A program made the position numbers and the translations under genes. This document shows positions 1-64,000 of a stretch of DNA of 64,000 bases, piece after piece; within the stretch, counting starts at the first letter, position 1; every line of letters starts with the position of its first letter. This stretch comes from the human T2T-CHM13v2.0 reference genome, Homo sapiens. The notes beneath the pieces are model-generated. The model ran no database searches. It was given only the letters and a program-made list of their open reading frames with translations, and was not told where the DNA came from. Location of the stretch: the NCBI RefSeq assembly GCF_009914755.1, contig NC_060927.1; one strand, 5' to 3'.

Positions 1-481
1 CAGATGTTTTGCTTCTCTAAGAATTAACGATGTGCCTAACAGTTGGTAAAATTTAATAAATATTTGCTTTTCCTCACATTCCTGTATATCTATTATGAAG
101 AGTCTCACACAGGTAAGTCATTTGTTTTTTTCTAAAATATTCCTCACAGATACAAACGTTCAAAATGTGTGACAGGTTGAACTAAATATGCTAACTAGAC
201 ACCTAATCAGGTCAGTTTTTGCTGAGCTGAGGAATCAAAGAGAAAAATGTAATTGAATGTCAGAGAAGCAAGTAAAATTCCCAGGCACCAAGGAGGTCCT
301 CACGCAATCAGAATGAGGAAGTCACAGGTATCGCCAGAGCACTGTGTTGGTAGCAGCTGCTTTCCATGACTTGGGCCTTCACCCCAAGGGTCAAGTGGGT
401 TATAAAGTGGCATGTTAAACTGCCACCCCCATGCCACATCCAATGGGATGCCACAGGGACAAGGAACCACATATTATTTAC

Positions 482-571
482 CTAGTTTGGTCTGCAGTGT
501 CTCTGGGCGTGGCGTGGTTTTATGTTTGGGACGTGGACGACGTGTTCTTGTTCGTTGCGATGTTTTTGGAG
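482..571 (-). CDS. ABI3BP: W25, 90 nt, phase 1-1: (A)PKTSQRTRTRRPRPKHKTTPRPETLQTKL
   Basis: Acceptor tcctttctttag, donor TAG|gtaaat; paralogous to W19. Confidence 0.9.
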   Translation of the reverse strand, partial: LQKHRNEQEHVVHVPNIKPRHAQRHCRPN

Positions 572-1398
572 CTAAAGAAAGGAAACTGGTTATTGTAGTC
601 ATATGACTCCAGAAACCAAAGAAAGGATTACACATGGTTCTAGGTTTTCTAAAGTTTTCCTAAGTCTTGAGAAATTTGTCTCTTTGGTTTAGAATTTTCT
701 TCTGATCATCTATATGCAAAAATATGTATTTTTGGTCTACTGACAGGTCTTTTGAGACAGATGGAATATATGTAATTTAAAAAAATAAACTGCAACTTTA
801 TTATTAGTTGCTGGTATAGGATTTTCAAAGAGGGCCCAGACCCAAGGGAAGTCAGACATAGGCACGTAGACATCACATCAGAGAGGGACCCAGGCCTGCC
901 TGCTTTTGGGAGAGCGTACTAAGAAATTACTTGGCTCAGACACACATTCCATTACAAGTTATTAGTATAAACACATTTTGTTTTCTAAAATAGTTGGTAG
1001 ACAATAAAAATTCTCTGTATATCTTAAAACAACAGAAAGTAAGATGCCCACAGAATTATAATTGATATTTATCAGGCAGACATTCCTAATTGTATTTGAA
1101 ATTCAGTTTTAACATAGAACACTACTGGAGCAGAATCACAGGCTCTGTCAAGCATTAATAAAGCTGGATAATATGGGAAAAATGGGACACAGATGCTGTT
1201 CACTAGTGGCGTATGGGCTTATAACCAAGTAACTTGTTTTAAGCACTTTCAATACATTCAAAATGAAGAATATAGTTCAATGACAAGAGGATGATGAGAA
1301 AATCTTATGAAAGAAAAAACCCTTAGCCCAAATAGTGATGGAATAGACTAGACAATGAGCAGAAAAAACTCATACTTAAAGACATAAGAGGTCATTAC

Positions 1399-1458
1399 CT
1401 AATGTTGTCACTGTAGCCTCAGTTCTCACAGTTACAGGCTCAATGTCTGTGGTGGGAA
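1399..1458 (-). CDS. ABI3BP: W24, 60 nt, phase 1-1: (V)PTTDIEPVTVRTEATVTTL
   Basis: Acceptor gcttttggttag, donor TAG|gtaatg. Confidence 0.88.
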
Positions 1459-2921
1459 CTAACCAAAAGCAATACAATAAACAATGGAGATTAAGAAATA
1501 CAGAAAAACAAAGTTATTTTGAAAATGAATCTTCTTAACCCTTTAATGTTTTAAATACATTTCTGAACTCTGGGAAAATAGTATTTGTTTTCCCCTAAGT
1601 AGCCAAACTATCATATCCATTTATTTCACAAAATACCCATACCCTTTGCATCCCTATAAGGGCAATGAAAAATATTTTTCTGTATTTCATTATCTGATTC
1701 CAACAACATAAAAAACCTGGATCCAAGAAAATCTTAGTTGTCCAATATATAATTTTAAAGTACTCTAAAAATTTGTTATAAAAGCTTCTGTTGGTATTTA
1801 AAAAGTTTTCACCACCATTATTAATTTGTTTTGAGAGTGGTAGTTGTGAGGAGAATTAGAAAGATGTTTTCAGTCTATTTACTGGAGATTTGTGAGAGTT
1901 GTGCAAAAGTCTTGTACGTTTTATTTGTAATAAATGTGATATTGCTTCTTACTCTGCCTCCTTATTCATTTATTTCAAATTGCTAATTAGGAGATAATTA
2001 TTCAAGTAGAAAACAGAGATAATTAAGAAGAAGGTCTAAAAGGTAATAATACAACTTTTTGTCTAGATATAAAGGATTTCTATAACATTCTGAAATTGAT
2101 TATACATAGATATAAAATTAATCAAGAATTGTAACTCTCTGGTATTAGCATCTCCATTTATCTTTCACTAAACCCAGAAGGCTAAATGTAACATTCAAAC
2201 ATCTCATCCTCAAAAACTCTTTAGGCATTTATAGAGAGGCTGACTTTCTCTTATTGCTCAAGACATCATAGCACAAAGTTGGTTTAAGCCACCACTGAGA
2301 GCATCTTCAGAACTAAAGGCATATATAATAGAAGAGATGGAGGAAGTCAGGACAACAGGATGACAACAATATTTATAATTAATTGCCTTCAAACAAAACA
2401 GAGAATCCTTATTTTGTTGGGAATTTTGCATCGCAAGATGAATTTAGCAACAGAAAGATCAATTTGCATATGAATAATGTGGAACAGGAAGAAAGGACTT
2501 TTGTGAGAAAGAAACAGTTATGTACCATCATGAGCTCCTTATAAACACATTGAGGACAAACTCCAACCAGCTTTTTCATTGCTCCCCTCCCACATCCATA
2601 AATTGTACCCACAAAGAAGCAGAGGTTTCAAAAAATTTTCTGGTTTGAAAGATGGATATAGACAGAGTGACTGTGACTCAAGCAATCTGAATGTCTCTGA
2701 ATGTGATCGAAGAAAGAATAACAATTATGTGTTACAAGCTGAGCAGCAGATGTAAGGATGCCTAATGATGTTAAAAAGGCCCCTGTTGAAAATAGTGAAA
2801 ATTTTTAAAAATGAAAACAAAAATGGTGAATGACAATTGTGCATATTATAGCTAATGAAAAAAGAGATGAGAGGCGCAAGCTCAGAGAAACATTGGCCAA
2901 GAAGGAAGAAAGCATCATTAC

Positions 2922-2969
2922 CTATGGTCATTGAGGGAGCTTCAGTTTCAAATGGAACAGGCTCAGAGA
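2922..2969 (-). CDS. ABI3BP: W23, 48 nt, phase 1-1: (V)SEPVPFETEAPSMTI
   Basis: Acceptor ttttttatgatgcag, donor TAG|gtaatg. Confidence 0.87.
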
Positions 2970-3269
2970 CTGCATCATAAAAAATAAACAGATATAAGTA
3001 ATAAAAGCAAGGAAGTCTAAACTTTTGGGTGCTCATTGGTGTTTAATTCAGAGGACACAGAGTCTAGTTTATTCTAAATTAATATAAATTGCCTTCTTGA
3101 TAGGCTTATTTATTATGTGAGATGCTTCTTAGCAAATTAAAATTTTATACTAATTGGAATCTTGGGAGAAAATTTCAACTGCAAAACAGTTGGATTCTGA
3201 GAACTGTTATATAAATATCTTCTTATGTGGTAGAAAATTACTCAGTTAACAGTTACTGTTTAAAATGTT

Positions 3270-3580
3270 GGCCGGGCACGTTGGCTCATGCCTATAATCC
3301 CGGCACTTTGGGAGGCCAAGGCAGGTGGATCACCTGAGGTCAGGAGTTCAAAAGACCAGCCTGGCCAACATGGTGAAACCCCCGTCTCTACTAAAAATAC
3401 AAAAATTAGCCTGGTGTGGTGGTGGGTGCCTGTAGTCCCAGCTACTAAGGAGGCGTAGGCAGGAGAATCACTTGAACCTGGGAGGCAGAAGTTTCAGTGA
3501 GCCGGTTGCACCACTGTACTCCAACCTGCGTGACAGAGCAAGACTCCATCTCTAAATAAATAAATAAATAGAATAAAATA
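3270..3580 (+). mobile_element. Alu (AluS-like)
   Basis: GGCCGGGCACG start, dimeric body, (TAAA)n tail, taaaatgt TSD. Confidence 0.95.
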
Positions 3581-4007
3581 AAATGTCAATAGAGTATTTT
3601 AGAGGAAGCTAATCCCTGACTAGCAAGTCTTCTTTTCAGTTGTGCCTATAAATGAAGAACAGTGTCAGCCTTCTGTGTGTACTAACAGTGGTTACTAAAA
3701 TGACTTTCAAAAATGTTTCAGATACAGAAAACTCAGGCTTCTGTTCATTACAAATTCAGAAAATAGGCCTAAAAAAGCTTTAAGAAAATGAAATGCCAGT
3801 CAATCAGGTATAAAATTTACTAATTTCCTACATATTGACTTTTTCATTTAGCACTTAAAACATCAGTGTGGCTACTTGGAGAAGATAATGAACAAAATTA
3901 TGGTATTTGGATTTCTATGATTTATATGATATGACAGATTGGAAACATTTTCAGCAATGTTTCCAAAGAAAATCCTGTTAAGCTAAAGCACTGGAAATTA
4001 TGTTTAC

Positions 4008-4082
4008 CGGATTTAGTTGGTGGCATGTCTGGTTCTGCTGTGGTTTGGGGTTTAGGAAGTAATTGTTTTGGTGGTTTTGAAC
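4008..4082 (-). CDS. ABI3BP: W22, 75 nt, phase 1-1: (G)SKPPKQLLPKPQTTAEPDMPPTKS
   Basis: Acceptor attttcttcag, donor CCG|gtaaac; separated from W21 by a 117-nt intron. Confidence 0.88.
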
Positions 4083-4199
4083 CTGAAGAAAATTAGAGTG
4101 CCATAATTAGTGTTACGGCTGAGCTGTGAATGTGGAGATTAATGTTACTTACACATTGTTTTCCTATTTATAGATCAAGGCATTGAAAGTAATGATTAC

Positions 4200-4262
4200 C
4201 AGGCTGAATTTGAGGTGCATCTGGTCTGTGTGTGGTTTTAGGTCTCTCAGATGGTTTTGAGG
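4200..4262 (-). CDS. ABI3BP: W21, 63 nt, phase 1-1: (A)SKPSERPKTTHRPDAPQIQP
   Basis: Acceptor ctttttctttag, donor CTG|gtaatc. Confidence 0.88.
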
Positions 4263-5366
4263 CTAAAGAAAAAGGTATTAAAATTACCACAATGGGTCAT
4301 GGCTGTGACTGTCAAAATTAAGGACAATTATGCAGAACAAAGACACTATATAAATTCAACGAATCTATAAACATTTCTGGGGTGTGGGAAGGGTGAAAAG
4401 AGTGTCTATTTTAACTACACACTAGCATAATTAGTTTTTCCAGAAAGGAAAATTAATTACTAAATGCTCAAAATGTGTTTTTGAGCAAAAGTAATGAGGA
4501 CAGTCATAAGACATTTTTCCTATATAAATAATTTCAAAATAGACAAAGTATATTAGTTCTATGTCTTTGATCAAAAGGTTTTCTTCAGTATACAAACAGT
4601 AAGGTAGAAATCTGATTGCTTAGGAGGCGATCTGGAAGTAATCCATAAACATTTGAAATTACACATGAGAAATAATGTTACATGGCTGCCGATGTCTGGG
4701 ATTTCCCAAAGTAAAGCCATGATAGATTTTGAGCGCTAAGAAACTATAATGAAATGATTATAATCAAACAGTATTAGTACTAAAAACAATAAAACCAGTT
4801 TGGGACTTTTAATGCTGTCAAGTTCCAAAGACCATCACTAGTTTTACATTGGATTCTAGATCAAGAACGATCTTGGTTCCTCTCGCTATCCATACCTATT
4901 CAAAAACATTTTTCAAAGAAACAGAAGAGCCGAAGAAGCCATTATTTCATGCAGCTTTTTAAAAAGAAGAAAGTCCTAGAAGTTGAATCAGTAAAGCAAT
5001 GAAATGCTAACCATGGCACTGGAGTAAAATTTTGCCATTTGTTCAGTTCAGGATGAGCACAGAGGTCCCTGTCTGAGAAGGAGTTGATGGCTTTCTCAAC
5101 CCCACGACACATATAGGGCAGACAGAAGGTCAGCAGAGAACCAGGAAGTTGTGTCCAAGACCACAGACCTTCCCTAAATGAGCACACTGGATTGTTTTAG
5201 AACTCTCCTATCTTTAGGATCTTCAGACCCAGACAGGAAAGGTGAGGAAAAGCGTGGGATGAAACTGTGATGAGGTGGTGGAACTGCAGTCATGCCTGTA
5301 ATGGAGAGTGGGGAAAGCAAAAGCTACAACCCGTGAAAGCAGCCGTGGTGGAGGGAGTAGAATTAC

Positions 5367-5414
5367 CAGTTGTGGGCACCAAGGGCTCCGGTTGTATCGT
5401 GGCAGGTTCCAGAG
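5367..5414 (-). CDS. ABI3BP: W20, 48 nt, phase 1-1: (A)LEPATIQPEPLVPTT
   Basis: Acceptor ttgcttctgtag, donor CTG|gtaatt; visible within ORF-track 5290..5478. Confidence 0.87.
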
Positions 5415-5869
5415 CTACAGAAGCAAATACCAAAAACATGAAATATTTCAAGAAGTGGCATCGTGAGGAGGGAGACATTATGCCTCAAGCTGGGACACTA
5501 CCTAAATGATGCATTTTTTCTGAATGTGATTTTCCCTTTTACAGTTCCCATTTTCCTTTCTCCTTGTTGCTTTCCCACACCTCATCTGCCATGAATGTAC
5601 ATCATAAGATTTCAAGGTGCTTTACTTTAATAATTCACTTAATGGGCCAGCTTTCTGCTGTGTGTACCTAATAACTATGACTGAGAGTATAAACATATTA
5701 TATAAAATATTACATATATAAAATGAATATAGAAACTGAGTACAGATGCTCAGTTATAAAAGTCAATTCCACTGGTTCCTAAAGCCCAGTTGCTCAAGTA
5801 GCTGATATCAAACCAGAAGCTGCCATATTCCACTTTCTATGTTAATTGGAACCTGAATATCACATTTAC

Positions 5870-5962
5870 CGGGTTTGGACTTGGGCACTTCTGGACTAGG
5901 TGTGGTTTTAGGGCGGGGACGGGGGCGGGGGCGACGACCTGGTCTTTTGGTCTTTCGTGGTG
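5870..5962 (-). CDS. ABI3BP: W19, 93 nt, phase 1-1: (A)PRKTKRPGRRPRPRPRPKTTPSPEVPKSKP
   Basis: Acceptor tttctttcttcag, donor CCG|gtaaat; CpG-rich relative to the flanking intron. Confidence 0.9.
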
Positions 5963-6617
5963 CTGAAGAAAGAAAATTAGCAAGTTAATACAAGAAGGGT
6001 GGATTTACAAACTGATGATAAATATTACATCCATCTTAGAAGGACATTTAAACCCTTTGATTTACTGTGGACATGTTTCCATCTGTTTTGCAAACTTCTA
6101 TCATTATTTATGTAGTTAAATGAGGTCTTGAATAATTTTTTTGTCACAGATTAATAAACTGTCCAAGAGATCTGTCTGTTCTTCCATTTTGAGATGGAAA
6201 ATCTCAAAACTTTGTACAGCTTAGAGAAGATAGTCACTCAAAAATATTGAAGGCATATGTTCAACAGGAACATGAGAAAGGTTGCTTTTATAAAGCCATT
6301 TGGGATAAAAATTAAAATTTGGCCTAAGATTTAAACAGAGAAATTTTTCACTTAGCATTTAAAATATCCACAAATCAACAATATATGCAGAAGGCTTTAA
6401 ATTCACTAATTATGTCAGGACAGGCAACTTTTAAAAAATGAGATACAGTTTATAAACTATACCTATAGGAATTAACTTTTTTTTCTGAAGAACAGAGCAC
6501 TCACACACACACACAAAGGGACATTAATGTATTAATTCATTAATGTGAGTCTGTCAACACAGATACCAGCAGACAGGAAAAGAAGAAACAAAGGTCACCC
6601 ACTCAATACTCTATTAC

Positions 6618-6656
6618 CTAATGTTGTTGAAGGTTTGGTTCCTGGTGTTTCAGGTC
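6618..6656 (-). CDS. ABI3BP: W18, 39 nt, phase 1-1: (G)PETPGTKPSTTL
   Basis: Acceptor cattgtcttag, donor TAG|gtaata; open frame, PTS-rich. Confidence 0.85.
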   Translation of the reverse strand, partial: DLKHQEPNLQQH

Positions 6657-6990
6657 CTAAGACAATGTGAAAAAATCACCAAGAAAGAATCAAGATCAAA
6701 GGAAAAATGACATGTATTTAAAACATGGAATATGCTTAATTTTTAATTACTAGATTGAGCAAATATAAATGGTGAAGCTTTTATCCACATGCAAAGTTTC
6801 TTTTCTACTTCAATAGATTCCTGTGTTTTCGACAAAGCGAACAAAAAAATGTAGCCAGTCAGTTAAGTTTGGAAAGAGAAATGGAACAAAAAGGCATGAT
6901 TCTCACTTGGAATATGTGACTGTAATAAAGTAACCAGCAGTTCATGTTATGAAGGAAAATATGGGTAATTGGCTAAGATGGCATTAGAAC

Positions 6991-7025
<35 letters not shown>

Positions 7026-7401
7026 CTTTTGAAGAAAAAGAAGCTATAAAGATTGGGGTTGGTTTTTCTATTTCTCTCTTTGAGTGGATTTCCTAGTCCG
7101 TGGCACTTTTCAAGAAAATCTGCAAAAGTTAGAGTTTTGAAAGTAAGAAAAACACCTCCAAAAGAGAAAACATAAATATATCCTATGAAAGTCAGGGTCC
7201 TCCCTGGCAATAAACAGGTTAGAACAAGCTCAGGGCATATTCCTCAAATGTAATTGAAGGAGAATAAAGAATCTATCAAATTAAAATTAGTATTGCTTTC
7301 ATGGGTGTCTCAGAACCACTGCTAAGTCAAGCACAGGCTGAGAGTATATCTTCGGGCAAAAATGGCTGGAAAAAGATCTGAAGGAAAATTAAGAAATATT
7401 A

Positions 7402-7713
<312 letters not shown>

Positions 7714-7792
7714 AAACCCAAAGCTGAACAAAGTTGAACATGGAGAGTGTTAAAGATACTTTGTTTTCACTCATTAAAAAAAGCTTTATTAC

Positions 7793-7834
7793 CTATTGTT
7801 GACTGTGATGGCAGTAGAGTCTGAGGTTCTGGGG
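7793..7834 (-). CDS. ABI3BP: W17, 42 nt, phase 1-1: (A)PEPQTLLPSQSTI
   Basis: Acceptor gcttttattacag, donor TAG|gtaata; open frame, PTS-rich. Confidence 0.85.
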   Translation of the reverse strand, partial: PQNLRLYCHHSQQ

Positions 7835-9196
7835 CTGTAATAAAAGCAAGTAATATCAAAAGCAATGCTGAAGAGCACCATCTGAGATAGAAGTGACATG
7901 TTCTTGACTATAAACGGAGTTCTCTCCTGGGTGAATGATTAGGTTCTACTGGCTTCTGCCAGTGAAGTTCAACCTTCCACATCCTCTCTACAAACCACAA
8001 GAATTGAGAATTCTCATTTTTGTTGTTGATCTTTAGCTGTTACCGTCACTTCCCAATATTCTGGTTTGCCTCTGGTGCTGAGGAAATACTAACTTAGAGG
8101 GAGTTCTGGGTAGCCTCTCTGAGGTTGTTCAGAGTGTCCTGTCACCTGCTATTTGTTTCTTGCAGGACAGCCAGGTTCATCCAAGGAAATGGAACAGGCA
8201 ACAGACTCACCACCTGGTACTGTGTCTGTGCTGTTAGTTTGCAATCTCCAGCTTGGCTGGACCTGACGTTCTCTCACAAAAAAGATAAGAATTAAACTTA
8301 TTGTTCAAAAGCGACCACAACTGTTCATATGATGCCTCCTGTATTCACTAGTATCTATCGCTGGTAAACAAATTGGTTCACATATGAAATTTAACCCATT
8401 TGGACTGGTAAACCAATGAGTCCAAAAGCAGTCTCAGATTTCATAAGATGCTAAATTAAATAACAGTATCTAAATATTCTGATAAACTTTCCAATGTTTA
8501 TTCAAACTAGCAATAAGTAAATTAAACTTCATGTTGAATTTAGCTTGGTTACAATATTTGGGCTTAAAAAAAGATTACCCAATAGGTTTCTCATTATTCT
8601 ATCAACAAAAAGTATTGTTTAAGGAGAAAATTAAAAAGGAATTGTTTATTTTTGAAATGGAAAGAAAAAGTTAAGATTCTTTGACTTTTCTTAAAGAAAG
8701 AAACTAATCAATGTGGCTTTCATAGACCATCTTAATAGAACTGAAGTCATTCTTCTACTTATACATTTCTAATATTAGACTTATCAGGAATGATCTCTGA
8801 TATTACTTGACAAGGGAGTGTGGCAGGTTTTGAGAATACGTAGCGACTAAAAAAGAACTATAACAAGTTTCTATGTAGCAACTAACAACAACTACTTCAA
8901 TGGAAAAATATAATAACGCAGGTACAGAATTTTTATTTCTTCTAAAAGCAATGCATAACAGCATAAGGTGCTATTTAAAGGCATTATCATCCATTAACAT
9001 ATCTGTGATCAAAAAATTTTTGTGTTGAGGCTAAAGAGTACAAATTAGGTGCAAAAGAAGCAGGTTAAAGTTGTTTTTAAAAGCCCCGAATTCTGATTTC
9101 TCAAGAACTTGTGCAGAAATAGATTGTAACAGATGAACGGCAAAAGCAGTAGTGATGTGTCAGACTGAAGTTCATATAACAAAGTAAAAATTCTGA

Positions 9197-9310
9197 GTGT
9201 GTGTGTGTGTGTGAGTGAGTCTGTATGACAGAAGAGAGAAGGGAGGAGGGAGAGTGTGTGTATGTGTGAGAGAAAGGAAGGGAGGGAAAGAAAGAGAGGG
9301 AGGGAGAGGA

Positions 9311-9355
<45 letters not shown>

Positions 9356-9470
9356 GGGAAGGGGAGAAGAAAGAGTGTCTGGGAGATGGAGAGAGAGAGG
9401 AGAGTATGCATGTGAGAGAGAGTGTGTGAGAAAGAGAAAGGGAATTGTATGTGTAAGGGAGTGCATGTAT
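9197..9470. repeat. Compound (GT)n/(GA)n microsatellite and low-complexity block
   Basis: Alternating GT and GA dinucleotide runs, e.g. 9311-9357. Confidence 0.95.
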
Positions 9471-12159
9471 AGGTCTAAGTACCTCAGATGCTATAGGACA
9501 AGAAGAAAATAAACATCAATACATGAAATACAATAAATATCAAATAAGCATTCATACCTGAAGATAGCAAACAAAAAATTATTTTGAAACTTCAAGATTG
9601 TAATTCATGTTTTTGATTCTACAAAGTTGCCTTCCACAAGTGAAAAATAAAATTTGCTACTCATTGCATCTTTTAGACTTCACAAAAATTAAAGAACGTT
9701 GTTTTTGAAATTATAAGGAAAAATCTGCATTTTTGAGTTCCTGGCTGAGTTTGAGACCAAATAGGGATAGAACTCCATCAATTAAGCTTCAAAGTCAATT
9801 GCACATAAAAACAGTAAGGTCTATGTTTAGTAAAAATAAATATATCTTCTGACACGACTTCTATTTGACAATCATAAGGTATTATAGGTAAAGGTATAAA
9901 ATGTTCCATAACAAAGCTGAGTGGTCTGTAAATGACTAAGCCACTCATCTCAGCACAAAACAAAGACAAATTTGACTCACATGTGTGTAGGAATGAGAAC
10001 AATTTACAATTCTATCCACGTTGGAAGACGGTCAAGTGAAACAAACACCTGTAATTGGGGGCACCCCCTTATTTTCAGTCCATTAGAAGCTTAAAGATTA
10101 AACCATGAAGGAAACAATTCCCACTGGACGAGGTAGACAAGTTAAGACATGGTAGGTGGCTGTGGTTTTTGAGAAATGCGCTGAATTGTACTTATAAAAC
10201 AAGCCCAAATCAATGTGGATTTTTACTCGTTGACTTAACCACCAAGCAAAGCCAAAGGAAAAGGAGCCTGTAAAGGAAAGTGAAACAGAAAAATAGAAGA
10301 GTGTGCGGAGAGGGCTGGGAAAGGCCTCAAAAAGCTTTGGGTGGTGTATTTGCTCTTCCAAACCTTGGCTAGAAAGAGACATCTTTAGGAGAGCTATAAA
10401 GGTGGTCTGCCCTAAATAAAAATAAATAAAATTTAAGAAGCTAAAATCAAAGCAATGGTTTGCGGAGATCCAGTCATCATCCTGTGTTGCTATGGACCAT
10501 TCAAGGTCCATTTGAGGGCACAGGCCTAGGTGTGGATTCTGAAGTCATTACATTGCTGTTAGAGGAAAAGGGGTGGATTTTCTTTGATGATTAGAAGGTT
10601 TAGAAATCAAAGGAATGTAAACACATTAGCCTCCAAGTAATTCTTCCCATGTTAAAAGGAAATGTCAAATTAAGAAGTCTTTTTGCTCAAACACCTTACA
10701 ATGATAAAAATATAACCTTCCTCCCTCATTTGTATTAAAGAATTTCCTCTCAGAAATCTTGTCTTAGAAACCACTGAAATGAATAACGCAACCTATCATA
10801 TATAAACTATAACCAATGTTTGGAGAAATTTGACTATTTCCAATTTTATGTTGTAATAACAGAAATAATTCATTTGAGAGAAACCTTATTTAAATTTGGT
10901 GACTCAAGCTTGGTAATAGTCCTCTGTTCAAAATACAGCATAGTTACTACTCTATCCCAAAGCTCTCTAAGCATGATTTTTAAATAAGTGTGTATTAAAC
11001 CCTTCTCTCATACAGCTGTCAGAGTTATTTGATTTAAACCACTATTAAGGCTTTTGAGTTTTATTAGCTACGCTTCTTCCCCTGAAAACCCTGAGTGAGA
11101 GTTTTTCATTCCATTTCTCTGACTTGGAGACCTCATCCATGGTCACAGTGTCAACTATACTCCCTTTGCCTAATCCCTAATTTCCTTCCGTCTGCACCTA
11201 CACCTGGAAATCTCACTGCTTCTTTACAGGGAGTAATGAGAATTTTTTCTTTAAGCAGTTACATTTTTCTTCCTTAGCCATTTCATTGCAAAAATAAATC
11301 ATACCCACTTTAGCAGAAAATCTCTTGCTTTAATAATCCTACTGTGTAAACATGCCATTAATGGAAATGCAAGTTCAAAATCCATTAAACATTATTGTGA
11401 GAAATAATTTCTTCCCAGAGCTAAGGGTTTAAAATTTAGATAATGATGACACTGAGTGGTGACAAGGTTCCCTGTAGTCAATCTTATAAGTCAACATTTA
11501 AAACTGCCACATGGATTACAGATAGATAAAAAAAACTCCAAGATGTGGTCATTCAATATGTTCCACAATCTTTATGTCTTTTTATGTCTTAAATTATTAT
11601 ATATATAGAATGATCCCTTCCTGCAAAAGCAGCCTTTTTTTTTTTTTTAAAGGAAAACACCACTAAAAATTCCTAAGAGGTAAACAGAGGTCAGTGTTCA
11701 GAAATCAGCCCCAATTTAGAAGTCTTGGAGCATTGGGAAAATACAGGTCTTTCTGGTCTTCTAGCCTGAGAACTGAGAAACTCTAAAATAATGCAGAGTT
11801 CTTAGAAGATAGAAACACTTCTCCCCTTTCCAGCTGAAAGGCTATTGTTCATGAGATTAGAATTCCAGTCAACACTGGTATTGGAAACTATTTTGCAGTA
11901 GTAGACAAGGGAGTTCGCAATCATTCATATCATTACATTTCTGTGTTTTCTCTGTGATGATCATGAACATTGCTCAGAGCAATGCTGTGATATCACAGTG
12001 GCTATTTATGATTAGATCATTTCATTGCATGCTTACACTTTTCATGGAAAAATGTAACAAATGTCAAAATATAAATCAGAAATTCTTGCTCCAAATAATT
12101 GCAAAGAACTTGTTTTCAACCCCACTTTTGGAATATTCAAAAAAGTTTAGGGTAATTAC

Positions 12160-12234
12160 CAGGTTTGGTGTGTGTCACTTCTGGGCTGAGAGGGATTTTA
12201 GGTTTCAGAGAAATAAATTGTGTTTTACCGGGAG
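12160..12234 (-). CDS. ABI3BP: W16, 75 nt, phase 1-1: (A)PGKTQFISLKPKIPLSPEVTHTKP
   Basis: Acceptor ctttatttttccag, donor CTG|gtaatt. Confidence 0.95.
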
Positions 12235-12645
12235 CTGGAAAAATAAAGAAACAAAATAATAAACAAATCAATATTTAGGCATTTCAGTGTCTAAAAACAC
12301 AGAAGGAAAACCTAGAAATAAACTATACATTAAATGGAATGAACTCATCGTCTTGGAAGATTTTGGAAATATTCCATTAAGAGAATATTTCATGATCCAT
12401 TCACAGAGAAGTAGTTAATTTTATCTTGTTTAGAAAAAACATTTCAAGAGTATATTTAATCAACAAATATAGCATTACTACTAAATAGTCACAGTAACTA
12501 CTCAAAGTAAAGATAGTTCTTATAATCTATGATTTTTAAAAATCAGTCTAATTATTTTGCACCCTTACTTCATATTTCTCAATCTCATCTAAGTCTGAGC
12601 ACTAGGGGGAAAAAACACCATGTTTTACAATTAATATTCACTGAC

Positions 12646-12740
12646 GTATGTGCAGGATGTACAGGTTTGTTATATAGGTAAACTTGTGCCATGGTGGTTT
12701 GCTGCACCTATCAACCCCTCACCTAGGTATTAAGACCAGC
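12646..12740 (-). mobile_element. L1 (L1PA/PB-like) 3' end fragment
   Basis: tgtgcaggatgtacaggtttgttatataggtaaacttgtgccatggtggtttgctgcacctatcaacc is the antisense primate L1 3' UTR end. Confidence 0.8.
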
Positions 12741-13389
12741 TATATTTTTATCAGCTTTATAAACTAAAAAGGAAAAATCTAAAATCATTCAACCAGTAGC
12801 TGATGTGCATATCTTTTGCAGATGCAACAATAAATTTAAACTTCCTGCATACAATTTTAGGGTGGCATTTTTCTTTTTCTCCTAATATTTCCAGAATCTG
12901 TCACTTTGGGCCTGTCTACCTAAACACATTTTAATAAGAAAAAAACTACTCTCAAAAAAATTCACCAATAGGTATAATGCTATGATCTGAAGCATAAAGT
13001 AATTCTACTAACATTAAAATTAAAAGTTGTTTTTCCAAATGAAGTTGGAAGTTGAACTTGAGAGTCTTACTAAAAAATAAAAAAAAGAGAACTATATACA
13101 AGATTCAACTTCAAATACAATGACTGGATAGATGACAAGGAAGCAGCAATGGTTCAAAAGCTGACACAGAATGACATCTGAAGGCTGAGTTCAGATCTAC
13201 TAACTGTTGGGCCAGCTAGCCACAACCACAATAGCCATGGAGCTGGTGCACTCTCTGAGATGGGCCATGCTGTTCAAATGAACCGTTTTGAGTATCTTAA
13301 CAGGTAACAGACATTACATAAAAGCTGGGGTACTGGATTTTCCATGGTGAAATGAAGCAACACATCTACTAAGGACATATCATTATTAC

Positions 13390-13461
13390 CCGGTGTTGTC
13401 CATGTAGGTTCAGGGCTTTTAGAAATTTTAGGTGTAATTGTTCCGGCACTTGTGGTTCTTT
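13390..13461 (-). CDS. ABI3BP: W15, 72 nt, phase 1-1: (E)RTTSAGTITPKISKSPEPTWTTP
   Basis: Acceptor cctttccatcaccag, donor CGG|gtaata. Confidence 0.95.
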
Positions 13462-14261
13462 CTGGTGATGGAAAGGAAAAAAATATTGAAATATCCTAGA
13501 GACAATAAAAAGACACCCTCTAAAGAGGAACTAAATGATCCATTTAAAATCCTGCCATATTTAGTAGTCAAAGTATACAATGAGTAAAAGTTTTGAGGAA
13601 GAATTGTTAAACTGTCATAACAGTATACATCATACAAAATTACATTTATCTTATAATGGAATAAGCAAAACCCAGTTGGTCAAGCATGATTCTGAGTATA
13701 TTGTTTGACAATGAAGAATTGACCTCCAGGTTAATAAGCATCTGTACCACCCAAACTCTGTGCTATAATATATATGTTATTCCCTTCTCCTTTTCTTCCA
13801 AATCCTACATGTATTTTGGGGTCTGTATCTTCAACTCTTTCTTGGAGCATTTACAAAAATATTACAGTCTTGGAAATAAGTTATGTAAATGTACGTTGTG
13901 CTGTCATTTTTATGTTTTATCTTCTCAAGGTTATAATCTATTTGAAAACCAGAGTCATGTCCTCTCTAACTCAGCCATTGCCCTGGTGAAAAACTGAAAA
14001 CAGAGTAGGTACCAAAAAAAATAGAAACATCACTCGAATGAACATTATAATAAACATGCACACCAAAAAACGAATTACATGTATCACTCTGTATTGCTAT
14101 GAGTGGGACTTGTTTCTAGGTTTTTACCAAAATTCACATGCAAAAATATAATTTTCAGTAAACCCCTTTTGGACACTTGAGTTTTGTTATTCTGCATTAT
14201 TAATTATTCATCTTTAGTTAATCTCAAATTTTGTAAAGAAACTAATCTATAAAACATATCC

Positions 14262-14512
14262 TTTTTTTTTTTCCCTGAGATAGAGTCTTGCTCTGTTGCC
14301 CAGGCTTGAGTGCAGTGTGCTATTATAGCCCACTGCAGCCTCAAACTTCTGGGCTCAAGAAGCACACCATGCCTGGCTAATTTTTTAAACTTTTGCAGAG
14401 ACGGGGTCTCACTAGCTTGCTCAGGCTGGTCTCAAATTCCTAGCCTCAAGTGATCCTCCTGCCTTGGCCTCCCAAAGTGCTGGAGTTGCAGGTGTGAGCC
14501 ACTGCACCTGGC
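14262..14512 (-). mobile_element. Alu (AluJ-like, internal deletion)
   Basis: Poly-T then antisense Alu; tatcctt TSD. Confidence 0.9.
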
Positions 14513-14587
14513 TATCCTTCTTACTATAAGAAAACGGACATTGTCTATCTGGAATTACATATCATGTAAATATAAAGAGACATTTAC

Positions 14588-14662
14588 CAGGTTTGGTTCT
14601 TGGCGGTTTGGGCCGGGGGCGTCGTTTAGGTGTAGAAGGGATAGATGTAGTTTGCTGGGGAG
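14588..14662 (-). CDS. ABI3BP: W14, 75 nt, phase 1-1: (A)PQQTTSIPSTPKRRPRPKPPRTKP
   Basis: Acceptor tcttctttcag, donor CTG|gtaaat. Confidence 0.95.
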
Positions 14663-15015
14663 CTGAAAGAAGATTTAATATAGCTTTGATAAATGATATT
14701 TTTCAGGGGTCAATCAGGTTGTGCCTGTAAATTTGCAAACTTCAAGTACAAGATCTGCTTTATATTTCCTTGTATCCTTAGAATGTCCAGTATACCTTGT
14801 TTTATACACAGGAGGTGCTCAATAAACAAGGGGTGACTGGGACAAAAGGTATAAAATTTCTACATGAGAATTGAAGATATACATTGTTCAATTAAATGTA
14901 TCAGAAGTGAGCAAGCACCCTTGAGGCATTTCAGAACACAAGGTACAATTAAGAACTCAAAAGGATGACATTGAATAGCAGGAGAGAAGCACAAATAATG
15001 GAAATTTGGAACTAC

Positions 15016-15317
15016 TTTTTTTTTTTTTTTTTTTTTTGGAGACAGAGTCTCACTCTGTCACCCAGGCTGGAGTGCGTGGCGCAACCTTGGCTCACTGTAA
15101 CCTTGGTTTCCCGAGTTCAAGCAATTCTTGCCTCAGCGTCCTGAGTAGCTGGGACTACAGGCATGTACCATGACGTCCGGCTAATTTTTGTATTTTGACT
15201 AGAGATGGGATTTCACCATTTTGGCCATGCTGGTCTTGAACTCCTGGCCTCATGTGATCTGCCTGCCTTGGCCTCCCAAAGTGCTGGGATTACAGGCGTG
15301 AGGCACCACACCCGGCC
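15016..15317 (-). mobile_element. Alu (AluS-like)
   Basis: T-tract then full antisense dimer. Confidence 0.95.
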
Positions 15318-15838
15318 CAGAACTTTAATTCTGTAGCTCTTTATTATCCCCACCAAGAGTCAATGAACTTCGCTATTTCAATAATTTTCTGTTATAAAAT
15401 GTAGGTTGTGTTACCTCTCTTTAACCATCTTTCTTCATCATGTCCAGGACTGCAAAGCCTACTTGGTGCTCTCTATACTTAGACTACTTTGGGTAAAATA
15501 CTTTGATCAAATGGTACCTAACTGTGCTAAGTAGAAGGGAACATATTTTGAAATAATTATCTATAATTCTGCTGCTAGTTTCCAGCTGGCAAAGTTGAAA
15601 GAAGAGTTGGAAGGAAACAATTCCTCAAAATATATAGTCATCAGGATTGTGAAAATTCTTTAAGGATAATCATAAGGCTAAGTAGTCAGATTCTTGGAAG
15701 AATTTCATGGTAGAGACTGAAGGGAAATATTTAGCAAAAACAAACAAAAGAAAAACAAAATTCTGAAATGGCCAACATGACTTCTCACATTACCTGTTTC
15801 GTCAATGCATACATAACTACATAAATGTCATTAGTTAC

Positions 15839-15913
15839 CAGGTGTCGTAGGCTGCATTTCTGGACTGGTAAAGATTTCCAGTTTTTGAGGAACAAATGGT
15901 GTTTCACTTGGAG
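15839..15913 (-). CDS. ABI3BP: W13, 75 nt, phase 1-1: (A)PSETPFVPQKLEIFTSPEMQPTTP
   Basis: Acceptor tttgtgctttcag, donor CTG|gtaact. Confidence 0.95.
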
Positions 15914-16453
15914 CTGAAAGCACAAACACCCCAACCCATCAAATAATCCCAGTTAAAATGAGGTATTTGAAGAATTTTAACATGCTTTTAGATGGTATAA
16001 AGCACATGCCACGAGTACATGATTAAAGATGAAAAATGCATGTAGTCTTGAAAGCTAGTGAATAAAATTCTGATTTAAAGTAGGGAAAAGGCTAGAATGA
16101 TGATTGTTCAGTAGATGACTTCAGGCAGACTTGATGCATGGAAGTAAAGTGACACAGGCCACAAACATGTGAAGTGAGATGGTGCAGGTGATGACGTCCA
16201 TGCAGTTTTCAAAGCTTTCACAACTAAAAGGATAGGGAAAATATTATCTATTACAGCTCAAAAAAATAAAATAGAGCCCTAAATGGAACGTAAAAGATGA
16301 CTGCATTTAAAATATATAGATGTATATATTGAGAAATAGGATAGATAAATGATTAGATGTGATGGAATGAAATGGTCATTTGGAAGAAAGGCATTCACAT
16401 GATTTTTTTTTTTGATGGAAAATAAAGTATGATTTTTCTGTTAAAAACATTAC

Positions 16454-16528
16454 CCAGTGTTGCCCTTGGCTGTTCAAGAGTTCTAGAAGTTTTAGGTGGG
16501 ATAGAATCCAGAATACGATCACTTGTTG
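16454..16528 (-). CDS. ABI3BP: W12, 75 nt, phase 1-1: (A)TSDRILDSIPPKTSRTLEQPRATL
   Basis: Acceptor ttattccaacag, donor TGG|gtaatg. Confidence 0.95.
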
Positions 16529-17128
16529 CTGTTGGAATAAATGTCAACATTTGTAAAAGCAGTAGAAGGCCCCAGGAATAAAATACAAATTCATGAGTAA
16601 TAAATTATGCCTCATATGAGGAAAAATATCAAGAATACTTGAGGGCTTGCTGGCCCACATTTTAAAACTAGTGATACATCAGGAGTTGAAGATGAGCTCA
16701 CTTTAAAAAACATACATACTTTAAATATTAGAAACCATGATTAAACAGTGTTTTATACATTCAACTGGTTTTCAACACGTTTTTCTGGTTTCCTCCATTT
16801 TGTTTCATAATTGCTAACTGAACTCACCACTGACATTCTATTTCATTGTTTTATTTTCTGCTCTTTAAAATTATTCATCTTTATTTACCATGACACAAAT
16901 AATATTATACATACAAAAAATATCAGACATATATCTATACCTGGCAGAAACCAGTCTTACTCCCTTTGAATCTCCTACAGTACCCAGTTTAGTAGGTGTT
17001 TGATAAACATTTGCTGAAAGGAGCTGTCGGACTGAGGTAACTCACTATAGATGGGTCAGTAATTGAATGCCAAAGATTAAACCCAATTGAACTGCTACAG
17101 CCGAATGAATTATGTGACTGTTCTACAT

Positions 17129-17348
17129 CAAGGTTTCTCACGTTAGCACTATTGACAATTAGGGTCAAATAATCTGTGCTGTGGGAGGCTGCCTGTGTAC
17201 TGCAGGGGTTTGGCAGCACCCCTCATCTCTACCCACTAGATGCTAGGAGTGCTTCCCCAAGTTGTGACAACCAAAACTGTCTCCACATTAGCAAATATCC
17301 TGGGGAAGGTATGGGAGTTGAAAATTACCCCCCATTTGAGAACTACTG
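17129..17348. mobile_element. MER20 DNA transposon (hAT-Charlie)
   Basis: ggtttctca...gcactattgaca...tctctacccactagatgc...gtgacaaccaaaa...ttgagaactactg matches the MER20 consensus as I recall it. Confidence 0.85.
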
Positions 17349-17668
17349 CTCCAGACAAAACCCTCTAGAAACTCGAAGACCTTTTTATGATTCTGAACAA
17401 TTCATTAAGCTATTACATTACTTTTCCTCAGTGGCAACCAAATCTATCTGCATCTCCCTTATGTGACAGAGCTTATTTACTGAGAGATGTAAAGAACTAA
17501 TCACTCTATGGGAGGAGTGGGTAAAACACAACTCCCTGACACAGGTAGAAATTTCTCCCATGCAGAGCTCCAGAGGATACAATTTTCCACTCTGCAAAAA
17601 CTAAAGGAAGAACCACCAAGTGTTGGAACACCTGGGATCCAAAGACAGAATTGAGAGGCCAGATATAC

Positions 17669-17734
17669 CTGTGTAGGAATCTGATATCTCAGGCTCATCT
17701 GATGTTGTAGGGCTTGAGAAAACATCATAAGTTG
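17669..17734 (-). CDS. ABI3BP: W11, 66 nt, phase 1-1: (A)TYDVFSSPTTSDEPEISDSYT
   Basis: Acceptor T16-aag, donor CAG|gtatat. Confidence 0.94.
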
Positions 17735-19824
17735 CTTAAAAAAAAAAAAAAAAGGCAAAACAAGAGAGATGTTAATTTTGGTTAAATTTGATTAATTTAG
17801 AAAGATTACATGACATGTTGTAATGCTGGTTGAAGGACAGTTTTATGTAGGTACTGGTGCATTTTGGCTCCAGGCTGCCAACCTTGTCACTAACATCTAA
17901 GCACCGAAACTCGCCTTTGGTCCTTTTTTGCTCTGAACCGCAGGATTTTATATAGTGAGCCCTGATGCTGGCCTCCAGGGTGATGAGAACATAGTGCTAT
18001 ATATTTATAATCATGCAGTGCCAGCTGTAAATCAAAGAGCTGCAAAGAGTATAAACATAAATAAAGTCAGATGGCAGTTTGGGGAGAGATTTTCAAAGAA
18101 GGAAAACAGCAGTCCCATTGAGGCAATTTGCCCAAAGTCTATTGCTCAGTCTTTCTGCTTAGTAAAAGTTACTGTTACAATATCTTATGTATGGACAGCA
18201 CTTCACAGTTTGCAGAGACTTACTCATACATCAACTTATTGAACCCTTTTAACATCCCTGAGAAATAGGTGAGGTAGGCAGTAGCCCCACTTTGTAGACA
18301 ATAGGAGGTTATCTCCATTTTTTAGATAACCAAGTTGTGGTTTATAGCATGAACACATCTGCCAGTGGTCACACACTGAAATTGTCCCATCCAGTGTATT
18401 TTCCTTTCCTTCAGCAGGACCAGAAACAGCAGGGCTAAAACCAGGATTCTCTTTTGGCACCTTCCCCTCCTGACATGTTACCTAGAGGCAGCTTTCTGTG
18501 CTTCTCCATACAGCCATGAGCCTTTCTCGAGTTTGGGCAGGTTTAAAGATAAATTTTCTATTCTGTACAAAGGAAAGTAGTATGAGCTTAAATATAAAGA
18601 TTGACTTATTTTAATATGGGGATAATTTTCATGTTCACATAAGAGTTGAACCTGCAAGCAAAAACAGCATCACAAAGTGTTCTCTTTCCTGTACAAACAG
18701 CTGTCACTGTGGTCACGAGGGATATAGAGAACACATGAATTATTACGAAGTAGATGTTGCTTTTCTTGTCCATTCAAAATGGCAGCACAGAAATCAAGAA
18801 GAAAGGAGCTCACAGGAAGACGTAGTCATTGGGGTTACTTGTAATTCAATGACAGTTTAATGCTTTTGAGCCAGTGCTGGTTGAAGCTGTAAGAAAGATA
18901 GTATCAGACCATGTGACATCCTCTGAAAGTAGACAGCATTTTATATTGTACTACATACTAAAGAGGCAGGAAATACATTGCAATGTGTGAAGGTGAATCT
19001 ACTATTTCACAAAATCCTCAAAAATAGCAAGAATATTGTGAGTTAAAGATATGCACACATTCTGAGAATGCATCTATTATATTGTAATGTCAAGTTTCCT
19101 TTAGCCTTGCTGTCATTTTAAAAGGTCAGATAAGAATGACTAATTTTTTAAAAGATTAATCAAAAGTGCCCGCAATTTCTGATCTTAAGCTTATTTTCAG
19201 CCAATTTCAAGTCATGGATCTGGCACGGTCAGCTCTATCTCCTACAAAATAAGAAAAACTTTGCCAACTTGTATTTAATCCTCTCACACTAGGTAAGAAA
19301 CTATGAGTTAATGGCTTTTTATTTCTATTGTTGCTTTTGAAAAATGTCATGACTGTCTTTGTTATCCTAACTCCTAAAGCTCCCTTCCATTTAGTGACAT
19401 TGGACCAATTTTCCTATAGTCTGTATTTTGTTCCAAAAGATGATATTTATTCACTCTTTTTACCTATTTTTCATATTTACAATTTCTTTTCAATCAGGAG
19501 GCTCCAAGCCAGGCATCCATCTCCCCTCATTATTCCCATAAGGCATTCGCTGGGGAAAGAAGCCTTTCTTCCATCATCCTTTGGCAACTGTGGCTCAAAT
19601 CTGGAAGTTCCCAATTTTCAGGGATCCCTTAACTTCCAAACATTTTATCAAATACACTTAAGACAAAAATAAGACATTTGCCAGCATACTTTGTTTTTAA
19701 TATTTCTATTTCTGTAGTTTCCAAGAGTTGGAAATAAAAAGAGTGCTAAAAAGCCACATATGCCACTAAAAGTTTTATGTTGTTTGGTCAGCTTTAAGCA
19801 GCACACCACACCTCATTTCATTTA

Positions 19825-20174
<350 letters not shown>

Positions 20175-20724
20175 GAGATGTCGGGGGAGAGGACAGTGTT
20201 GAAATAGAGTTCTTTGAAAAGCTCCCTAACAATCAACAGCTCTTGATTTCTTTATAAAACCCTTCTATATACATGCCTATACCTGAGAAAAATTCATGAA
20301 ATTGTTAGGCCTGGTTTCTAAAAGCTACACTAGCTATAAAATTGATAAGTAGCCAAGAGTTAAGGGTGAACCCTTCTGTATGGTAGCCTGTAAATTATCA
20401 TATATTATTACTTAGAGGCAAACTTCTATCACTATGCTTATTGTAGTGGGTGAAATGCTACAGCTATAAGACATTAAGCAGTATTTCTGATTTTGCATTC
20501 ACAGAACATACATGGGACCAAAAGTTGTAGGTTAAATCGAATGCAACAAATAAAATAGATAATTCAATTTACAGGTTATAAAAGTCAACATTAGATTATT
20601 TCAAAAAATAGTAATGACTTACAGTCATAACTAAGTTTTACTTTCAGATTTTCCAGAGGAAAAAATAATATGAAATAACTTGCATTACCATTTGCTCTAC
20701 ACCTTCTTAAAACTACTTTGTTAA

Positions 20725-21024
<300 letters not shown>

Positions 21025-24000
21025 CTAAATTATGTTTTGTTGATAGTACATTTTAGTTTTACTTTGAAAAACTGACTAGATGCAAAGCCCCCAATAAAAA
21101 TGCCCTGATACTGCTCTGGAAACATGTGATGGCATACAGGCAAACCATTGCATATGATCAAGACTTTATCTTATTCAAATCCTTTGAATATTAGTAACTA
21201 TGTGAAAACTTCCTTTTTAACATTAACTCTTAGACAAAAGACCTCATTAATGGAGAAATTGTGTCTATCATGCTCATTATGCTTATCACGACTTACTTAA
21301 TCCAGAAACTGGTACATGGTGGATACTCAGCAGAATTAATCTGCAAGATGTCCATTACAATAAACAGTAACAGTGAGTTTGATGGTTGGGTAGCTTAAGC
21401 TCTTAGTAAGGATAACTTTCTGGCTTAGTTTGGAGAATAAATGAAAACATGTCTTTTAATTATGTTATGATGTGCACGTGTGTACACACAAATCTCTTCC
21501 TCTACTACACAAATACCTGGCATACACTTGTGTAGACATACCCTGTCATGGAAATGGAATTCTAAAAAAAATATATGAAGGAGCAATGAGAAAAATACAG
21601 CAAGTAGCTAGAGGAGAAAAACAATACCACACACAGAGTTCACAGTACCACTTAAATACATTGATAATGCTTTCTTCAGTGAGTGGAAAAACAAAATATC
21701 TTTCTAGTTGGCCTGGAAATTTGTGAAAATATTGCCTGCAAGAAAATATTCATTAAAATGTTCATGAAATAAAATTAAAGGCTGAAGATATAAATCTCTT
21801 CAAAGCCACAGTGAATCTACAAAACATCTGCTATACCTGAAATCTGTTTTCCTACTCTCAAAGCATCAACACCACAACCTACTCCTTCGTTTTCTCCTCT
21901 TTTGAACTCAATCCAGTTGGGTGGGCCAGATCTGTGCTAATCAACACCTTACAGGGCAGACAGATAATAAATGAGCATGTCCTTATATGTTTACTTCTTT
22001 TCAACCACTCTTAGCAAACCACCTGCTGCCAAAACTTTCTAACCAATCTACTACTCCTTGGGCATACTGATGACTGCAGCTTTCAAGCCTTGAAATGATA
22101 TATAGGACTCAATACAGATGCAATTTACTCTACTTCTACAAAGTACTGTAAGAATTTAACACTGAAAATAATTAGTGATGACCTCCTAAAGGAAGCTCCC
22201 AAAGAAAAATCTAATGGAAAAACTGAAGCTGACCATGCTTGGTTCTCTCTGTCAAGGGAAGTCTCTACAAGATAACTGTATATGATTCAAGAGGAAATTA
22301 TACCAGAATAAGTAGCAGCTTAGTAACAAGTAACAGTAAAGTTGGAGCAACATTTGGTTTTTGTGGACACTTGGGAGAAGAACAGGCAGGAGGATTTCCT
22401 AAGGATGAAAACAAACACTTCAAATTAATGGGTTTGCAAGCATTGTCTTTATTTGCTTTTGAAACTCTCCTGGTACTCAATGATGGTCTTTTAAGGTTAC
22501 AATTAAGTAAATTAAGGAGGCTTAACACTTATGGCATTATCAAACTAGAAACAAAAAGCTCATTTCCACATAACCTCCCAACCCATATTAAGTCTTTAGA
22601 AGTCGTGCACACACCCATCTGTGGGATGATAAATACATGGCATTTATGCTGCTTCTCCTTCCCTGGTGCCCACAGAAAACACAGCAAGTTGATAGTGGCA
22701 TTATTTTGCTCATTGATCCAAGAAGGACCTCAGAGCCCAGTTTATAGAGTGATTCTTGCTGCCACCGTAACTGAAGAGAGAGACTATGTGATATGATTTA
22801 CCATCCTTGCTGTAGGGGTAATAGGACATTAGGCTATTCCCAGGGGGCGGGCACAACCTCTGAGTAATAATGCATGTCTTTTCCATTCTCAAACTTTTTT
22901 TTACAAGTGAAATGAAGACCCATAGATCATTTGGTATGATTGTATACATATAAAATGAGCTTAGAGTTTTTTTCTTCTCTCCTCCTCATGTTTTATTAAG
23001 TAATTTAAAAGCATAATTGCTATTATTGATTATATGTAGCAATTCAGGAAGTTGGGATAAACAGTATGATGTGAAGGGGTGGCAGCCAATGCAAGATTTC
23101 ATTGTATTAAGGAAATGAAAACAAGGCACCCCTTTATATATTGTGCATTATATTAAGTAATTTATACATTATTTCTAAGACGTAACCACCTGGTGAAAAA
23201 TTTATACCTTATTTCCATTTTATAGATGGAACAAGTTATTTAACTGGTAGTTGAGCTGGCTATTAACCTAGCTCTATCCCACCTTAGATCTCACAGATTT
23301 GTGATCACACTCACAACGAGAATAAGCTTCAGGGACTGGCTGGCCTCTCACAGATCATGTGATGTTTCTTATACACCATATCTGGAAGGCACATGGCCCC
23401 AGTAATAACATTTAATTTCCTCAGTTGTAAAGGCTGTTCTCAAATTTTCAGAGCAAGCTATATGTCATTGCTTTACTTTTAACTTGGAGTGGTTTATTGA
23501 ATAATATATTAGGAAAGAAATGAATGAGCCTAATTTTTCCCCCCTCTAACCCATTCGGAGTTAAGTTCCTCTTGTATCACTTTAAGATAAAAGACAATAA
23601 TTCTGCCAGTTTCTAGGGACTTTGGAAGTCTCAATATGATGGTATATAATAGCCCCTTGAATCTCCTAGAAGAAAATTGCTATGCAAACACAAATTATTG
23701 TATTCCAGTAGAGAAATGATCCAACAAGCAGGTGCACATACGTGCACATGCACAATTCATCTGAATGGAAGACACGGAGAACTTTTCTAGCGCTTGCTCC
23801 TTAACAACACTGAGATTATAGTTAACTAGCTACTTTACAATAAAACATGAACCAATTTTATTGCATCATCAGAAAGACTGACTTTTTGTGAAATATTGTC
23901 ACAAGCAGTTAAGTTCTAAAGTGTGGTCAACTTCCTCTAGATACAAAATTTATAGGTAATTTTATATTCTGATACATAATTATAGAGAAGGTTTTCATGA

Positions 24001-24450
24001 TTACCTTTATATATTTTAAGGAAAGTTAGATTTGCCAAGGGAATCAAAATCAATCAATTTCATTTCAACATACTTTATAGAAGGTTTAATGCAAAATGCA
24101 ATTCCAAATAATGAAATCACAAAATGCAGCACTAATGACAGATCAGGATAAATAGGCTGAATGCAGGAAGAATATATTTGATGACTACACATCTCAGATT
24201 TCCTGGGATATTCCAAATTTCAAATATTCTGTCCCCTGGTTGCCAAAAACTGTTGAAATGACCCAGGAATTTCAATATTCAGTGTGCAAGTTAGAATTTT
24301 CATAGAGTCTTTTATATCCAAGAATGGTACAGAAATCTTTTTGAGTACACATATTCTGATTTGCTGATACAGAATATGTTGAAAACAAATCCAGAAAATA
24401 GTAAAGCAAAATAAACTTTACAAAAAGTACGATAAATCTCATTTAATGGC

Positions 24451-25017
24451 TGATAAAGAGAAAAGCAGCCCCAGGCATCCAGGAGCTGGTCTAGTACCCA
24501 CAGGTAGGCTGTGGTGTTTGTTCTCCTGTTGAACATCAACAATTCCAAAGGATGCCAATATCAGACAAGACCACTCTCTGATCATGATGGATCAAGACAA
24601 AAACAAGACCAGTCTCTAATTATGTGGCACACAGACAAAAACATGAACATCACCCAGAGCACAAACATTACCCTCCCCACCTTCTGGCTGATACGAGTAG
24701 ATGTGGCTTCTCAACCAGTCACAGCTTTAGCTTCCCTCTGCTGGTCTTGCCTTCTAATTAATTATGAAGACATTCAATCACAGAATTACTCCCAATTTCT
24801 GACTGCATCCAATTCAGAGCAAAGTTTTACTGCCTTGGACCCTTCCCTCAATCATTTAACACAAGACAAACTCTTACAATAAGTCTTTTCTATCATCTTC
24901 TAAGAGATCCCCCAGTTTATCATGGTCTGTGTTCTCCATCATTGTAATAAGTAAATGAATGTAAATTTGTTCAACTACAAGTGTGTTCTGCTGGTCGTTG
25001 GCTGAAAGGAATTGATA
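24451..25017 (+). mobile_element. Old ERV solo LTR (MER89/MER67-like; subfamily uncertain)
   Basis: ccaggagctgg...ctcctgttgaacat...cagacaagaccactct...gatggatcaagacaaaaacaagacc...ttgttcaactacaagtgtgttc. Confidence 0.65.
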
Positions 25018-25105
25018 TAGTAAATATAGATGCATCATACCCCAACAGAGAAAACAGAATGTGCTCATTTGGCTGTAATAATGTCATTAATACCAGTTAA
25101 AAATA

Positions 25106-25184
25106 TTAGGTTGGTGCAAATGTAATTGTGGCTTTTGCCATTAAAAGTAATGGCAAAAACTGCAATTATGTTTGCACCAACCTA
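25106..25184. mobile_element. MADE1 (Hsmar1 MITE), near full length
   Basis: ttaggttggtgcaaa...tttgcaccaaccta palindromic TIRs with TA flanks. Confidence 0.93.
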
Positions 25185-25692
25185 TATTATGTTTCTTTAA
25201 AAGATACTGCAACTAAAAATGGGATTCATGGTTTTGTGGACCACCATTTAAACACTATCTCTACCTGTCTCTTTTGTCAGTTCTCAAAATAGTTGCTTTA
25301 GGAAGCTGTGTGAGTAATTGGAAAATAAAATACCTATTATGTATGTTGAAACTAAATGGGAAATAGAACATTAGTACACATGTAAATTTGCACAAAATCA
25401 AAAGAAACAAAGGCTGAAATAAAAGGGCTACATAAATATACCACTCTTTAAATCACAGATACTACATTTGTTATTAAATTTTAATTTGAAATGTAACGTA
25501 AGTTAGGAAGATGCCACAGAGCACTTACACTAGAAATGGAAGCGTTGCACACTAGCAGAAACAAGAGATACTTAACTACCCACTTTGAAAAATCAAGCTT
25601 GTATTGATTTGAGGCCTATGGTGCTATAACCAACTACACCCGATGATTCTTACTGGTACCATGTAAAAACACTATAAACTACATCGATAAGG

Positions 25693-26044
25693 TAGCGCTT
25701 CTCAAACTTTAATGTTCAATACAAAAATTAGCCAGGCATGGTGGCAGGTGCCTGTAATCTCAGCTACTCAGGAGGCTGAGGCAGGAGAATCGCTTGAACC
25801 CAGGAGGCAAAGGTTGCAGTGAGCCGAGATCGCACCCATCGCACTCCAGCCTGGGAGACAAGAGCAAACTCCATCTCAAAAAACAAAAACAAAAACAAAA
25901 ACTTTAATGTTCATATCGCCTGGGCATCTTGTTGGAAAGCAGATCTTGTTTCAATAGATCTAGAGTGGAGCCCAAGTTCTGCCTTTTCAACAAGTTCCCG
26001 GGTGATGCCAAATGCTATTGGACTGAGGATCATGCTAAGTAGCA
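25693..26044. mobile_element. MER5-type DNA element interrupted by an Alu
   Basis: gcttctcaaactttaatgttca|...cctgggcatcttgtt...gcagat...caacaagttcccgggtgatgcc. Confidence 0.7.
25719..25898 (+). mobile_element. 5'-truncated Alu (right arm only)
   Basis: Starts at the linker ATACAAAAATTAGCC; 15-bp TSD aaactttaatgttca at 25704-25718 and 25899-25913. Confidence 0.93.
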
Positions 26045-28115
26045 AAGACATAAAAATTAACTGTTATAAGGCAGGATGGGAAGCTTCTATGGCTAATGTT
26101 AATATGTGCAATCACATACTGTACTGTTATTACAGTTTTTGACAAGTCTCAATTCTTTGTCTAGAGAGGGTGGGGAGTTCTCAGTTGGAAGTTCTCTGGC
26201 GACCTAAGGTTGCCCTGGCAGTAGTGTAGCAGCTGAATAAAGAGTCAGTTTCCTTCTGCATTAGCCGCTGCTCATACTCCTTCAGGGCAAAACCAGAATA
26301 TTCCTTTTTTGAATTAAAGGCAAAAGAAACCTTTCCTTTATTGGCATTTCCGATATCATCTATTTTCGTCTCATTGTAACTCTGTAACCTTTACATCCCA
26401 ACATATTCTCCCCACTCCCCAATGCTTGGTTCAACTCGAGCCTTCATATATAATTCATATGCCAGGTATTAAAGTCTCGAAAATGGTTTCCTTGATGTTT
26501 TGGTTAGTTTGCTCTTGAATATTCATAGAAACCAAACACTGGATATTGCTTAAAGAAAACCCAAAAGAACCCCATGTTCCCCATGTTATAACCGAAAAGC
26601 TAAAAGATGAAAGGGATCTAAAAGTTTATCTAGTCCCTAAATCCCCAAAGGCACTTGGCTCAGGTGCTCCTGAGGGATGTGGGAGTCACAGCCAGGGCTG
26701 TCACGGTGCAGCAGATAAACCATCACATATGCCCCTAGACTAGTTGTTGCATCATAATTACAATGCAGCTGCACCTGGGTGATGGCTACTGAACCCAGAG
26801 GCTCACTCAGTATGAAATTCAACTCAGAACCCAGATTTTAGACCCAGGCGACTTGGATTGCTAAAGGGGTTTTTGCACCCACTTTAGTTAATTGCACTAG
26901 AATTTTAGAGTCAGTGACTAGGGAAACCAAGACTTAGATACAGTTTGAGGCTTCTCTGGATAAGCGAACAAGCATGGCCAACTTTCAAGTGTGTTCCCAC
27001 TTAAGGAAACTAGGGGTGACTATAATAGACATATTCCCTTAATTTGATGTCATCTTCTATCTTTTGCAGATATCTGAGCCCATTACATATACTAGAGAAA
27101 GGATAATTTCACCAAGATCTGTGGGGGCTCATGCTCATCCTTTCTCAAACCCAGTCCTCTGCTGGACTCTGGAGAACACCACAAAATGCTGCTGCATTTA
27201 AGTTCATTACATGAAACGTCCAACTTCATTATACACTATATGATATGTACCCCAAATAAAGTCAAAACAACTAGAAGATTTACAAAAATTAAAATACAAA
27301 TAAGCAAAACACAAAAATCATGGAAGTAATCATAAAGGATGGTTTCTGAGGTCTTCTTATAATTCTCATATGCTGAATACGCACTTTAGTTGACTGCTAG
27401 GCAATCAAAAGATGTACAGAATTTAATTGAGAAAAATATTTTTTGTAAAAGAAACATATCTCAATCAATTTTAATGATGGAACACAAGAATTCTCCACAG
27501 GAAAAAAAAAAAAGCCAATTGCTACAGTTTGCAAAAGAGGAAACCAATACCTTCCAAAAGTAGAGGAAAGTAGCCATCACATGGTTACTAGGAGAGCGAG
27601 GCCTGGAACCAAGGTCTATTATCAACCGCAAGGACCTGTGGTCTCTCCTACATATCATGCTACACTTACAAATTTTAGAACTTACTATACTATCTTCACA
27701 TAGTAAGCTCTTAAATGTTTATTTAATTATTTTGCCAAAAAGAAGCAAATATTCCCTGCAAGAGACTGTGAAACTCATACTGTTAAATCAGACCCATGCT
27801 GATGCTTCTTATTTTGGTACTGTTTTCCTGTCACTAAAGAGATCTCTATCAATGAGCCAATTCATAGTTCATGTTCTGGCCACATTTCTAAGATGTTATA
27901 GTATCCAGAAATTAGAACAGGTGTCTTTAAAACATTCAAAACCATTTTGCTTTTGTAATGGGGAAAATGAGGTTCATCTCAGTATCAACAAATGTATGAT
28001 AGATTTTCCATTTATTACAAAGCATAATGATAATCAATTAAGGAACCTATAAAAACAATAAGTTACTCAATATTCCTTGTTATAATCGATTTTTTTAAGA
28101 AAAGGATTTAATTAC

Positions 28116-28190
28116 CAGTTTGAGGCTGCAGAACTTTGGAATCTTCAGATATTTTAGCTGTAGGCACAATCCATGGCTTTTCACTTGAAG
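28116..28190 (-). CDS. ABI3BP: W10, 75 nt, phase 1-1: (A)SSEKPWIVPTAKISEDSKVLQPQT
   Basis: Acceptor cttttcaatatag, donor CTG|gtaatt. Confidence 0.95.
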
Positions 28191-28641
28191 CTATATTGAA
28201 AAGAAATGGAATTTGCTGAAGATTTTTTTTTTTTTAACAGGAGAACGAGACAGAAATAGGTTGCTGGTATGGTTAAGTGGCTACCAGAAGCCTGCAGTAT
28301 ACCAATACAAGAAAAAGTCATTATATATCAGTAAGAAATCAGTATGTATCCATCCAGAGAACATTTGATTAGTGGTCAGAGAGAGACCAGAGTTTGGTGT
28401 CAGACTGTCAGCATTTTTAAGGACAAAAAGCTAAGTGGATTATGTGGAATTAAGACTGATGGGTTTTACCGAATTTGCAGAAAATCCAAATAGATTTATT
28501 AAAAAAAAATCAAATCAACCATTTGTTTGCCTAACTATCAGTTCATGAGGTTTCCAGAAATAAGATGCAGTAAATGTGTCCTGCAGAATTAAGCAATCAC
28601 CACCCACAGCCTTAATATTAAATTTAAGGTACTCTTATTAC

Positions 28642-28713
28642 CCAATGTGCCCCTAGGTTTCTCAAAAGGGAAGGGTGTTTTTGCCTCAGGAAATTCTGGA
28701 AGGCTTTTTGGAG
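28642..28713 (-). CDS. ABI3BP: W9, 72 nt, phase 1-1 (likely alternative): (A)PKSLPEFPEAKTPFPFEKPRGTL
   Basis: Acceptor gtttcattacag, donor TGG|gtaata; C-terminal PRGTL resembles PRATL of W12. Confidence 0.88.
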
Positions 28714-29078
28714 CTGTAATGAAACACATAAAGAAAGTTACGACCTGAGGTGAAAGTAACAGGAAAGATTTTTAAAATTTTAAGCTTGCAAAAACAAAAG
28801 CAAACACAAAAAGGCAAATCATGTTAAGAGACCATTAGTAGTATTTCTTACATCTATGTTTCAATGTTGAATATAAGAAAGTTTCTTTTTCAGTTTTTTA
28901 TAGTTAAGTGACTAAATTTAAGCTACTGTATTTGGACTCTTCTTTCCACCCTTATTAAACCAGTTTGCTGATTTCTTCAGCTATGTTTATGTGTGTTCTT
29001 AAATATATTTCATTTAAATTTAAACCAAGCAAACACATCTGAACTAGAAAATGTCCATCTGAAAGCTTTTAAAAATAG

Positions 29079-29486
<408 letters not shown>

Positions 29487-29805
29487 TAAATATATCTTCT
29501 CTGTTAAGAGAGACAATAGAGTAAACACATTTACAAAAAATACAGAAATGATCAATTTGTTCAGTGACATATTGATTCTGAATTAAAAGAATCAAACATA
29601 ATATTAAAATATGACCACTTAAAAGAAAAACAACCCAACCAAACAATTTGTCATAGGGAGAGCCTCTTTGGGATCCTAAACTTGAAGACTGTGTCACCTT
29701 TAAGGGATTGGGTATAAATTAGCGTAATTAATTCAAAAGACTTCTTTGAAGCATGCATACAATATCCAAGGTAATAATAAAGCTGCAGTATTTATTATTT
29801 TTTAC

Positions 29806-29880
29806 CTAGAGTGCTCAGTGGCAATTCAAACTGAGGTATTAGAATAGTTTGCAATGTTTCCGGGGTCCTTTTGCTGAGAA
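29806..29880 (-). CDS. ABI3BP: W8, 75 nt, phase 1-1 (likely alternative): (V)LSKRTPETLQTILIPQFELPLSTL
   Basis: Acceptor ttttttattgtag, donor TAG|gtaaaa; open frame, same size class as neighbours. Confidence 0.88.
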
Positions 29881-30636
29881 CTACAATAAAAAAGAGTGCA
29901 GTTAGCAACTCCTGGACTTGGGTTTTGATGTTGTGGCTTAACCATGATCATGCACAGCAAGCTTTGTAACAGACTCTTGCACACAGAGCAGCCAATACCT
30001 TTAATGGAAATAACCTTCCCTGGAAAAGTTACATAGCTGTTAAAATATGAAGGTGTACATTCAAAGGGCAGTGGTGTGGCTGAGAAGATCAACATCAAAT
30101 TACAGAACAAAACACATGCTGCTCCTTTTCTTCAGGGGAAAGAGAACAACAAAGCAAGTTAGATTCTCTTGGGCTAAGAAACAACAAACATGGGTGCCAT
30201 GAAATTCTTGTTTAAAAGCATGACACTTTTGGGGATTCTTCCCAAATTTAGTATGCACAAGACTTCCCAAAGCCACTCTAAGCAGAAAGCACAGAGTCAA
30301 GACTTCCAGGTTTCCTTCATTCTCCCCCAAGATTTGGGAGTTAAAAGGCTGGTATTCTGTCTGTATAACCCAGAGACTGGTTAAAAAGGGCATTTAGTTA
30401 GCAATTAGCATCCAGATTTGCCCAGAAGTTCAGTCACCAGGATCAGCCATGTGGTTAACTCTTCAGTGGAATCTGTCCAAGAAAGAGGAAGGTTAACCAC
30501 TGCCAGGAAGGAAGGAAAAGGAGAAAGTGGGGAGGGAGAGAGAAGTTAAGGCACCAGGTTTCTTTTCTGTGAGTCCTGGGAGTTATTTCGTTGTTACTTT
30601 TGTTTTTTTAGAAAAAAAAAAAGTTCTTAGAATTAC

Positions 30637-30711
30637 CCAGTGTTGTTTCTGAAACATCTAATGCACTAGACGTAGTGGGTTTAGTGCTTCTTGGAACTGT
30701 TTCAGGAGTCA
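30637..30711 (-). CDS. ABI3BP: W7, 75 nt, phase 1-1: (V)TPETVPRSTKPTTSSALDVSETTL
   Basis: Acceptor tttttacctttcag, donor TGG|gtaatt. Confidence 0.95.
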
Positions 30712-32682
30712 CTGAAAGGTAAAAAGCACAACTTTACAAATTAAGATAAAGTGAAGCAACCAAAGACCAGGAGACACATCCTGTTGCCTTTTAGAATTAG
30801 TGGCTGATATTTGTATAGCCCATTTCTTTTTGTGTTACTATGTAAAGAGCTCCTTGGCTTGTCTCAAGTGCCTGAGCTGACACTCCTCTCCAACTGGTCC
30901 TTTCTGGGTTTGCTTTCTATCCAAAAGAGCACTCTGACCTGACTTTCATTGAAACACTTATAAGCTTAATAATAATTTTAAATCTGCCTTTTTCTTTATC
31001 ACCAGGGCTTAGCACAATACCTGGGATAGAGTAAACAAGCACATGATTATAGTTTATTACTTTTTAAATCATTTATTGAAGAATCTGAAGGATAATCAAG
31101 ATAATAGTTTATTAAACGAATAAATGGGCAAATGAAAGGATGACTCTGGGCTAAAAGTCTTACTTAGAGCTACCACATTATAAGACTTCTCTCTTACACT
31201 GCAATGAATATGCAAAGCTTGAAAATGAATTGAAATTATGATCAGAATTTAAATGCTCAGCCACAGATTTGTCCCAAATGCTAGATTAAAGGTAATAAAA
31301 AGCTCAATTAAAAAGCTCACACTCCTTCCCCACCAGCCAGTCAACAGTTTTGGAGAAATAAGAACTAAGATCACTGGGATCTGAAATGAATTGAGAGCCA
31401 GAAAGCCCCGGAATGTTGCAGGGCAAGAACACAAAATAAACACAATAACCCTGAGTAATAAGTTGTGGTGTTTTCCTAAGTGTTTCTGAAGTGGAAAACT
31501 CTGAGGAGGGTTTGGCAGAGGACTAAAAACATGTAGACTCTCCCATCAGAAATGCTGCCAAGAGAAAAAAGTATAATTGGGGAAAGTGGGTAGAATCTTT
31601 GAGGGAGAAAGGGATTTGGAGTCCCTATAGAGCCATGCCTATGCTTTTCTGGATATTGATCACGTATACGGAAGTCAAAAACCATCTAGGAATTTCATCC
31701 AAATGGGTCACTCCAGTAGCTATACCTCTGCTCCAACTCCCATGAAGGTGGGGATGAAAGGTTCATCTCTTTTCTTTGGAAAAGGACCATATTCATCTTG
31801 CTCTCTCAGACATATTCCTACTTGAATGGATTTCTTGAAGTTATTTTACTGCCACAACAACTTTTATCTTCTCTGGACCAGTTACGAGTCCAGAAGTTTA
31901 GTAAAAGGTACATCATCAATATTTCAAGTTATAGGATTTTGTGGACTAAAAAATTCACTACAGATTGGAGTGACTCTGCTAAATATAGATTGTGGGAAAT
32001 TCTTGCCAGATGTCTGTTTCATCAGGTCCTGGATAAGGTGGTACTACTCTGGCAAAAACTCTAGCTCAAAGATTAATGCCTCCCCCCTGGACTGGACTTG
32101 AGTAGTTCATTAATAGAAGAGATGCTGAATGTTTGTTAGTAATGGTGACAAACTATGGAGAAAATGCTTACTGCATTAATTCTTTGAAGGATTGTTACTG
32201 AACTATTCTATATTCTCTACACTAGGATTGCTAAAGTTCCAGAGACATTTGTTTCTAAATGATTCCAGGGTATTTTCATAGATATTAAGCTATGGATTTG
32301 TGAAGAATATATGGCATTTTGCTACACTGACCACTTGTAAAAGTGTAGAAATGAAAAATGGTCTAATGTCATCATATGAAAGAACAGCACCAAACTTGAG
32401 GTATGATGTTTTTAATATAAAAATATTTCAGTGTTGAACTAATAATTTTCATTTAGAGTAAAAAATACAGCTTCTGTATTACATATCAGTTATGTGATTC
32501 AATACTCCATTTTGCAGCTATTGTTTTCCCAAACGTTAGAGACCTAGAATCTCCTACTGTTTTGCATTTATGATCAAAATGTATTTCCTACTGGCTCTTT
32601 ACTGAAAAAAAGACTGCAGATTAGTATTTGAAAAAAAGCATTTTTTCTTTTCTCAAGGTCAACAACATAGCGATCTCATTAC

Positions 32683-32760
32683 CTGTTGTGGGTCGTGCTG
32701 AGATTTTTTCAACCTCTGGTGTTTTAGATTCGGCAGGTAATGCCAAGGTTTCATTCTTAG
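32683..32760 (-). CDS. ABI3BP: W6, 78 nt, phase 1-1: (A)KNETLALPAESKTPEVEKISARPTT
   Basis: Acceptor ctgactttttag, donor CAG|gtaatg; sequon NET. Confidence 0.95.
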
Positions 32761-33162
32761 CTAAAAAGTCAGAGAACAAACAATTTATCTCACTTGCAGT
32801 GTCCAAAAATACCTCCCTCAATGCATAATCAAGTAGCAGACTAAAAATCTAATCTCACACTCCTTCCCCACCAGCCAGTCAACAACTTTATTGTGTATCT
32901 CTAGCAGGAACTAATATAAGTCTTCAAAATTCTTTCTTATTAACCCTACATAATTCTTTCTTATTAACCCTAGGTAATTCTTTAAGATCTAAATTGGCAT
33001 TGAAATGAAGAAAAAAAATCACAACCCAATACTTGGATACATCTCAAGTCATCTGATTGATAAATAGAATTTCTGGAAGGCATAGGTTGTATTGCAAATG
33101 CTTCCTGGAATTTTATATTCAAGTACTGCCAATTTTAAAAAATCAACCTATAGAAAATTTCC

Positions 33163-33557
<395 letters not shown>

Positions 33558-33991
33558 CTAAGCTATTTGAAAATATTTGTGGCAAAAAATTTAACAGTAA
33601 ATTTTATTTGAGCCTCATATTAATGTAGATCTTCTCTTTTAATCTCTGTGGGAATTCAGTACAAAGAATAATTTTTTCCATTTTTCCTCTTTATGCAACT
33701 ATTTGAGAAACTTCATTTTAAAATGTAGATGTTCTTTTTCAAAGAAAGTAACATTTCTAAGCCAGTGTTCCCCAGCGATTATGGTATTCCCCATTTGAAA
33801 GGGTATAATTAGGATTAATTCTATTCAGTTATTTTCTGTGTTGAATCATAATATTACCTGCTCATAATATTTTGAAACAGTCTAGTGGCATGAAAGAATT
33901 CATGCCCCTTTGGGATACCCTGATCATGCCACCTTGAGCTGATCACATAATCGGACAGGATTTTTCAGAGTCCTAAGGCTATACAGAACTT

Positions 33992-34231
33992 AGATTTCCC
34001 AACTTTGGCACTATTGATATTTGAGGCTAGATTATTTTTTTGTATGGGTGGCTGGCCTGTATACTGTAGGATGTTGAAGAGTATTCTTGGCTTCTACCCA
34101 TTGGATTCCAATAGTGCTCTCACACACTTTTGGAATATTTTGTGCTCCACAGATACTTTTCTAACAACCAAAATATCTCCAGGCAATTCTAGATATTCCC
34201 TAAGGGACAAAATTGCTCCCTGTTGAAAACT
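33992..34231. mobile_element. MER20 DNA transposon (second copy)
   Basis: ggcactattgatattt...gcctgtatactgtaggatgtt...ctacccattgga...acaaccaaaatatctccag. Confidence 0.8.
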
Positions 34232-35113
34232 TTAATTTTCACACTCAAAATTCTTTGAACATGTATTTTATAATCTGTAGTTCACTTTATTTTTGTAAAG
34301 ACCATCTTCTTTTCTGTTAATGTGGGTTCAAAAATATTTACTTAATTCTGATGAGCTTGAAGACAATTAGAAAGTCATCTTTCACGACGTTTATAGCAGC
34401 AAATCAGTTTTCAATCCCTACTTGATAAAGGCATACAACAGATTTCTAGATAGCTAATTTTCAGGAATTATTTAAAATGCCACCACTAAGTGTCATAAAT
34501 GATAATTTGCAACAAATTGTGTGTTTCTGAAGTTGCAAAGCATGTTCACACAACAAAATATTTAATAGCATTGTTCAAATTAATTTAGCAGGGCATAAAA
34601 AGGAACTTTTTAAAAATCTAGCATAATTTTATGAAATTCTATTTTTAAAACGTCTAAATTTTATCAGTTTTTTTTTTCTGACATCTTTTGTGTGAACCAT
34701 TCTGATTGTCAACACAGAAAAAAATGCAGATCATGAATTTTTCAAGCACTCTGTTCCTATTATTTTCAACATGCCCCACAGGAAGTTTTTTTAAATGTAA
34801 AATTATAAGGTTTCCTTTCACGATCTCTTCTCTTTCAGTGTTCTCTTCTCCTTCCAGGGCTCCTTCCTGATTAAGAATATCCCATGTTCTCAGTGAGTCC
34901 CTGGCTGACCTAGGACCTCTTATTATTTATTTGTTTAATCGTCCAGATCCTAGACTTTCACAGGCGATGCTCTCAATTTCTTTATTCAAAACATGTTCTT
35001 AGCTGGCAATCACATTAGCCTAAAATCAGGCTGCTAATGAAGAAAGGCAAACTACCCCTTCCTAAGAGACATTTATATTCTTTCTATATTACTAACTCAT
35101 TTTACAGGCATAT

Positions 35114-35452
35114 TGTTTTTTCTTCTTCTTTTTGGTTTTTTTTTTTTTTTTTTTTGAGTCAGGGTCTCACTCTGTTGCCCAGGCTGGATACAGTGGCATG
35201 ATAATAGTTCACTGCAGCCTCAAACTTCAAACTCCTGGGCTCAAGTGAAACAATTCTCCTGCTTCTGCCTCCCTAGTAGTAGCTGGGACTATAAGCACGT
35301 GCCACAGCACCTAGCTTATTACTAATATTATTTTGCAAAAACGGGATCTCACTATGTTGCCAGGCTGGTCTTGAACTCCTAAGCTCAAGTGATCCTCCTG
35401 CCTCAGCCTCCCAAAGTACTTGGATTACAAGTGGGAGCCACTGCACCAGGCC
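35114..35452 (-). mobile_element. Alu (AluJ-like)
   Basis: T-rich tail then diverged antisense dimer. Confidence 0.92.
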
Positions 35453-35987
35453 ATACTGTATATCTATAAATGATATTTCAGACATCAGAGAACTTAGTAG
35501 TTGGGGAGGGTATTTGAATGGGGAACTCTTGATATATCAACCCCTGAGCATTCACCCACACTATCTATGCACAACTGCAATCTTGGCAATAGGAAAGTAA
35601 AATGCAATCAGAACACAGCCTAAAACCCAGGAAATTCCTTTTCCTCTATTTCTTCTGTACATTTTTCCATCACAGTTGTTTCCTTTAATTTTTGGCAGGC
35701 CAAGTCTTGACTTTGGCAAACCCTTTGTATGTCCCTTGGGGATGTGTGTGTAATCCTAACTTTTTTGTTTATATCTCTCATTATTCACACCATGTGTTCT
35801 TAGAACAAGCTATTATACTTCTTGATGCCCCGTTATGAGCTCTGCTGGAATGAGGATGTTGTTTTTAGGATTTACTACCTCAAAAAATGTAGCTTTTTTG
35901 AGTTGCAGTGATAATTAACTTCAGCGCAGTTTATTTCTCCCTTCATGGCATAAAGGACTGTTTATGCCCACACTTTGCAAAAAACAG

Positions 35988-37112
35988 TGCTTCTGTGCAG
36001 CAAAGGAAGCAATAAACAAAATGAAAAGGCAGCCTATGCATTGAGAGAAAATATTTGCAAACCACATGTATCTGATAAAGGGTTAAGATCCAAAGTATAT
36101 AAGGAACTTACACAAAATAGCGAAACAAAATAACACAACCACCCTCAACCCCAAATAACCTAATTAAAACATGGGCAAAGGACCTGAATAGACATTTCTC
36201 CAAAGAAGACATAAAAATGGCTAACAGGTATAAAAAAAAAAGTGCTCAACGTCACTGATCATCAGGGAAATGCAAAATTAAGACCACACTGAGATATCAC
36301 CTCACTTCTGTTAGGATGGATATTAAGCAAAACGATAAAAAATAGGTGTTGGCAAGGGTGTGGAGAAAAGGAAATTCTTGTTTATTGTTGAGGTGGAAAT
36401 GTAAATTGGTGCAGCTATTATAGAAAATGGTATGGAGTTTCCTCAAAAAATTAAAAATAGAACTACCTTATGACCCAGCAATCCCTCTTCTGGACATACG
36501 TCCAAAGGAAATGAAATCAGCACCTCATAGAGATACATACAGTCCCACATTCACTCCAGCATTGTTCACAACAACCAAGATATGGAAACGACTTAAATGT
36601 TCATTGATGAATGTATAAAGAAATTATGGTACACACACACTGGAGTATTATTCAGCCTTAAAAAAGGAGGTCCTGCCATTTGCAATAACATGGATAAATC
36701 TGGAGGATATTATGCTAAATGATATAAGCCAAGCACAGAAAGAAAAACACTGCATGATTTCACTCATATGTGGAATCTAAAAAAAGTCACATATATAGAG
36801 AATAAAACTTTATGAGGGATGGGATGGAGAGGGGGAAACAGGGAAATGTAGAACAGAGGGTAAAAAGTTGCAGATGCATAGGATGAATAAGACTAGAAAT
36901 CTAAAGTAGAAAACAAGAACTATAATTATAATATTGTATATTGGAAAAGTGTTAAGATTTTTGGTACTCTTACCACATGCACACACAAAGGGTAACTATG
37001 CAAGAGAATGGATGTTAATTTGCTTGAATATAGTTAACTATTTCACTAGGTACACATATAAAAAAAACTTCATCTTGGATGCTTGAAGCATATACAATAA
37101 AAAATTTTAAAA
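35988..37112 (+). mobile_element. L1M (L1MA/MB-like) 3' fragment: ORF2 end plus 3' UTR
   Basis: ORF-track 36427..36618 (LKKLKIELPYDPAIPLL) is an L1 ORF2 C-terminal remnant. Confidence 0.92.
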
Positions 37113-37232
37113 AATTGTATATGTAGTTTTTAAAGAAACATGGTCTACTAAGTTGGTACATTTGTTGGGTAGGATTTTCCTTTGATTTATCAGACATTTT
37201 CAAACATACTGGCTATCAGTCTCTTCAGTGTG

Positions 37233-37586
37233 TGATATGGTTTGGCTGTGTCCCCACAAATCTCATCTTGAATTCCCACATGTTGCGGGAGGGGCCTGGT
37301 GGGAGGTGATTGAATCATCAGGGCAGGTCTTTCCCATGCTATTCTCGTGATAGTGAATAAGACTCATAAGATCTGATGGCTTTAAAAATGGGACTTTGCC
37401 TGCACAAGAGCTCTCTTTTTGCCTGCTGCCATCCATGTAAGATATGACTTGCTCCTCCTTGCCTTCCATCACGAATGTGAGGCTTCCCCAGCCATGTGGA
37501 ACTATAAGTCCAATTAAACCTCTTTCTTTGTAAATTGTCCAGTCTCGGATATATCTTTACCAGCAGTGTGAAAATGGACTAATACA
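37233..37586 (+). mobile_element. THE1 (MaLR) solo LTR
   Basis: TGATATGGTTTGGCTGTGTCCCCA...GGACTAATACA, 354 bp, exact 5-bp TSD gtgtg. Confidence 0.95.
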
Positions 37587-37648
37587 GTGTGTAAGAAATT
37601 CTCCATGTGTTAAATTTTCTATGTGTTCTTTTATTATTAGCATCATAC

Positions 37649-37942
37649 TTTAAGAGACCAGGTCTTGCTCTGTTGCCCAGGCTGTAGTACAGTGGTGCAG
37701 TCAGAGCTCACTGAAACCTCAAACTCATGGGTTTCAGTGAACCTCCTGCCTCAGCCTTCTGAGTAGTTAGGACTACAGGCATGTACCATCATGCCTGGCT
37801 ATTTTTTTATTTTAATATTTTTTGTAAAGATGGGGTCTTGCTATATTGCCTACGCTAGTCTTGCATTGCTAGTCTCAAACGATTCCCTGGCTTCAGCCTC
37901 CCAAAGTGCTGGGGTTACAGGCATGAACCACCCCATCTTGCC
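37649..37942 (-). mobile_element. Alu (AluJ-like)
   Basis: Diverged antisense dimer. Confidence 0.9.
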
Positions 37943-39868
37943 CATGTATTCAATTTAAGACAGGCACTTCCCTCAAAAGCCAAGTTTAAAAACATACTTA
38001 CTATTTTCATAGTTTTAATTATTTGCATTTTACTATTTGCATTTATTTTTTCTTTATTAAAATAACACTTAATTCTGGACTTTTAGTGAATCATATCAGA
38101 AGAACAAAAGTAAAAACGAATCACAAGACAAAAATCCACTTTAATTCCTTAAAGAAAGCAAAAATGCTAAATTGGTATTATGGTAGCATGTAGAATTTTT
38201 AAATTTTTTTTTAAAGATTAGGAAATATCACTCAAGACTAAGCACTGAGGACCAGACCATGACATCTTCCAGTTTAAAACTGACAGCCGTGGTCTGAGAA
38301 ACAACTCTGCTCATTTTCAGTCCCCTTCACAAACACTGCTTTCTGCAGTTTTGATGGTAACATTAGGGACCAAATCAATGAGATTGGCCAGCTCCTTTTT
38401 TTCCTCCTTCCAAACAAGTTCTAGGCATGGGGCAAAGTATACAGTCTCTGGGCAGAGAACAGGTTAATGTAAGAGTCCAGAGCTTTAACTCTTCCAAACA
38501 CAGATCCACTGAGGGATCTTAATTTGGGAGCATCCTGGCAGCATCACATTTACATGATGTAGGGTTGGATAACAGGGTTTTATAGTTAAAGGGAGGTGAC
38601 CAAGTCTGATGCACAAATTAAGAAAATGAAGTCCAGAGTCACTTGACTATTTTCTGGGAAGTAACTAACTCTAGGACTACTAGATATGACTATTTTAAAG
38701 TAAAAATATAAGGATTGCACAAAACCACAAAGATATATTGGCAAATATTTTCACACCTTACTAAGATGTTGAACCATACGTTTTGGAAAATTTTCAAAAA
38801 TTGTAAGTCTAATAGTCCCCAGTTAAGTGCTTTTCTACCAACTTAAGGCCTTCCTCTTCCTTCTTCCAGGAGTTTCTCAAAATCAGCACCTAACGAGAAC
38901 TTAAGAGCTTGCCTTTTAAAATTCTTATAACTGGATTGCCCCAGATCAGTCAAGCAAAAAATGAAAAAAGTTAACTTAAACTTTCAGGTAACACTATTTA
39001 TGCAAAGTTAAGTGTCTGGATATTTGAAAAACACATGAAGAGATAGCAATTTCTTTTCAGGTTTTTTTAAAAAATTAAGTAGCTTGACATTATGTGGACA
39101 AAACTTCTAAACATCTCTACATGGCCCTATTCCCTAAAGAAGAAAATTGGAAACAAGAAAAAGACATCAACATTTGGTACCTCATTAGATTTGATGTCTT
39201 TTTTCCCCCAGTAAGTCTCCAGGGCAGGGAGGGAAAGGGGGAAAAAGGAAAAGAGTTATTGGCTTGTGGGATCCGCACTGTACCAGCAGCTACTTGTCAG
39301 GAACATCAAGGGTTTGTTCCCAGTGGATGCATGCTCTTGATAACAGAGAGATCACAGCAAGCCCTGACCTGACCAGAGGGTCTGCCCACCTAGGACCCCA
39401 GCCTATTGTTATGTTTCACGGTGTTTTCTTGAAATAAAAAATATTTGGGTTATATCTTATTTATCATTTCTTCTGCCTCTCTCTCAGCCAAAAAAGAGGA
39501 AATATCAACTGAAGCAGACAGATAAGGCCCCCAGTAGGGGAGGAGAAAGTAAGGGCCTTGTCTGAGGTCCCAGAATGAGCAGGTGCCATGCCTGGGTAAC
39601 TCACCATCATAGCCCCCAGCAACTTGCGGTTTTGACATAGGGTAATGCATAGTATTTGTTGAATGACTGTGGCCAAACAGGGGCTTGGGCCTCCGTTTCT
39701 TTATCCATACAATGTGCTGATTCAATCATATATTAAACATTAAAGTTCACAGCCAGTGCCTAGCTCAGGGAATACATTCTGTATTCTTAAGGTTTGTTCA
39801 ATTTCTACAGCACCATTTCTTCCAAATTTATTAACAGCCCAAGGTATTCTCTAGAGACATTGGAGGGG

Positions 39869-40069
39869 TAGTTCTCAAAGTGTGGTTCCTAGACCAGCAG
39901 TGTCACTATCACCTGGAAACTTGTCAGAAATGCAAATTCTCAGGCCCCATACCGGACCTACTGAATCAGTAATTCGGGAGGTGGGTTGGTGGTGGGGGGT
40001 GGTGGGCAGCAGTCTTTGTGTTAAGCCCTCCAGGTGCTCCTGATGTTTGATCAAGCTTGAGATTCTCTG
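39869..40069. mobile_element. MER5A DNA element
   Basis: gttctcaaagtgtggt...cacctggaaacttgtcagaaatgcaaattctcaggcccc...gacctactgaatcag. Confidence 0.88.
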
Positions 40070-40639
40070 CTAAGATACAATTTGGAGCCTAATTTGATAC
40101 TTAAATGCAGCAACCAACTCAGCCCAGTGACCTCCACATTTATTCCCTGGCCCTTTTTTAAGTGGATTTTCCGTTTTTTTCTTTTACTCTTATGTTTTAT
40201 GTTTTTTAAACACTGAACACATAACCAGTTCTAGAAATAGGAAGCAATATCAATCTCAAGTAAATAATAATTCTAATGAACCTGACCTTCACATCAATTC
40301 TCATTGCAAATACCTAGTCGCCCCATAATAGTATAGTAAGTATAATTTAGAATTACTTTATTAGAAAGTTATACATATGTATTTTGAAGATTTTCATAAA
40401 CATTCACTCTCATTTCATACATATAAATATACCTTATATAAATATGTACATATAAAATAACCATTTTCTTATAGAATGTTATTTATAATGAATACCTCCA
40501 ACACTCCAACCTCTTTGCCTCTACTTTTTTACTTTGAGATCCTCAAACAGCTCATTAGCAAGATTCTTTGGATTTCCTAAGAATATCAGTGCTAGTACTC
40601 AGTTACTGCAAAGTTCAAATACAAAACTTTTCTGCTTAC

Positions 40640-40732
40640 CTAATTGTGTCTTGAGTGCATCTGAAATCTCAAACATTAGGGATGCAGGAAGTTTTACAGT
40701 AGTTTCATTAAGACCTGGAATAATAAGGTGGA
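40640..40732 (-). CDS. ABI3BP: W5, 93 nt, phase 1-1: (V)HLIIPGLNETTVKLPASLMFEISDALKTQL
   Basis: Acceptor tttccttgcag, donor TAG|gtaagc; sequon NET. Confidence 0.95.
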
Positions 40733-41300
40733 CTGCAAGGAAATAGATGTAAATAAGATAAGGGGAAGAAAGTGCATCATGACATAAAATGAAGCTCAGC
40801 ACATCAGATATTACAAACTATGAAGCATAGCACTTATTTTGCTTAGTAAATTTTAACCCAAACTTTAAAACATTGGAAAAAATATAACCATACATTCTAA
40901 ATAGAATATTTTTCATATTTAACCAAACTTCTAAAATCCTCTGGCTTTTAATCCACAGACTCAAAAATTGTATAATGGCTGCTTAAGATGTGTGGTGAAC
41001 AAAGATTATTATCAATAACAATGATTTTTAAAAAAGCAGTTCAGTCAACTCTGTGGGGCAGGTAGGACAGGTGCCATCATTCCCACTGCACATGTGCTAG
41101 AGCTATTTCTTTAACACACCATGATAAAGATAGCGTGGCTTGGCTCCTAGCCTGGAATGGACACGAGCCAGGATGCTAAACAGTGAAAGGAAGTGAACCA
41201 CATCAATTAAACAGAACTACTCACACTGCAAAACTCCAGAAAAGCCCTATCCTCAAAAGATAGCCCGATTTGCTTAATCTCGATTTCGAGATCCACTCAC

Positions 41301-41372
41301 CTAGTATCACTCCTCCCAGTGGAGCTTTTTCTGGGGATTTAGCTGAATCCTTGTGAGTAACATTCTGAATCA
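41301..41372 (-). CDS. ABI3BP: W4, 72 nt, phase 1-1: (V)IQNVTHKDSAKSPEKAPLGGVIL
   Basis: Acceptor gtatttcaacag, donor TAG|gtgagt; N-glycosylation sequon NVT. Confidence 0.95.
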
Positions 41373-42304
41373 CTGTTGAAATACAAAAAGACAGTGTGAG
41401 GGGGTGGGAAATAGGAGGCAGTAAGAAGCTAATAATGTGAAGCCATCTGCACTGGAAAAGCCTTGATCTAACTTTATTAATTAATACAAAGCAACTCAGT
41501 GGCCTGGCTATATAGCCAACAGAAGGATTGGAAGGCATACCTTACCTTAACACCTATGCCCTTAACTAATGAAAGGCTATTATTCTATTATAAGGTGTTC
41601 CATTCTAATTACTGGAAAATTTTCTTCCTAACCCTATTCCCTGAAGCTTTCCTTTTCCCCAAATCAATCAGTACTAGCACAAAATGAGGTGATGACCCAG
41701 CAATAAAAATTTAGAAAATTTATTTTCTCAAAGAGCCTTTGAGTAATATCAACACTAACTGATTCTGTTTTGAGAATACACTTGGGATGTTGTGTTTTCT
41801 GAAAATGAAGAACTATTTTTTTAAGGGCCCTGTCTCTTCTACCAAGAAACTTTCTGGAAATAATAGATTTTAATAATTTGAAAAACCAGAAGCCAAAACA
41901 AAAACAGTCAGATACTGACGTGAAGTGACATTATAATTCTGGAAACCTGGATATCTTTACTTTCCTTAAAGTGACCACTAAATCAGTGGGTTTCTTCGGG
42001 TATGACAACTTAATCTTGGGCAAAGCTCCACATATTTAACTTGTTTTAAAAAATTTAATACTTGTGATGGTTGCTTTGTCCTTAGTTGTCTGACCAGTGT
42101 GACCAGCCCAAAGCTTGGTGTATTGGTAAAAGAGCCAAAATTATCCATTAACTTCCAGTTTACTAGACCATTATATTTTCTTTGAACTTTTTCTCAAAAA
42201 AAAAATCAATTAAAAAATCGAGAAAATATGTGCCGTGTTTGATTACCTTAGCTAAAAGTATGTTAAAGATTGCTCTAAACACATTTCCAGAGCAGACAAA
42301 TTAC

Positions 42305-42353
42305 CTTGCTTGATGATTGTTATTGGGATTAGTTTCCTTGGGACATATGCTGG
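42305..42353 (-). CDS. ABI3BP: W3, 49 nt, phase 0-1: PAYVPRKLIPITIIKQ
   Basis: Acceptor cttctctttgcag, donor AAG|gtaatt; frame-compatible with neighbours. Confidence 0.95.
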
Positions 42354-42490
42354 CTGCAAAGAGAAGAAGAAAGTCAACTTTTGAGTCATTGTGAATAACT
42401 TTCTGTTCTTTAAAACGTTCGGAGAACTGGAAGTAGCCCTTTCTTGTCTTCAATGAAGTCTCCTGTGACACTGGTTTAATAGTTGCTGGT

Positions 42491-42786
<296 letters not shown>

Positions 42787-44689
42787 AGTTGCTGGTTAGA
42801 TTGTTAGTACATCCATCTGCCTCTACTTTATTGGATTCACTTGGTTTCCCTCATAAATATCCCAAGGTTTGACAGAAGCAATTTCTTCAGAACTCCCATT
42901 AGTTCACTTTACTTAGAAACTGCAATGGAAAGAAACCAAATCTTCTGTACTGAATATTAGTTTATTTTCATTACATTTGAGATATGACACCGCCAAATTG
43001 TTTTTACAGTCCCTCTCAAAAAGATGCTAAGCTACCTATTATCTTTGAAAACCAATCAAGATCAATTGTTTGAGTGTATCCAATTGCTGCTGCTGCTGCT
43101 GTTACTACAGATACCACAACTACCATGAGCTCCCAACGCCAAGCACTTATTGCTCAAGAAAGCACAGCAAGGACTCTGATCCAGATATTTCTTATTCCAC
43201 AGCCTGTACTTTCAACCATTCTGCACATGTTTATACACAAAGGACCTCAGAATCAGAAGGACATATCCCAGAGGACTCTGCTTCCTCTCCTCACCCAAAT
43301 TACCTCAGAAGTCCCACAAGAGGTTCTGACGTCATAAAGTAGCCTGACCTAGGGATGGGTGCAGACTTTAAAGCAGAGTCATTGCCAGACATAATCATGA
43401 GGCCAAGGATAAGACAGACTTAGAGGGACACAGGGTAGGTGAGGAGAAGGGCAGAAAATTATACACAGGAGAATTAGAGTTGAGTTGAAAGGGCAAGACT
43501 GATGTCCACTTTCTGATACTTGGTTTAGCCTGTATACATGAAACAGATATGGCATATACTAGACCTGTTGATCATCAAGGATGTGCTGAATATGAGCTGC
43601 TTACCAGATAGGTGTTTACATGATTACCAAATCCCTTACAAGGGCAAACACCTGGTAGTGAGCAAAACATACTTTGTGACATACTACCATTTTAATAAGC
43701 GATATCCCTCTGATAAAGAAGGGACAATATACCAGGCTTACTGTTAGCTATTTTCCTTATCATATTAAGGTTCTTATGTTTTAAAAAAATCACAACGAAT
43801 AAAAGTTTACTATTATCAGATTATTTTTTTAAAGGGGTGCCTGCATGCGTTGACTCAATGATTTCCTCCTTAGCAATCCGGCCTAAGGAATTAATCAAAG
43901 ACAGTGTTTATTATCATAACTTAAAATAAATTTATTATCCAAAAATAGAGGTTTTATTAAATGATAGTTCAAAAATTTGACTTGTATTTAATAAAATGGA
44001 AAAATGCAGAATATAAATAAGTACCAAGGATACAAATTTGCATCCACAGTATAACACAATTTTATAAATACATGTATAGAAAAGAGGCCAGAGGGAAATA
44101 AATCACTGTTTCCTTAAAACAGTATTTATTTCTTGTAAGCCAACATTCATTTTATTTTGTGCACCTTTCTATATTTGCCAAATTTCTGGTAAGGGCAAAT
44201 TACATTTATAAGCAGAAAAAGTTATTTTAATCAACAATCTGTTTAGCTACCACACATGCTTCTGTATTGCAACTTAGCTCATACACTATTGATAACTAGA
44301 GGAATGACGCAGATATAATTTAGACATGCTCTTTCTTGGCAACAGGAGGAAAATAGTAGGAAGATAAGTATAACTTTCAGTGGGGGATAAAAAATACCAA
44401 ACTCTCAGCTTTGCAGTTATATGGGCAGGAGGATCCCTTTTGGCTTTATTATAAAACTATTACACGTGAGCACTTGCACAGAGATCCTTCCCCAGGGGAG
44501 AAAAGTTAGGCCCACCCTTGGCACTCTGCACTCACTCACGAGCCCACCTTAAGAGAAGCCCCACCAGCTTCTCCACCTGTGCTGTCTAGTTCTCACCTGC
44601 CCTGCTCCAGCAAAAGCGTTGCTGGCATATAGCCTCTAACTCCTGTGAGAATTTTTATTTGTTCATGTTAAAACAACTTTTATTTTTTG

Positions 44690-45050
44690 CTATTTTTAAA
44701 ATCATTTCTTTCTTCATAATTGTATCTATTTCTGGGGTACGATGTGATGTTTTCATCTAAGTGCACAATGCGGGATGATTAAACCAAGCTAATTACCATA
44801 TCCACCTCCTCACTTACCTGTCATTTTTTTGTGGCAAGGCATTTGAAATTTATCTTCAGCAATTTTGAACTATACATTAATAGTAACTACGGTCACACTG
44901 CTGTGCGATAGCACTCTAAAGCTTACTCCTCCTGCCTAACTGAAACTTCCTACCCTTTGTCAATATCTCCTCACTGCCCCCTTGCCCCTCACCCCCTGGT
45001 AACCACCATTCTACTCTCTGCTTCTATGTGTTTGACACTTCTGAGACTTT
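44690..45050 (-). mobile_element. L1MA-like 3' end fragment
   Basis: ggggtacgatgtgatgtttt...ccctggtaaccaccattctactctctgcttctatg. Confidence 0.8.
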
Positions 45051-48000
45051 TAAGTGCTTGGCATGGCAACCTTCAACTACATGGGAGCTGCCAGGCAAGA
45101 GAACCACATTATTTTTCTAGGTACCAATAATCATTTTTGTTCAGGCTGTGGCTGCAGCTGCAGAGGCTTTTGAATGGCCTGTCCTCTATTTGCCCTACAT
45201 CTCCTGTCACTTAGTGCACATTTTGTACTTAGCGCACGTTTTGTTGAATGCGAAGTCTTTCCAAGATACTTAACACATTAGAGCAGAAAAGCCTACATGT
45301 TGCTGTGCTGCTGAATTGCATTATACCAGTTTAATTTTCCTTGTTGTAATGATTTGTTTCAAACAAACCATTTTTTGACAAGGACAAATGGAAAATATTC
45401 TGCTCTTCACATGAATGGAACAAAGTTTCTGTTCTGAGTTCTGACTCCAGTACAGACCAGTGTCCAGTTACAGACCAGTGTCCAGTTAAAGTGACAAGAA
45501 CATATGTACAATATGTGCTGCCAAAAATTAAAAAATCATTTAGCTGAAGAATGCAATTTTTTTTCTAGGCCTAGAAATGCTCTCCTGCTTAATCCACAAT
45601 CCAAAGATGCATAAGGACTCTACTAATGAGCAAATAGCTGCGTCTCTACAGGTAGGTTTTTAAAGGGCATCAGGAAAGTCCTGTGGCTCAATATGTCTCT
45701 GCCAACACCTCTACAATTTCCATTCAGAAATTCACAATGTGAATCCTCTCCTATGTCTTATCAAATAAAAGGGCAGGGAAAAGTTTGTTAACCAGACTCA
45801 CTGCAAAATGAAGTACTGTGATAATTTCCAAGATACAGTGTTTAACCAATTACAATCCAATCTTAATAGAACTGTTTTACGTACAATGTTTTAAAAAAAC
45901 ATTTCCTTGCTGACCTTTCCTTACTTTTTCTAGGCTTGTTATTACGAACAGCTATTAATGTACATCAGAGTCACAGATGTAGACAGTGTGGGGCCTGGAA
46001 ATGGGAAGGAGGCAGTGACAGCCCCGCAGGCTCCCACACTGTTTTGGCTGGTGTGGCCTCAGCACAATACTGCTGTCCTCAGACACCACTCTGGCAGCGA
46101 TTTTCCTTCTTAGTCATTCCCTTGCTGGCTCTCTTTTCCCTACAGCTTGCCGATTCCCCCATTCTTGCTGCAAACCTCTACCGCTTCTTCCTTCCGTAGT
46201 TCTTGTCTTTCAATGTTTACTAAATGGCAGGAAGTAAGCATATTTCTTTCTTGTCCTATAATAGATTTTTTTCTTCTTCATTTCCAGATATCCTGTCCAT
46301 TACAAACCCAGGTTGGGCTATGCCTTGAGCAGAAGTCTGGTTAAGATCGTTTATTTTTACTGATTTTCTGGGACACTGTGGCGAAGCATGCAGTTGGTGA
46401 CACTCAATAAGGAGAGACTACTAGAGTCTAAAGGGTGATGCCCCGGAGACAAATGCAGCATGCTTTCTTGCCATGGCTAGGAAAGCATATGCTTCTTTAG
46501 AAATACCCACAGTAGCAGCAGCAGATGCTGCTACCACCACACATGACAAGGAACTTGCGTCTCACCCTGCATTACACTAACTTCCTCCTGATAGTATATT
46601 GAAAATTAGCTGTAATAAAGTTAGTGATAACTAAGGATGTTATTTTTTGTAGGTTTGTCCATTTGACATTTTTGTGGCATCAGAATATTAGTATTGTAGG
46701 TTTAACATTATTTTCAGGCCCCGAGATAAAGAGGAGCTGTCCATTTGGGTAGTGGTTAAAACAGTGGCTCAAAGTCAAATTTCAATGACTCAAGAGTCAA
46801 ACCACATGAGAACTTGGGCATATTAGATTCTGGTTTTAATTCACTTTTAGGATGTTCTAATGAAAGTTACAAAACATACTGACTCAATCTAACATCTGGC
46901 TAAAAGTCAATCTAACGTCCTACTTTCAAAAGGCTTCAAATTTCTGGTCAACTTAACCTTTGATGATGTATTAATAGTTTGCCTACACAGAAATTTTTCA
47001 AGTGTCTGCTTGAGACAAGGATTGCTAAGAATGGAAGGATGCCTGATACATTCACTGTACACAGTCATAAAGTGTGGGTGGGGACCATAAAGGTAATCTC
47101 TCTTCACATCAATCATTTGATAATTGTTACATTTTAACAAGTGGTACCACTTCTCTTTTTGATGATAGTAACTGTGGATTTCTTAAAATATGGGTGGATC
47201 TCTGATGGAAAATAAAAAAGATAAAAATAGATGTCATATTTTTGGAGAACACTGATTCTAGGAAGATTTAGATTAAATAATTAAATTTGCTTTCAAAAAT
47301 CTGTTAATAAGTGCTACATACTTCAAATATTGATTTTGTTTAGCTAGTTAAGTAATACATTTTTTCAAAATATAGAAAATGTATGAAAATATTAGCCATC
47401 ATTCTTTATTTTTTAAAATAATAAAACCTAATAGTAAACATTAGGTTTTACCTTCAAAAAAAAGAGTGTCCTAGATTCTCTAAATGGAAAAAAAAAAGCA
47501 CAAGCATCATGATAAATGTATCTTTTTCTTCCTCAATCATATGGATCTCAAGTGATTTATTTTATATAGAAAGAATCACAGTTTTGTTTCTGCATATGCC
47601 CTTTCTCTGATTTTTCTAGAGGTATAGGTAGGAGCAATATTGAAAACATTTAACAATTGGTAGAACAAAGGTACTAGCCAACCAGAAGAGATTCCCTGCT
47701 ATATGTTCTGGGCACAATTGCACTGGGGCTTGCCTGTCAGCAGAACACATATCTAGATATATGAATTACAATATATAGTGTAACCAGAAGGGTAGGATGG
47801 GCTGTATTTTGTATTCAAATTTTTGACCTAAAATTTATTTATCTGTAAAATGGACAGCCTACAGTTCAAGTTGTTTTTTTCCATTCCGAATACCTCTTAT
47901 TGGAAGGTGTTCAAGAGTTTTTGCTGCTTCTAAGGTTTCAGGTGTAAGCATGTTCATATGAATAAAAAAAGTTTTCAATGTGTCTTTTTGCTTGAAATCC

Positions 48001-48949
48001 AAAAAGCAAAACATGTGAAATTAATTTCATATCTCTTGAAGTATTGCCTTCTAAGATAGGTCTCAGAGAAGAGATGGGTGAATAATTGGGTATACACTTC
48101 TTTGGACTAAAATATACCTCCAAAGTATCAAACCACTTTTCAGAATCAATTGTATGTGGTCACATAACATGGTCAAAGTTATCCCATGCAGTTCTGTTAC
48201 TACTTCCCCATGTTCCACAGCTACCTGAGAGCAGAGATGTAAGTTCATATATATATAATATATATATATATATTTTTTTTGCTGTCCAGAAGGAAACAAT
48301 AAACCTTCTCAAAGAAGGCTTAAAATATCTTTTTAATGAATTTGGTTTTTCCTTTGGAAATAACAAAGAGTTTTAAACTCATCAGAGCTGGCTGGAGTCA
48401 GGATACTCCACCTCACAGCTTGAAGTGATAAAATGCCTGGCTCTGTGTCATGCATGCAGGAAGTTGCTTCCTAGCCCTTCCTATCATGGCTGCTTATATT
48501 GAGGGGGAAAAAAATTAAATTCCCTGAGAGTAAAACGTCAATCATCTTTCCCAATCTTGCTGAGTAACTCATCCTAAATGAAATATCCTGCCAAGACAAA
48601 TACAAATTACTGGGATATGATAGCTGAAAAGAGGGAATGAAAGAAATGATATCATGGAGTCACATGAAAGGTTAAGCATGACAGCCAAGAGGGTAGGAGA
48701 CAATGTATGCTTCCTAGGAAACCATTCACAACAAAGAATGAGGATTTTTCTAGAAGAGGATGAAAGAGCAATTCTATCCCACTGTTTTGCCTGTGAGGTA
48801 CAGCAGATCTACGTTTCCTATACAATGTTGACTGGATTTAAGAGACAAAGATGAAGGGAACTTAGGGAGAGGCACAATTCAATACATAAATACACAGTAC
48901 TAAGCCAATTGGTTATTTGGGGGAAAAATACATAGCCTAATCAATATAG

Positions 48950-49930
48950 AACCTTACTATATACCATAGTTAAATAAAATTCACAGAATTATTATAAAAT
49001 CAAACCACTTATAAAACTAAAAGAAAGGAAAGAAATATCTGCTCTCTGGAGAGGGAGGGCCTTTCTAAAATATAATGCAATTGAGATATCACAATGGAAA
49101 AATCTAATAATTTGGTTAAGGAAATTTCATGAGTTGTCTATTTCAAAAATGTCTATGAGCAAACTTAAGCTATAACAAATGTGAGAAAAATATTTCTAGA
49201 TAGTATCATCAACAGGTCAATGTTTCTTTAGTGTATACAGTCTTAGACTATATAGTTCTAAAAAGAACCCATGAAACGCCCAACAAACAAAGAACTGCAA
49301 GAGAATGTCATTAAATGGAAAATACAACTGGCTAATAAGTGAAGAAACTACTGCTTTATCAGCAATCAGAGAAATAAAAATTAAGATAACAATTATAAGC
49401 TATTACATTAGCCAACAATTTAGCGATGAAAATATATAAAGTTGACAATCAGGGTACTATAGCAACATAAACTGATACATTGCTGGCGAGTTTATAAATT
49501 AGTACCACTTTTCGGGAAAGAAATCTGACCATAGTATTAGGAAGGCTTAAAAATGTTAAAACTCTAAACTGTTAATTCCTCTTCTAAGTATCTATTTTAA
49601 GGAAATGATTAGCATTGTGAACAAAGCTTTATCACAAGTGTTCATAAACCTATCATAAGTGTTCACTATAACATCACCCACAATTTAAAAACAATTAGAA
49701 GTAACTTAAATGCCTACAAATTGGAAACTTATAATCATGCACTTAGATCATACAGTACACAGCAATTAAAATTATGTTTATGAAGAGCATTTGATGATAA
49801 GAAATATGTTCATAACATTTTGACCAAGTGAAAACAGCAAGATAGAAAATTGCAAATATAGTATGATTTTAATTTGTAATGAAAACATGTTTAGAAAACA
49901 AAAGATGTTCTAAAGTTTTACCAGACTATT
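48950..49930 (+). mobile_element. Ancient L1 (L1ME-like) fragment
   Basis: Degenerate L1 ORF2-end motifs (tacattgctgg...tataaattagtaccactttt.ggaaag); boundaries approximate. Confidence 0.6.
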
Positions 49931-50621
49931 AATGGTTTTATACTACCCTTATAAGTAGTTTTGTTATAGGTAACCTTGTTAATGCTTCTTTTCCCACTTA
50001 ACATTCTAAATATTTAAGTATTAGACAATTAGAAAAGCAGCAAAACCTAAAAACAAAAAACCAACCAAACAGACAAGTTAAAAAAAAGAGAGCGAGAAAA
50101 AAAAACAGGCCTAGGAATTTACCTGCAATCTCTTTTTTGTATTTATATCTGAAATACATTGAAATATTTTCCTAGAAATTGTAACAACCTCATAATTACT
50201 ATTTGATAATAATTTCACAATGAACACACTTTTCTGCCATTTCAAACCACATGAACAACATTTGCCTTAGGCAGATTAATTTTTAGTCAGTTCTACTTTA
50301 TCTAAGACTATTTTCTGTTACCAAAACTAATCTTCCTTTTTTTGTTTTTAATCCCAGTGAAGTATATACTACTATTTTTTTTCCAGACTGGGCCACATGA
50401 TCCATGGGGCTATTCTGCGGACTCCTTAATTAGACATAAAAAGATGTTCAGCCACACACCTCAAGCACACATCTCAGAGAGCAAAATTCCACCCACAATA
50501 GTCTTTGCACGTTCATTTGACTGTAGGATACTTCCAACATCTAGGGACCAAAGACAGCACCAAATTCCCTTCTTCTCACCGAACTGCCTCCTCTGTCTGC
50601 CCAGTAATATAATGTCCTTTG

Positions 50622-50666
50622 TTACTCTTAATGGCAAAAGCTGCAATTATTTTGGCACCAAACTAA
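50622..50666. mobile_element. Half MADE1 (single Hsmar1 TIR)
   Basis: ttactcttaatggcaaaagctgcaattattttggcaccaaactaa. Confidence 0.75.
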
Positions 50667-51356
50667 ATACTGGGTATGAGATTTGAAATGCGAACATGTC
50701 TGTGGTGGCTCTAACAGTGACTTACAGTCATCCCAGGTGGGGTGGTATATACTAGACATGATGCTTCCTGAGAATAGATTTTGAAAAGTGGAAGGAAAGA
50801 GAGCATGAGAAAACCGAGTGGCTGAAGTGACAGAGAAAAGGATGTTTTTAGATTCATGGGGAAATGCCTGATTCATAAAACGCAAACATTGTCTGAACTG
50901 AACAGAGACTGGGCATTTTACAAAATCAAACTGGTTGCTCCATTGTTGTGAAAAAGACTGGCTCTTTTAAGTAGGGTATGATAGAAAATAGAAAGGAAAG
51001 GTTTGAGCTGTAGCAATGTACATAAATCATGTATCAATTTGCTCTTGAAACATTATATTAAAAAGCAATAGACAGAAGATAATATGTATAACCTTGAAAT
51101 ACCCAGAATACTAAAATATTAGAATAAGCTACATTGAATCTTAGAATTTTAGAACTTCAAACAAATCAGAGATGATTTGAAATCATGCTTTTACTTAGTA
51201 TTAAGAAAAAGAAACTAATTCCTAAAACTAAGTACTTTCTCCACTGTTTCATAGCTAGTCAGTTAATCTAATTTCAGTATCTTATAATAAGACTATTTCC
51301 TTAACAATGCAGATACAATTTTTTAAAAACATTCTTGAAAATAAACTGTTACATAC

Positions 51357-51409
51357 CACTGTGTGGTCTTGGTCATAGGTACTTTGGATTTTCCCATTTA
51401 CTTTTTTAC
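51357..51409 (-). CDS. ABI3BP: W2, 53 nt, phase 1-0: (S)KKVNGKIQSTYDQDHTV
   Basis: Acceptor tgtttcatcag, donor GTG|gtatgt; frame continues from W1. Confidence 0.95.
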
Positions 51410-51962
51410 CTGATGAAACAAGGGAAAAATAACATTATTTTTATTCTCCTTGCTCCTAAATCAACTCTAGCTAATCATTATGAAGACAACTACAACTCAT
51501 CCTCTAACTTGGATGTATAATTTTAATCACTATCATTTTAAACACTGATGCCAATGAAGTTTTAATGACGGGATGACTGGAAGAAAGCTCAAGGTTCCCG
51601 AAAGTCTTTTTATGGGCATCTCTACTGGTCTAGCTTTCCATTCTGAACATTGGTACATGTTATGGTTTTTCTGCTCCTGTTGGTGTTCGCAGGTAGGGAT
51701 TGATTTTAAACTGCTATAATACAATAGACAACGACATCAATGGAGGCATCAAATATTTATTATTTATTTTAAAAATCACTTATAACTAAAGATTCTGAAA
51801 TATCAATGCTCAATATATCTTCTTTGCTTCTATATTTTCATAAATACTAGACCTTAGGAATTAGCTTATTTCATATTATACAATGAATAACATAATTAAA
51901 AATTAGGTAACTAAGAAAAAAATTATAAAAGCTTACTGAAACAAACATTTCTAGGTACTTAC

Positions 51963-52144
51963 TTCCAACAACAGTCTTGTGATTGAAAATCTTACTCCAA
52001 ATTCCACCTTCCACATTGTCTTTCACTCCAAATTCATAAACTGTGTTGGGCTTTAGGTTTTCCACAATTGTTTCAGTGGCTGGACAGATTTGAAAAATCC
52101 ACTTCTTTTCTTTATCCTTTTCTCGATAGCGAATTGTATAAAAT
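51963..52144 (-). CDS. ABI3BP: W1, 182 nt, phase 2-1: FN3 domain part (R)FYTIRYREKDKEKKWIFQICPATETIVENLKPNTVYEFGVKDNVEGGIWSKIFNHKTVVG
   Basis: Acceptor ttattcaacag, donor GAA|gtaagt; FN3 signature L-K-P-N-T-x-Y-E-F-x-V; overlaps ORF-track 51871..52065. Confidence 0.97.
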
Positions 52145-53679
52145 CTGTTGAATAACCAGAATATAATGCTTTAAAATCACAGGGGGATTCAGAATGTTAT
52201 TTCAAATTTCTTACTTCATCACAGATTTCAACCAACTTGGGATACTATTTAATATTGGCTTCTCTTCCGATTTTTAAAAAATTTGCAGAGAACATGAAAA
52301 AAATAAGCTCAACGTGTGCTTAGGTTTTTAATTTCTCATTGCAAGTTGGAGTCTTTGCAGCAGCACAGTTTTGGCCCAATGGAATTCCAGAATTCTCGTT
52401 CTATTATTTGCTGCTTTGCAAGATGAAAGTTGGAAAACACTAGAAAAAACGTAGATATTACACTATGTATAATATTCTATTATACATAGAGTAGAACATA
52501 GGTGCCATTTTATAATTATTATGGTAGTTTCATAGTTGTATGAGTTTAAGCTTTTTCATCCATGAAGGATATGTTAGAGGTAATATCATTCAATTTTGTA
52601 AAAAAAAGAACCTAAGACTAAGATGTATTCAGTACTGCATTTTAAGGTTGAGCTGTTTTTATTATTAAAAAGAAGACCAATAGCCAAGTTAAGAGTCAAA
52701 TAAAAAAAGTTAATGCCAATTCAATATCACTGTTATGTATTTACTTAGGCCTTCATAATATTCATATATACATAAATATACACATATATATGTGTAAAAT
52801 AATCCTTATCACTATTTTTTGAACCTAGGTTTTACATATATTACCTGGTTTAATTGTCATGAAAACATCTTAGCTGGTAGAAATTATTAATCTCATTTTA
52901 CAAATGTGAAAATGGAGTTTCAGAACATTCACTTAACTTGCCCAATATCACCCAGCTACTGACTTTTACCAGTGGCGGTGGCAGAATCGAAATACAAAGA
53001 CAGACTCCTCTGGCTCTACTTTAAACAGCCGCTGTAAGTGGGGCAGCAGATCAAGTACAGTATACTACTATATACAGTAATGAGAGTGAATGGGAGAACT
53101 ACATGTATCAATGTGGATAGATTTTAGAAACAAAATATCAAATAAAAACAAATTACAGATTGGTGCATATAGTTTCCTATCATTTACATAAATATTCAGA
53201 CGTATGAAATATGTTACCAAATATTATTCCTGGCACTGTAAAGGGATAACAAATACTGAAAGGATACAACATTTCTGATAGTGCTTTAACTCCCAGTGAG
53301 CAGGTGATGAGAAAAATAGGATTTGAGATGGGGTCAATAGGTAAACTTCATCTGCTTTTTATTTTTAATTAAACACTGAATTAATAGAATGAAATAGTAG
53401 CTGCCATGTTATGATGATGGAAACATACGCATTGGGTAAACTATTTTTGGGTCTTTTTTATATCTTAACATTTTCCTCAAAAGGTTAGTACCTTTCCTCC
53501 ACTCCTTACATCAGCAAAATTAAATGGAGTAAGATTAAGGTTACTTGCTTTTATTTAAAGCTTTAAAAAATCAGGAATTTTGCTCATTCTGAAAACATTT
53601 ATTGAGCATTCTCTAAGTGTCAAGCCTAAGCTCTTGGTGATGCAAAACAATCCCAGTATCTAGAGATGAGTATCAAAAC

Positions 53680-53840
53680 TGGCTACGTAATTTGTGGGGC
53701 TCAATAAGAAATGAACACGTAGACTCTGTTCAAAAGTTATTAGGAATCTTAAGACAGTGACAGCAGAGCATTAAACCAAATTTGGGCTCTTCTAAGTTGG
53801 GGGTCTGGTGCACAGGTAGTATGCCCATGAAGTCAGCAGG
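53680..53840. mobile_element. MER45-like DNA element
   Basis: ggctacgtaatttgtggggc...tgttcaaaag...gacagcagagcattaaaccaa...gcccatgaag. Confidence 0.65.
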
Positions 53841-56806
53841 GGGTTTGTAGTTTAATAAATAGAGAGAGAGATGAGATGCATTTGTATATTCAGCCTACTT
53901 TCTTACTAGGCACAAACCACTGAAAGGCTTGCCATCATTGATTAGCTTGCTCCTTTCTAGTGAAAGCTGTGCTCAGGGCTCCATTCCCCCATTCCAAAGT
54001 AGCAGAAAACAGAATGAGTGAAGGAGGCTGTTCCAGCCTAAACACTAACTGCTACTGGAAACAAATGTTATATTATTGAATTGTAATAGAATGTAATAGA
54101 AGTCCTTTGTGTCCTGTGAGTCAAAATATCAGTGATTTATGAAATGCATTTCTTGACAAATACGCTGCATGAAATTTTTATTGTTATTTTTTCCCCGTCC
54201 TGGCTCTTAGAGAAATGTTAAGAAGCTAAAATCAGACCAGATGGGCCAACAAAATTATGCATCTCTAGTAGATACATTTCTGAGGACTTAACTGCTTTCA
54301 TGATGCAGGAGTCCTGTTGCTAACAGAACTACTGAAGGTCAGATTCAAGGCTTTGCAGTCAACTTGATCTCACATAACCTGCTTATAAATAAATGAGACA
54401 GAAATGTTTTGTTCTTTAAAAAGAACCCTAAACTTCACCATGGTTTAAAAATCCAGAGTGTAAATCTTTTCCATTTTGATCACAAAGCATTTGAAATACC
54501 CTCTTATCCCAAGTTTTTCAGGAAAATAAAGGCTTAGGCATTTTGCCCTTCTTCTCCTAGTTAGGTTTGTCCTTTTCAACACTGTCTCCGTTGATACTTG
54601 TATATTATAGGCAAATTCCAATTTTGTTTTATAGCACTATCATTTTTTTTCAAGCAGAGAGATTAGGCCACTTAACTATACTTAAAGTGGTGAAGTAAAT
54701 TTTCATTGATTTTAAAACAAAATATAGGTCTTATGATAATAAACAGTTCTTTATAACCCAGTACACAGTAGGTGCTCCATAAATATTTGTGGAATGAATA
54801 TGTGGTGCTCTAAGGGTCATTTAAAAATTAGACTATAATATCTCTAAGTAACCAATTATTCAATTCCAAAGACATATTGATTTAAGCCATTAGGTCTACA
54901 ATTATATTTTGCAACACATCATTGCATAACGCACCACTCCTACAGAACCAAAGCAAACTGAAGCCAAACACAATAAATTTCTGCATTATACATTTGCACA
55001 GGGCTTATGATTTTTATTTACCTATTCCATTTAATCCATACAATAAACTCTGAGCAGAGAAAGAATTATCATACAAGGAAAAGAGAGCCCAAGAAGTGTC
55101 TAAGCCCTGATAATCAGTGACAGACCCAGGCAAATGCCAATTTCTGACTCCTAATCTAATGCCTTTTGTACTGCACTGGACTCTTTCAACTGTGGTGCTA
55201 GGCAAAAGACATGGAAAAAGATGGAAAAATGAACCAGAATGGAAGAAAAACAAAAGTAATCAGCATTTCACATTATTGAAGGCTCTTTAGTTTTTGTTTT
55301 AATGTGTATTTACCATAACATATAGTCACAGTCTTGTCAAACGTTAGTTGACCCTTTTTCTGTGAATGATTAAAATTGAGCACAAGTGCACACAGAGGCA
55401 ACAAGTCTATTAAAAATACAGGTAGTAGTCTATGAATGTCATCAGACTAGACTTCTAGAAAGCCTGCCTTCAGCAATTTCAATTTTAAGAACAAGAGCAT
55501 CTCATATCCTAATTAAGAGGTAAGAAACTGTTGAAGGTAGCATTTGGTTCAACTGGCATTATTCTGTGCTTGGGCCACCTGAATAGTCTCAATACTGCCA
55601 ATAATTGTTGTTATAGCATTGAAAAATCCACAGCTCCTCAAAATGTAGCAGAAAGGCAGGTAGTAGCTTGACTCGGATTTTAGTCAGCTGCAAACTAGTA
55701 GCATGACCTTGGGAGGGGGGCATCTCTCCACCCTCTTAAGCATCAATTTCTCAGAGAGGGACTGGACTCCACTATCTTTTAGATCCTTTGTTTCTAAAAA
55801 TTTATTCCAGCAACATATTGGATATTCTATTCTAACAAAGTACCTGAGACAGAAGTAGAAACTCCATAAACTGAATTTATGATGTAACTGGTAGTGAATT
55901 ACACTAAGTGAAGAAATTGAACACCAAACTAAGCTTAGTCCTTCTACGAACTACCCCAGCTTAATGTACATGGTTGACTGTCTTTTGGGTTTTCCATACT
56001 TCCTTCAGGAATGCTTTTATTTCTATGTGATTAACTACTTTTACATTTCCTAAAACATCTATTTCCCACATTTTTGACTCTTCATGTCAAAGAACACTTC
56101 CTGACACTGTCTTTGTCAGTGTTGCTTCTTGCTTTACTGAGACTGTAACTACTGAGAAAAATTCTGCCCTCATTCCCTTCCTCTAAAGGGTCTCTCTTCC
56201 CCTTCATTCTCTCTTTGTCCCACTCTGATTTCAAGGGAAAAAGCATTCTCATCTTCTCAAAGATAAGCTTCTCAATAATTGTATTCCACTTCCTTATTCC
56301 ACCAGATCTCCAACCTTTCCCTTGATTCCTTACGGACCTTCCCGAGTCTAAAAGTTGTTTAGATATCTTTCATTCTACCCCAACAAAATTAAAACTAGTA
56401 CTTTTCTCTTAAACCTGCCACTATATTTTAACATGAAATTTCTTAATAATCTGTCTTCTCCCACTTTCTTACCACTCAAAATGTCTCTATTTCTTTGCAA
56501 TCTGTTGGCTGACCTCTTTATTATAGTAAAACCTTATGACCAAATTACTTAATCCTCTGTGAATTTCATAACTAACTTAAAATCTACTCTTCATTTTCTT
56601 TTCCAAATCTGTTTCTCTTGTGATCCCCATTTCTGATGACTTCAGAGTCCTTTCTCCCCTCATGTCCAATCAGTTGTCAAATCCAAGTATATTTTCTTAC
56701 ATGAATTCTCTTCCACTTGCCTCTCCACTATTCCAAGGTAGCATGTGAGCCCCAGTTTAGGTCATTAATATCTTTGGACTCGTGATAATTTTCAAACTGG
56801 TCAACT

Positions 56807-57035
56807 TTTTTTTTTTTTTTTGTAGACCACAAAATCCACTTTTATTTGGTAGTTTTACATCTATAGCCAAATAGAAAGCAATGGGTTGACACAGTAATCT
56901 AGAGATTACCTCTGGAAAAAAGTAACGTGAGTCTGTCTAACCACATTTTCCTAACTCAACAGTAGGATCATGATAAGGCAAATGCAAGTTATTTTTACCA
57001 TGATTCTCAAATGTGAATTGAATTCTGACTCATCA
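56807..57035 (-). pseudogene. Retroposed polyadenylated fragment (truncated processed pseudogene or orphan 3' transduction); source unidentified
   Basis: On the minus strand: ~214 nt non-TE body, AATAAA 19 nt before an A16 tail, flanked by a 14-bp direct repeat caaactggtcaact (56793-56806, 57036-57049). Confidence 0.85.
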
Positions 57036-58469
57036 CAAACTGGTCAACTATTTCTAAGATCTCCTTTCTTCGTATAGTATCACCCACTGGTGGCTGGTTT
57101 AAGTACAACAAAAGAAATGTTTCTACTGATATTAGTGCTATCTGAAATGGAATGGCTTGCCTGAAGTTGGCAATTATAACATAAAGTAAATAATATCAAA
57201 GCAATGAGAAGGCTAGCAGGAGACAGTATAATTTTGAGTATTCACTGCATGCTAGACACTGCATTAACCATTTTACATGTGTCATCTTACTAAATTTTGA
57301 CAACCCTATGATATTACTTACCCCCTTTTGCAGATAAGAAAACCAAGACTAAAAGCATTTAAGCAACCCATGCAAAGCAACTAAGATGATAATAGAGCAG
57401 AGTTTTGAACTCGGGTAAGTCAGTGTGACCAGAATTTGTATCTTCAACATCCATGCTATGATGCCATCCCTGGAGATGCTCACTGTGGACTCTGGATGGG
57501 AGATGTTGCAAAGAAGCTTCAAGAGCTGAATAGACTGGCTAGATGATTTTTAAATCCTCTTCTTGACATCCCACTTGCATATTCACTTATATGTTGAGAA
57601 CTACTATTGTAAAATACAATGCTGGGTTCTGTGTGAGATGGAAGCAAGTGGTATTCTGCAGTTTCAAAAGTGAGCTTGCACTCTAATGAAGGAGGTAGAC
57701 ATGCATATGTGTATGACTGAAGAAGGCAGAATGGAAAGCACACAGCATAGAGCTGGGGCTGGGTGTGGCACTATCCAGCCTGAAGCTGAGAAATGGACAC
57801 GCTGCATTTTAAAACCCATTCCATTGACGTCATTTACTTCAGGACATACTACCCAGGCCCCTGGAAAGCAGCGTGGATTGGATTTACACCTCATTTCATG
57901 AGCATGACTCAGATATGCATTGAGGTATATTTCTTGAGAGATTCTATGACTTATTTTCCTAGACAGTGGGGAGCTGGTGGCAATTCCTCAGTAGGTAAAT
58001 AAAGTTGAGCAGTAATGAAGGAAGCTAGAATTACCAGCGTGGAAGAATAAGTCACAGAGAAACTGGAGGGAGGCATCTCAAGGTATACTCCAGATGTGAG
58101 ATAACAAGGAAAGGAATCACACACACACATAAAAACCAGAACAGATTAAAGTTACAGTTCTAAGAAAGAATTGATGAAACCAGACTCCTTATAGGATATG
58201 GGTACCAAAGAAAGCGAAAAAAGTTAAAACTGATTTTTCAAAAGTGAGAATAAAGTGATGGGAAAAGTATTCTTTTAATAGTATAGAAAGTATGAATTTA
58301 GTCTGAGTGTGAGGTGCCAATCACAGTTACCTGGTTATTGTGATGAAAATATTCCATGGACAACTGAAAACATATTCTTAGTAATTTGTAAATGGGCCCA
58401 GGTCAGAGATTCAACCCTGGAAGTCATTTACATACTTGCCACTTCTGTTCTCTGTAGAACAGCAACAAA

Positions 58470-58593
58470 AGCAATTTCTGAGAGCTTTTAAAAATGCAGA
58501 TTCTCAGGCTCCTTCTCAGGCCTACTGAATCAGAATCTGCATTTTAGTAAGGTTCCCTACATGACTTGCATGCACAAAGTTTGAGAAGCATTG
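58470..58593. mobile_element. MER5-type DNA element
   Basis: aaaatgcagattctcaggc...cctactgaatcagaatctgcatttt...aagtttgagaagcattg. Confidence 0.8.
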
Positions 58594-58714
58594 TTGTGCA
58601 TAGAGGGGATTGTTAAAGACTAGACATAGATAAGAAGGGTACTGCAGGTAAGATAGAACATGATTCCACATTTAGGAGATATAATAAGGAGTGAGCAAAG
58701 GAGAAAAGGAAAGG

Positions 58715-59261
58715 TGTGATGGTTAATAGTGAGTGTCAACTTGATTGGATTGAAGGAAGCCAAGTATTGATCCTAGGTATGTCTGTGAGGGTGTTGCCAA
58801 AAGAGATGAACATTTGAGTCAGTGGACTTGGAAAGGCAGACCCACCCTCCATTTGGGTGGACACCATCTAATCAGCTGACAGCATAGCTAGGATAAAGCA
58901 GGCAAAAGAAGTTGGAAGGACTAGACTGTCTGAGTCTTCTAGCTTCCATCTTTCCCCTGTGCTGGATGCTTCCTCCCCTCAAACATCAGACTTCAAGTTT
59001 TCAGCTTTTGGATGCTTGGACTTAATGACAGTGGTTTGCCAGGGGCTCTTGGGTCTTCAGCCACAGACTGAAAGCTGCATTGTCAGCTTCCCTACTTTTG
59101 AGGTTTTGGGACGCGGACTGGCTTCCTTGTTCCTCAGCTTGCAGACGGCCTGTTATGAAACCTCAACTTGTGATTCTGTGAGTCAATACTCCTTAACAAA
59201 CTCCCCTTCATGTATATACATCTCTCCTATTAATCCTGTCCCTCTAGGAAACCCTAATACA
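58715..59261 (+). mobile_element. MLT2A (ERVL) solo LTR
   Basis: TGTGATGGTTAAT...GAGTGTCAACTTGATTGGATTGAAGG...CCCTAATACA; near-TSD aaagg/aatgg. Confidence 0.92.
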
Positions 59262-59289
59262 AATGGTTAAAGGGGCAAGAGGAAAATCT

Positions 59290-60200
59290 AAATAAAAATG
59301 TCAAAGAAAGAAAGAGTTTAAGAATAGGTTAAGAAGGATAAGGACTGAGAAAACTCTACTGGGTTTAGTAACTAATTGGTCATTAGTGACCACCAAGAGA
59401 CATTTCAGTGGAACAGTGGAAAAGGGATGGAAACTAGTGAGAAGGGATGAGGACTGTGCGGATGGTGCAGAATTCAGAATGTGGGAGCCATAACTCTGAA
59501 AAGTTTGGAAATTAAAAGAGACTGAAAAGTAGCTTAGAATACATAACAGGATCAACAGAAGGCTTTGTTTTCAGGGAGAGAAACTTTGAGCATGCTTGCC
59601 AGCAGGAGGCAGGGCACCACTGCCTGTGAAAGGGCAAATGGAAGAGAGAGGGGATCACTGGGGAAGCAAAGGCTTAGACGACATGGGAAAGATGGGATCA
59701 TGAGCACTGTCTGAAGTCAGAATTGTGTTTCTTGGAAAGAAGAGAAGAGAGGTAAAGATAAATTCAGGATGAGGAAAGAGTGAGTTGATAAAGGATAGTC
59801 TAGATTTCCTCAGTACTGTGGAAGGTAGAATAGATTGGGGGAAGAAAATAGCAGGGAATGTAGCCAGGATGCTGTTGCCAGAATCCAGGGTAAGGTGAGG
59901 CATGCTTGGATTGGGAACATTAGTGTGAAATGGACAAGGAGAAGACACAGATGCAGATATGGGTACATCTCAAAAGAAAAACGAATGTATCTTCGGGCCT
60001 TCATAAACGATAGTAGGTGAAAAATAGAAAATAAATGAAGTTTTAAATTAGAGCCAATGGGACAATGATACTACTTTAGAAAGCAATACAGAGACAAGTG
60101 AGGTGATATTTCAAGAGAAAAAGTCTGAGTTTAATCTTGTCATGTTGAGTTTGAGGTAATGGTAACACATAAAAGTGAGAATGTTGATATCTCACTGGTT
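59290..60200 (-). mobile_element. Degenerate L2 fragments
   Basis: aaggataaggactgagaa...ggtcattagtgacc...catttcagtgga and catgttgagtttgaggt motifs; boundaries approximate. Confidence 0.5.
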
Positions 60201-60479
60201 ATTTCATTCAGCATGTATTTACTTGGGGCCTCCTATGTTCCTGATGCTCTTCGGGGGACCAGGAAGTAACGGTGGGCAAGATACTCCCTGTCTTCACCGA
60301 GCTTAAAACTTACACGGCAAGACAGACAGGTAACAAGGCACTGGGGTCAATCAGGTGAGAATTCAGACACTGAAGATACTCGCTTCTTACAAACTTGGGG
60401 GCGGAAAAAAGGCAAGAGAGTCTGCTCTGGACTGGCCAAAAAGGAGAGCCCTCATTCTACGTTAAGAGTAAGTAAACAC

Positions 60480-60864
<385 letters not shown>

Positions 60865-62919
60865 CTAAACTATTCATAAAGCTTTAATACGCTGGCAAAA
60901 GAGTGAGAACTAAAGCAATCTTGAAATCTTTAACAAGTTGGAAACATGAGAAAGAAAAAATAAGCTATTAATGGTGAAATAAATTTGGGTTAAAAACAGT
61001 TGACTCTTCATCAGGGCCAATTTGAAAGCTTTCTTTCAAATTGAGGCTCTATTGAAGACAAATGGGTACACTCTTCCATTCAAAGCCCATTAAGAATAAA
61101 AACTGTAAATGAAGCACATCTGCTCTCCGATGTGAACTTAGAAAGGAATCTTAAAGCATGGGAGACCCATAAAGACCCTATGCAAATAGGTACAGAAACA
61201 TGCGCCACAAAGGATAAAGTGATATTTCATTGATACTTCCAAGCTAAAAACAAAACAAAAACAATGAGGGTTTTCTAACTGGAAACTTACTACCTAAGAG
61301 CTTTGATATACAAAGTCCATAGTCAAAATATAAAAACAAATTTCACTGTTATTTGCACAGGATAAATGAGGCTACACAAACCAATGTAAATCATTTTTTT
61401 AAAAAATCAGAGACTGTACAGAGGGAACCAAATATCAATGAATTAAAATGATACCAATTGGTGTTCCTGTAGCAAGCCAAGTGCATTCAGATTGCAATGG
61501 TTTTGTAAAAAGATACTCCTGAAGTAAAACTTTAGCTGTATTAATCTTCCAATTTTCAGAATATAACCATCATTTTTAGCTATTATTGCTTATGCTAACC
61601 TACTGGATTAGTCTAAATTATAAAAAAATTATGCATGAACATATGAGGGTAGATTTCTCCAAGTCTAGTCTGCTTCTAATTACACTAATTTGTAGTTCTG
61701 GCAGATTTATTTGGATGCTTCTAATATGTACAGTATTTCCAGGCTTTTAAATCGGGGCTATTATTTTTTTCCTCAAACATCACAAAGACTTTAAATGTCG
61801 GTTTATTAACTATGCTAATTAGGGAGAAAGGAAGCATGGGGAAATGAAATTTACTAGTACTCCAAATACTCCTTTTTAGTCATTACTGTTTAATTCTTCC
61901 CTTCAACTCATGTCCTAATGGTTCCCTACTTTGGTCAAGAATATCTTGCTTGTCATTATTGTATCTTTCAAAAGACTTTATTCAAAATGAAATTATCGAT
62001 TTTGAATATTGTGATGTGATGTGCCTAATTCCATCTATTTGATAAGAGTAGAGCCAGGGTGCGTGTGCAAGGGGGTGAGGGTGAGGGTGAGATCCATGCA
62101 TGGTCTGAATAGCTTGGGCCTTAGAGTCAACAGCCTGGGTTAGAATCCTAGCTCCATTAGGTCATCTGTCCTAACTTTCTCTATATTCATTATCTCCGGG
62201 TGCTGTCAAACCATGGCAACATCTATCAATTAGAATCGGTCATCAGATAGATTCTTTTACAGAAGTGTCAGTAGGACAAAGTGAAATTGGAGGAGAGGCT
62301 TGAGAGCGGGAGGAAGAAATTACTCCAAATTATGCTACACAAGTTTGCCAGGTTACTAAACCTATTGAAACAAGTAGTCCTACAGATTCATCAAGCAAGT
62401 TGAGTAACCCTTAAAATTGGGTTGCATTTTGCTGTAAGACTACAAAATTTCCTTTCTTCCTTCCTCTCTTCTCCCTTTCTCTCTCCATAACTTTATCAAG
62501 ATAATTTTTAAAAAGAAAAAGAGCAATCCATAAGTGTTTATTTTCTCAGCATCAGTACCCCAGACCAATCCATTAGGAACCGGAATTATCACAAGGAGGC
62601 ATGTTCTTTTGAGTCCATTTTCCAAACAAAATAAGTCATGGGATTAGTGGTGGGTGAAATAAAAAGTATTTCAGATTCTTTGAAGCATTTCAAAATTATT
62701 TTTCAAAAAATTGGGTTTTGGAAATATCTTCTACATGTTTTTCCAAGTATTCATCCCTTGAGAACCATGGGCATATGAAGGGAAATTTGATTTTTTTCTT
62801 GAGTCTAGATTTCCCAACGTCAGATGAAAGGTGATTTTGAGAACTTATAAACACTTTAAAAATTCCTTCATTTTAGTTTGATTTGGACAAATAAAAATAA
62901 ATAAAACACTACAAAAAAC

Positions 62920-63650
62920 ATAAACATGGCCAAAAAGCACATTAAGTATGCAATAGCCTTAGTGTAAGGGAAATACATATCAAAACTGTAATGAAAAACT
63001 ACTACACTAGAATGGCTAAAATGAAAGATGCTGACAACACAAAATGCTGCTTTAGAATGTGGAGCAATCAGAGCTCTCCTACATTGCTTGTGGGAATGTA
63101 GATGGAAAAATTAGGCAAAAAATAATCAAATATACATAATATACATCTTCCTATAACTCAGAAATTCCACTTATGTTTAAGAGAAATTAAAATGTCCACC
63201 AAAATTTTATGCGAAAATGTTTATACAGTCTGTATTCATATACATAAAAAAAAACAACATAATTCAGGTGCTCATTAGCAAGAGAATAAACTTTTGAATA
63301 TTCACATAATAGACTATCACTCAGGAGTACAAAAAAGAATGAATTATTGATATCCGCAATGTCATGAATGAATCTCAATGCTCAGCGAAAGAAGACAGTC
63401 AGAAAACCCATACTATATGACTCCATTTATATGGAATTCTAGAGTAGGCAAAACTAATCTATGGTGATAGAAATCAAATCAATGGTTGTTTCTGGAGGAA
63501 AGTACTTTCTAGAGTGATAAAATTTTTCTGTTTCCTGATGGGTATTGGATACATGGTTATAGGCATTTGTCATAACTCAAACTGTACACTAATATTTATG
63601 CATTTTACTGTGTTTAAATTATACCTCAATAAATGTTTTTTATTCAAAAA
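62920..63650 (+). mobile_element. Old L1 (L1MC/ME-like) 3' fragment
   Basis: ctagaatggctaaaat...acattgcttgtgggaatgta...ccatttatatggaattctagagtaggcaaaactaatctatggtgatagaaatca...ttatacctcaataaa. Confidence 0.85.
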
Positions 63651-64000
63651 GGAATAAGAAAACTTCTGAAATGTAAAAATCACTTTGAATGTATTTAAAA
63701 TAGAAAACTTTAAAAATAAAATGCCTTGATTGAAGCTTGAAAATTTTGAATGCTTTTCTAGATGCAAGTTTCTGAGTTTTGAAGCTAATATAGTAAATAT
63801 TTATAAGCAAACATCATTTTATAACCAACCTAGAAGTATGGTTCAGCATGTAGCACAGGGCCTAGTACATATCCATCCAATGCATCTAAATACATGCATC
63901 AAATGGTTGGATGGATAAATAGCAGTAGTTTAAAAATATACTTAGATTTTTCCCATTTGTTCTTCCAAAGAAAATGGTAGCTTCATTTCCAACTTGCTTT

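What the first reader, a model, noticed from the sequence alone, without database searches (positions are those of the whole stretch)
476..32685. Twenty consecutive donors without +5G: a shared 5' splice-site signature
Seen: donors of W6-W25 are GTAATG, GTAATT, GTAAAA, GTAATA, GTAATT, GTATAT, GTAATG, GTAACT, GTAAAT, GTAATA, GTAATT, GTAATA, GTAATA, GTAAAT, GTAATT, GTAATC, GTAAAC, GTAATG, GTAATG, GTAAAT. None has +5G, 19 have +3A+4A, and all have -1G. Four of the five upstream exons (W1, W2, W4, W5) do have +5G. Established: most human donors have +5G, which pairs with U1 and the U6 ACAGAGA box; sites lacking it rely on exon-side contacts (U5 loop 1); +4A faces the METTL16-methylated U6 adenosine; LUC7 paralogues discriminate donor classes. 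Inference: uniformly weak, same-class donors could let one core-spliceosome modulator set the length of the whole stalk. Shared ancestry by exon duplication is the alternative explanation.
Basis: partly seen in the sequence, partly recalled or inferred. Interest (0 to 1): 0.75.

Follow-up and report, generated by a model that had tools for sequence, protein, structure and literature searches.

The report
ABI3BP stalk exons share weak donors
A long run of small, duplicated exons coding for the flexible middle of the matrix protein ABI3BP all use the same unusual splice-donor type that lacks the normally preferred G at intron position +5, most likely a trait inherited by exon duplication and kept so that the exons stay skippable.

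Summary
All 20 donors, W6 to W25, read as listed: 0 of 20 have +5G, 19 of 20 have +3A+4A, and 20 of 20 have -1G. A published sample of 1,990 human introns gives P(no +5G | -1G) = 27.5%, so 20 independent sites would give about 6e-12.

The run is longer than reported. About 25 further predicted exons lie downstream of the window, making 45 donors with consensus G|GTAAH and no +5G. Published junctions confirm 8 of these predicted donors.

The origin is serial exon duplication. Basic exons carry GTAAAT and acidic exons carry GTAATG/GTAACG, and the homology includes the donor. Inheritance alone is not enough. Array flanks have diverged to JC 0.6-0.9, yet only 4 of 96 donor positions differ.

Only 19 of 45 donors have -2A, and most LUC7 Balance scores are 0 or -1. 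They therefore fit neither published donor class.

Cartilage RNA-seq shows cassette use and a 29-exon skip from W16 to D21. Titin PEVK exons also lack +5G in 41 of 43 predicted donors. Control by a single spliceosomal modulator remains untested.

The parts
32677..32685 (-). W6 donor CAG|GTAATG (exon 32683-32760, 78 nt)
   Evidence: junction end in PMC9239745 table S8
30631..30639 (-). W7 donor TGG|GTAATT (exon 30637-30711)
29800..29808 (-). W8 donor TAG|GTAAAA (exon 29806-29880)
28636..28644 (-). W9 donor TGG|GTAATA (exon 28642-28713)
28110..28118 (-). W10 donor CTG|GTAATT (exon 28116-28190)
17663..17671 (-). W11 donor CAG|GTATAT (exon 17669-17734); the only in-window stalk donor without +4A
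16448..16456 (-). W12 donor TGG|GTAATG (exon 16454-16528)
   Evidence: homologous to W15 through exon 3' half plus 5 nt of donor
15833..15841 (-). W13 donor CTG|GTAACT (exon 15839-15913)
   Evidence: homologous to W16; junction W13->W14
14582..14590 (-). W14 donor CTG|GTAAAT (exon 14588-14662), basic-type peptide
13384..13392 (-). W15 donor CGG|GTAATA (exon 13390-13461)
12154..12162 (-). W16 donor CTG|GTAATT (exon 12160-12234). This is the border donor of the 29-exon skip: in cartilage it joins D21 (57% of its listed junction use), W17 (18%), and W18, W24, W25 or D25.
7787..7795 (-). W17 donor TAG|GTAATA (exon 7793-7834, 42 nt); first exon of the skipped block
6612..6620 (-). W18 donor TAG|GTAATA (exon 6618-6656, 39 nt)
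5864..5872 (-). W19 donor CCG|GTAAAT (exon 5870-5962), basic type, homologous to D2/D4/D7/D9/D11/D14/D22
5361..5369 (-). W20 donor CTG|GTAATT (exon 5367-5414)
4194..4202 (-). W21 donor CTG|GTAATC (exon 4200-4262)
4002..4010 (-). W22 donor CCG|GTAAAC (exon 4008-4082)
2916..2924 (-). W23 donor TAG|GTAATG (exon 2922-2969), acidic type
1393..1401 (-). W24 donor TAG|GTAATG (exon 1399-1458); first acidic unit of the tandem array
476..484 (-). W25 donor TAG|GTAAAT (exon 482-571); first basic unit of the tandem array, which continues downstream of the window
51957..51965 (-). W1 donor GAA|GTAAGT (within-gene control, has +5G)
51351..51359 (-). W2 donor GTG|GTATGT (control, has +5G)
42299..42307 (-). 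W3 donor AAG|GTAATT (no +5G, outside the run)
41295..41303 (-). W4 donor TAG|GTGAGT (control, has +5G)
40634..40642 (-). W5 donor TAG|GTAAGC (control, has +5G)

Best explanation
The disordered middle of ABI3BP is encoded by about 45 short exons of 39-93 nt. All are in phase 1-1, so any subset can be skipped without a frameshift. The array grew by repeated tandem duplication of an ancestral exon, and later of a two-exon unit: a basic exon with donor G|GTAAAT and an acidic exon with donor G|GTAATG. Each copy inherited a donor without +5G.

These donors match the consensus only from -1G to +4A. That is a contiguous run of 5 positions in 27 of 45 donors, 6 in 14 and 7 in 4. Most also lack -2A. They are therefore suboptimal on both sides of the GU.

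Purifying selection has kept the whole hexamer, including a non-G at +5, while the surrounding intron diverged. The inferred consequence is that no exon in the array is recognised strongly enough to be constitutive. Inclusion then depends on auxiliary signals and on competition between near and far acceptors. This allows single-exon skipping and en bloc skipping, such as W16 donor to D21 acceptor, which removes 29 exons. Stalk length becomes adjustable.

Shown: the sequences, the paralogy, conservation of the donor against diverged flanks, and cassette and block usage in cartilage. Inferred: that weakness is the selected property, and that it is what permits the skipping.
For: Donor pattern. 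Searches give 45 of 45 donors as G|GTA, 43 of 45 with +4A and 0 of 45 with +5G. The hexamers are GTAAAT x14, GTAATG x10, GTAATA x6, GTAATT x4 and others x11.

Reading frame. One search shows W4-W25 all in phase 1-1.

Exon types. Searches show alternating basic and acidic exon types, with the donor type tracking the exon type.

Paralogy. (all-against-all blastn) finds a tandem array (W24, W25, D1-D15) at 65-83% identity, with homology running into the introns. Older exons match only through the exon 3' half plus 4-8 nt of the donor.

Conservation against flanks. Searches give pairwise JC distances of 0.59-0.90 for array introns at +7..+100 and -60..-21. The donor +1..+6 shows 4 differences in 96 site-copies (read off the alignment). 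Intronic G on the transcript strand is 0.179. A neutral +5 in about 28 lineages with saturated flanks would lack G with probability about 0.004.

Within-gene controls. W1, W2, W4 and W5, and the predicted D27, have +5G.

Exon usage. (PMC9239745 supplementary table 8, parts 1-2 of 22) list skipping junctions W6->W10, W6->W11, W6->W14, W7->W10, W8->W10, W10->W14, W16->W18, W16->W24, W16->W25, W16->D21, W16->D25, D2->D21 and D7->D21. W16->D21 is 57% of the listed W16 donor use in low-grade cartilage and 45% in high-grade cartilage.

Other literature. PMC13518942 (passages) reports the disordered region partly spliced out during osteoblast differentiation.

Comparator. 41 of 43 predicted titin PEVK donors also lack +5G.
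Against: - No orthologue could be examined, so selection is inferred from paralogues only.
- General purifying selection on the hexamer cannot be separated from specific avoidance of G. About 5-7 changes among A, T and C are visible and none is to G, which is not significant on its own.
- Donor strength was not scored with MaxEnt or measured.
- W7-W13 carry the same donor type but barely shift in the osteoarthritis comparison (|delta PSI| at most 0.012). Donor type is therefore not sufficient to explain block behaviour.
- The coordinated shift of block W17-D20 could reflect a change in the mix of cells expressing long and short isoforms.
- Of the 25 downstream exons, 17 have donors that are predicted only.
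Confidence: 0.65

Rival explanations
1. First reader's model. Because all stalk donors belong to one class, a single core-spliceosome modulator sets inclusion of the whole stalk and hence its length. Candidates are the METTL16/U6 m6A43 contact with +4A, a LUC7 paralogue, SNRNP27K or U1-C.
For: The type is homogeneous: G|GTAAH, with +4A in 43 of 45 donors. The review PMC11732430 (sections 4-5 read) states that +4A sites with weak U5 potential are the ones lost when U6 m6A, SNRNP27K, LUC7L/L2 or the U4/U6 T-loop is disturbed. In osteoarthritic cartilage all 9 adjacent-exon junctions listed inside block W16-D21 rise, and 5 of the 6 long skipping junctions from the W16 donor or into the D21 acceptor fall.
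Against: Balance scores are 0 or -1 in 34 of 45 donors and +2 or higher in none, so the LUC7 model predicts little. The same class in W7-W13 does not shift with the block. No perturbation data for ABI3BP were found (20 of 639 papers listed, none with ABI3BP). Supplementary exon lists of the LUC7 and METTL16 papers were not examined.
Confidence: 0.12
2. Pure inheritance. The run is a passive by-product of duplication, with no selection on +5 and no functional meaning.
For: Donor type tracks exon type, and homology covers the donor. The visible changes at +5 are too few to prove avoidance of G.
Against: Flanks of even the youngest array have JC 0.59-0.90, yet only 4 of 96 hexamer positions differ. 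In older exons the homology stops 4-8 nt into the intron, yet +5 is still never G. The neutral expectation of about 18% G gives roughly 0.004 for 28 lineages.
Confidence: 0.1
3. A tissue-specific RNA-binding protein acting on the introns is the real switch, and donor weakness is only permissive. The protein could be a block repressor like RBM20 on titin, or an enhancer reading YCAY clusters downstream of the donors.
For: The titin precedent has a border donor exon and a border acceptor exon (PMC3575840 passages). YCAY motifs are enriched at +7..+150 after stalk donors. The density is 47.8 per kb in the acidic array. In the 29 non-array exons it is 25.4 per kb, or 106 observed against 56 +/- 8 in 2,000 random deep-intron sets. 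The background is 15.9 per kb.
Against: The control was deep intron only, not exon-proximal intron of other genes. The basic array shows no enrichment (15.9 per kb). QKI, RBFOX, PTB and GUGUG motifs are not enriched. There are no CLIP or knockdown data.
Confidence: 0.3

Closest known systems
Titin PEVK exon array (en bloc skipping, RBM20)
   Same: Both are tandemly duplicated, short, phase-1 exons that code for a disordered spring or spacer. In both, blocks are skipped between a border donor exon and a border acceptor exon (PMC3575840 passages). 41 of 43 predicted PEVK donors lack +5G, or 31 of 33 distinct contexts.
   Different: PEVK donors are AAG|GTAYWY: -2A in 42 of 43 and +4A in only 5 of 43, so they are clearly of the AG//GU type. 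ABI3BP donors are G|GTAAH, with -2A in 19 of 45 and +4A in 43 of 45. The titin repressor is known and no ABI3BP regulator is known. The PEVK exons here are predicted from Pfam PPAK hits and were not checked against annotation.
Two-class model of U2-type 5' splice sites (AG//GUNNN versus NN//GURAG; LUC7 left- and right-handed)
   Same: The loss of +5G is accompanied by an invariant -1G. This is the classic -1/+5 compensation (PMC11732430 section 4; PMC8283771).
   Different: 26 of 45 donors are neither AG//GU nor //GURAG. The review quotes 53.6% //GURAG plus 45.1% AG//GU for human sites (the primary source, Sibley 2016, was not held). Balance scores are mostly 0 or -1.
Variable-exon stalks of cell-surface and matrix proteins (CD44 v-exons, PTPRC exons 4-6, tenascin-C FN3 A-D); recalled, except TNC
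   Same: In these genes consecutive frame-neutral cassette exons set the length of an extracellular spacer. TNC appears beside ABI3BP in the same datasets.
   Different: Their donor sequences were not examined here. The comparison rests on recall.
Cassette exons with weak 5' splice sites and poor U6 complementarity that are supported by QKI
   Same: ABI3BP stalk donors also have poor U6 complementarity, with no +5G (preprint 10.1101/2025.09.04.674271, passages).
   Different: ACTAAY motifs are not enriched near the stalk donors: 2 observed against 3.0 expected downstream, and 5 against 2.7 upstream. ABI3BP is not mentioned in that text.

Membership tests
AG//GUNNN (U5-loop-1 / left-handed) 5' splice sites | -1G | tested here: met
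   20 of 20 in the window and 45 of 45 overall
AG//GUNNN (U5-loop-1 / left-handed) 5' splice sites | -2A together with -1G; Balance score of -2 or lower in the LUC7 scheme | tested here: not met
   AG at -2/-1 in 8 of 20 in-window donors and 19 of 45 overall. Balance of -2 or lower in 6 of 45.
NN//GURAG (U6 ACAGA / right-handed) 5' splice sites | +3R, +4A, +5G | tested here: not met
   +5G in 0 of 45 donors. Balance of +2 or higher in 0 of 45.
U12-type introns | Donor /RTATCCTT (motif recalled) | tested here: not met
   No stalk donor matches. The nearest is W11, GTATATCT.
Tandemly duplicated cassette-exon array | Sequence homology among neighbouring exons | tested here: met
   blastn identity of 65-83% among W24, W25 and D1-D15, with weaker links to W12/W15, W13/W16, W19, W21, W23 and D16-D24. 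Genome search with W25 found two copies downstream.
Tandemly duplicated cassette-exon array | Symmetric phase, so that skipping keeps the reading frame | tested here: met
   W4-W25 all start in phase 1 and have lengths divisible by 3. D exons were selected with that constraint.
Tandemly duplicated cassette-exon array | Observed alternative inclusion | tested here: met
   35 LeafCutter junctions in two ABI3BP clusters include 15 that skip one or more stalk exons. This is published data from one tissue.
Weak 5' splice sites | Low MaxEnt score or low measured activity | tested here: inconclusive
   No MaxEnt model was on hand. As a proxy, the contiguous consensus run is 5 positions in 27 of 45 donors, 6 in 14 and 7 in 4, and matches to CAG|GTAAGT number 5-7 of 9 in 44 of 45.

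The most novel reading that the evidence does not exclude
Arrays of duplicated, frame-neutral exons that code for disordered spacers (the ABI3BP stalk and titin PEVK) are actively held in a +5G-free donor state, so that no exon can escape block-level control. The ABI3BP type, G|GTAAH, fits neither the AG//GU nor the //GURAG class. It would be a third, doubly weak donor class read through the +4A contact with U6 m6A43 and/or downstream YCAY enhancers. This would give cells a rheostat for the length of an extracellular-matrix protein.
Probability: 0.15. Interest if true: 0.75.

Novelty: new member of a known kind. Interest (0 to 1): 0.5.

Why it matters
ABI3BP isoform length changes in osteoarthritis and in osteoblast differentiation. 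The cis rules that make half of its 69 exons optional have not been described.

The array offers 45 natural replicates of one donor type inside one transcript. That makes a clean test bed for three questions:
- whether absence of +5G is what keeps an exon skippable;
- whether selection can act against strengthening a splice site;
- how block skipping over 38 kb is organised.

The titin parallel suggests the rule may be general for spacer-coding exon arrays.

Tried and rejected
Genome access.
I used loci already delivered; 2 of the 45 PPAK hits had no sequence.
- A planned control on collagen exon arrays (Pfam PF01391) gave 137 hits but no loci for the same reason. Whether constitutive duplicated arrays drift back to +5G stays open.

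Literature.
- Sibley 2016, the source of the 53.6%/45.1% figures, is not held.
- Searches for ABI3BP splice-site work found no description of the donors. The ABI3BP review PMC6426741 has no occurrence of 'isoform' or 'exon'.
- Search 23, for a table of hexamer frequencies, and search 58, for selection on weak sites, gave nothing usable.

Analyses.
- Intron length alone could not identify the 38,138-nt junction: W11->D16, W12->D17 and W16->D21 all fitted within 9 nt. It was resolved by matching exon lengths in the junction table.
- QKI, RBFOX, PTB, GUGUG and hnRNP A1 motifs are not enriched near the stalk exons.
- U12-type identity was rejected, and a regional AT-bias explanation was rejected because non-stalk exons of the same gene have +5G.
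- D1, a 33-nt copy, was dropped from the counts because no junction uses it. With D1 included the tally is 46 donors, also with 0 +5G.

Full report
**1.

ABI3BP lies on the minus strand. reverse-complemented the 25 annotated exons and read the nine bases around each donor. None has +5G, 19 of 20 have +3A+4A (W11 is GTATAT), and all 20 have -1G. W1, W2, W4 and W5 have +5G, and W3 (GTAATT) does not. One search shows that W4-W25 all begin in phase 1 and have lengths divisible by three. They code for a sequence rich in Pro, Thr, Lys and Glu with no stop codon in frame.

**2. Chance**

PMC8283771 (sections 11, 13, 14, 16 and 18 read) analysed 1,990 human GU-AG introns. Of these, 445 lack +5G, 1,598 have -1G and 6 lack both. 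P(no +5G) is therefore 22.4%, and P(no +5G | -1G) is 439/1598 = 27.5%. For 20 independent donors this gives 1e-13 and 6e-12. The invariant -1G is the well-known compensation for a missing +5G and is not a separate surprise. The donors are not independent (section 4), so these numbers only show that the run is not a sampling accident.

**3. The run is more than twice as long**

brought in the rest of the gene, and joined it to the window. Searches scanned the minus strand for the pattern AG, then a phase 1-1 open frame, then G|GT. The scan recovered all 20 annotated stalk exons and found a continuation downstream of the window. I curated 28 candidates, D1-D28. D1, a 33-nt copy, is used by no junction seen and was dropped.

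W6-W25 plus D2-D26 give 45 donors:
- -1G 45 of 45, +3A 45 of 45, +4A 43 of 45.
- +5 is T in 22, A in 19, C in 4 and G in 0.
- +6 is T in 20, G in 12, A in 9 and C in 4.
- -2A is present in only 19.

The commonest hexamers are GTAAAT (14) and GTAATG (10). The next predicted donor, D27, is GTAAGT, and D28 is GTAATA. Further predicted C-terminal exons read GTAAGT, GTACGT, GTTCGT and GTATGT.

Independent support for the predictions comes from PMC9239745. Its supplementary table 8 (parts 1-2 of 22 read) lists 35 LeafCutter junctions for ABI3BP in hg38. Matching exon lengths (42, 48, 57, 60, 60 and 84 nt) fixes the mapping at hg38 = window + about 100,834,200, varying by up to about 17 nt along the locus (fitted offsets 100,834,195 to 100,834,213). 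The junction ends then coincide with the predicted donors of D2, D3, D4, D7, D20, D22, D23 and D24, and with the acceptors of D3, D4, D5, D8, D21, D23, D24 and D25. The other 17 downstream donors remain predictions.

**4. Origin: serial exon duplication**

The peptides fall into two recurring types. One is a basic exon of 75-93 nt, with peptides such as PKTSQRTRRPRPKTKTTPSPEVPQTKL. The other is an acidic exon of 48-60 nt, with peptides such as PTTDIEPVTVRTEATVTTL. They alternate from W24 to D15.

The donor tracks the exon type.
- All 16 basic-like exons have GTAAA. These are W14, W19, W22, W25, D2, D4, D7, D9, D11, D14, D16, D20, D21, D22, D23 and D25.
- The acidic-like exons have GTAAT or GTAAC. 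D17 is the exception, with GTAAAA.

All-against-all blastn of exons with 150-nt flanks shows 65-83% identity within the array, with homology extending tens of bases into the introns and up to 150. Older exons (W12/W15, W13/W16, W16/D20/D22, W19, W21, W23, D16-D24) match only through the exon 3' half plus 4-8 nt of the donor. The genome search with W25 also found two downstream copies at 75-78% identity.

**5. Inheritance alone is not enough**

In MAFFT alignments of the 7 basic and 9 acidic array units, the introns at +7..+100 and -60..-21 have mean pairwise identities of 0.48-0.59. This corresponds to JC distances of 0.59-0.90. The donor +1..+6 differs at only 4 of 96 site-copies: D9 at +6, D6 and D8 at +5 (T to C), and D10 at +6. 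Even the youngest copies are therefore old, and their hexamers are under purifying selection.

For the older exons the flanks are saturated, yet +5 is still never G. Intronic G on the transcript strand is 0.179. If each group with alignable flanks is collapsed to one lineage, about 28 lineages remain, and a neutral +5 would lack G with probability about 0.82^28 = 0.004.

This rejects neutrality but does not prove specific avoidance of G. The visible changes at +5 among A, T and C number only about 5-7. The strict A in basic exons and T/C in acidic exons looks like conservation of whatever base is there. Orthologues are needed, and none could be fetched with these tools.

**6. What class are these donors?**

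The review PMC11732430 (sections 4-5 read) divides human donors into NN//GURAG (53.6%) and AG//GUNNN without GURAG (45.1%). It cites Sibley 2016, which I could not open. ABI3BP stalk donors are never GURAG, and only 19 of 45 are AG//GU (8 of 20 in the window). So 26 of 45 belong to neither class.

The LUC7 paper (PMC11842720, passages) defines a Balance score: consensus matches at +4..+6 minus matches at -3..-1. The 45 donors score 0 (18), -1 (16), -2 (5), +1 (5) and -3 (1). They are balanced and poor on both sides, rather than left-handed.

The contiguous consensus run around the GU is 5 positions in 27 donors, 6 in 14 and 7 in 4. What they all keep is +3A+4A. According to the review, this feature makes sites sensitive to loss of U6 m6A43, SNRNP27K, LUC7L/L2 or the U4/U6 T-loop. 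That is a prediction, not a result.

**7. Are the exons optional, and do they move together?**

In cartilage from 124 patients the W16 donor joins several acceptors. Shares of the cluster in low-grade tissue are:
- W17: 0.038
- W18: 0.012
- W24: 0.010
- W25: 0.018
- D21: 0.120
- D25: 0.011

So 57% of the listed W16 donor use skips 29 exons (W17-W25 and D1-D20) over 38 kb. The figure is 45% in high-grade tissue. The D21 acceptor also receives D2 and D7.

Within this cluster all 9 junctions between adjacent exons of the W16-D21 block rise in high-grade tissue. Five of the six long junctions that leave the W16 donor or enter the D21 acceptor fall. The exception is W16->W18, which skips only W17 and rises slightly. 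The paper's text describes this as increased inclusion of the cassette chr3:100808235-100846372.

In the second cluster W7-W13 are also cassettes, with junctions W6->W10, W6->W11, W6->W14, W7->W10, W8->W10 and W10->W14. Their changes are at most 0.012 and of mixed sign.

The stalk exons are thus truly optional, and one block behaves coherently. Exons with the same donor type outside that block do not follow it. The block shift could also reflect a changed mix of cell types. PMC13518942 (passages) independently reports partial removal of the disordered region during osteoblast differentiation.

**8. A comparator: titin PEVK**

Searching the genome with Pfam PPAK (PF02818) gave 45 exon-sized hits on contig 2, and 43 of them had sequence in the delivered loci. 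I took the first in-frame phase-1 G|GT after each hit as the donor. Of these, 41 of 43 lack +5G, or 31 of 33 distinct contexts once a recent triplication is collapsed.

Their form is AAG|GTAYWY: -2A in 42 of 43 and +4A in 5 of 43. This is the AG//GU type and differs from ABI3BP. The exons are predicted only.

Long runs without +5G are therefore not unique to ABI3BP. They recur in another duplicated, phase-1, spacer-coding array that is skipped in blocks (PMC3575840 passages; that text does not discuss donor composition).

**9. Possible auxiliary signals**

Against deep-intron background from the same region, YCAY is enriched at +7..+150 after stalk donors.
- Acidic array: 47.8 per kb.
- The 29 non-array exons: 25.4 per kb, or 106 observed against 56 +/- 8 in 2,000 random sets, none of which reached 106.
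- Basic array: 15.9 per kb.
- Background: 15.9 per kb.

QKI, RBFOX, PTB, GUGUG and hnRNP A1 motifs are not enriched. The control is imperfect because exon-proximal intron differs from deep intron, so this is a lead.

**10. Verdict**

The signature is real, longer than reported, and far from chance. It arose by exon duplication, and the hexamers have since been conserved while the flanks decayed. The most likely meaning is that uniformly suboptimal donors keep every stalk exon skippable, which permits single-exon and block skipping that tunes stalk length. The idea that one core-spliceosome factor sets the length is untested and gets no specific support.

In print I found no description of these donors (searches; review checked). 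Supplementary exon lists of perturbation studies were not examined and may bear on this.

Noticed in passing
window 476-32685 and downstream (transcript-sense +7..+150 after each stalk donor): YCAY (NOVA-type) motifs are enriched downstream of stalk donors. Densities are 47.8 per kb in the acidic array and 25.4 per kb in 29 other stalk exons, against 15.9 per kb in deep intron. The basic array is not enriched.
   Followed up: partly
L023-L052 (G000:C2:179132632-179176487, minus strand; TTN PEVK): 41 of 43 predicted PEVK exon donors lack +5G and read AAG|GTAYWY. Many of these exons are preceded by ACTAATATCTTT, a motif that looks like both a branch point and a QKI site.
   Followed up: partly
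window 482-1458 and downstream to about -18293: Basic exons (Arg/Lys/Pro-rich, 81-90 nt) and acidic exons (Glu/Thr/Val-rich, 57-60 nt) alternate strictly. Block inclusion therefore adds charge-patterned pairs, and the junction codon is Ala (G|CT) before basic exons and Val (G|TT) before acidic exons.
   Followed up: partly
downstream of window, -1077..-1045 (L012): A 33-nt degenerate copy of the acidic exon with an intact CAG|GTAATG donor lies between W25 and D2. It is used by no junction in the cartilage table and may be a decaying pseudo-exon.
   Followed up: partly
window 17735-17765: The W11 acceptor has an uninterrupted run of 16 T followed by AAG, which is an unusual 3' splice site. W11 is also the only in-window stalk exon whose donor lacks +4A (GTATAT).
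   Followed up: no
window 4083-4199: The intron between W21 and W22 is only 117 nt, far shorter than its neighbours. The two exons may be defined as a pair.
   Followed up: no
downstream of window, between -5811 and -8360: Two acidic exons (D5, D6) follow each other without a basic exon between them. This suggests a lost or undetected basic unit in the array.
   Followed up: no

What the first reader, a model, noticed from the sequence alone, without database searches (positions are those of the whole stretch)
482..41372. Array of 22 freely shufflable phase-1 micro-exons: a potentially combinatorial mucin-like stalk
Seen: W4-W25 (72,93,78,75,75,72,75,66,75,75,75,72,75,42,39,93,48,63,75,48,60,90 nt; 1536 nt, 512 aa) are all multiples of 3, all phase 1-1, and all end in G. 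Every possible junction codon is therefore GNN and can never be a stop, so any of 2^22 subsets is in-frame. Established: titin PEVK and tropoelastin tune mechanics with the same architecture. From memory, the ~1,070-aa reference TARSH skips W8-W9 and W17-W25. Inference: ABI3BP may be a splice-tunable molecular ruler whose stalk length, O-glycan load and charge set the spacing between its N- and C-terminal FN3 regions. The exons themselves are probably annotated; the combinatorial use is what may be undescribed.
Basis: partly seen in the sequence, partly recalled or inferred. Interest (0 to 1): 0.8.

Follow-up and report, generated by a model that had tools for sequence, protein, structure and literature searches.

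The report
ABI3BP in-frame cassette-exon linker array
The disordered middle of the human matrix protein ABI3BP is encoded by a row of small exons that can each be left out without breaking the reading frame; cells do use this, but in blocks, and both the exons and their alternative splicing are already annotated and partly published.

Summary
All 22 exons (window 482-41372, minus strand) are multiples of 3, phase 1-1 and end in G. None of the 231 possible junction codons is a stop.

The terminal G has a plainer cause than stop avoidance. It is the -1G of the donor site, and these donors almost all lack +5G (2 of 22).

The architecture is old, because a turtle orthologue aligns collinearly with all 22 exons.

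Usage is real but not free. Twenty-five human isoforms show 11 inclusion patterns. A published cartilage junction table shows 11 skipping junctions organised around hub donors (W6, W16) and hub acceptors (W10, W14, and an exon beyond the window).

Alternative splicing of this region is already in print for osteoarthritis, tumours and stromal stem cells. The gene design matches tropoelastin, which is also phase 1:1 and cassette-like.

The "molecular ruler" function, O-glycosylation and charge tuning remain untested inference.

Verdict: a real, non-random, ancient cassette array, and a new member of a known kind. Interest is modest.

The parts
41301..41372 (-). W4, 72 nt, phase 1-1
   Evidence: Present in 25 of 25 human isoforms.
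40640..40732 (-). W5, 93 nt, phase 1-1. Holds a possible in-frame internal acceptor that would give a 75-nt form (40640-40714).
   Evidence: Present in 25 of 25 human isoforms. Two turtle proteins lack the matching 6 aa.
32683..32760 (-). W6, 78 nt, phase 1-1. Hub donor.
   Evidence: W6 donor reads go to W7 61%, W10 17.5%, W11 10% and W14 11% (low-grade cartilage).
30637..30711 (-). W7, 75 nt, phase 1-1
   Evidence: Present in 25 of 25 human isoforms, yet bypassed by 39% of W6 donor reads.
29806..29880 (-). W8, 75 nt, cassette
   Evidence: Present in 14 of 25 human isoforms. W7->W10 is 40% of W7 donor reads.
28642..28713 (-). W9, 72 nt, cassette
   Evidence: Present in 8 of 25 human isoforms. 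W8->W10 is 18% of W8 donor reads.
28116..28190 (-). W10, 75 nt. Hub acceptor.
   Evidence: W10 acceptor reads come from W9 29%, W8 10.5%, W7 35% and W6 26%.
17669..17734 (-). W11, 66 nt, acidic (net -5). A run of 16 T precedes its acceptor.
   Evidence: W6->W11 junction.
16454..16528 (-). W12, 75 nt
   Evidence: DNA similarity to W15: 78% over 50 nt.
15839..15913 (-). W13, 75 nt
   Evidence: DNA similarity to W16: 70% over 88 nt.
14588..14662 (-). W14, 75 nt, basic (net +7). Hub acceptor.
   Evidence: W14 acceptor reads come from W13 82%, W10 8% and W6 11%.
13390..13461 (-). W15, 72 nt
   Evidence: Present in 25 of 25 human isoforms.
12160..12234 (-). W16, 75 nt. Hub donor, the main switch point.
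   Evidence: W16 donor reads go to W17 18%, W18 6%, W24 5%, W25 8%, an acceptor near window -25967 57%, and an acceptor near -39199 5%.
7793..7834 (-). W17, 42 nt, cassette
   Evidence: Present in 10 of 25 human isoforms. The W16->W18 junction skips it.
6618..6656 (-). W18, 39 nt, cassette
   Evidence: Present in 10 of 25 human isoforms.
5870..5962 (-). W19, 93 nt, strongly basic (net +11, an RRPRPRPRPK-type run)
   Evidence: Peptide similarity to W25, E 7e-6.
5367..5414 (-). W20, 48 nt, cassette
   Evidence: Present in 10 of 25 human isoforms.
4200..4262 (-). W21, 63 nt, cassette. Only 117 nt of intron separate it from W22.
   Evidence: Present in 7 of 25 human isoforms. Intron length.
4008..4082 (-). 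W22, 75 nt, cassette. Skipped alone or together with W21.
   Evidence: Present in 5 of 25 human isoforms.
2922..2969 (-). W23, 48 nt, acidic
   Evidence: Present in 10 of 25 human isoforms. Net charge -3.
1399..1458 (-). W24, 60 nt. Acidic half of a two-exon repeat unit.
   Evidence: Present in 11 of 25 human isoforms. W16->W24 junction. Homologous units lie downstream.
482..571 (-). W25, 90 nt. Basic half (net +9) of the two-exon repeat unit.
   Evidence: Present in 11 of 25 human isoforms. W16->W25 junction. Homologous units lie downstream.

Best explanation
W4-W25 are the first 22 exons of a longer array of small symmetric phase-1 exons. The array encodes the intrinsically disordered linker of ABI3BP (Pro/Thr/Ser-rich, with Lys/Arg/Glu), which lies between the N-terminal FN3 domain and the C-terminal FN3 + TARSH_C domains.

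Origin. The array arose by tandem duplication of one- and two-exon units of about 25 and 47-50 aa, before the common ancestor of mammals and turtles.

Design. Every exon is phase 1-1 and ends in G. Removing any exon or block therefore keeps the frame and does not change the junction residue, which the next exon's first two bases fix as Ala, Val, Gly or Glu. The invariant G is best explained by splicing rather than by stop avoidance. The donors are G|GTAA(T/A), nearly all without +5G, so -1G is needed for U1 pairing, and it was also inherited through duplication.

Use. The array is a regulated, hub-structured cassette system. A few donors (W6, W16) choose among several acceptors (W7/W10/W11/W14, and W17/W18/W24/W25/two exons beyond the window). 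This gives proteins from about 1031 to at least 1786 aa, and the mix shifts with tissue state.

Inferred, not shown. Inclusion changes linker length and adds basic RRPRPK-type modules (W17-W25 carry net +16). These may alter reach and polyanion (heparin) binding.
For: Shown in the sequence:
- Phase, lengths, splice sites and open frame.
- Donor statistics: -1G 22 of 22, +3A 21 of 22, +4A 21 of 22, +5G 2 of 22. In human donors -1G and +5G are each more than 75% conserved and form the strong G-C pairs with U1 (PMC10572768 passage).
- Junction residues: A 13, V 6, G 2, E 1.
- In 25 human isoforms every included exon peptide, junction residue included, matches with at most one mismatch whatever exon precedes it; a single mismatch was seen, in one isoform.

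Duplication:
- DNA similarity W12~W15, W13~W16 and W16~W19. Peptide similarity W19~W25 with E 7e-6.
- 8 of 231 peptide pairs exceed the 99th percentile of 2000 shuffles, against about 2.3 expected.
- Periodicity of 25 and 47-50 aa in primate, turtle and unnamed distant orthologues.
- About five 47-aa W24+W25-like units follow W25 in a macaque isoform.

Age:
- 5 of 95 representatives of 600 aa or more cover all 22 exons collinearly.
- One of them, P0124, shares 221 of 512 stalk residues and is named as a turtle protein.
- 28 isoforms of one turtle species vary in 25 blocks. 13 blocks are exactly 25 aa, and 20 of the 21 blocks of 6 aa or more begin with A, V or G.

Use:
- 11 inclusion patterns among 25 human isoforms.
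- Block patterns among 120 mostly primate proteins.
- Cartilage junction table from 124 patients: 35 ABI3BP introns. All 19 junctions that touch the window map to annotated exon edges within 11 nt or less. 11 skipping junctions involve window exons, and 5 of these are 'novel annotated pair'.

Regulation in print:
- Increased inclusion of the cassette from hg38 100808235 to 100846372 in high-grade osteoarthritis (PMC9239745 passages). This interval maps to the W16 donor.
- The disordered region is partly spliced out during stromal-cell differentiation (PMC13518942 passage).
- Multi-exon skipping in three tumour types (PMC8701385 passages).
- A PSI change of -44% in 100% of 53 breast tumour pairs (PMC4446417 Table 2).

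Other:
- No Pfam family matches inside the linker.
- Composition: P 18%, T 16%, S 9%, no Cys.
- Abi3bp 'binds to heparin and collagen' (PMC4972867 Table 1).
Against: - Similarity between most exon pairs is weak (223 of 231 pairs are not above the shuffle threshold). Common descent of all 22 exons is therefore inferred from shared design, not shown.
- Simple splice-site measures do not separate the constitutive exons from the alternative ones: donor matches 6.60 against 6.25, pyrimidines 14.4 against 14.5. The basis of the hub behaviour is unknown.
- The isoform sets are mostly computer-predicted models. They are a ranked sample: 25 human proteins, while names run to X68.
- Junction fractions come from short reads, so which exons are included together in one molecule is unknown.
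- Among near-identical downstream repeats, mis-mapped junction reads could create some of the 'many donors to one acceptor' series.
- No data here show that isoforms differ in length in solution, in glycosylation or in binding.
- A print claim of a 'cluster of 10 MXEs in ABI3BP' (PMC5740500) describes the usage differently.
Confidence: 0.7

Rival explanations
1. Most of the 22 exons are toggled independently, so a very large combinatorial set of stalks (towards 2^22) is made and used as a finely graded molecular ruler.
For: - Every subset is formally in frame.
- Junction reads show skips not present in the annotation, for example W6->W14, W6->W11 and W10->W14.
- Turtle models skip many single 25-aa exons.
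Against: - 10 of 22 exons are present in 25 of 25 human isoforms, and only 11 patterns are seen.
- Alternative junctions concentrate on a few hub sites.
- Introns W18-W19 through W22-W23 and W14-W15-W16 do not appear in the alternative clusters at all.
- The main event is a block skip, taking 57% of W16 donor reads.
Confidence: 0.1
2. Tolerated splicing noise. Because the linker is disordered and every exon is symmetric, mis-splicing is harmless and accumulates. The isoform variety has no function beyond one or two main forms.
For: - Many skipping junctions are minor, at 1-5% of their cluster.
- Sequence conservation of the linker is low: 43% identity to turtle.
- Splice-site strength does not distinguish the exon classes.
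- Donors lacking +5G are weak.
Against: - The exon design and the variable use are kept in turtles.
- The direction of change is consistent: 100% of 53 tumour pairs, osteoarthritis grade in 124 patients with cluster FDR 1.5e-259, and a differentiation time course with proteomic support.
- Curated human isoforms include both states.
Confidence: 0.17
3. A cluster of mutually exclusive exons, as stated in print: exactly one of a set of similar neighbouring exons enters each transcript.
For: PMC5740500 names a 'cluster of 10 MXEs in ABI3BP' lost in the mouse-rat ancestor (passage). It lists two ABI3BP clusters with tissue differences in its supplements.
Against: - For the 22 window exons the defining feature fails. 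Human isoforms P0391 and P0393 hold all 22 together, and neighbouring exons are joined in all 25.
- Cartilage reads join W6-W7-W8-W9-W10, W16-W17-W18 and W23-W24-W25.
- I could not see which exons that paper meant. They may lie in the repeat beyond the window.
Confidence: 0.03

Closest known systems
Tropoelastin (ELN) gene architecture
   Same: All splice sites are phase 1:1, so one or more exons can be removed cassette-like without touching the downstream frame. Alternative splicing is extensive, and it is an extracellular matrix protein (PMC12554196 passages). ABI3BP W4-W25 are 22 of 22 phase 1-1.
   Different: There are no alternating hydrophobic and cross-linking domains. The composition is P/T/S/K/R/E rather than G/V/P/A. 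There is no evidence of elastomeric function or cross-linking, and no sequence relationship.
Titin PEVK exon array
   Same: Many small symmetric exons of about 25-28 aa encode a disordered, proline- and charge-rich segment. Differential splicing sets its length. The PPAK motif is cited as an example of symmetric disordered modules in PMC3632108 (passage). The splicing details are recalled, not seen in a call.
   Different: Titin is an intracellular sarcomeric spring, whereas ABI3BP is secreted. P+E+V+K is only about 38% here. The splicing regulator of the titin array (RBM20, recalled) has no shown link to ABI3BP.
General class: consecutive symmetric exons encoding disordered regions, made by internal tandem duplication (Schad, Kalmar, Tompa 2013; Patthy 2019)
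   Same: Symmetric exons are enriched in disorder. Alternatively spliced symmetric exons are the most disordered. Such genes often arise by internal tandem duplication (PMC3632108 abstract). Skipping of symmetric modules preserves the frame (PMC6335736 abstract).
   Different: ABI3BP is not mentioned in either paper (0 occurrences in the listing). A run of 22 or more is an extreme case, and the invariant -1G with missing +5G is not part of that description.
Mucin-type PTS domains
   Same: P+T+S is 43% of 512 aa, with no Cys, and the protein is secreted. ABI3BP is listed as a glycoprotein in an endothelial secretome (PMC3617342 table).
   Different: S+T is only 25%. There are many charged residues and no highly homogeneous tandem repeat in the window. 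No O-glycosite data were found: 9 papers hold ABI3BP and 'O-glyco', none in title or abstract, and only one was opened.
Mutually exclusive exon clusters (Hatje et al. 2017)
   Same: Similar neighbouring exons of like length in the same frame. ABI3BP is listed there.
   Different: The window exons occur together in one protein and are joined by reads, so they are cassettes, not mutually exclusive.

Membership tests
Symmetric phase 1-1 cassette-exon array (tropoelastin-type gene design) | Every exon is a multiple of 3 with the same intron phase on both sides | tested here: met
   22 of 22.
Symmetric phase 1-1 cassette-exon array (tropoelastin-type gene design) | Exons are actually removed singly or in blocks in transcripts, without frame change | tested here: met
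   11 patterns in 25 human isoforms. 11 skipping junctions in cartilage reads. In print.
Symmetric phase 1-1 cassette-exon array (tropoelastin-type gene design) | Origin by internal tandem exon duplication (similarity between exons) | tested here: inconclusive
   Clear for some exons (W12~W15, W13~W16, W19~W25, and W24+W25 against the downstream units), and there is 25/47-aa periodicity. However, 223 of 231 pairs are not above the shuffle threshold.
Elastin protein family | Alternating hydrophobic (G/V/P) and Lys-Ala cross-linking domains | tested here: not met
   G 2%, V 4.5%, A 5.9%. No Pfam match in the linker.
Mucin domain | High Pro/Thr/Ser content in a long Cys-free stretch | tested here: met
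   P 18%, T 16%, S 9%, Cys 0 in 512 aa. This is at the low end for S+T.
Mucin domain | Dense O-GalNAc glycosylation | not testable with these tools
   No site data found. Supplements of glycoproteome papers were not examined.
Mutually exclusive exon cluster | Exactly one exon of the cluster per transcript, with no reads joining cluster members | tested here: not met
   All 22 exons occur together in P0391 and P0393. Neighbour-joining junctions appear in cartilage.
Micro-exons | Length at or below about 51 nt (definition as in the abstract of PMC12064062, listing) | tested here: not met
   Only 4 of 22 (42, 39, 48, 48 nt) qualify.
ABI3BP / TARSH orthologue group | N-terminal FN3, long linker, C-terminal FN3 plus TARSH_C (PF21731) | tested here: met
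   Pfam hits on P0116 and P0120. Window exon peptides match human ABI3BP isoforms with at most one mismatch.

The most novel reading that the evidence does not exclude
ABI3BP carries a splice-programmed telescopic linker. A small set of hub donors (W6, W16, and exons beyond the window) choose among ordered acceptors. Linker length and the number of basic RRPRPK-type modules therefore change in quantal steps of about 25 and 47-50 aa. This hub-structured graph has been conserved since the amniote ancestor. It would set the reach and the heparin/polyanion valency of the protein in the matrix, shifting with differentiation, osteoarthritis and tumour stroma.
Probability: 0.2. Interest if true: 0.55.

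Novelty: new member of a known kind. Interest (0 to 1): 0.3.

Why it matters
ABI3BP is a little-studied matrix protein tied to senescence, mesenchymal differentiation, osteoarthritis and tumour suppression. A review of it has no occurrence of 'isoform' or 'exon' in its main text (PMC6426741).

Work with 'the' 1075-aa protein leaves out W8-W9 and W17-W25. It also leaves out the repeat beyond the window, which together with W17-W25 makes a 437-aa block in macaque isoforms.

That block carries most of the basic modules, and its inclusion is the variable that changes in disease data. Knowing that every exon is a seamless cassette makes isoform-specific constructs and antisense switching straightforward to design.

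It is not a new principle. The design is that of tropoelastin and of symmetric-exon disordered regions in general.

Tried and rejected
- Hidden or decayed exon copies in the large introns: none.
  - A strict scan gave 26 hits on the minus strand: 18 of the 22 annotated exons, 5 in-frame variants of annotated exons, and 3 PTS-poor hits upstream of the array.
  - The same scan gave 7 hits on the plus-strand control.
  - tblastn of the exon peptides found no significant intronic match.
- Splice-site strength as the cause of constitutive versus alternative behaviour: no difference by simple measures. MaxEnt-type scoring was not available.
- Splicing regulators: a six-term search (ABI3BP with QKI, RBFOX2, MBNL1, ESRP1, PTBP1) returned only PMC4446417 with ABI3BP among the 25 papers listed. 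No regulator was identified.
- O-glycosylation of ABI3BP:
  - The 15 papers listed do not hold ABI3BP.
  - One search found 9 papers, none with the terms in title or abstract.
  - One was opened and is not about glycosites.
- Print description of the phase-1 architecture of ABI3BP: none of the 15 papers listed holds ABI3BP. This is weak evidence of absence.
- Pfam inside the linker: nothing at E <= 0.01.
- Rodent loss of part of the array is stated in PMC5740500.
- Structure and complex prediction were not used, because the region is disordered and no binding claim is made.
- Three literature queries were rejected for their format and re-sent in valid form.


Full report
**1. Observation**

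The gene lies on the minus strand. I extracted the 25 annotated exons of the window.

- 22 of 22 are multiples of three, 22 of 22 are bounded by AG and GT, and 22 of 22 end in G.
- The three exons upstream in the transcript (182, 53 and 49 nt) are not multiples of three.
- Joining all 25 exons gives one frame without a stop, against 52 and 27 stops in the other two frames. All 22 array exons begin in phase 1.
- The array encodes 512 residues. None of the 231 ordered exon-to-exon junction codons is a stop. Inside the exons the other two frames hold 22 and 45 stops.

'Micro-exon' is a loose label, since only 4 of the 22 exons are 51 nt or shorter.

**2. Why every exon ends in G**

- The donors are unusually uniform: -1G 22 of 22, +3A 21 of 22, +4A 21 of 22, but +5G only 2 of 22.
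- A review passage states that -1G and +5G are each conserved in more than 75% of human donors and make the strong G-C pairs with U1 (PMC10572768).
- By my arithmetic, 2 or fewer of 22 at a 75% expectation has a probability of about 1e-10. 22 of 22 at 75-80% has a probability of about 0.002-0.007.
- The simplest reading is that these are G|GTAA(T/A) donors that cannot afford to lose -1G, copied by duplication. The dependence between -1 and +5 is recalled knowledge and was not seen in a call.
- The absence of stop codons at junctions is a by-product.
- A more useful consequence follows. Because the first base of each split codon is always G, the junction residue depends only on the downstream exon (Ala 13, Val 6, Gly 2, Glu 1).
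- In 25 human isoforms every included exon peptide, junction residue included, matches with at most one mismatch (seen once) whatever exon precedes it. The cassettes are seamless.

**3. What the exons encode**

- The 512 residues are 18% Pro, 16% Thr, 9% Ser, 8.4% Lys, 7.4% Glu and 5.5% Arg, with no Cys.
- The only three N-x-S/T sequons lie in W4-W6.
- Pfam finds only the N-terminal FN3-like domain, the C-terminal FN3 and TARSH_C. Nothing matches inside the linker.
- Charge is patterned. W14, W19 and W25 are strongly basic (+7, +11, +9), while W11, W23 and W24 are acidic. The W17-W25 block adds net +16.

**4. Origin**

- Most exon peptides are only weakly alike: 8 of 231 pairs exceed the 99th percentile of 2000 composition-matched shuffles, against about 2.3 expected.
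- Some relationships are clear. W12~W15 is 78% identical over 50 nt, W13~W16 is 70% over 88 nt, W16~W19 also match, and the peptides W19~W25 match with E 7e-6.
- A hit between W21 and W22 in that call is only their overlapping flanks.
- The linker of primate, turtle and several unnamed distant orthologues shows identity periodicity at 25 and 47-50 residues.
- In a macaque isoform, W24+W25 is followed by about five further 47-aa units of the same acidic-plus-basic two-exon type.
- The array thus extends beyond the window start and grew by duplication of one- and two-exon units.
- No extra or decayed copies were found in the large introns.

**5. Conservation**

- A search of cluster representatives with a macaque isoform gave 1103 hits, of which 150 were listed.
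- 5 of the 95 listed proteins of 600 aa or more are covered collinearly over all 22 exons.
- One of them, P0124, shares 221 of 512 stalk residues with the human exons. A named database lists it as a turtle ABI3BP.
- 28 isoforms of one turtle species differ in 25 blocks. 13 blocks are exactly 25 aa, and 20 of the 21 blocks of 6 aa or more start with Ala, Val or Gly.
- This is the signature of the same phase-1, G-ending design.
- The architecture, and its variable use in annotation, therefore predate the mammal-turtle split.
- One paper states that a cluster of ABI3BP exons was lost in the mouse-rat ancestor (PMC5740500). I did not test this.

**6. How the array is used: annotation**

- The first 120 proteins retrieved (119 primate, one bat) show block patterns.
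- In 25 human isoforms there are 11 inclusion patterns:

| Exons | Present in |
|---|---|
| W4-W7, W10-W15 | 25 of 25 |
| W16 | 24 of 25 |
| W8 | 14 of 25 |
| W9 | 8 of 25 |
| W17-W20, W23 | 10 of 25 |
| W21 | 7 of 25 |
| W22 | 5 of 25 |
| W24, W25 | 11 of 25 |

- Two isoforms hold all 22 exons.
- These 25 are a ranked sample. Source names run to isoform X68, and the hub table counts 58 RefSeq transcripts. Most are computed models.
- In same-species macaque models, exact mapping shows skipped segments starting at residues 575, 802, 824, 849, 917 or 964. Apart from smaller separate skips, they end at residue 1011, or 1014 in one model. That is many donors joined to one acceptor exon lying beyond the window.

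**7. How the array is used: reads**

Supplementary table 8 of PMC9239745 covers 124 patients and compares low- with high-grade osteoarthritic cartilage. It lists two ABI3BP intron clusters of 23 and 12 introns.

I calibrated the hg38-to-window offset on four junction ends that fit exon edges exactly. All 19 junctions that touch the window then fall on annotated exon edges within 11 nt or less, with locally constant small shifts.

Shares of each donor's reads, computed from the low-grade column:

| Donor | Acceptor (share of donor reads) |
|---|---|
| W6 | W7 61%, W10 17.5%, W11 10%, W14 11% |
| W7 | W8 60%, W10 40% |
| W8 | W9 82%, W10 18% |
| W10 | W11 88%, W14 12% |
| W16 | W17 18%, W18 6%, W24 5%, W25 8%, exon near window -25967 57%, exon near -39199 5% |

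- Eleven skipping junctions involve window exons, and five are marked 'novel annotated pair'.
- Exons that look constitutive in the isoform models (W7, W10-W13) are therefore bypassed in part of the reads.
- The choices are concentrated on a few hub donors and hub acceptors.
- The introns W14-W15-W16 and W18-W19 through W22-W23 do not appear among the alternative clusters.
- The junction the paper's text highlights (hg38 100808235-100846372, more inclusion in high grade) is the W16 donor joined to the exon beyond the window. Its delta-PSI is -0.042.

**8. Other print evidence**

- The disordered region (positions 391-818) is partly spliced out during osteoblast differentiation of stromal cells, with long-read and proteomic support (PMC13518942 passage).
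- Multi-exon skipping at the same locus is seen in colon, kidney and thyroid tumours (PMC8701385 passages).
- A PSI change of -44% was found in 100% of 53 breast tumour pairs (PMC4446417 Table 2).
- The review of ABI3BP has no occurrence of 'isoform' or 'exon' in its main text.
- I found no paper describing the phase-1 design of this gene. These searches cover open-access text only.
- The 'cluster of 10 MXEs' label does not fit the window exons, which occur together in proteins and are joined by reads.

**9. Mechanism and comparison**

- Shown: the design, its age, and regulated block-wise use.
- Inferred: inclusion lengthens a disordered spacer between the two folded ends and adds basic modules.
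- Abi3bp is said to bind heparin and collagen (PMC4972867 Table 1), but which part binds was not seen.
- O-glycosylation is plausible from composition only.
- Simple donor and polypyrimidine measures do not explain which exons are alternative, and no regulator was found.
- The closest known design is tropoelastin, where all splice sites are phase 1:1 and splicing is cassette-like (PMC12554196).
- The general rule is that consecutive symmetric exons encode disordered, alternatively spliced segments that arose by tandem duplication (PMC3632108 abstract; PMC6335736 abstract).
- ABI3BP is not a member of the elastin or titin protein families. It shares their gene logic.

**10. Verdict**

- The finding is real, non-random and ancient.
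- The exons are annotated, their alternative splicing is published in pieces, and the principle is known.
- What could be new is the hub-structured, quantal use of the array and any functional consequence. Both need long reads and protein work.

Noticed in passing
window 25915-26011, + strand (intron between W10 and W11, opposite strand to ABI3BP): Rfam match to the mir-544 precursor family: 71.1 bits against a gathering score of 66.5. It folds into a long hairpin of -42.5 kcal/mol, with z -5.6 against shuffles. It abuts a stretch masked as repeat, so it may be a repeat-derived hairpin. No gene is annotated there in the hub table.
   Followed up: partly
window 40640-40714 (inside W5): A possible in-frame internal acceptor 18 nt into W5 would drop six residues. 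Two turtle proteins lack exactly the matching six residues. Of 298 occurrences of the flanking motif, 271 are preceded by the exact six residues. Of the 27 exceptions I saw 20, and apart from the two turtle proteins and one unnamed representative that also lacks W4, these were sequence variants.
   Followed up: partly
beyond the window start (about window -1938 to -25967 by the offset): The array continues with about five near-repeats of a 47-aa two-exon unit homologous to W24+W25. In macaque models and cartilage reads, several donors there join one common acceptor exon. This may be the 'cluster of 10 MXEs' of PMC5740500. Read mis-mapping among the repeats could inflate the series.
   Followed up: partly
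window 4083-4199: The intron between W21 and W22 is only 117 nt. The two exons are skipped together in three human isoforms, including a curated one, and W22 alone in two more.
   Followed up: no
window 17735-17757: The acceptor of W11 is preceded by an uninterrupted run of 16 T, the strongest pyrimidine tract of the array at 19 of 20. W11 is one of the acceptors chosen directly from the W6 donor.
   Followed up: no
W6->W14, W6->W11, W6->W10, W10->W14, W16->W18 (window exon edges 32683, 28116, 12160 to 14662, 17734, 28190, 6656): Five junctions in the published cartilage table are marked 'novel annotated pair'. Their splice sites are known but the pairing was not in the annotation used. One of them skips seven exons that are present in all 25 human isoforms sampled.
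   Followed up: yes
proteins P0001 and following (table): The precomputed domain list of most ABI3BP proteins includes PF28033. This accession gave no hit in the Pfam search, so I could not tell what part of the protein it covers.
   Followed up: no
window 60761-60827: A run of 67 A at 93% purity, inside a stretch listed as masked repeat.
   Followed up: no
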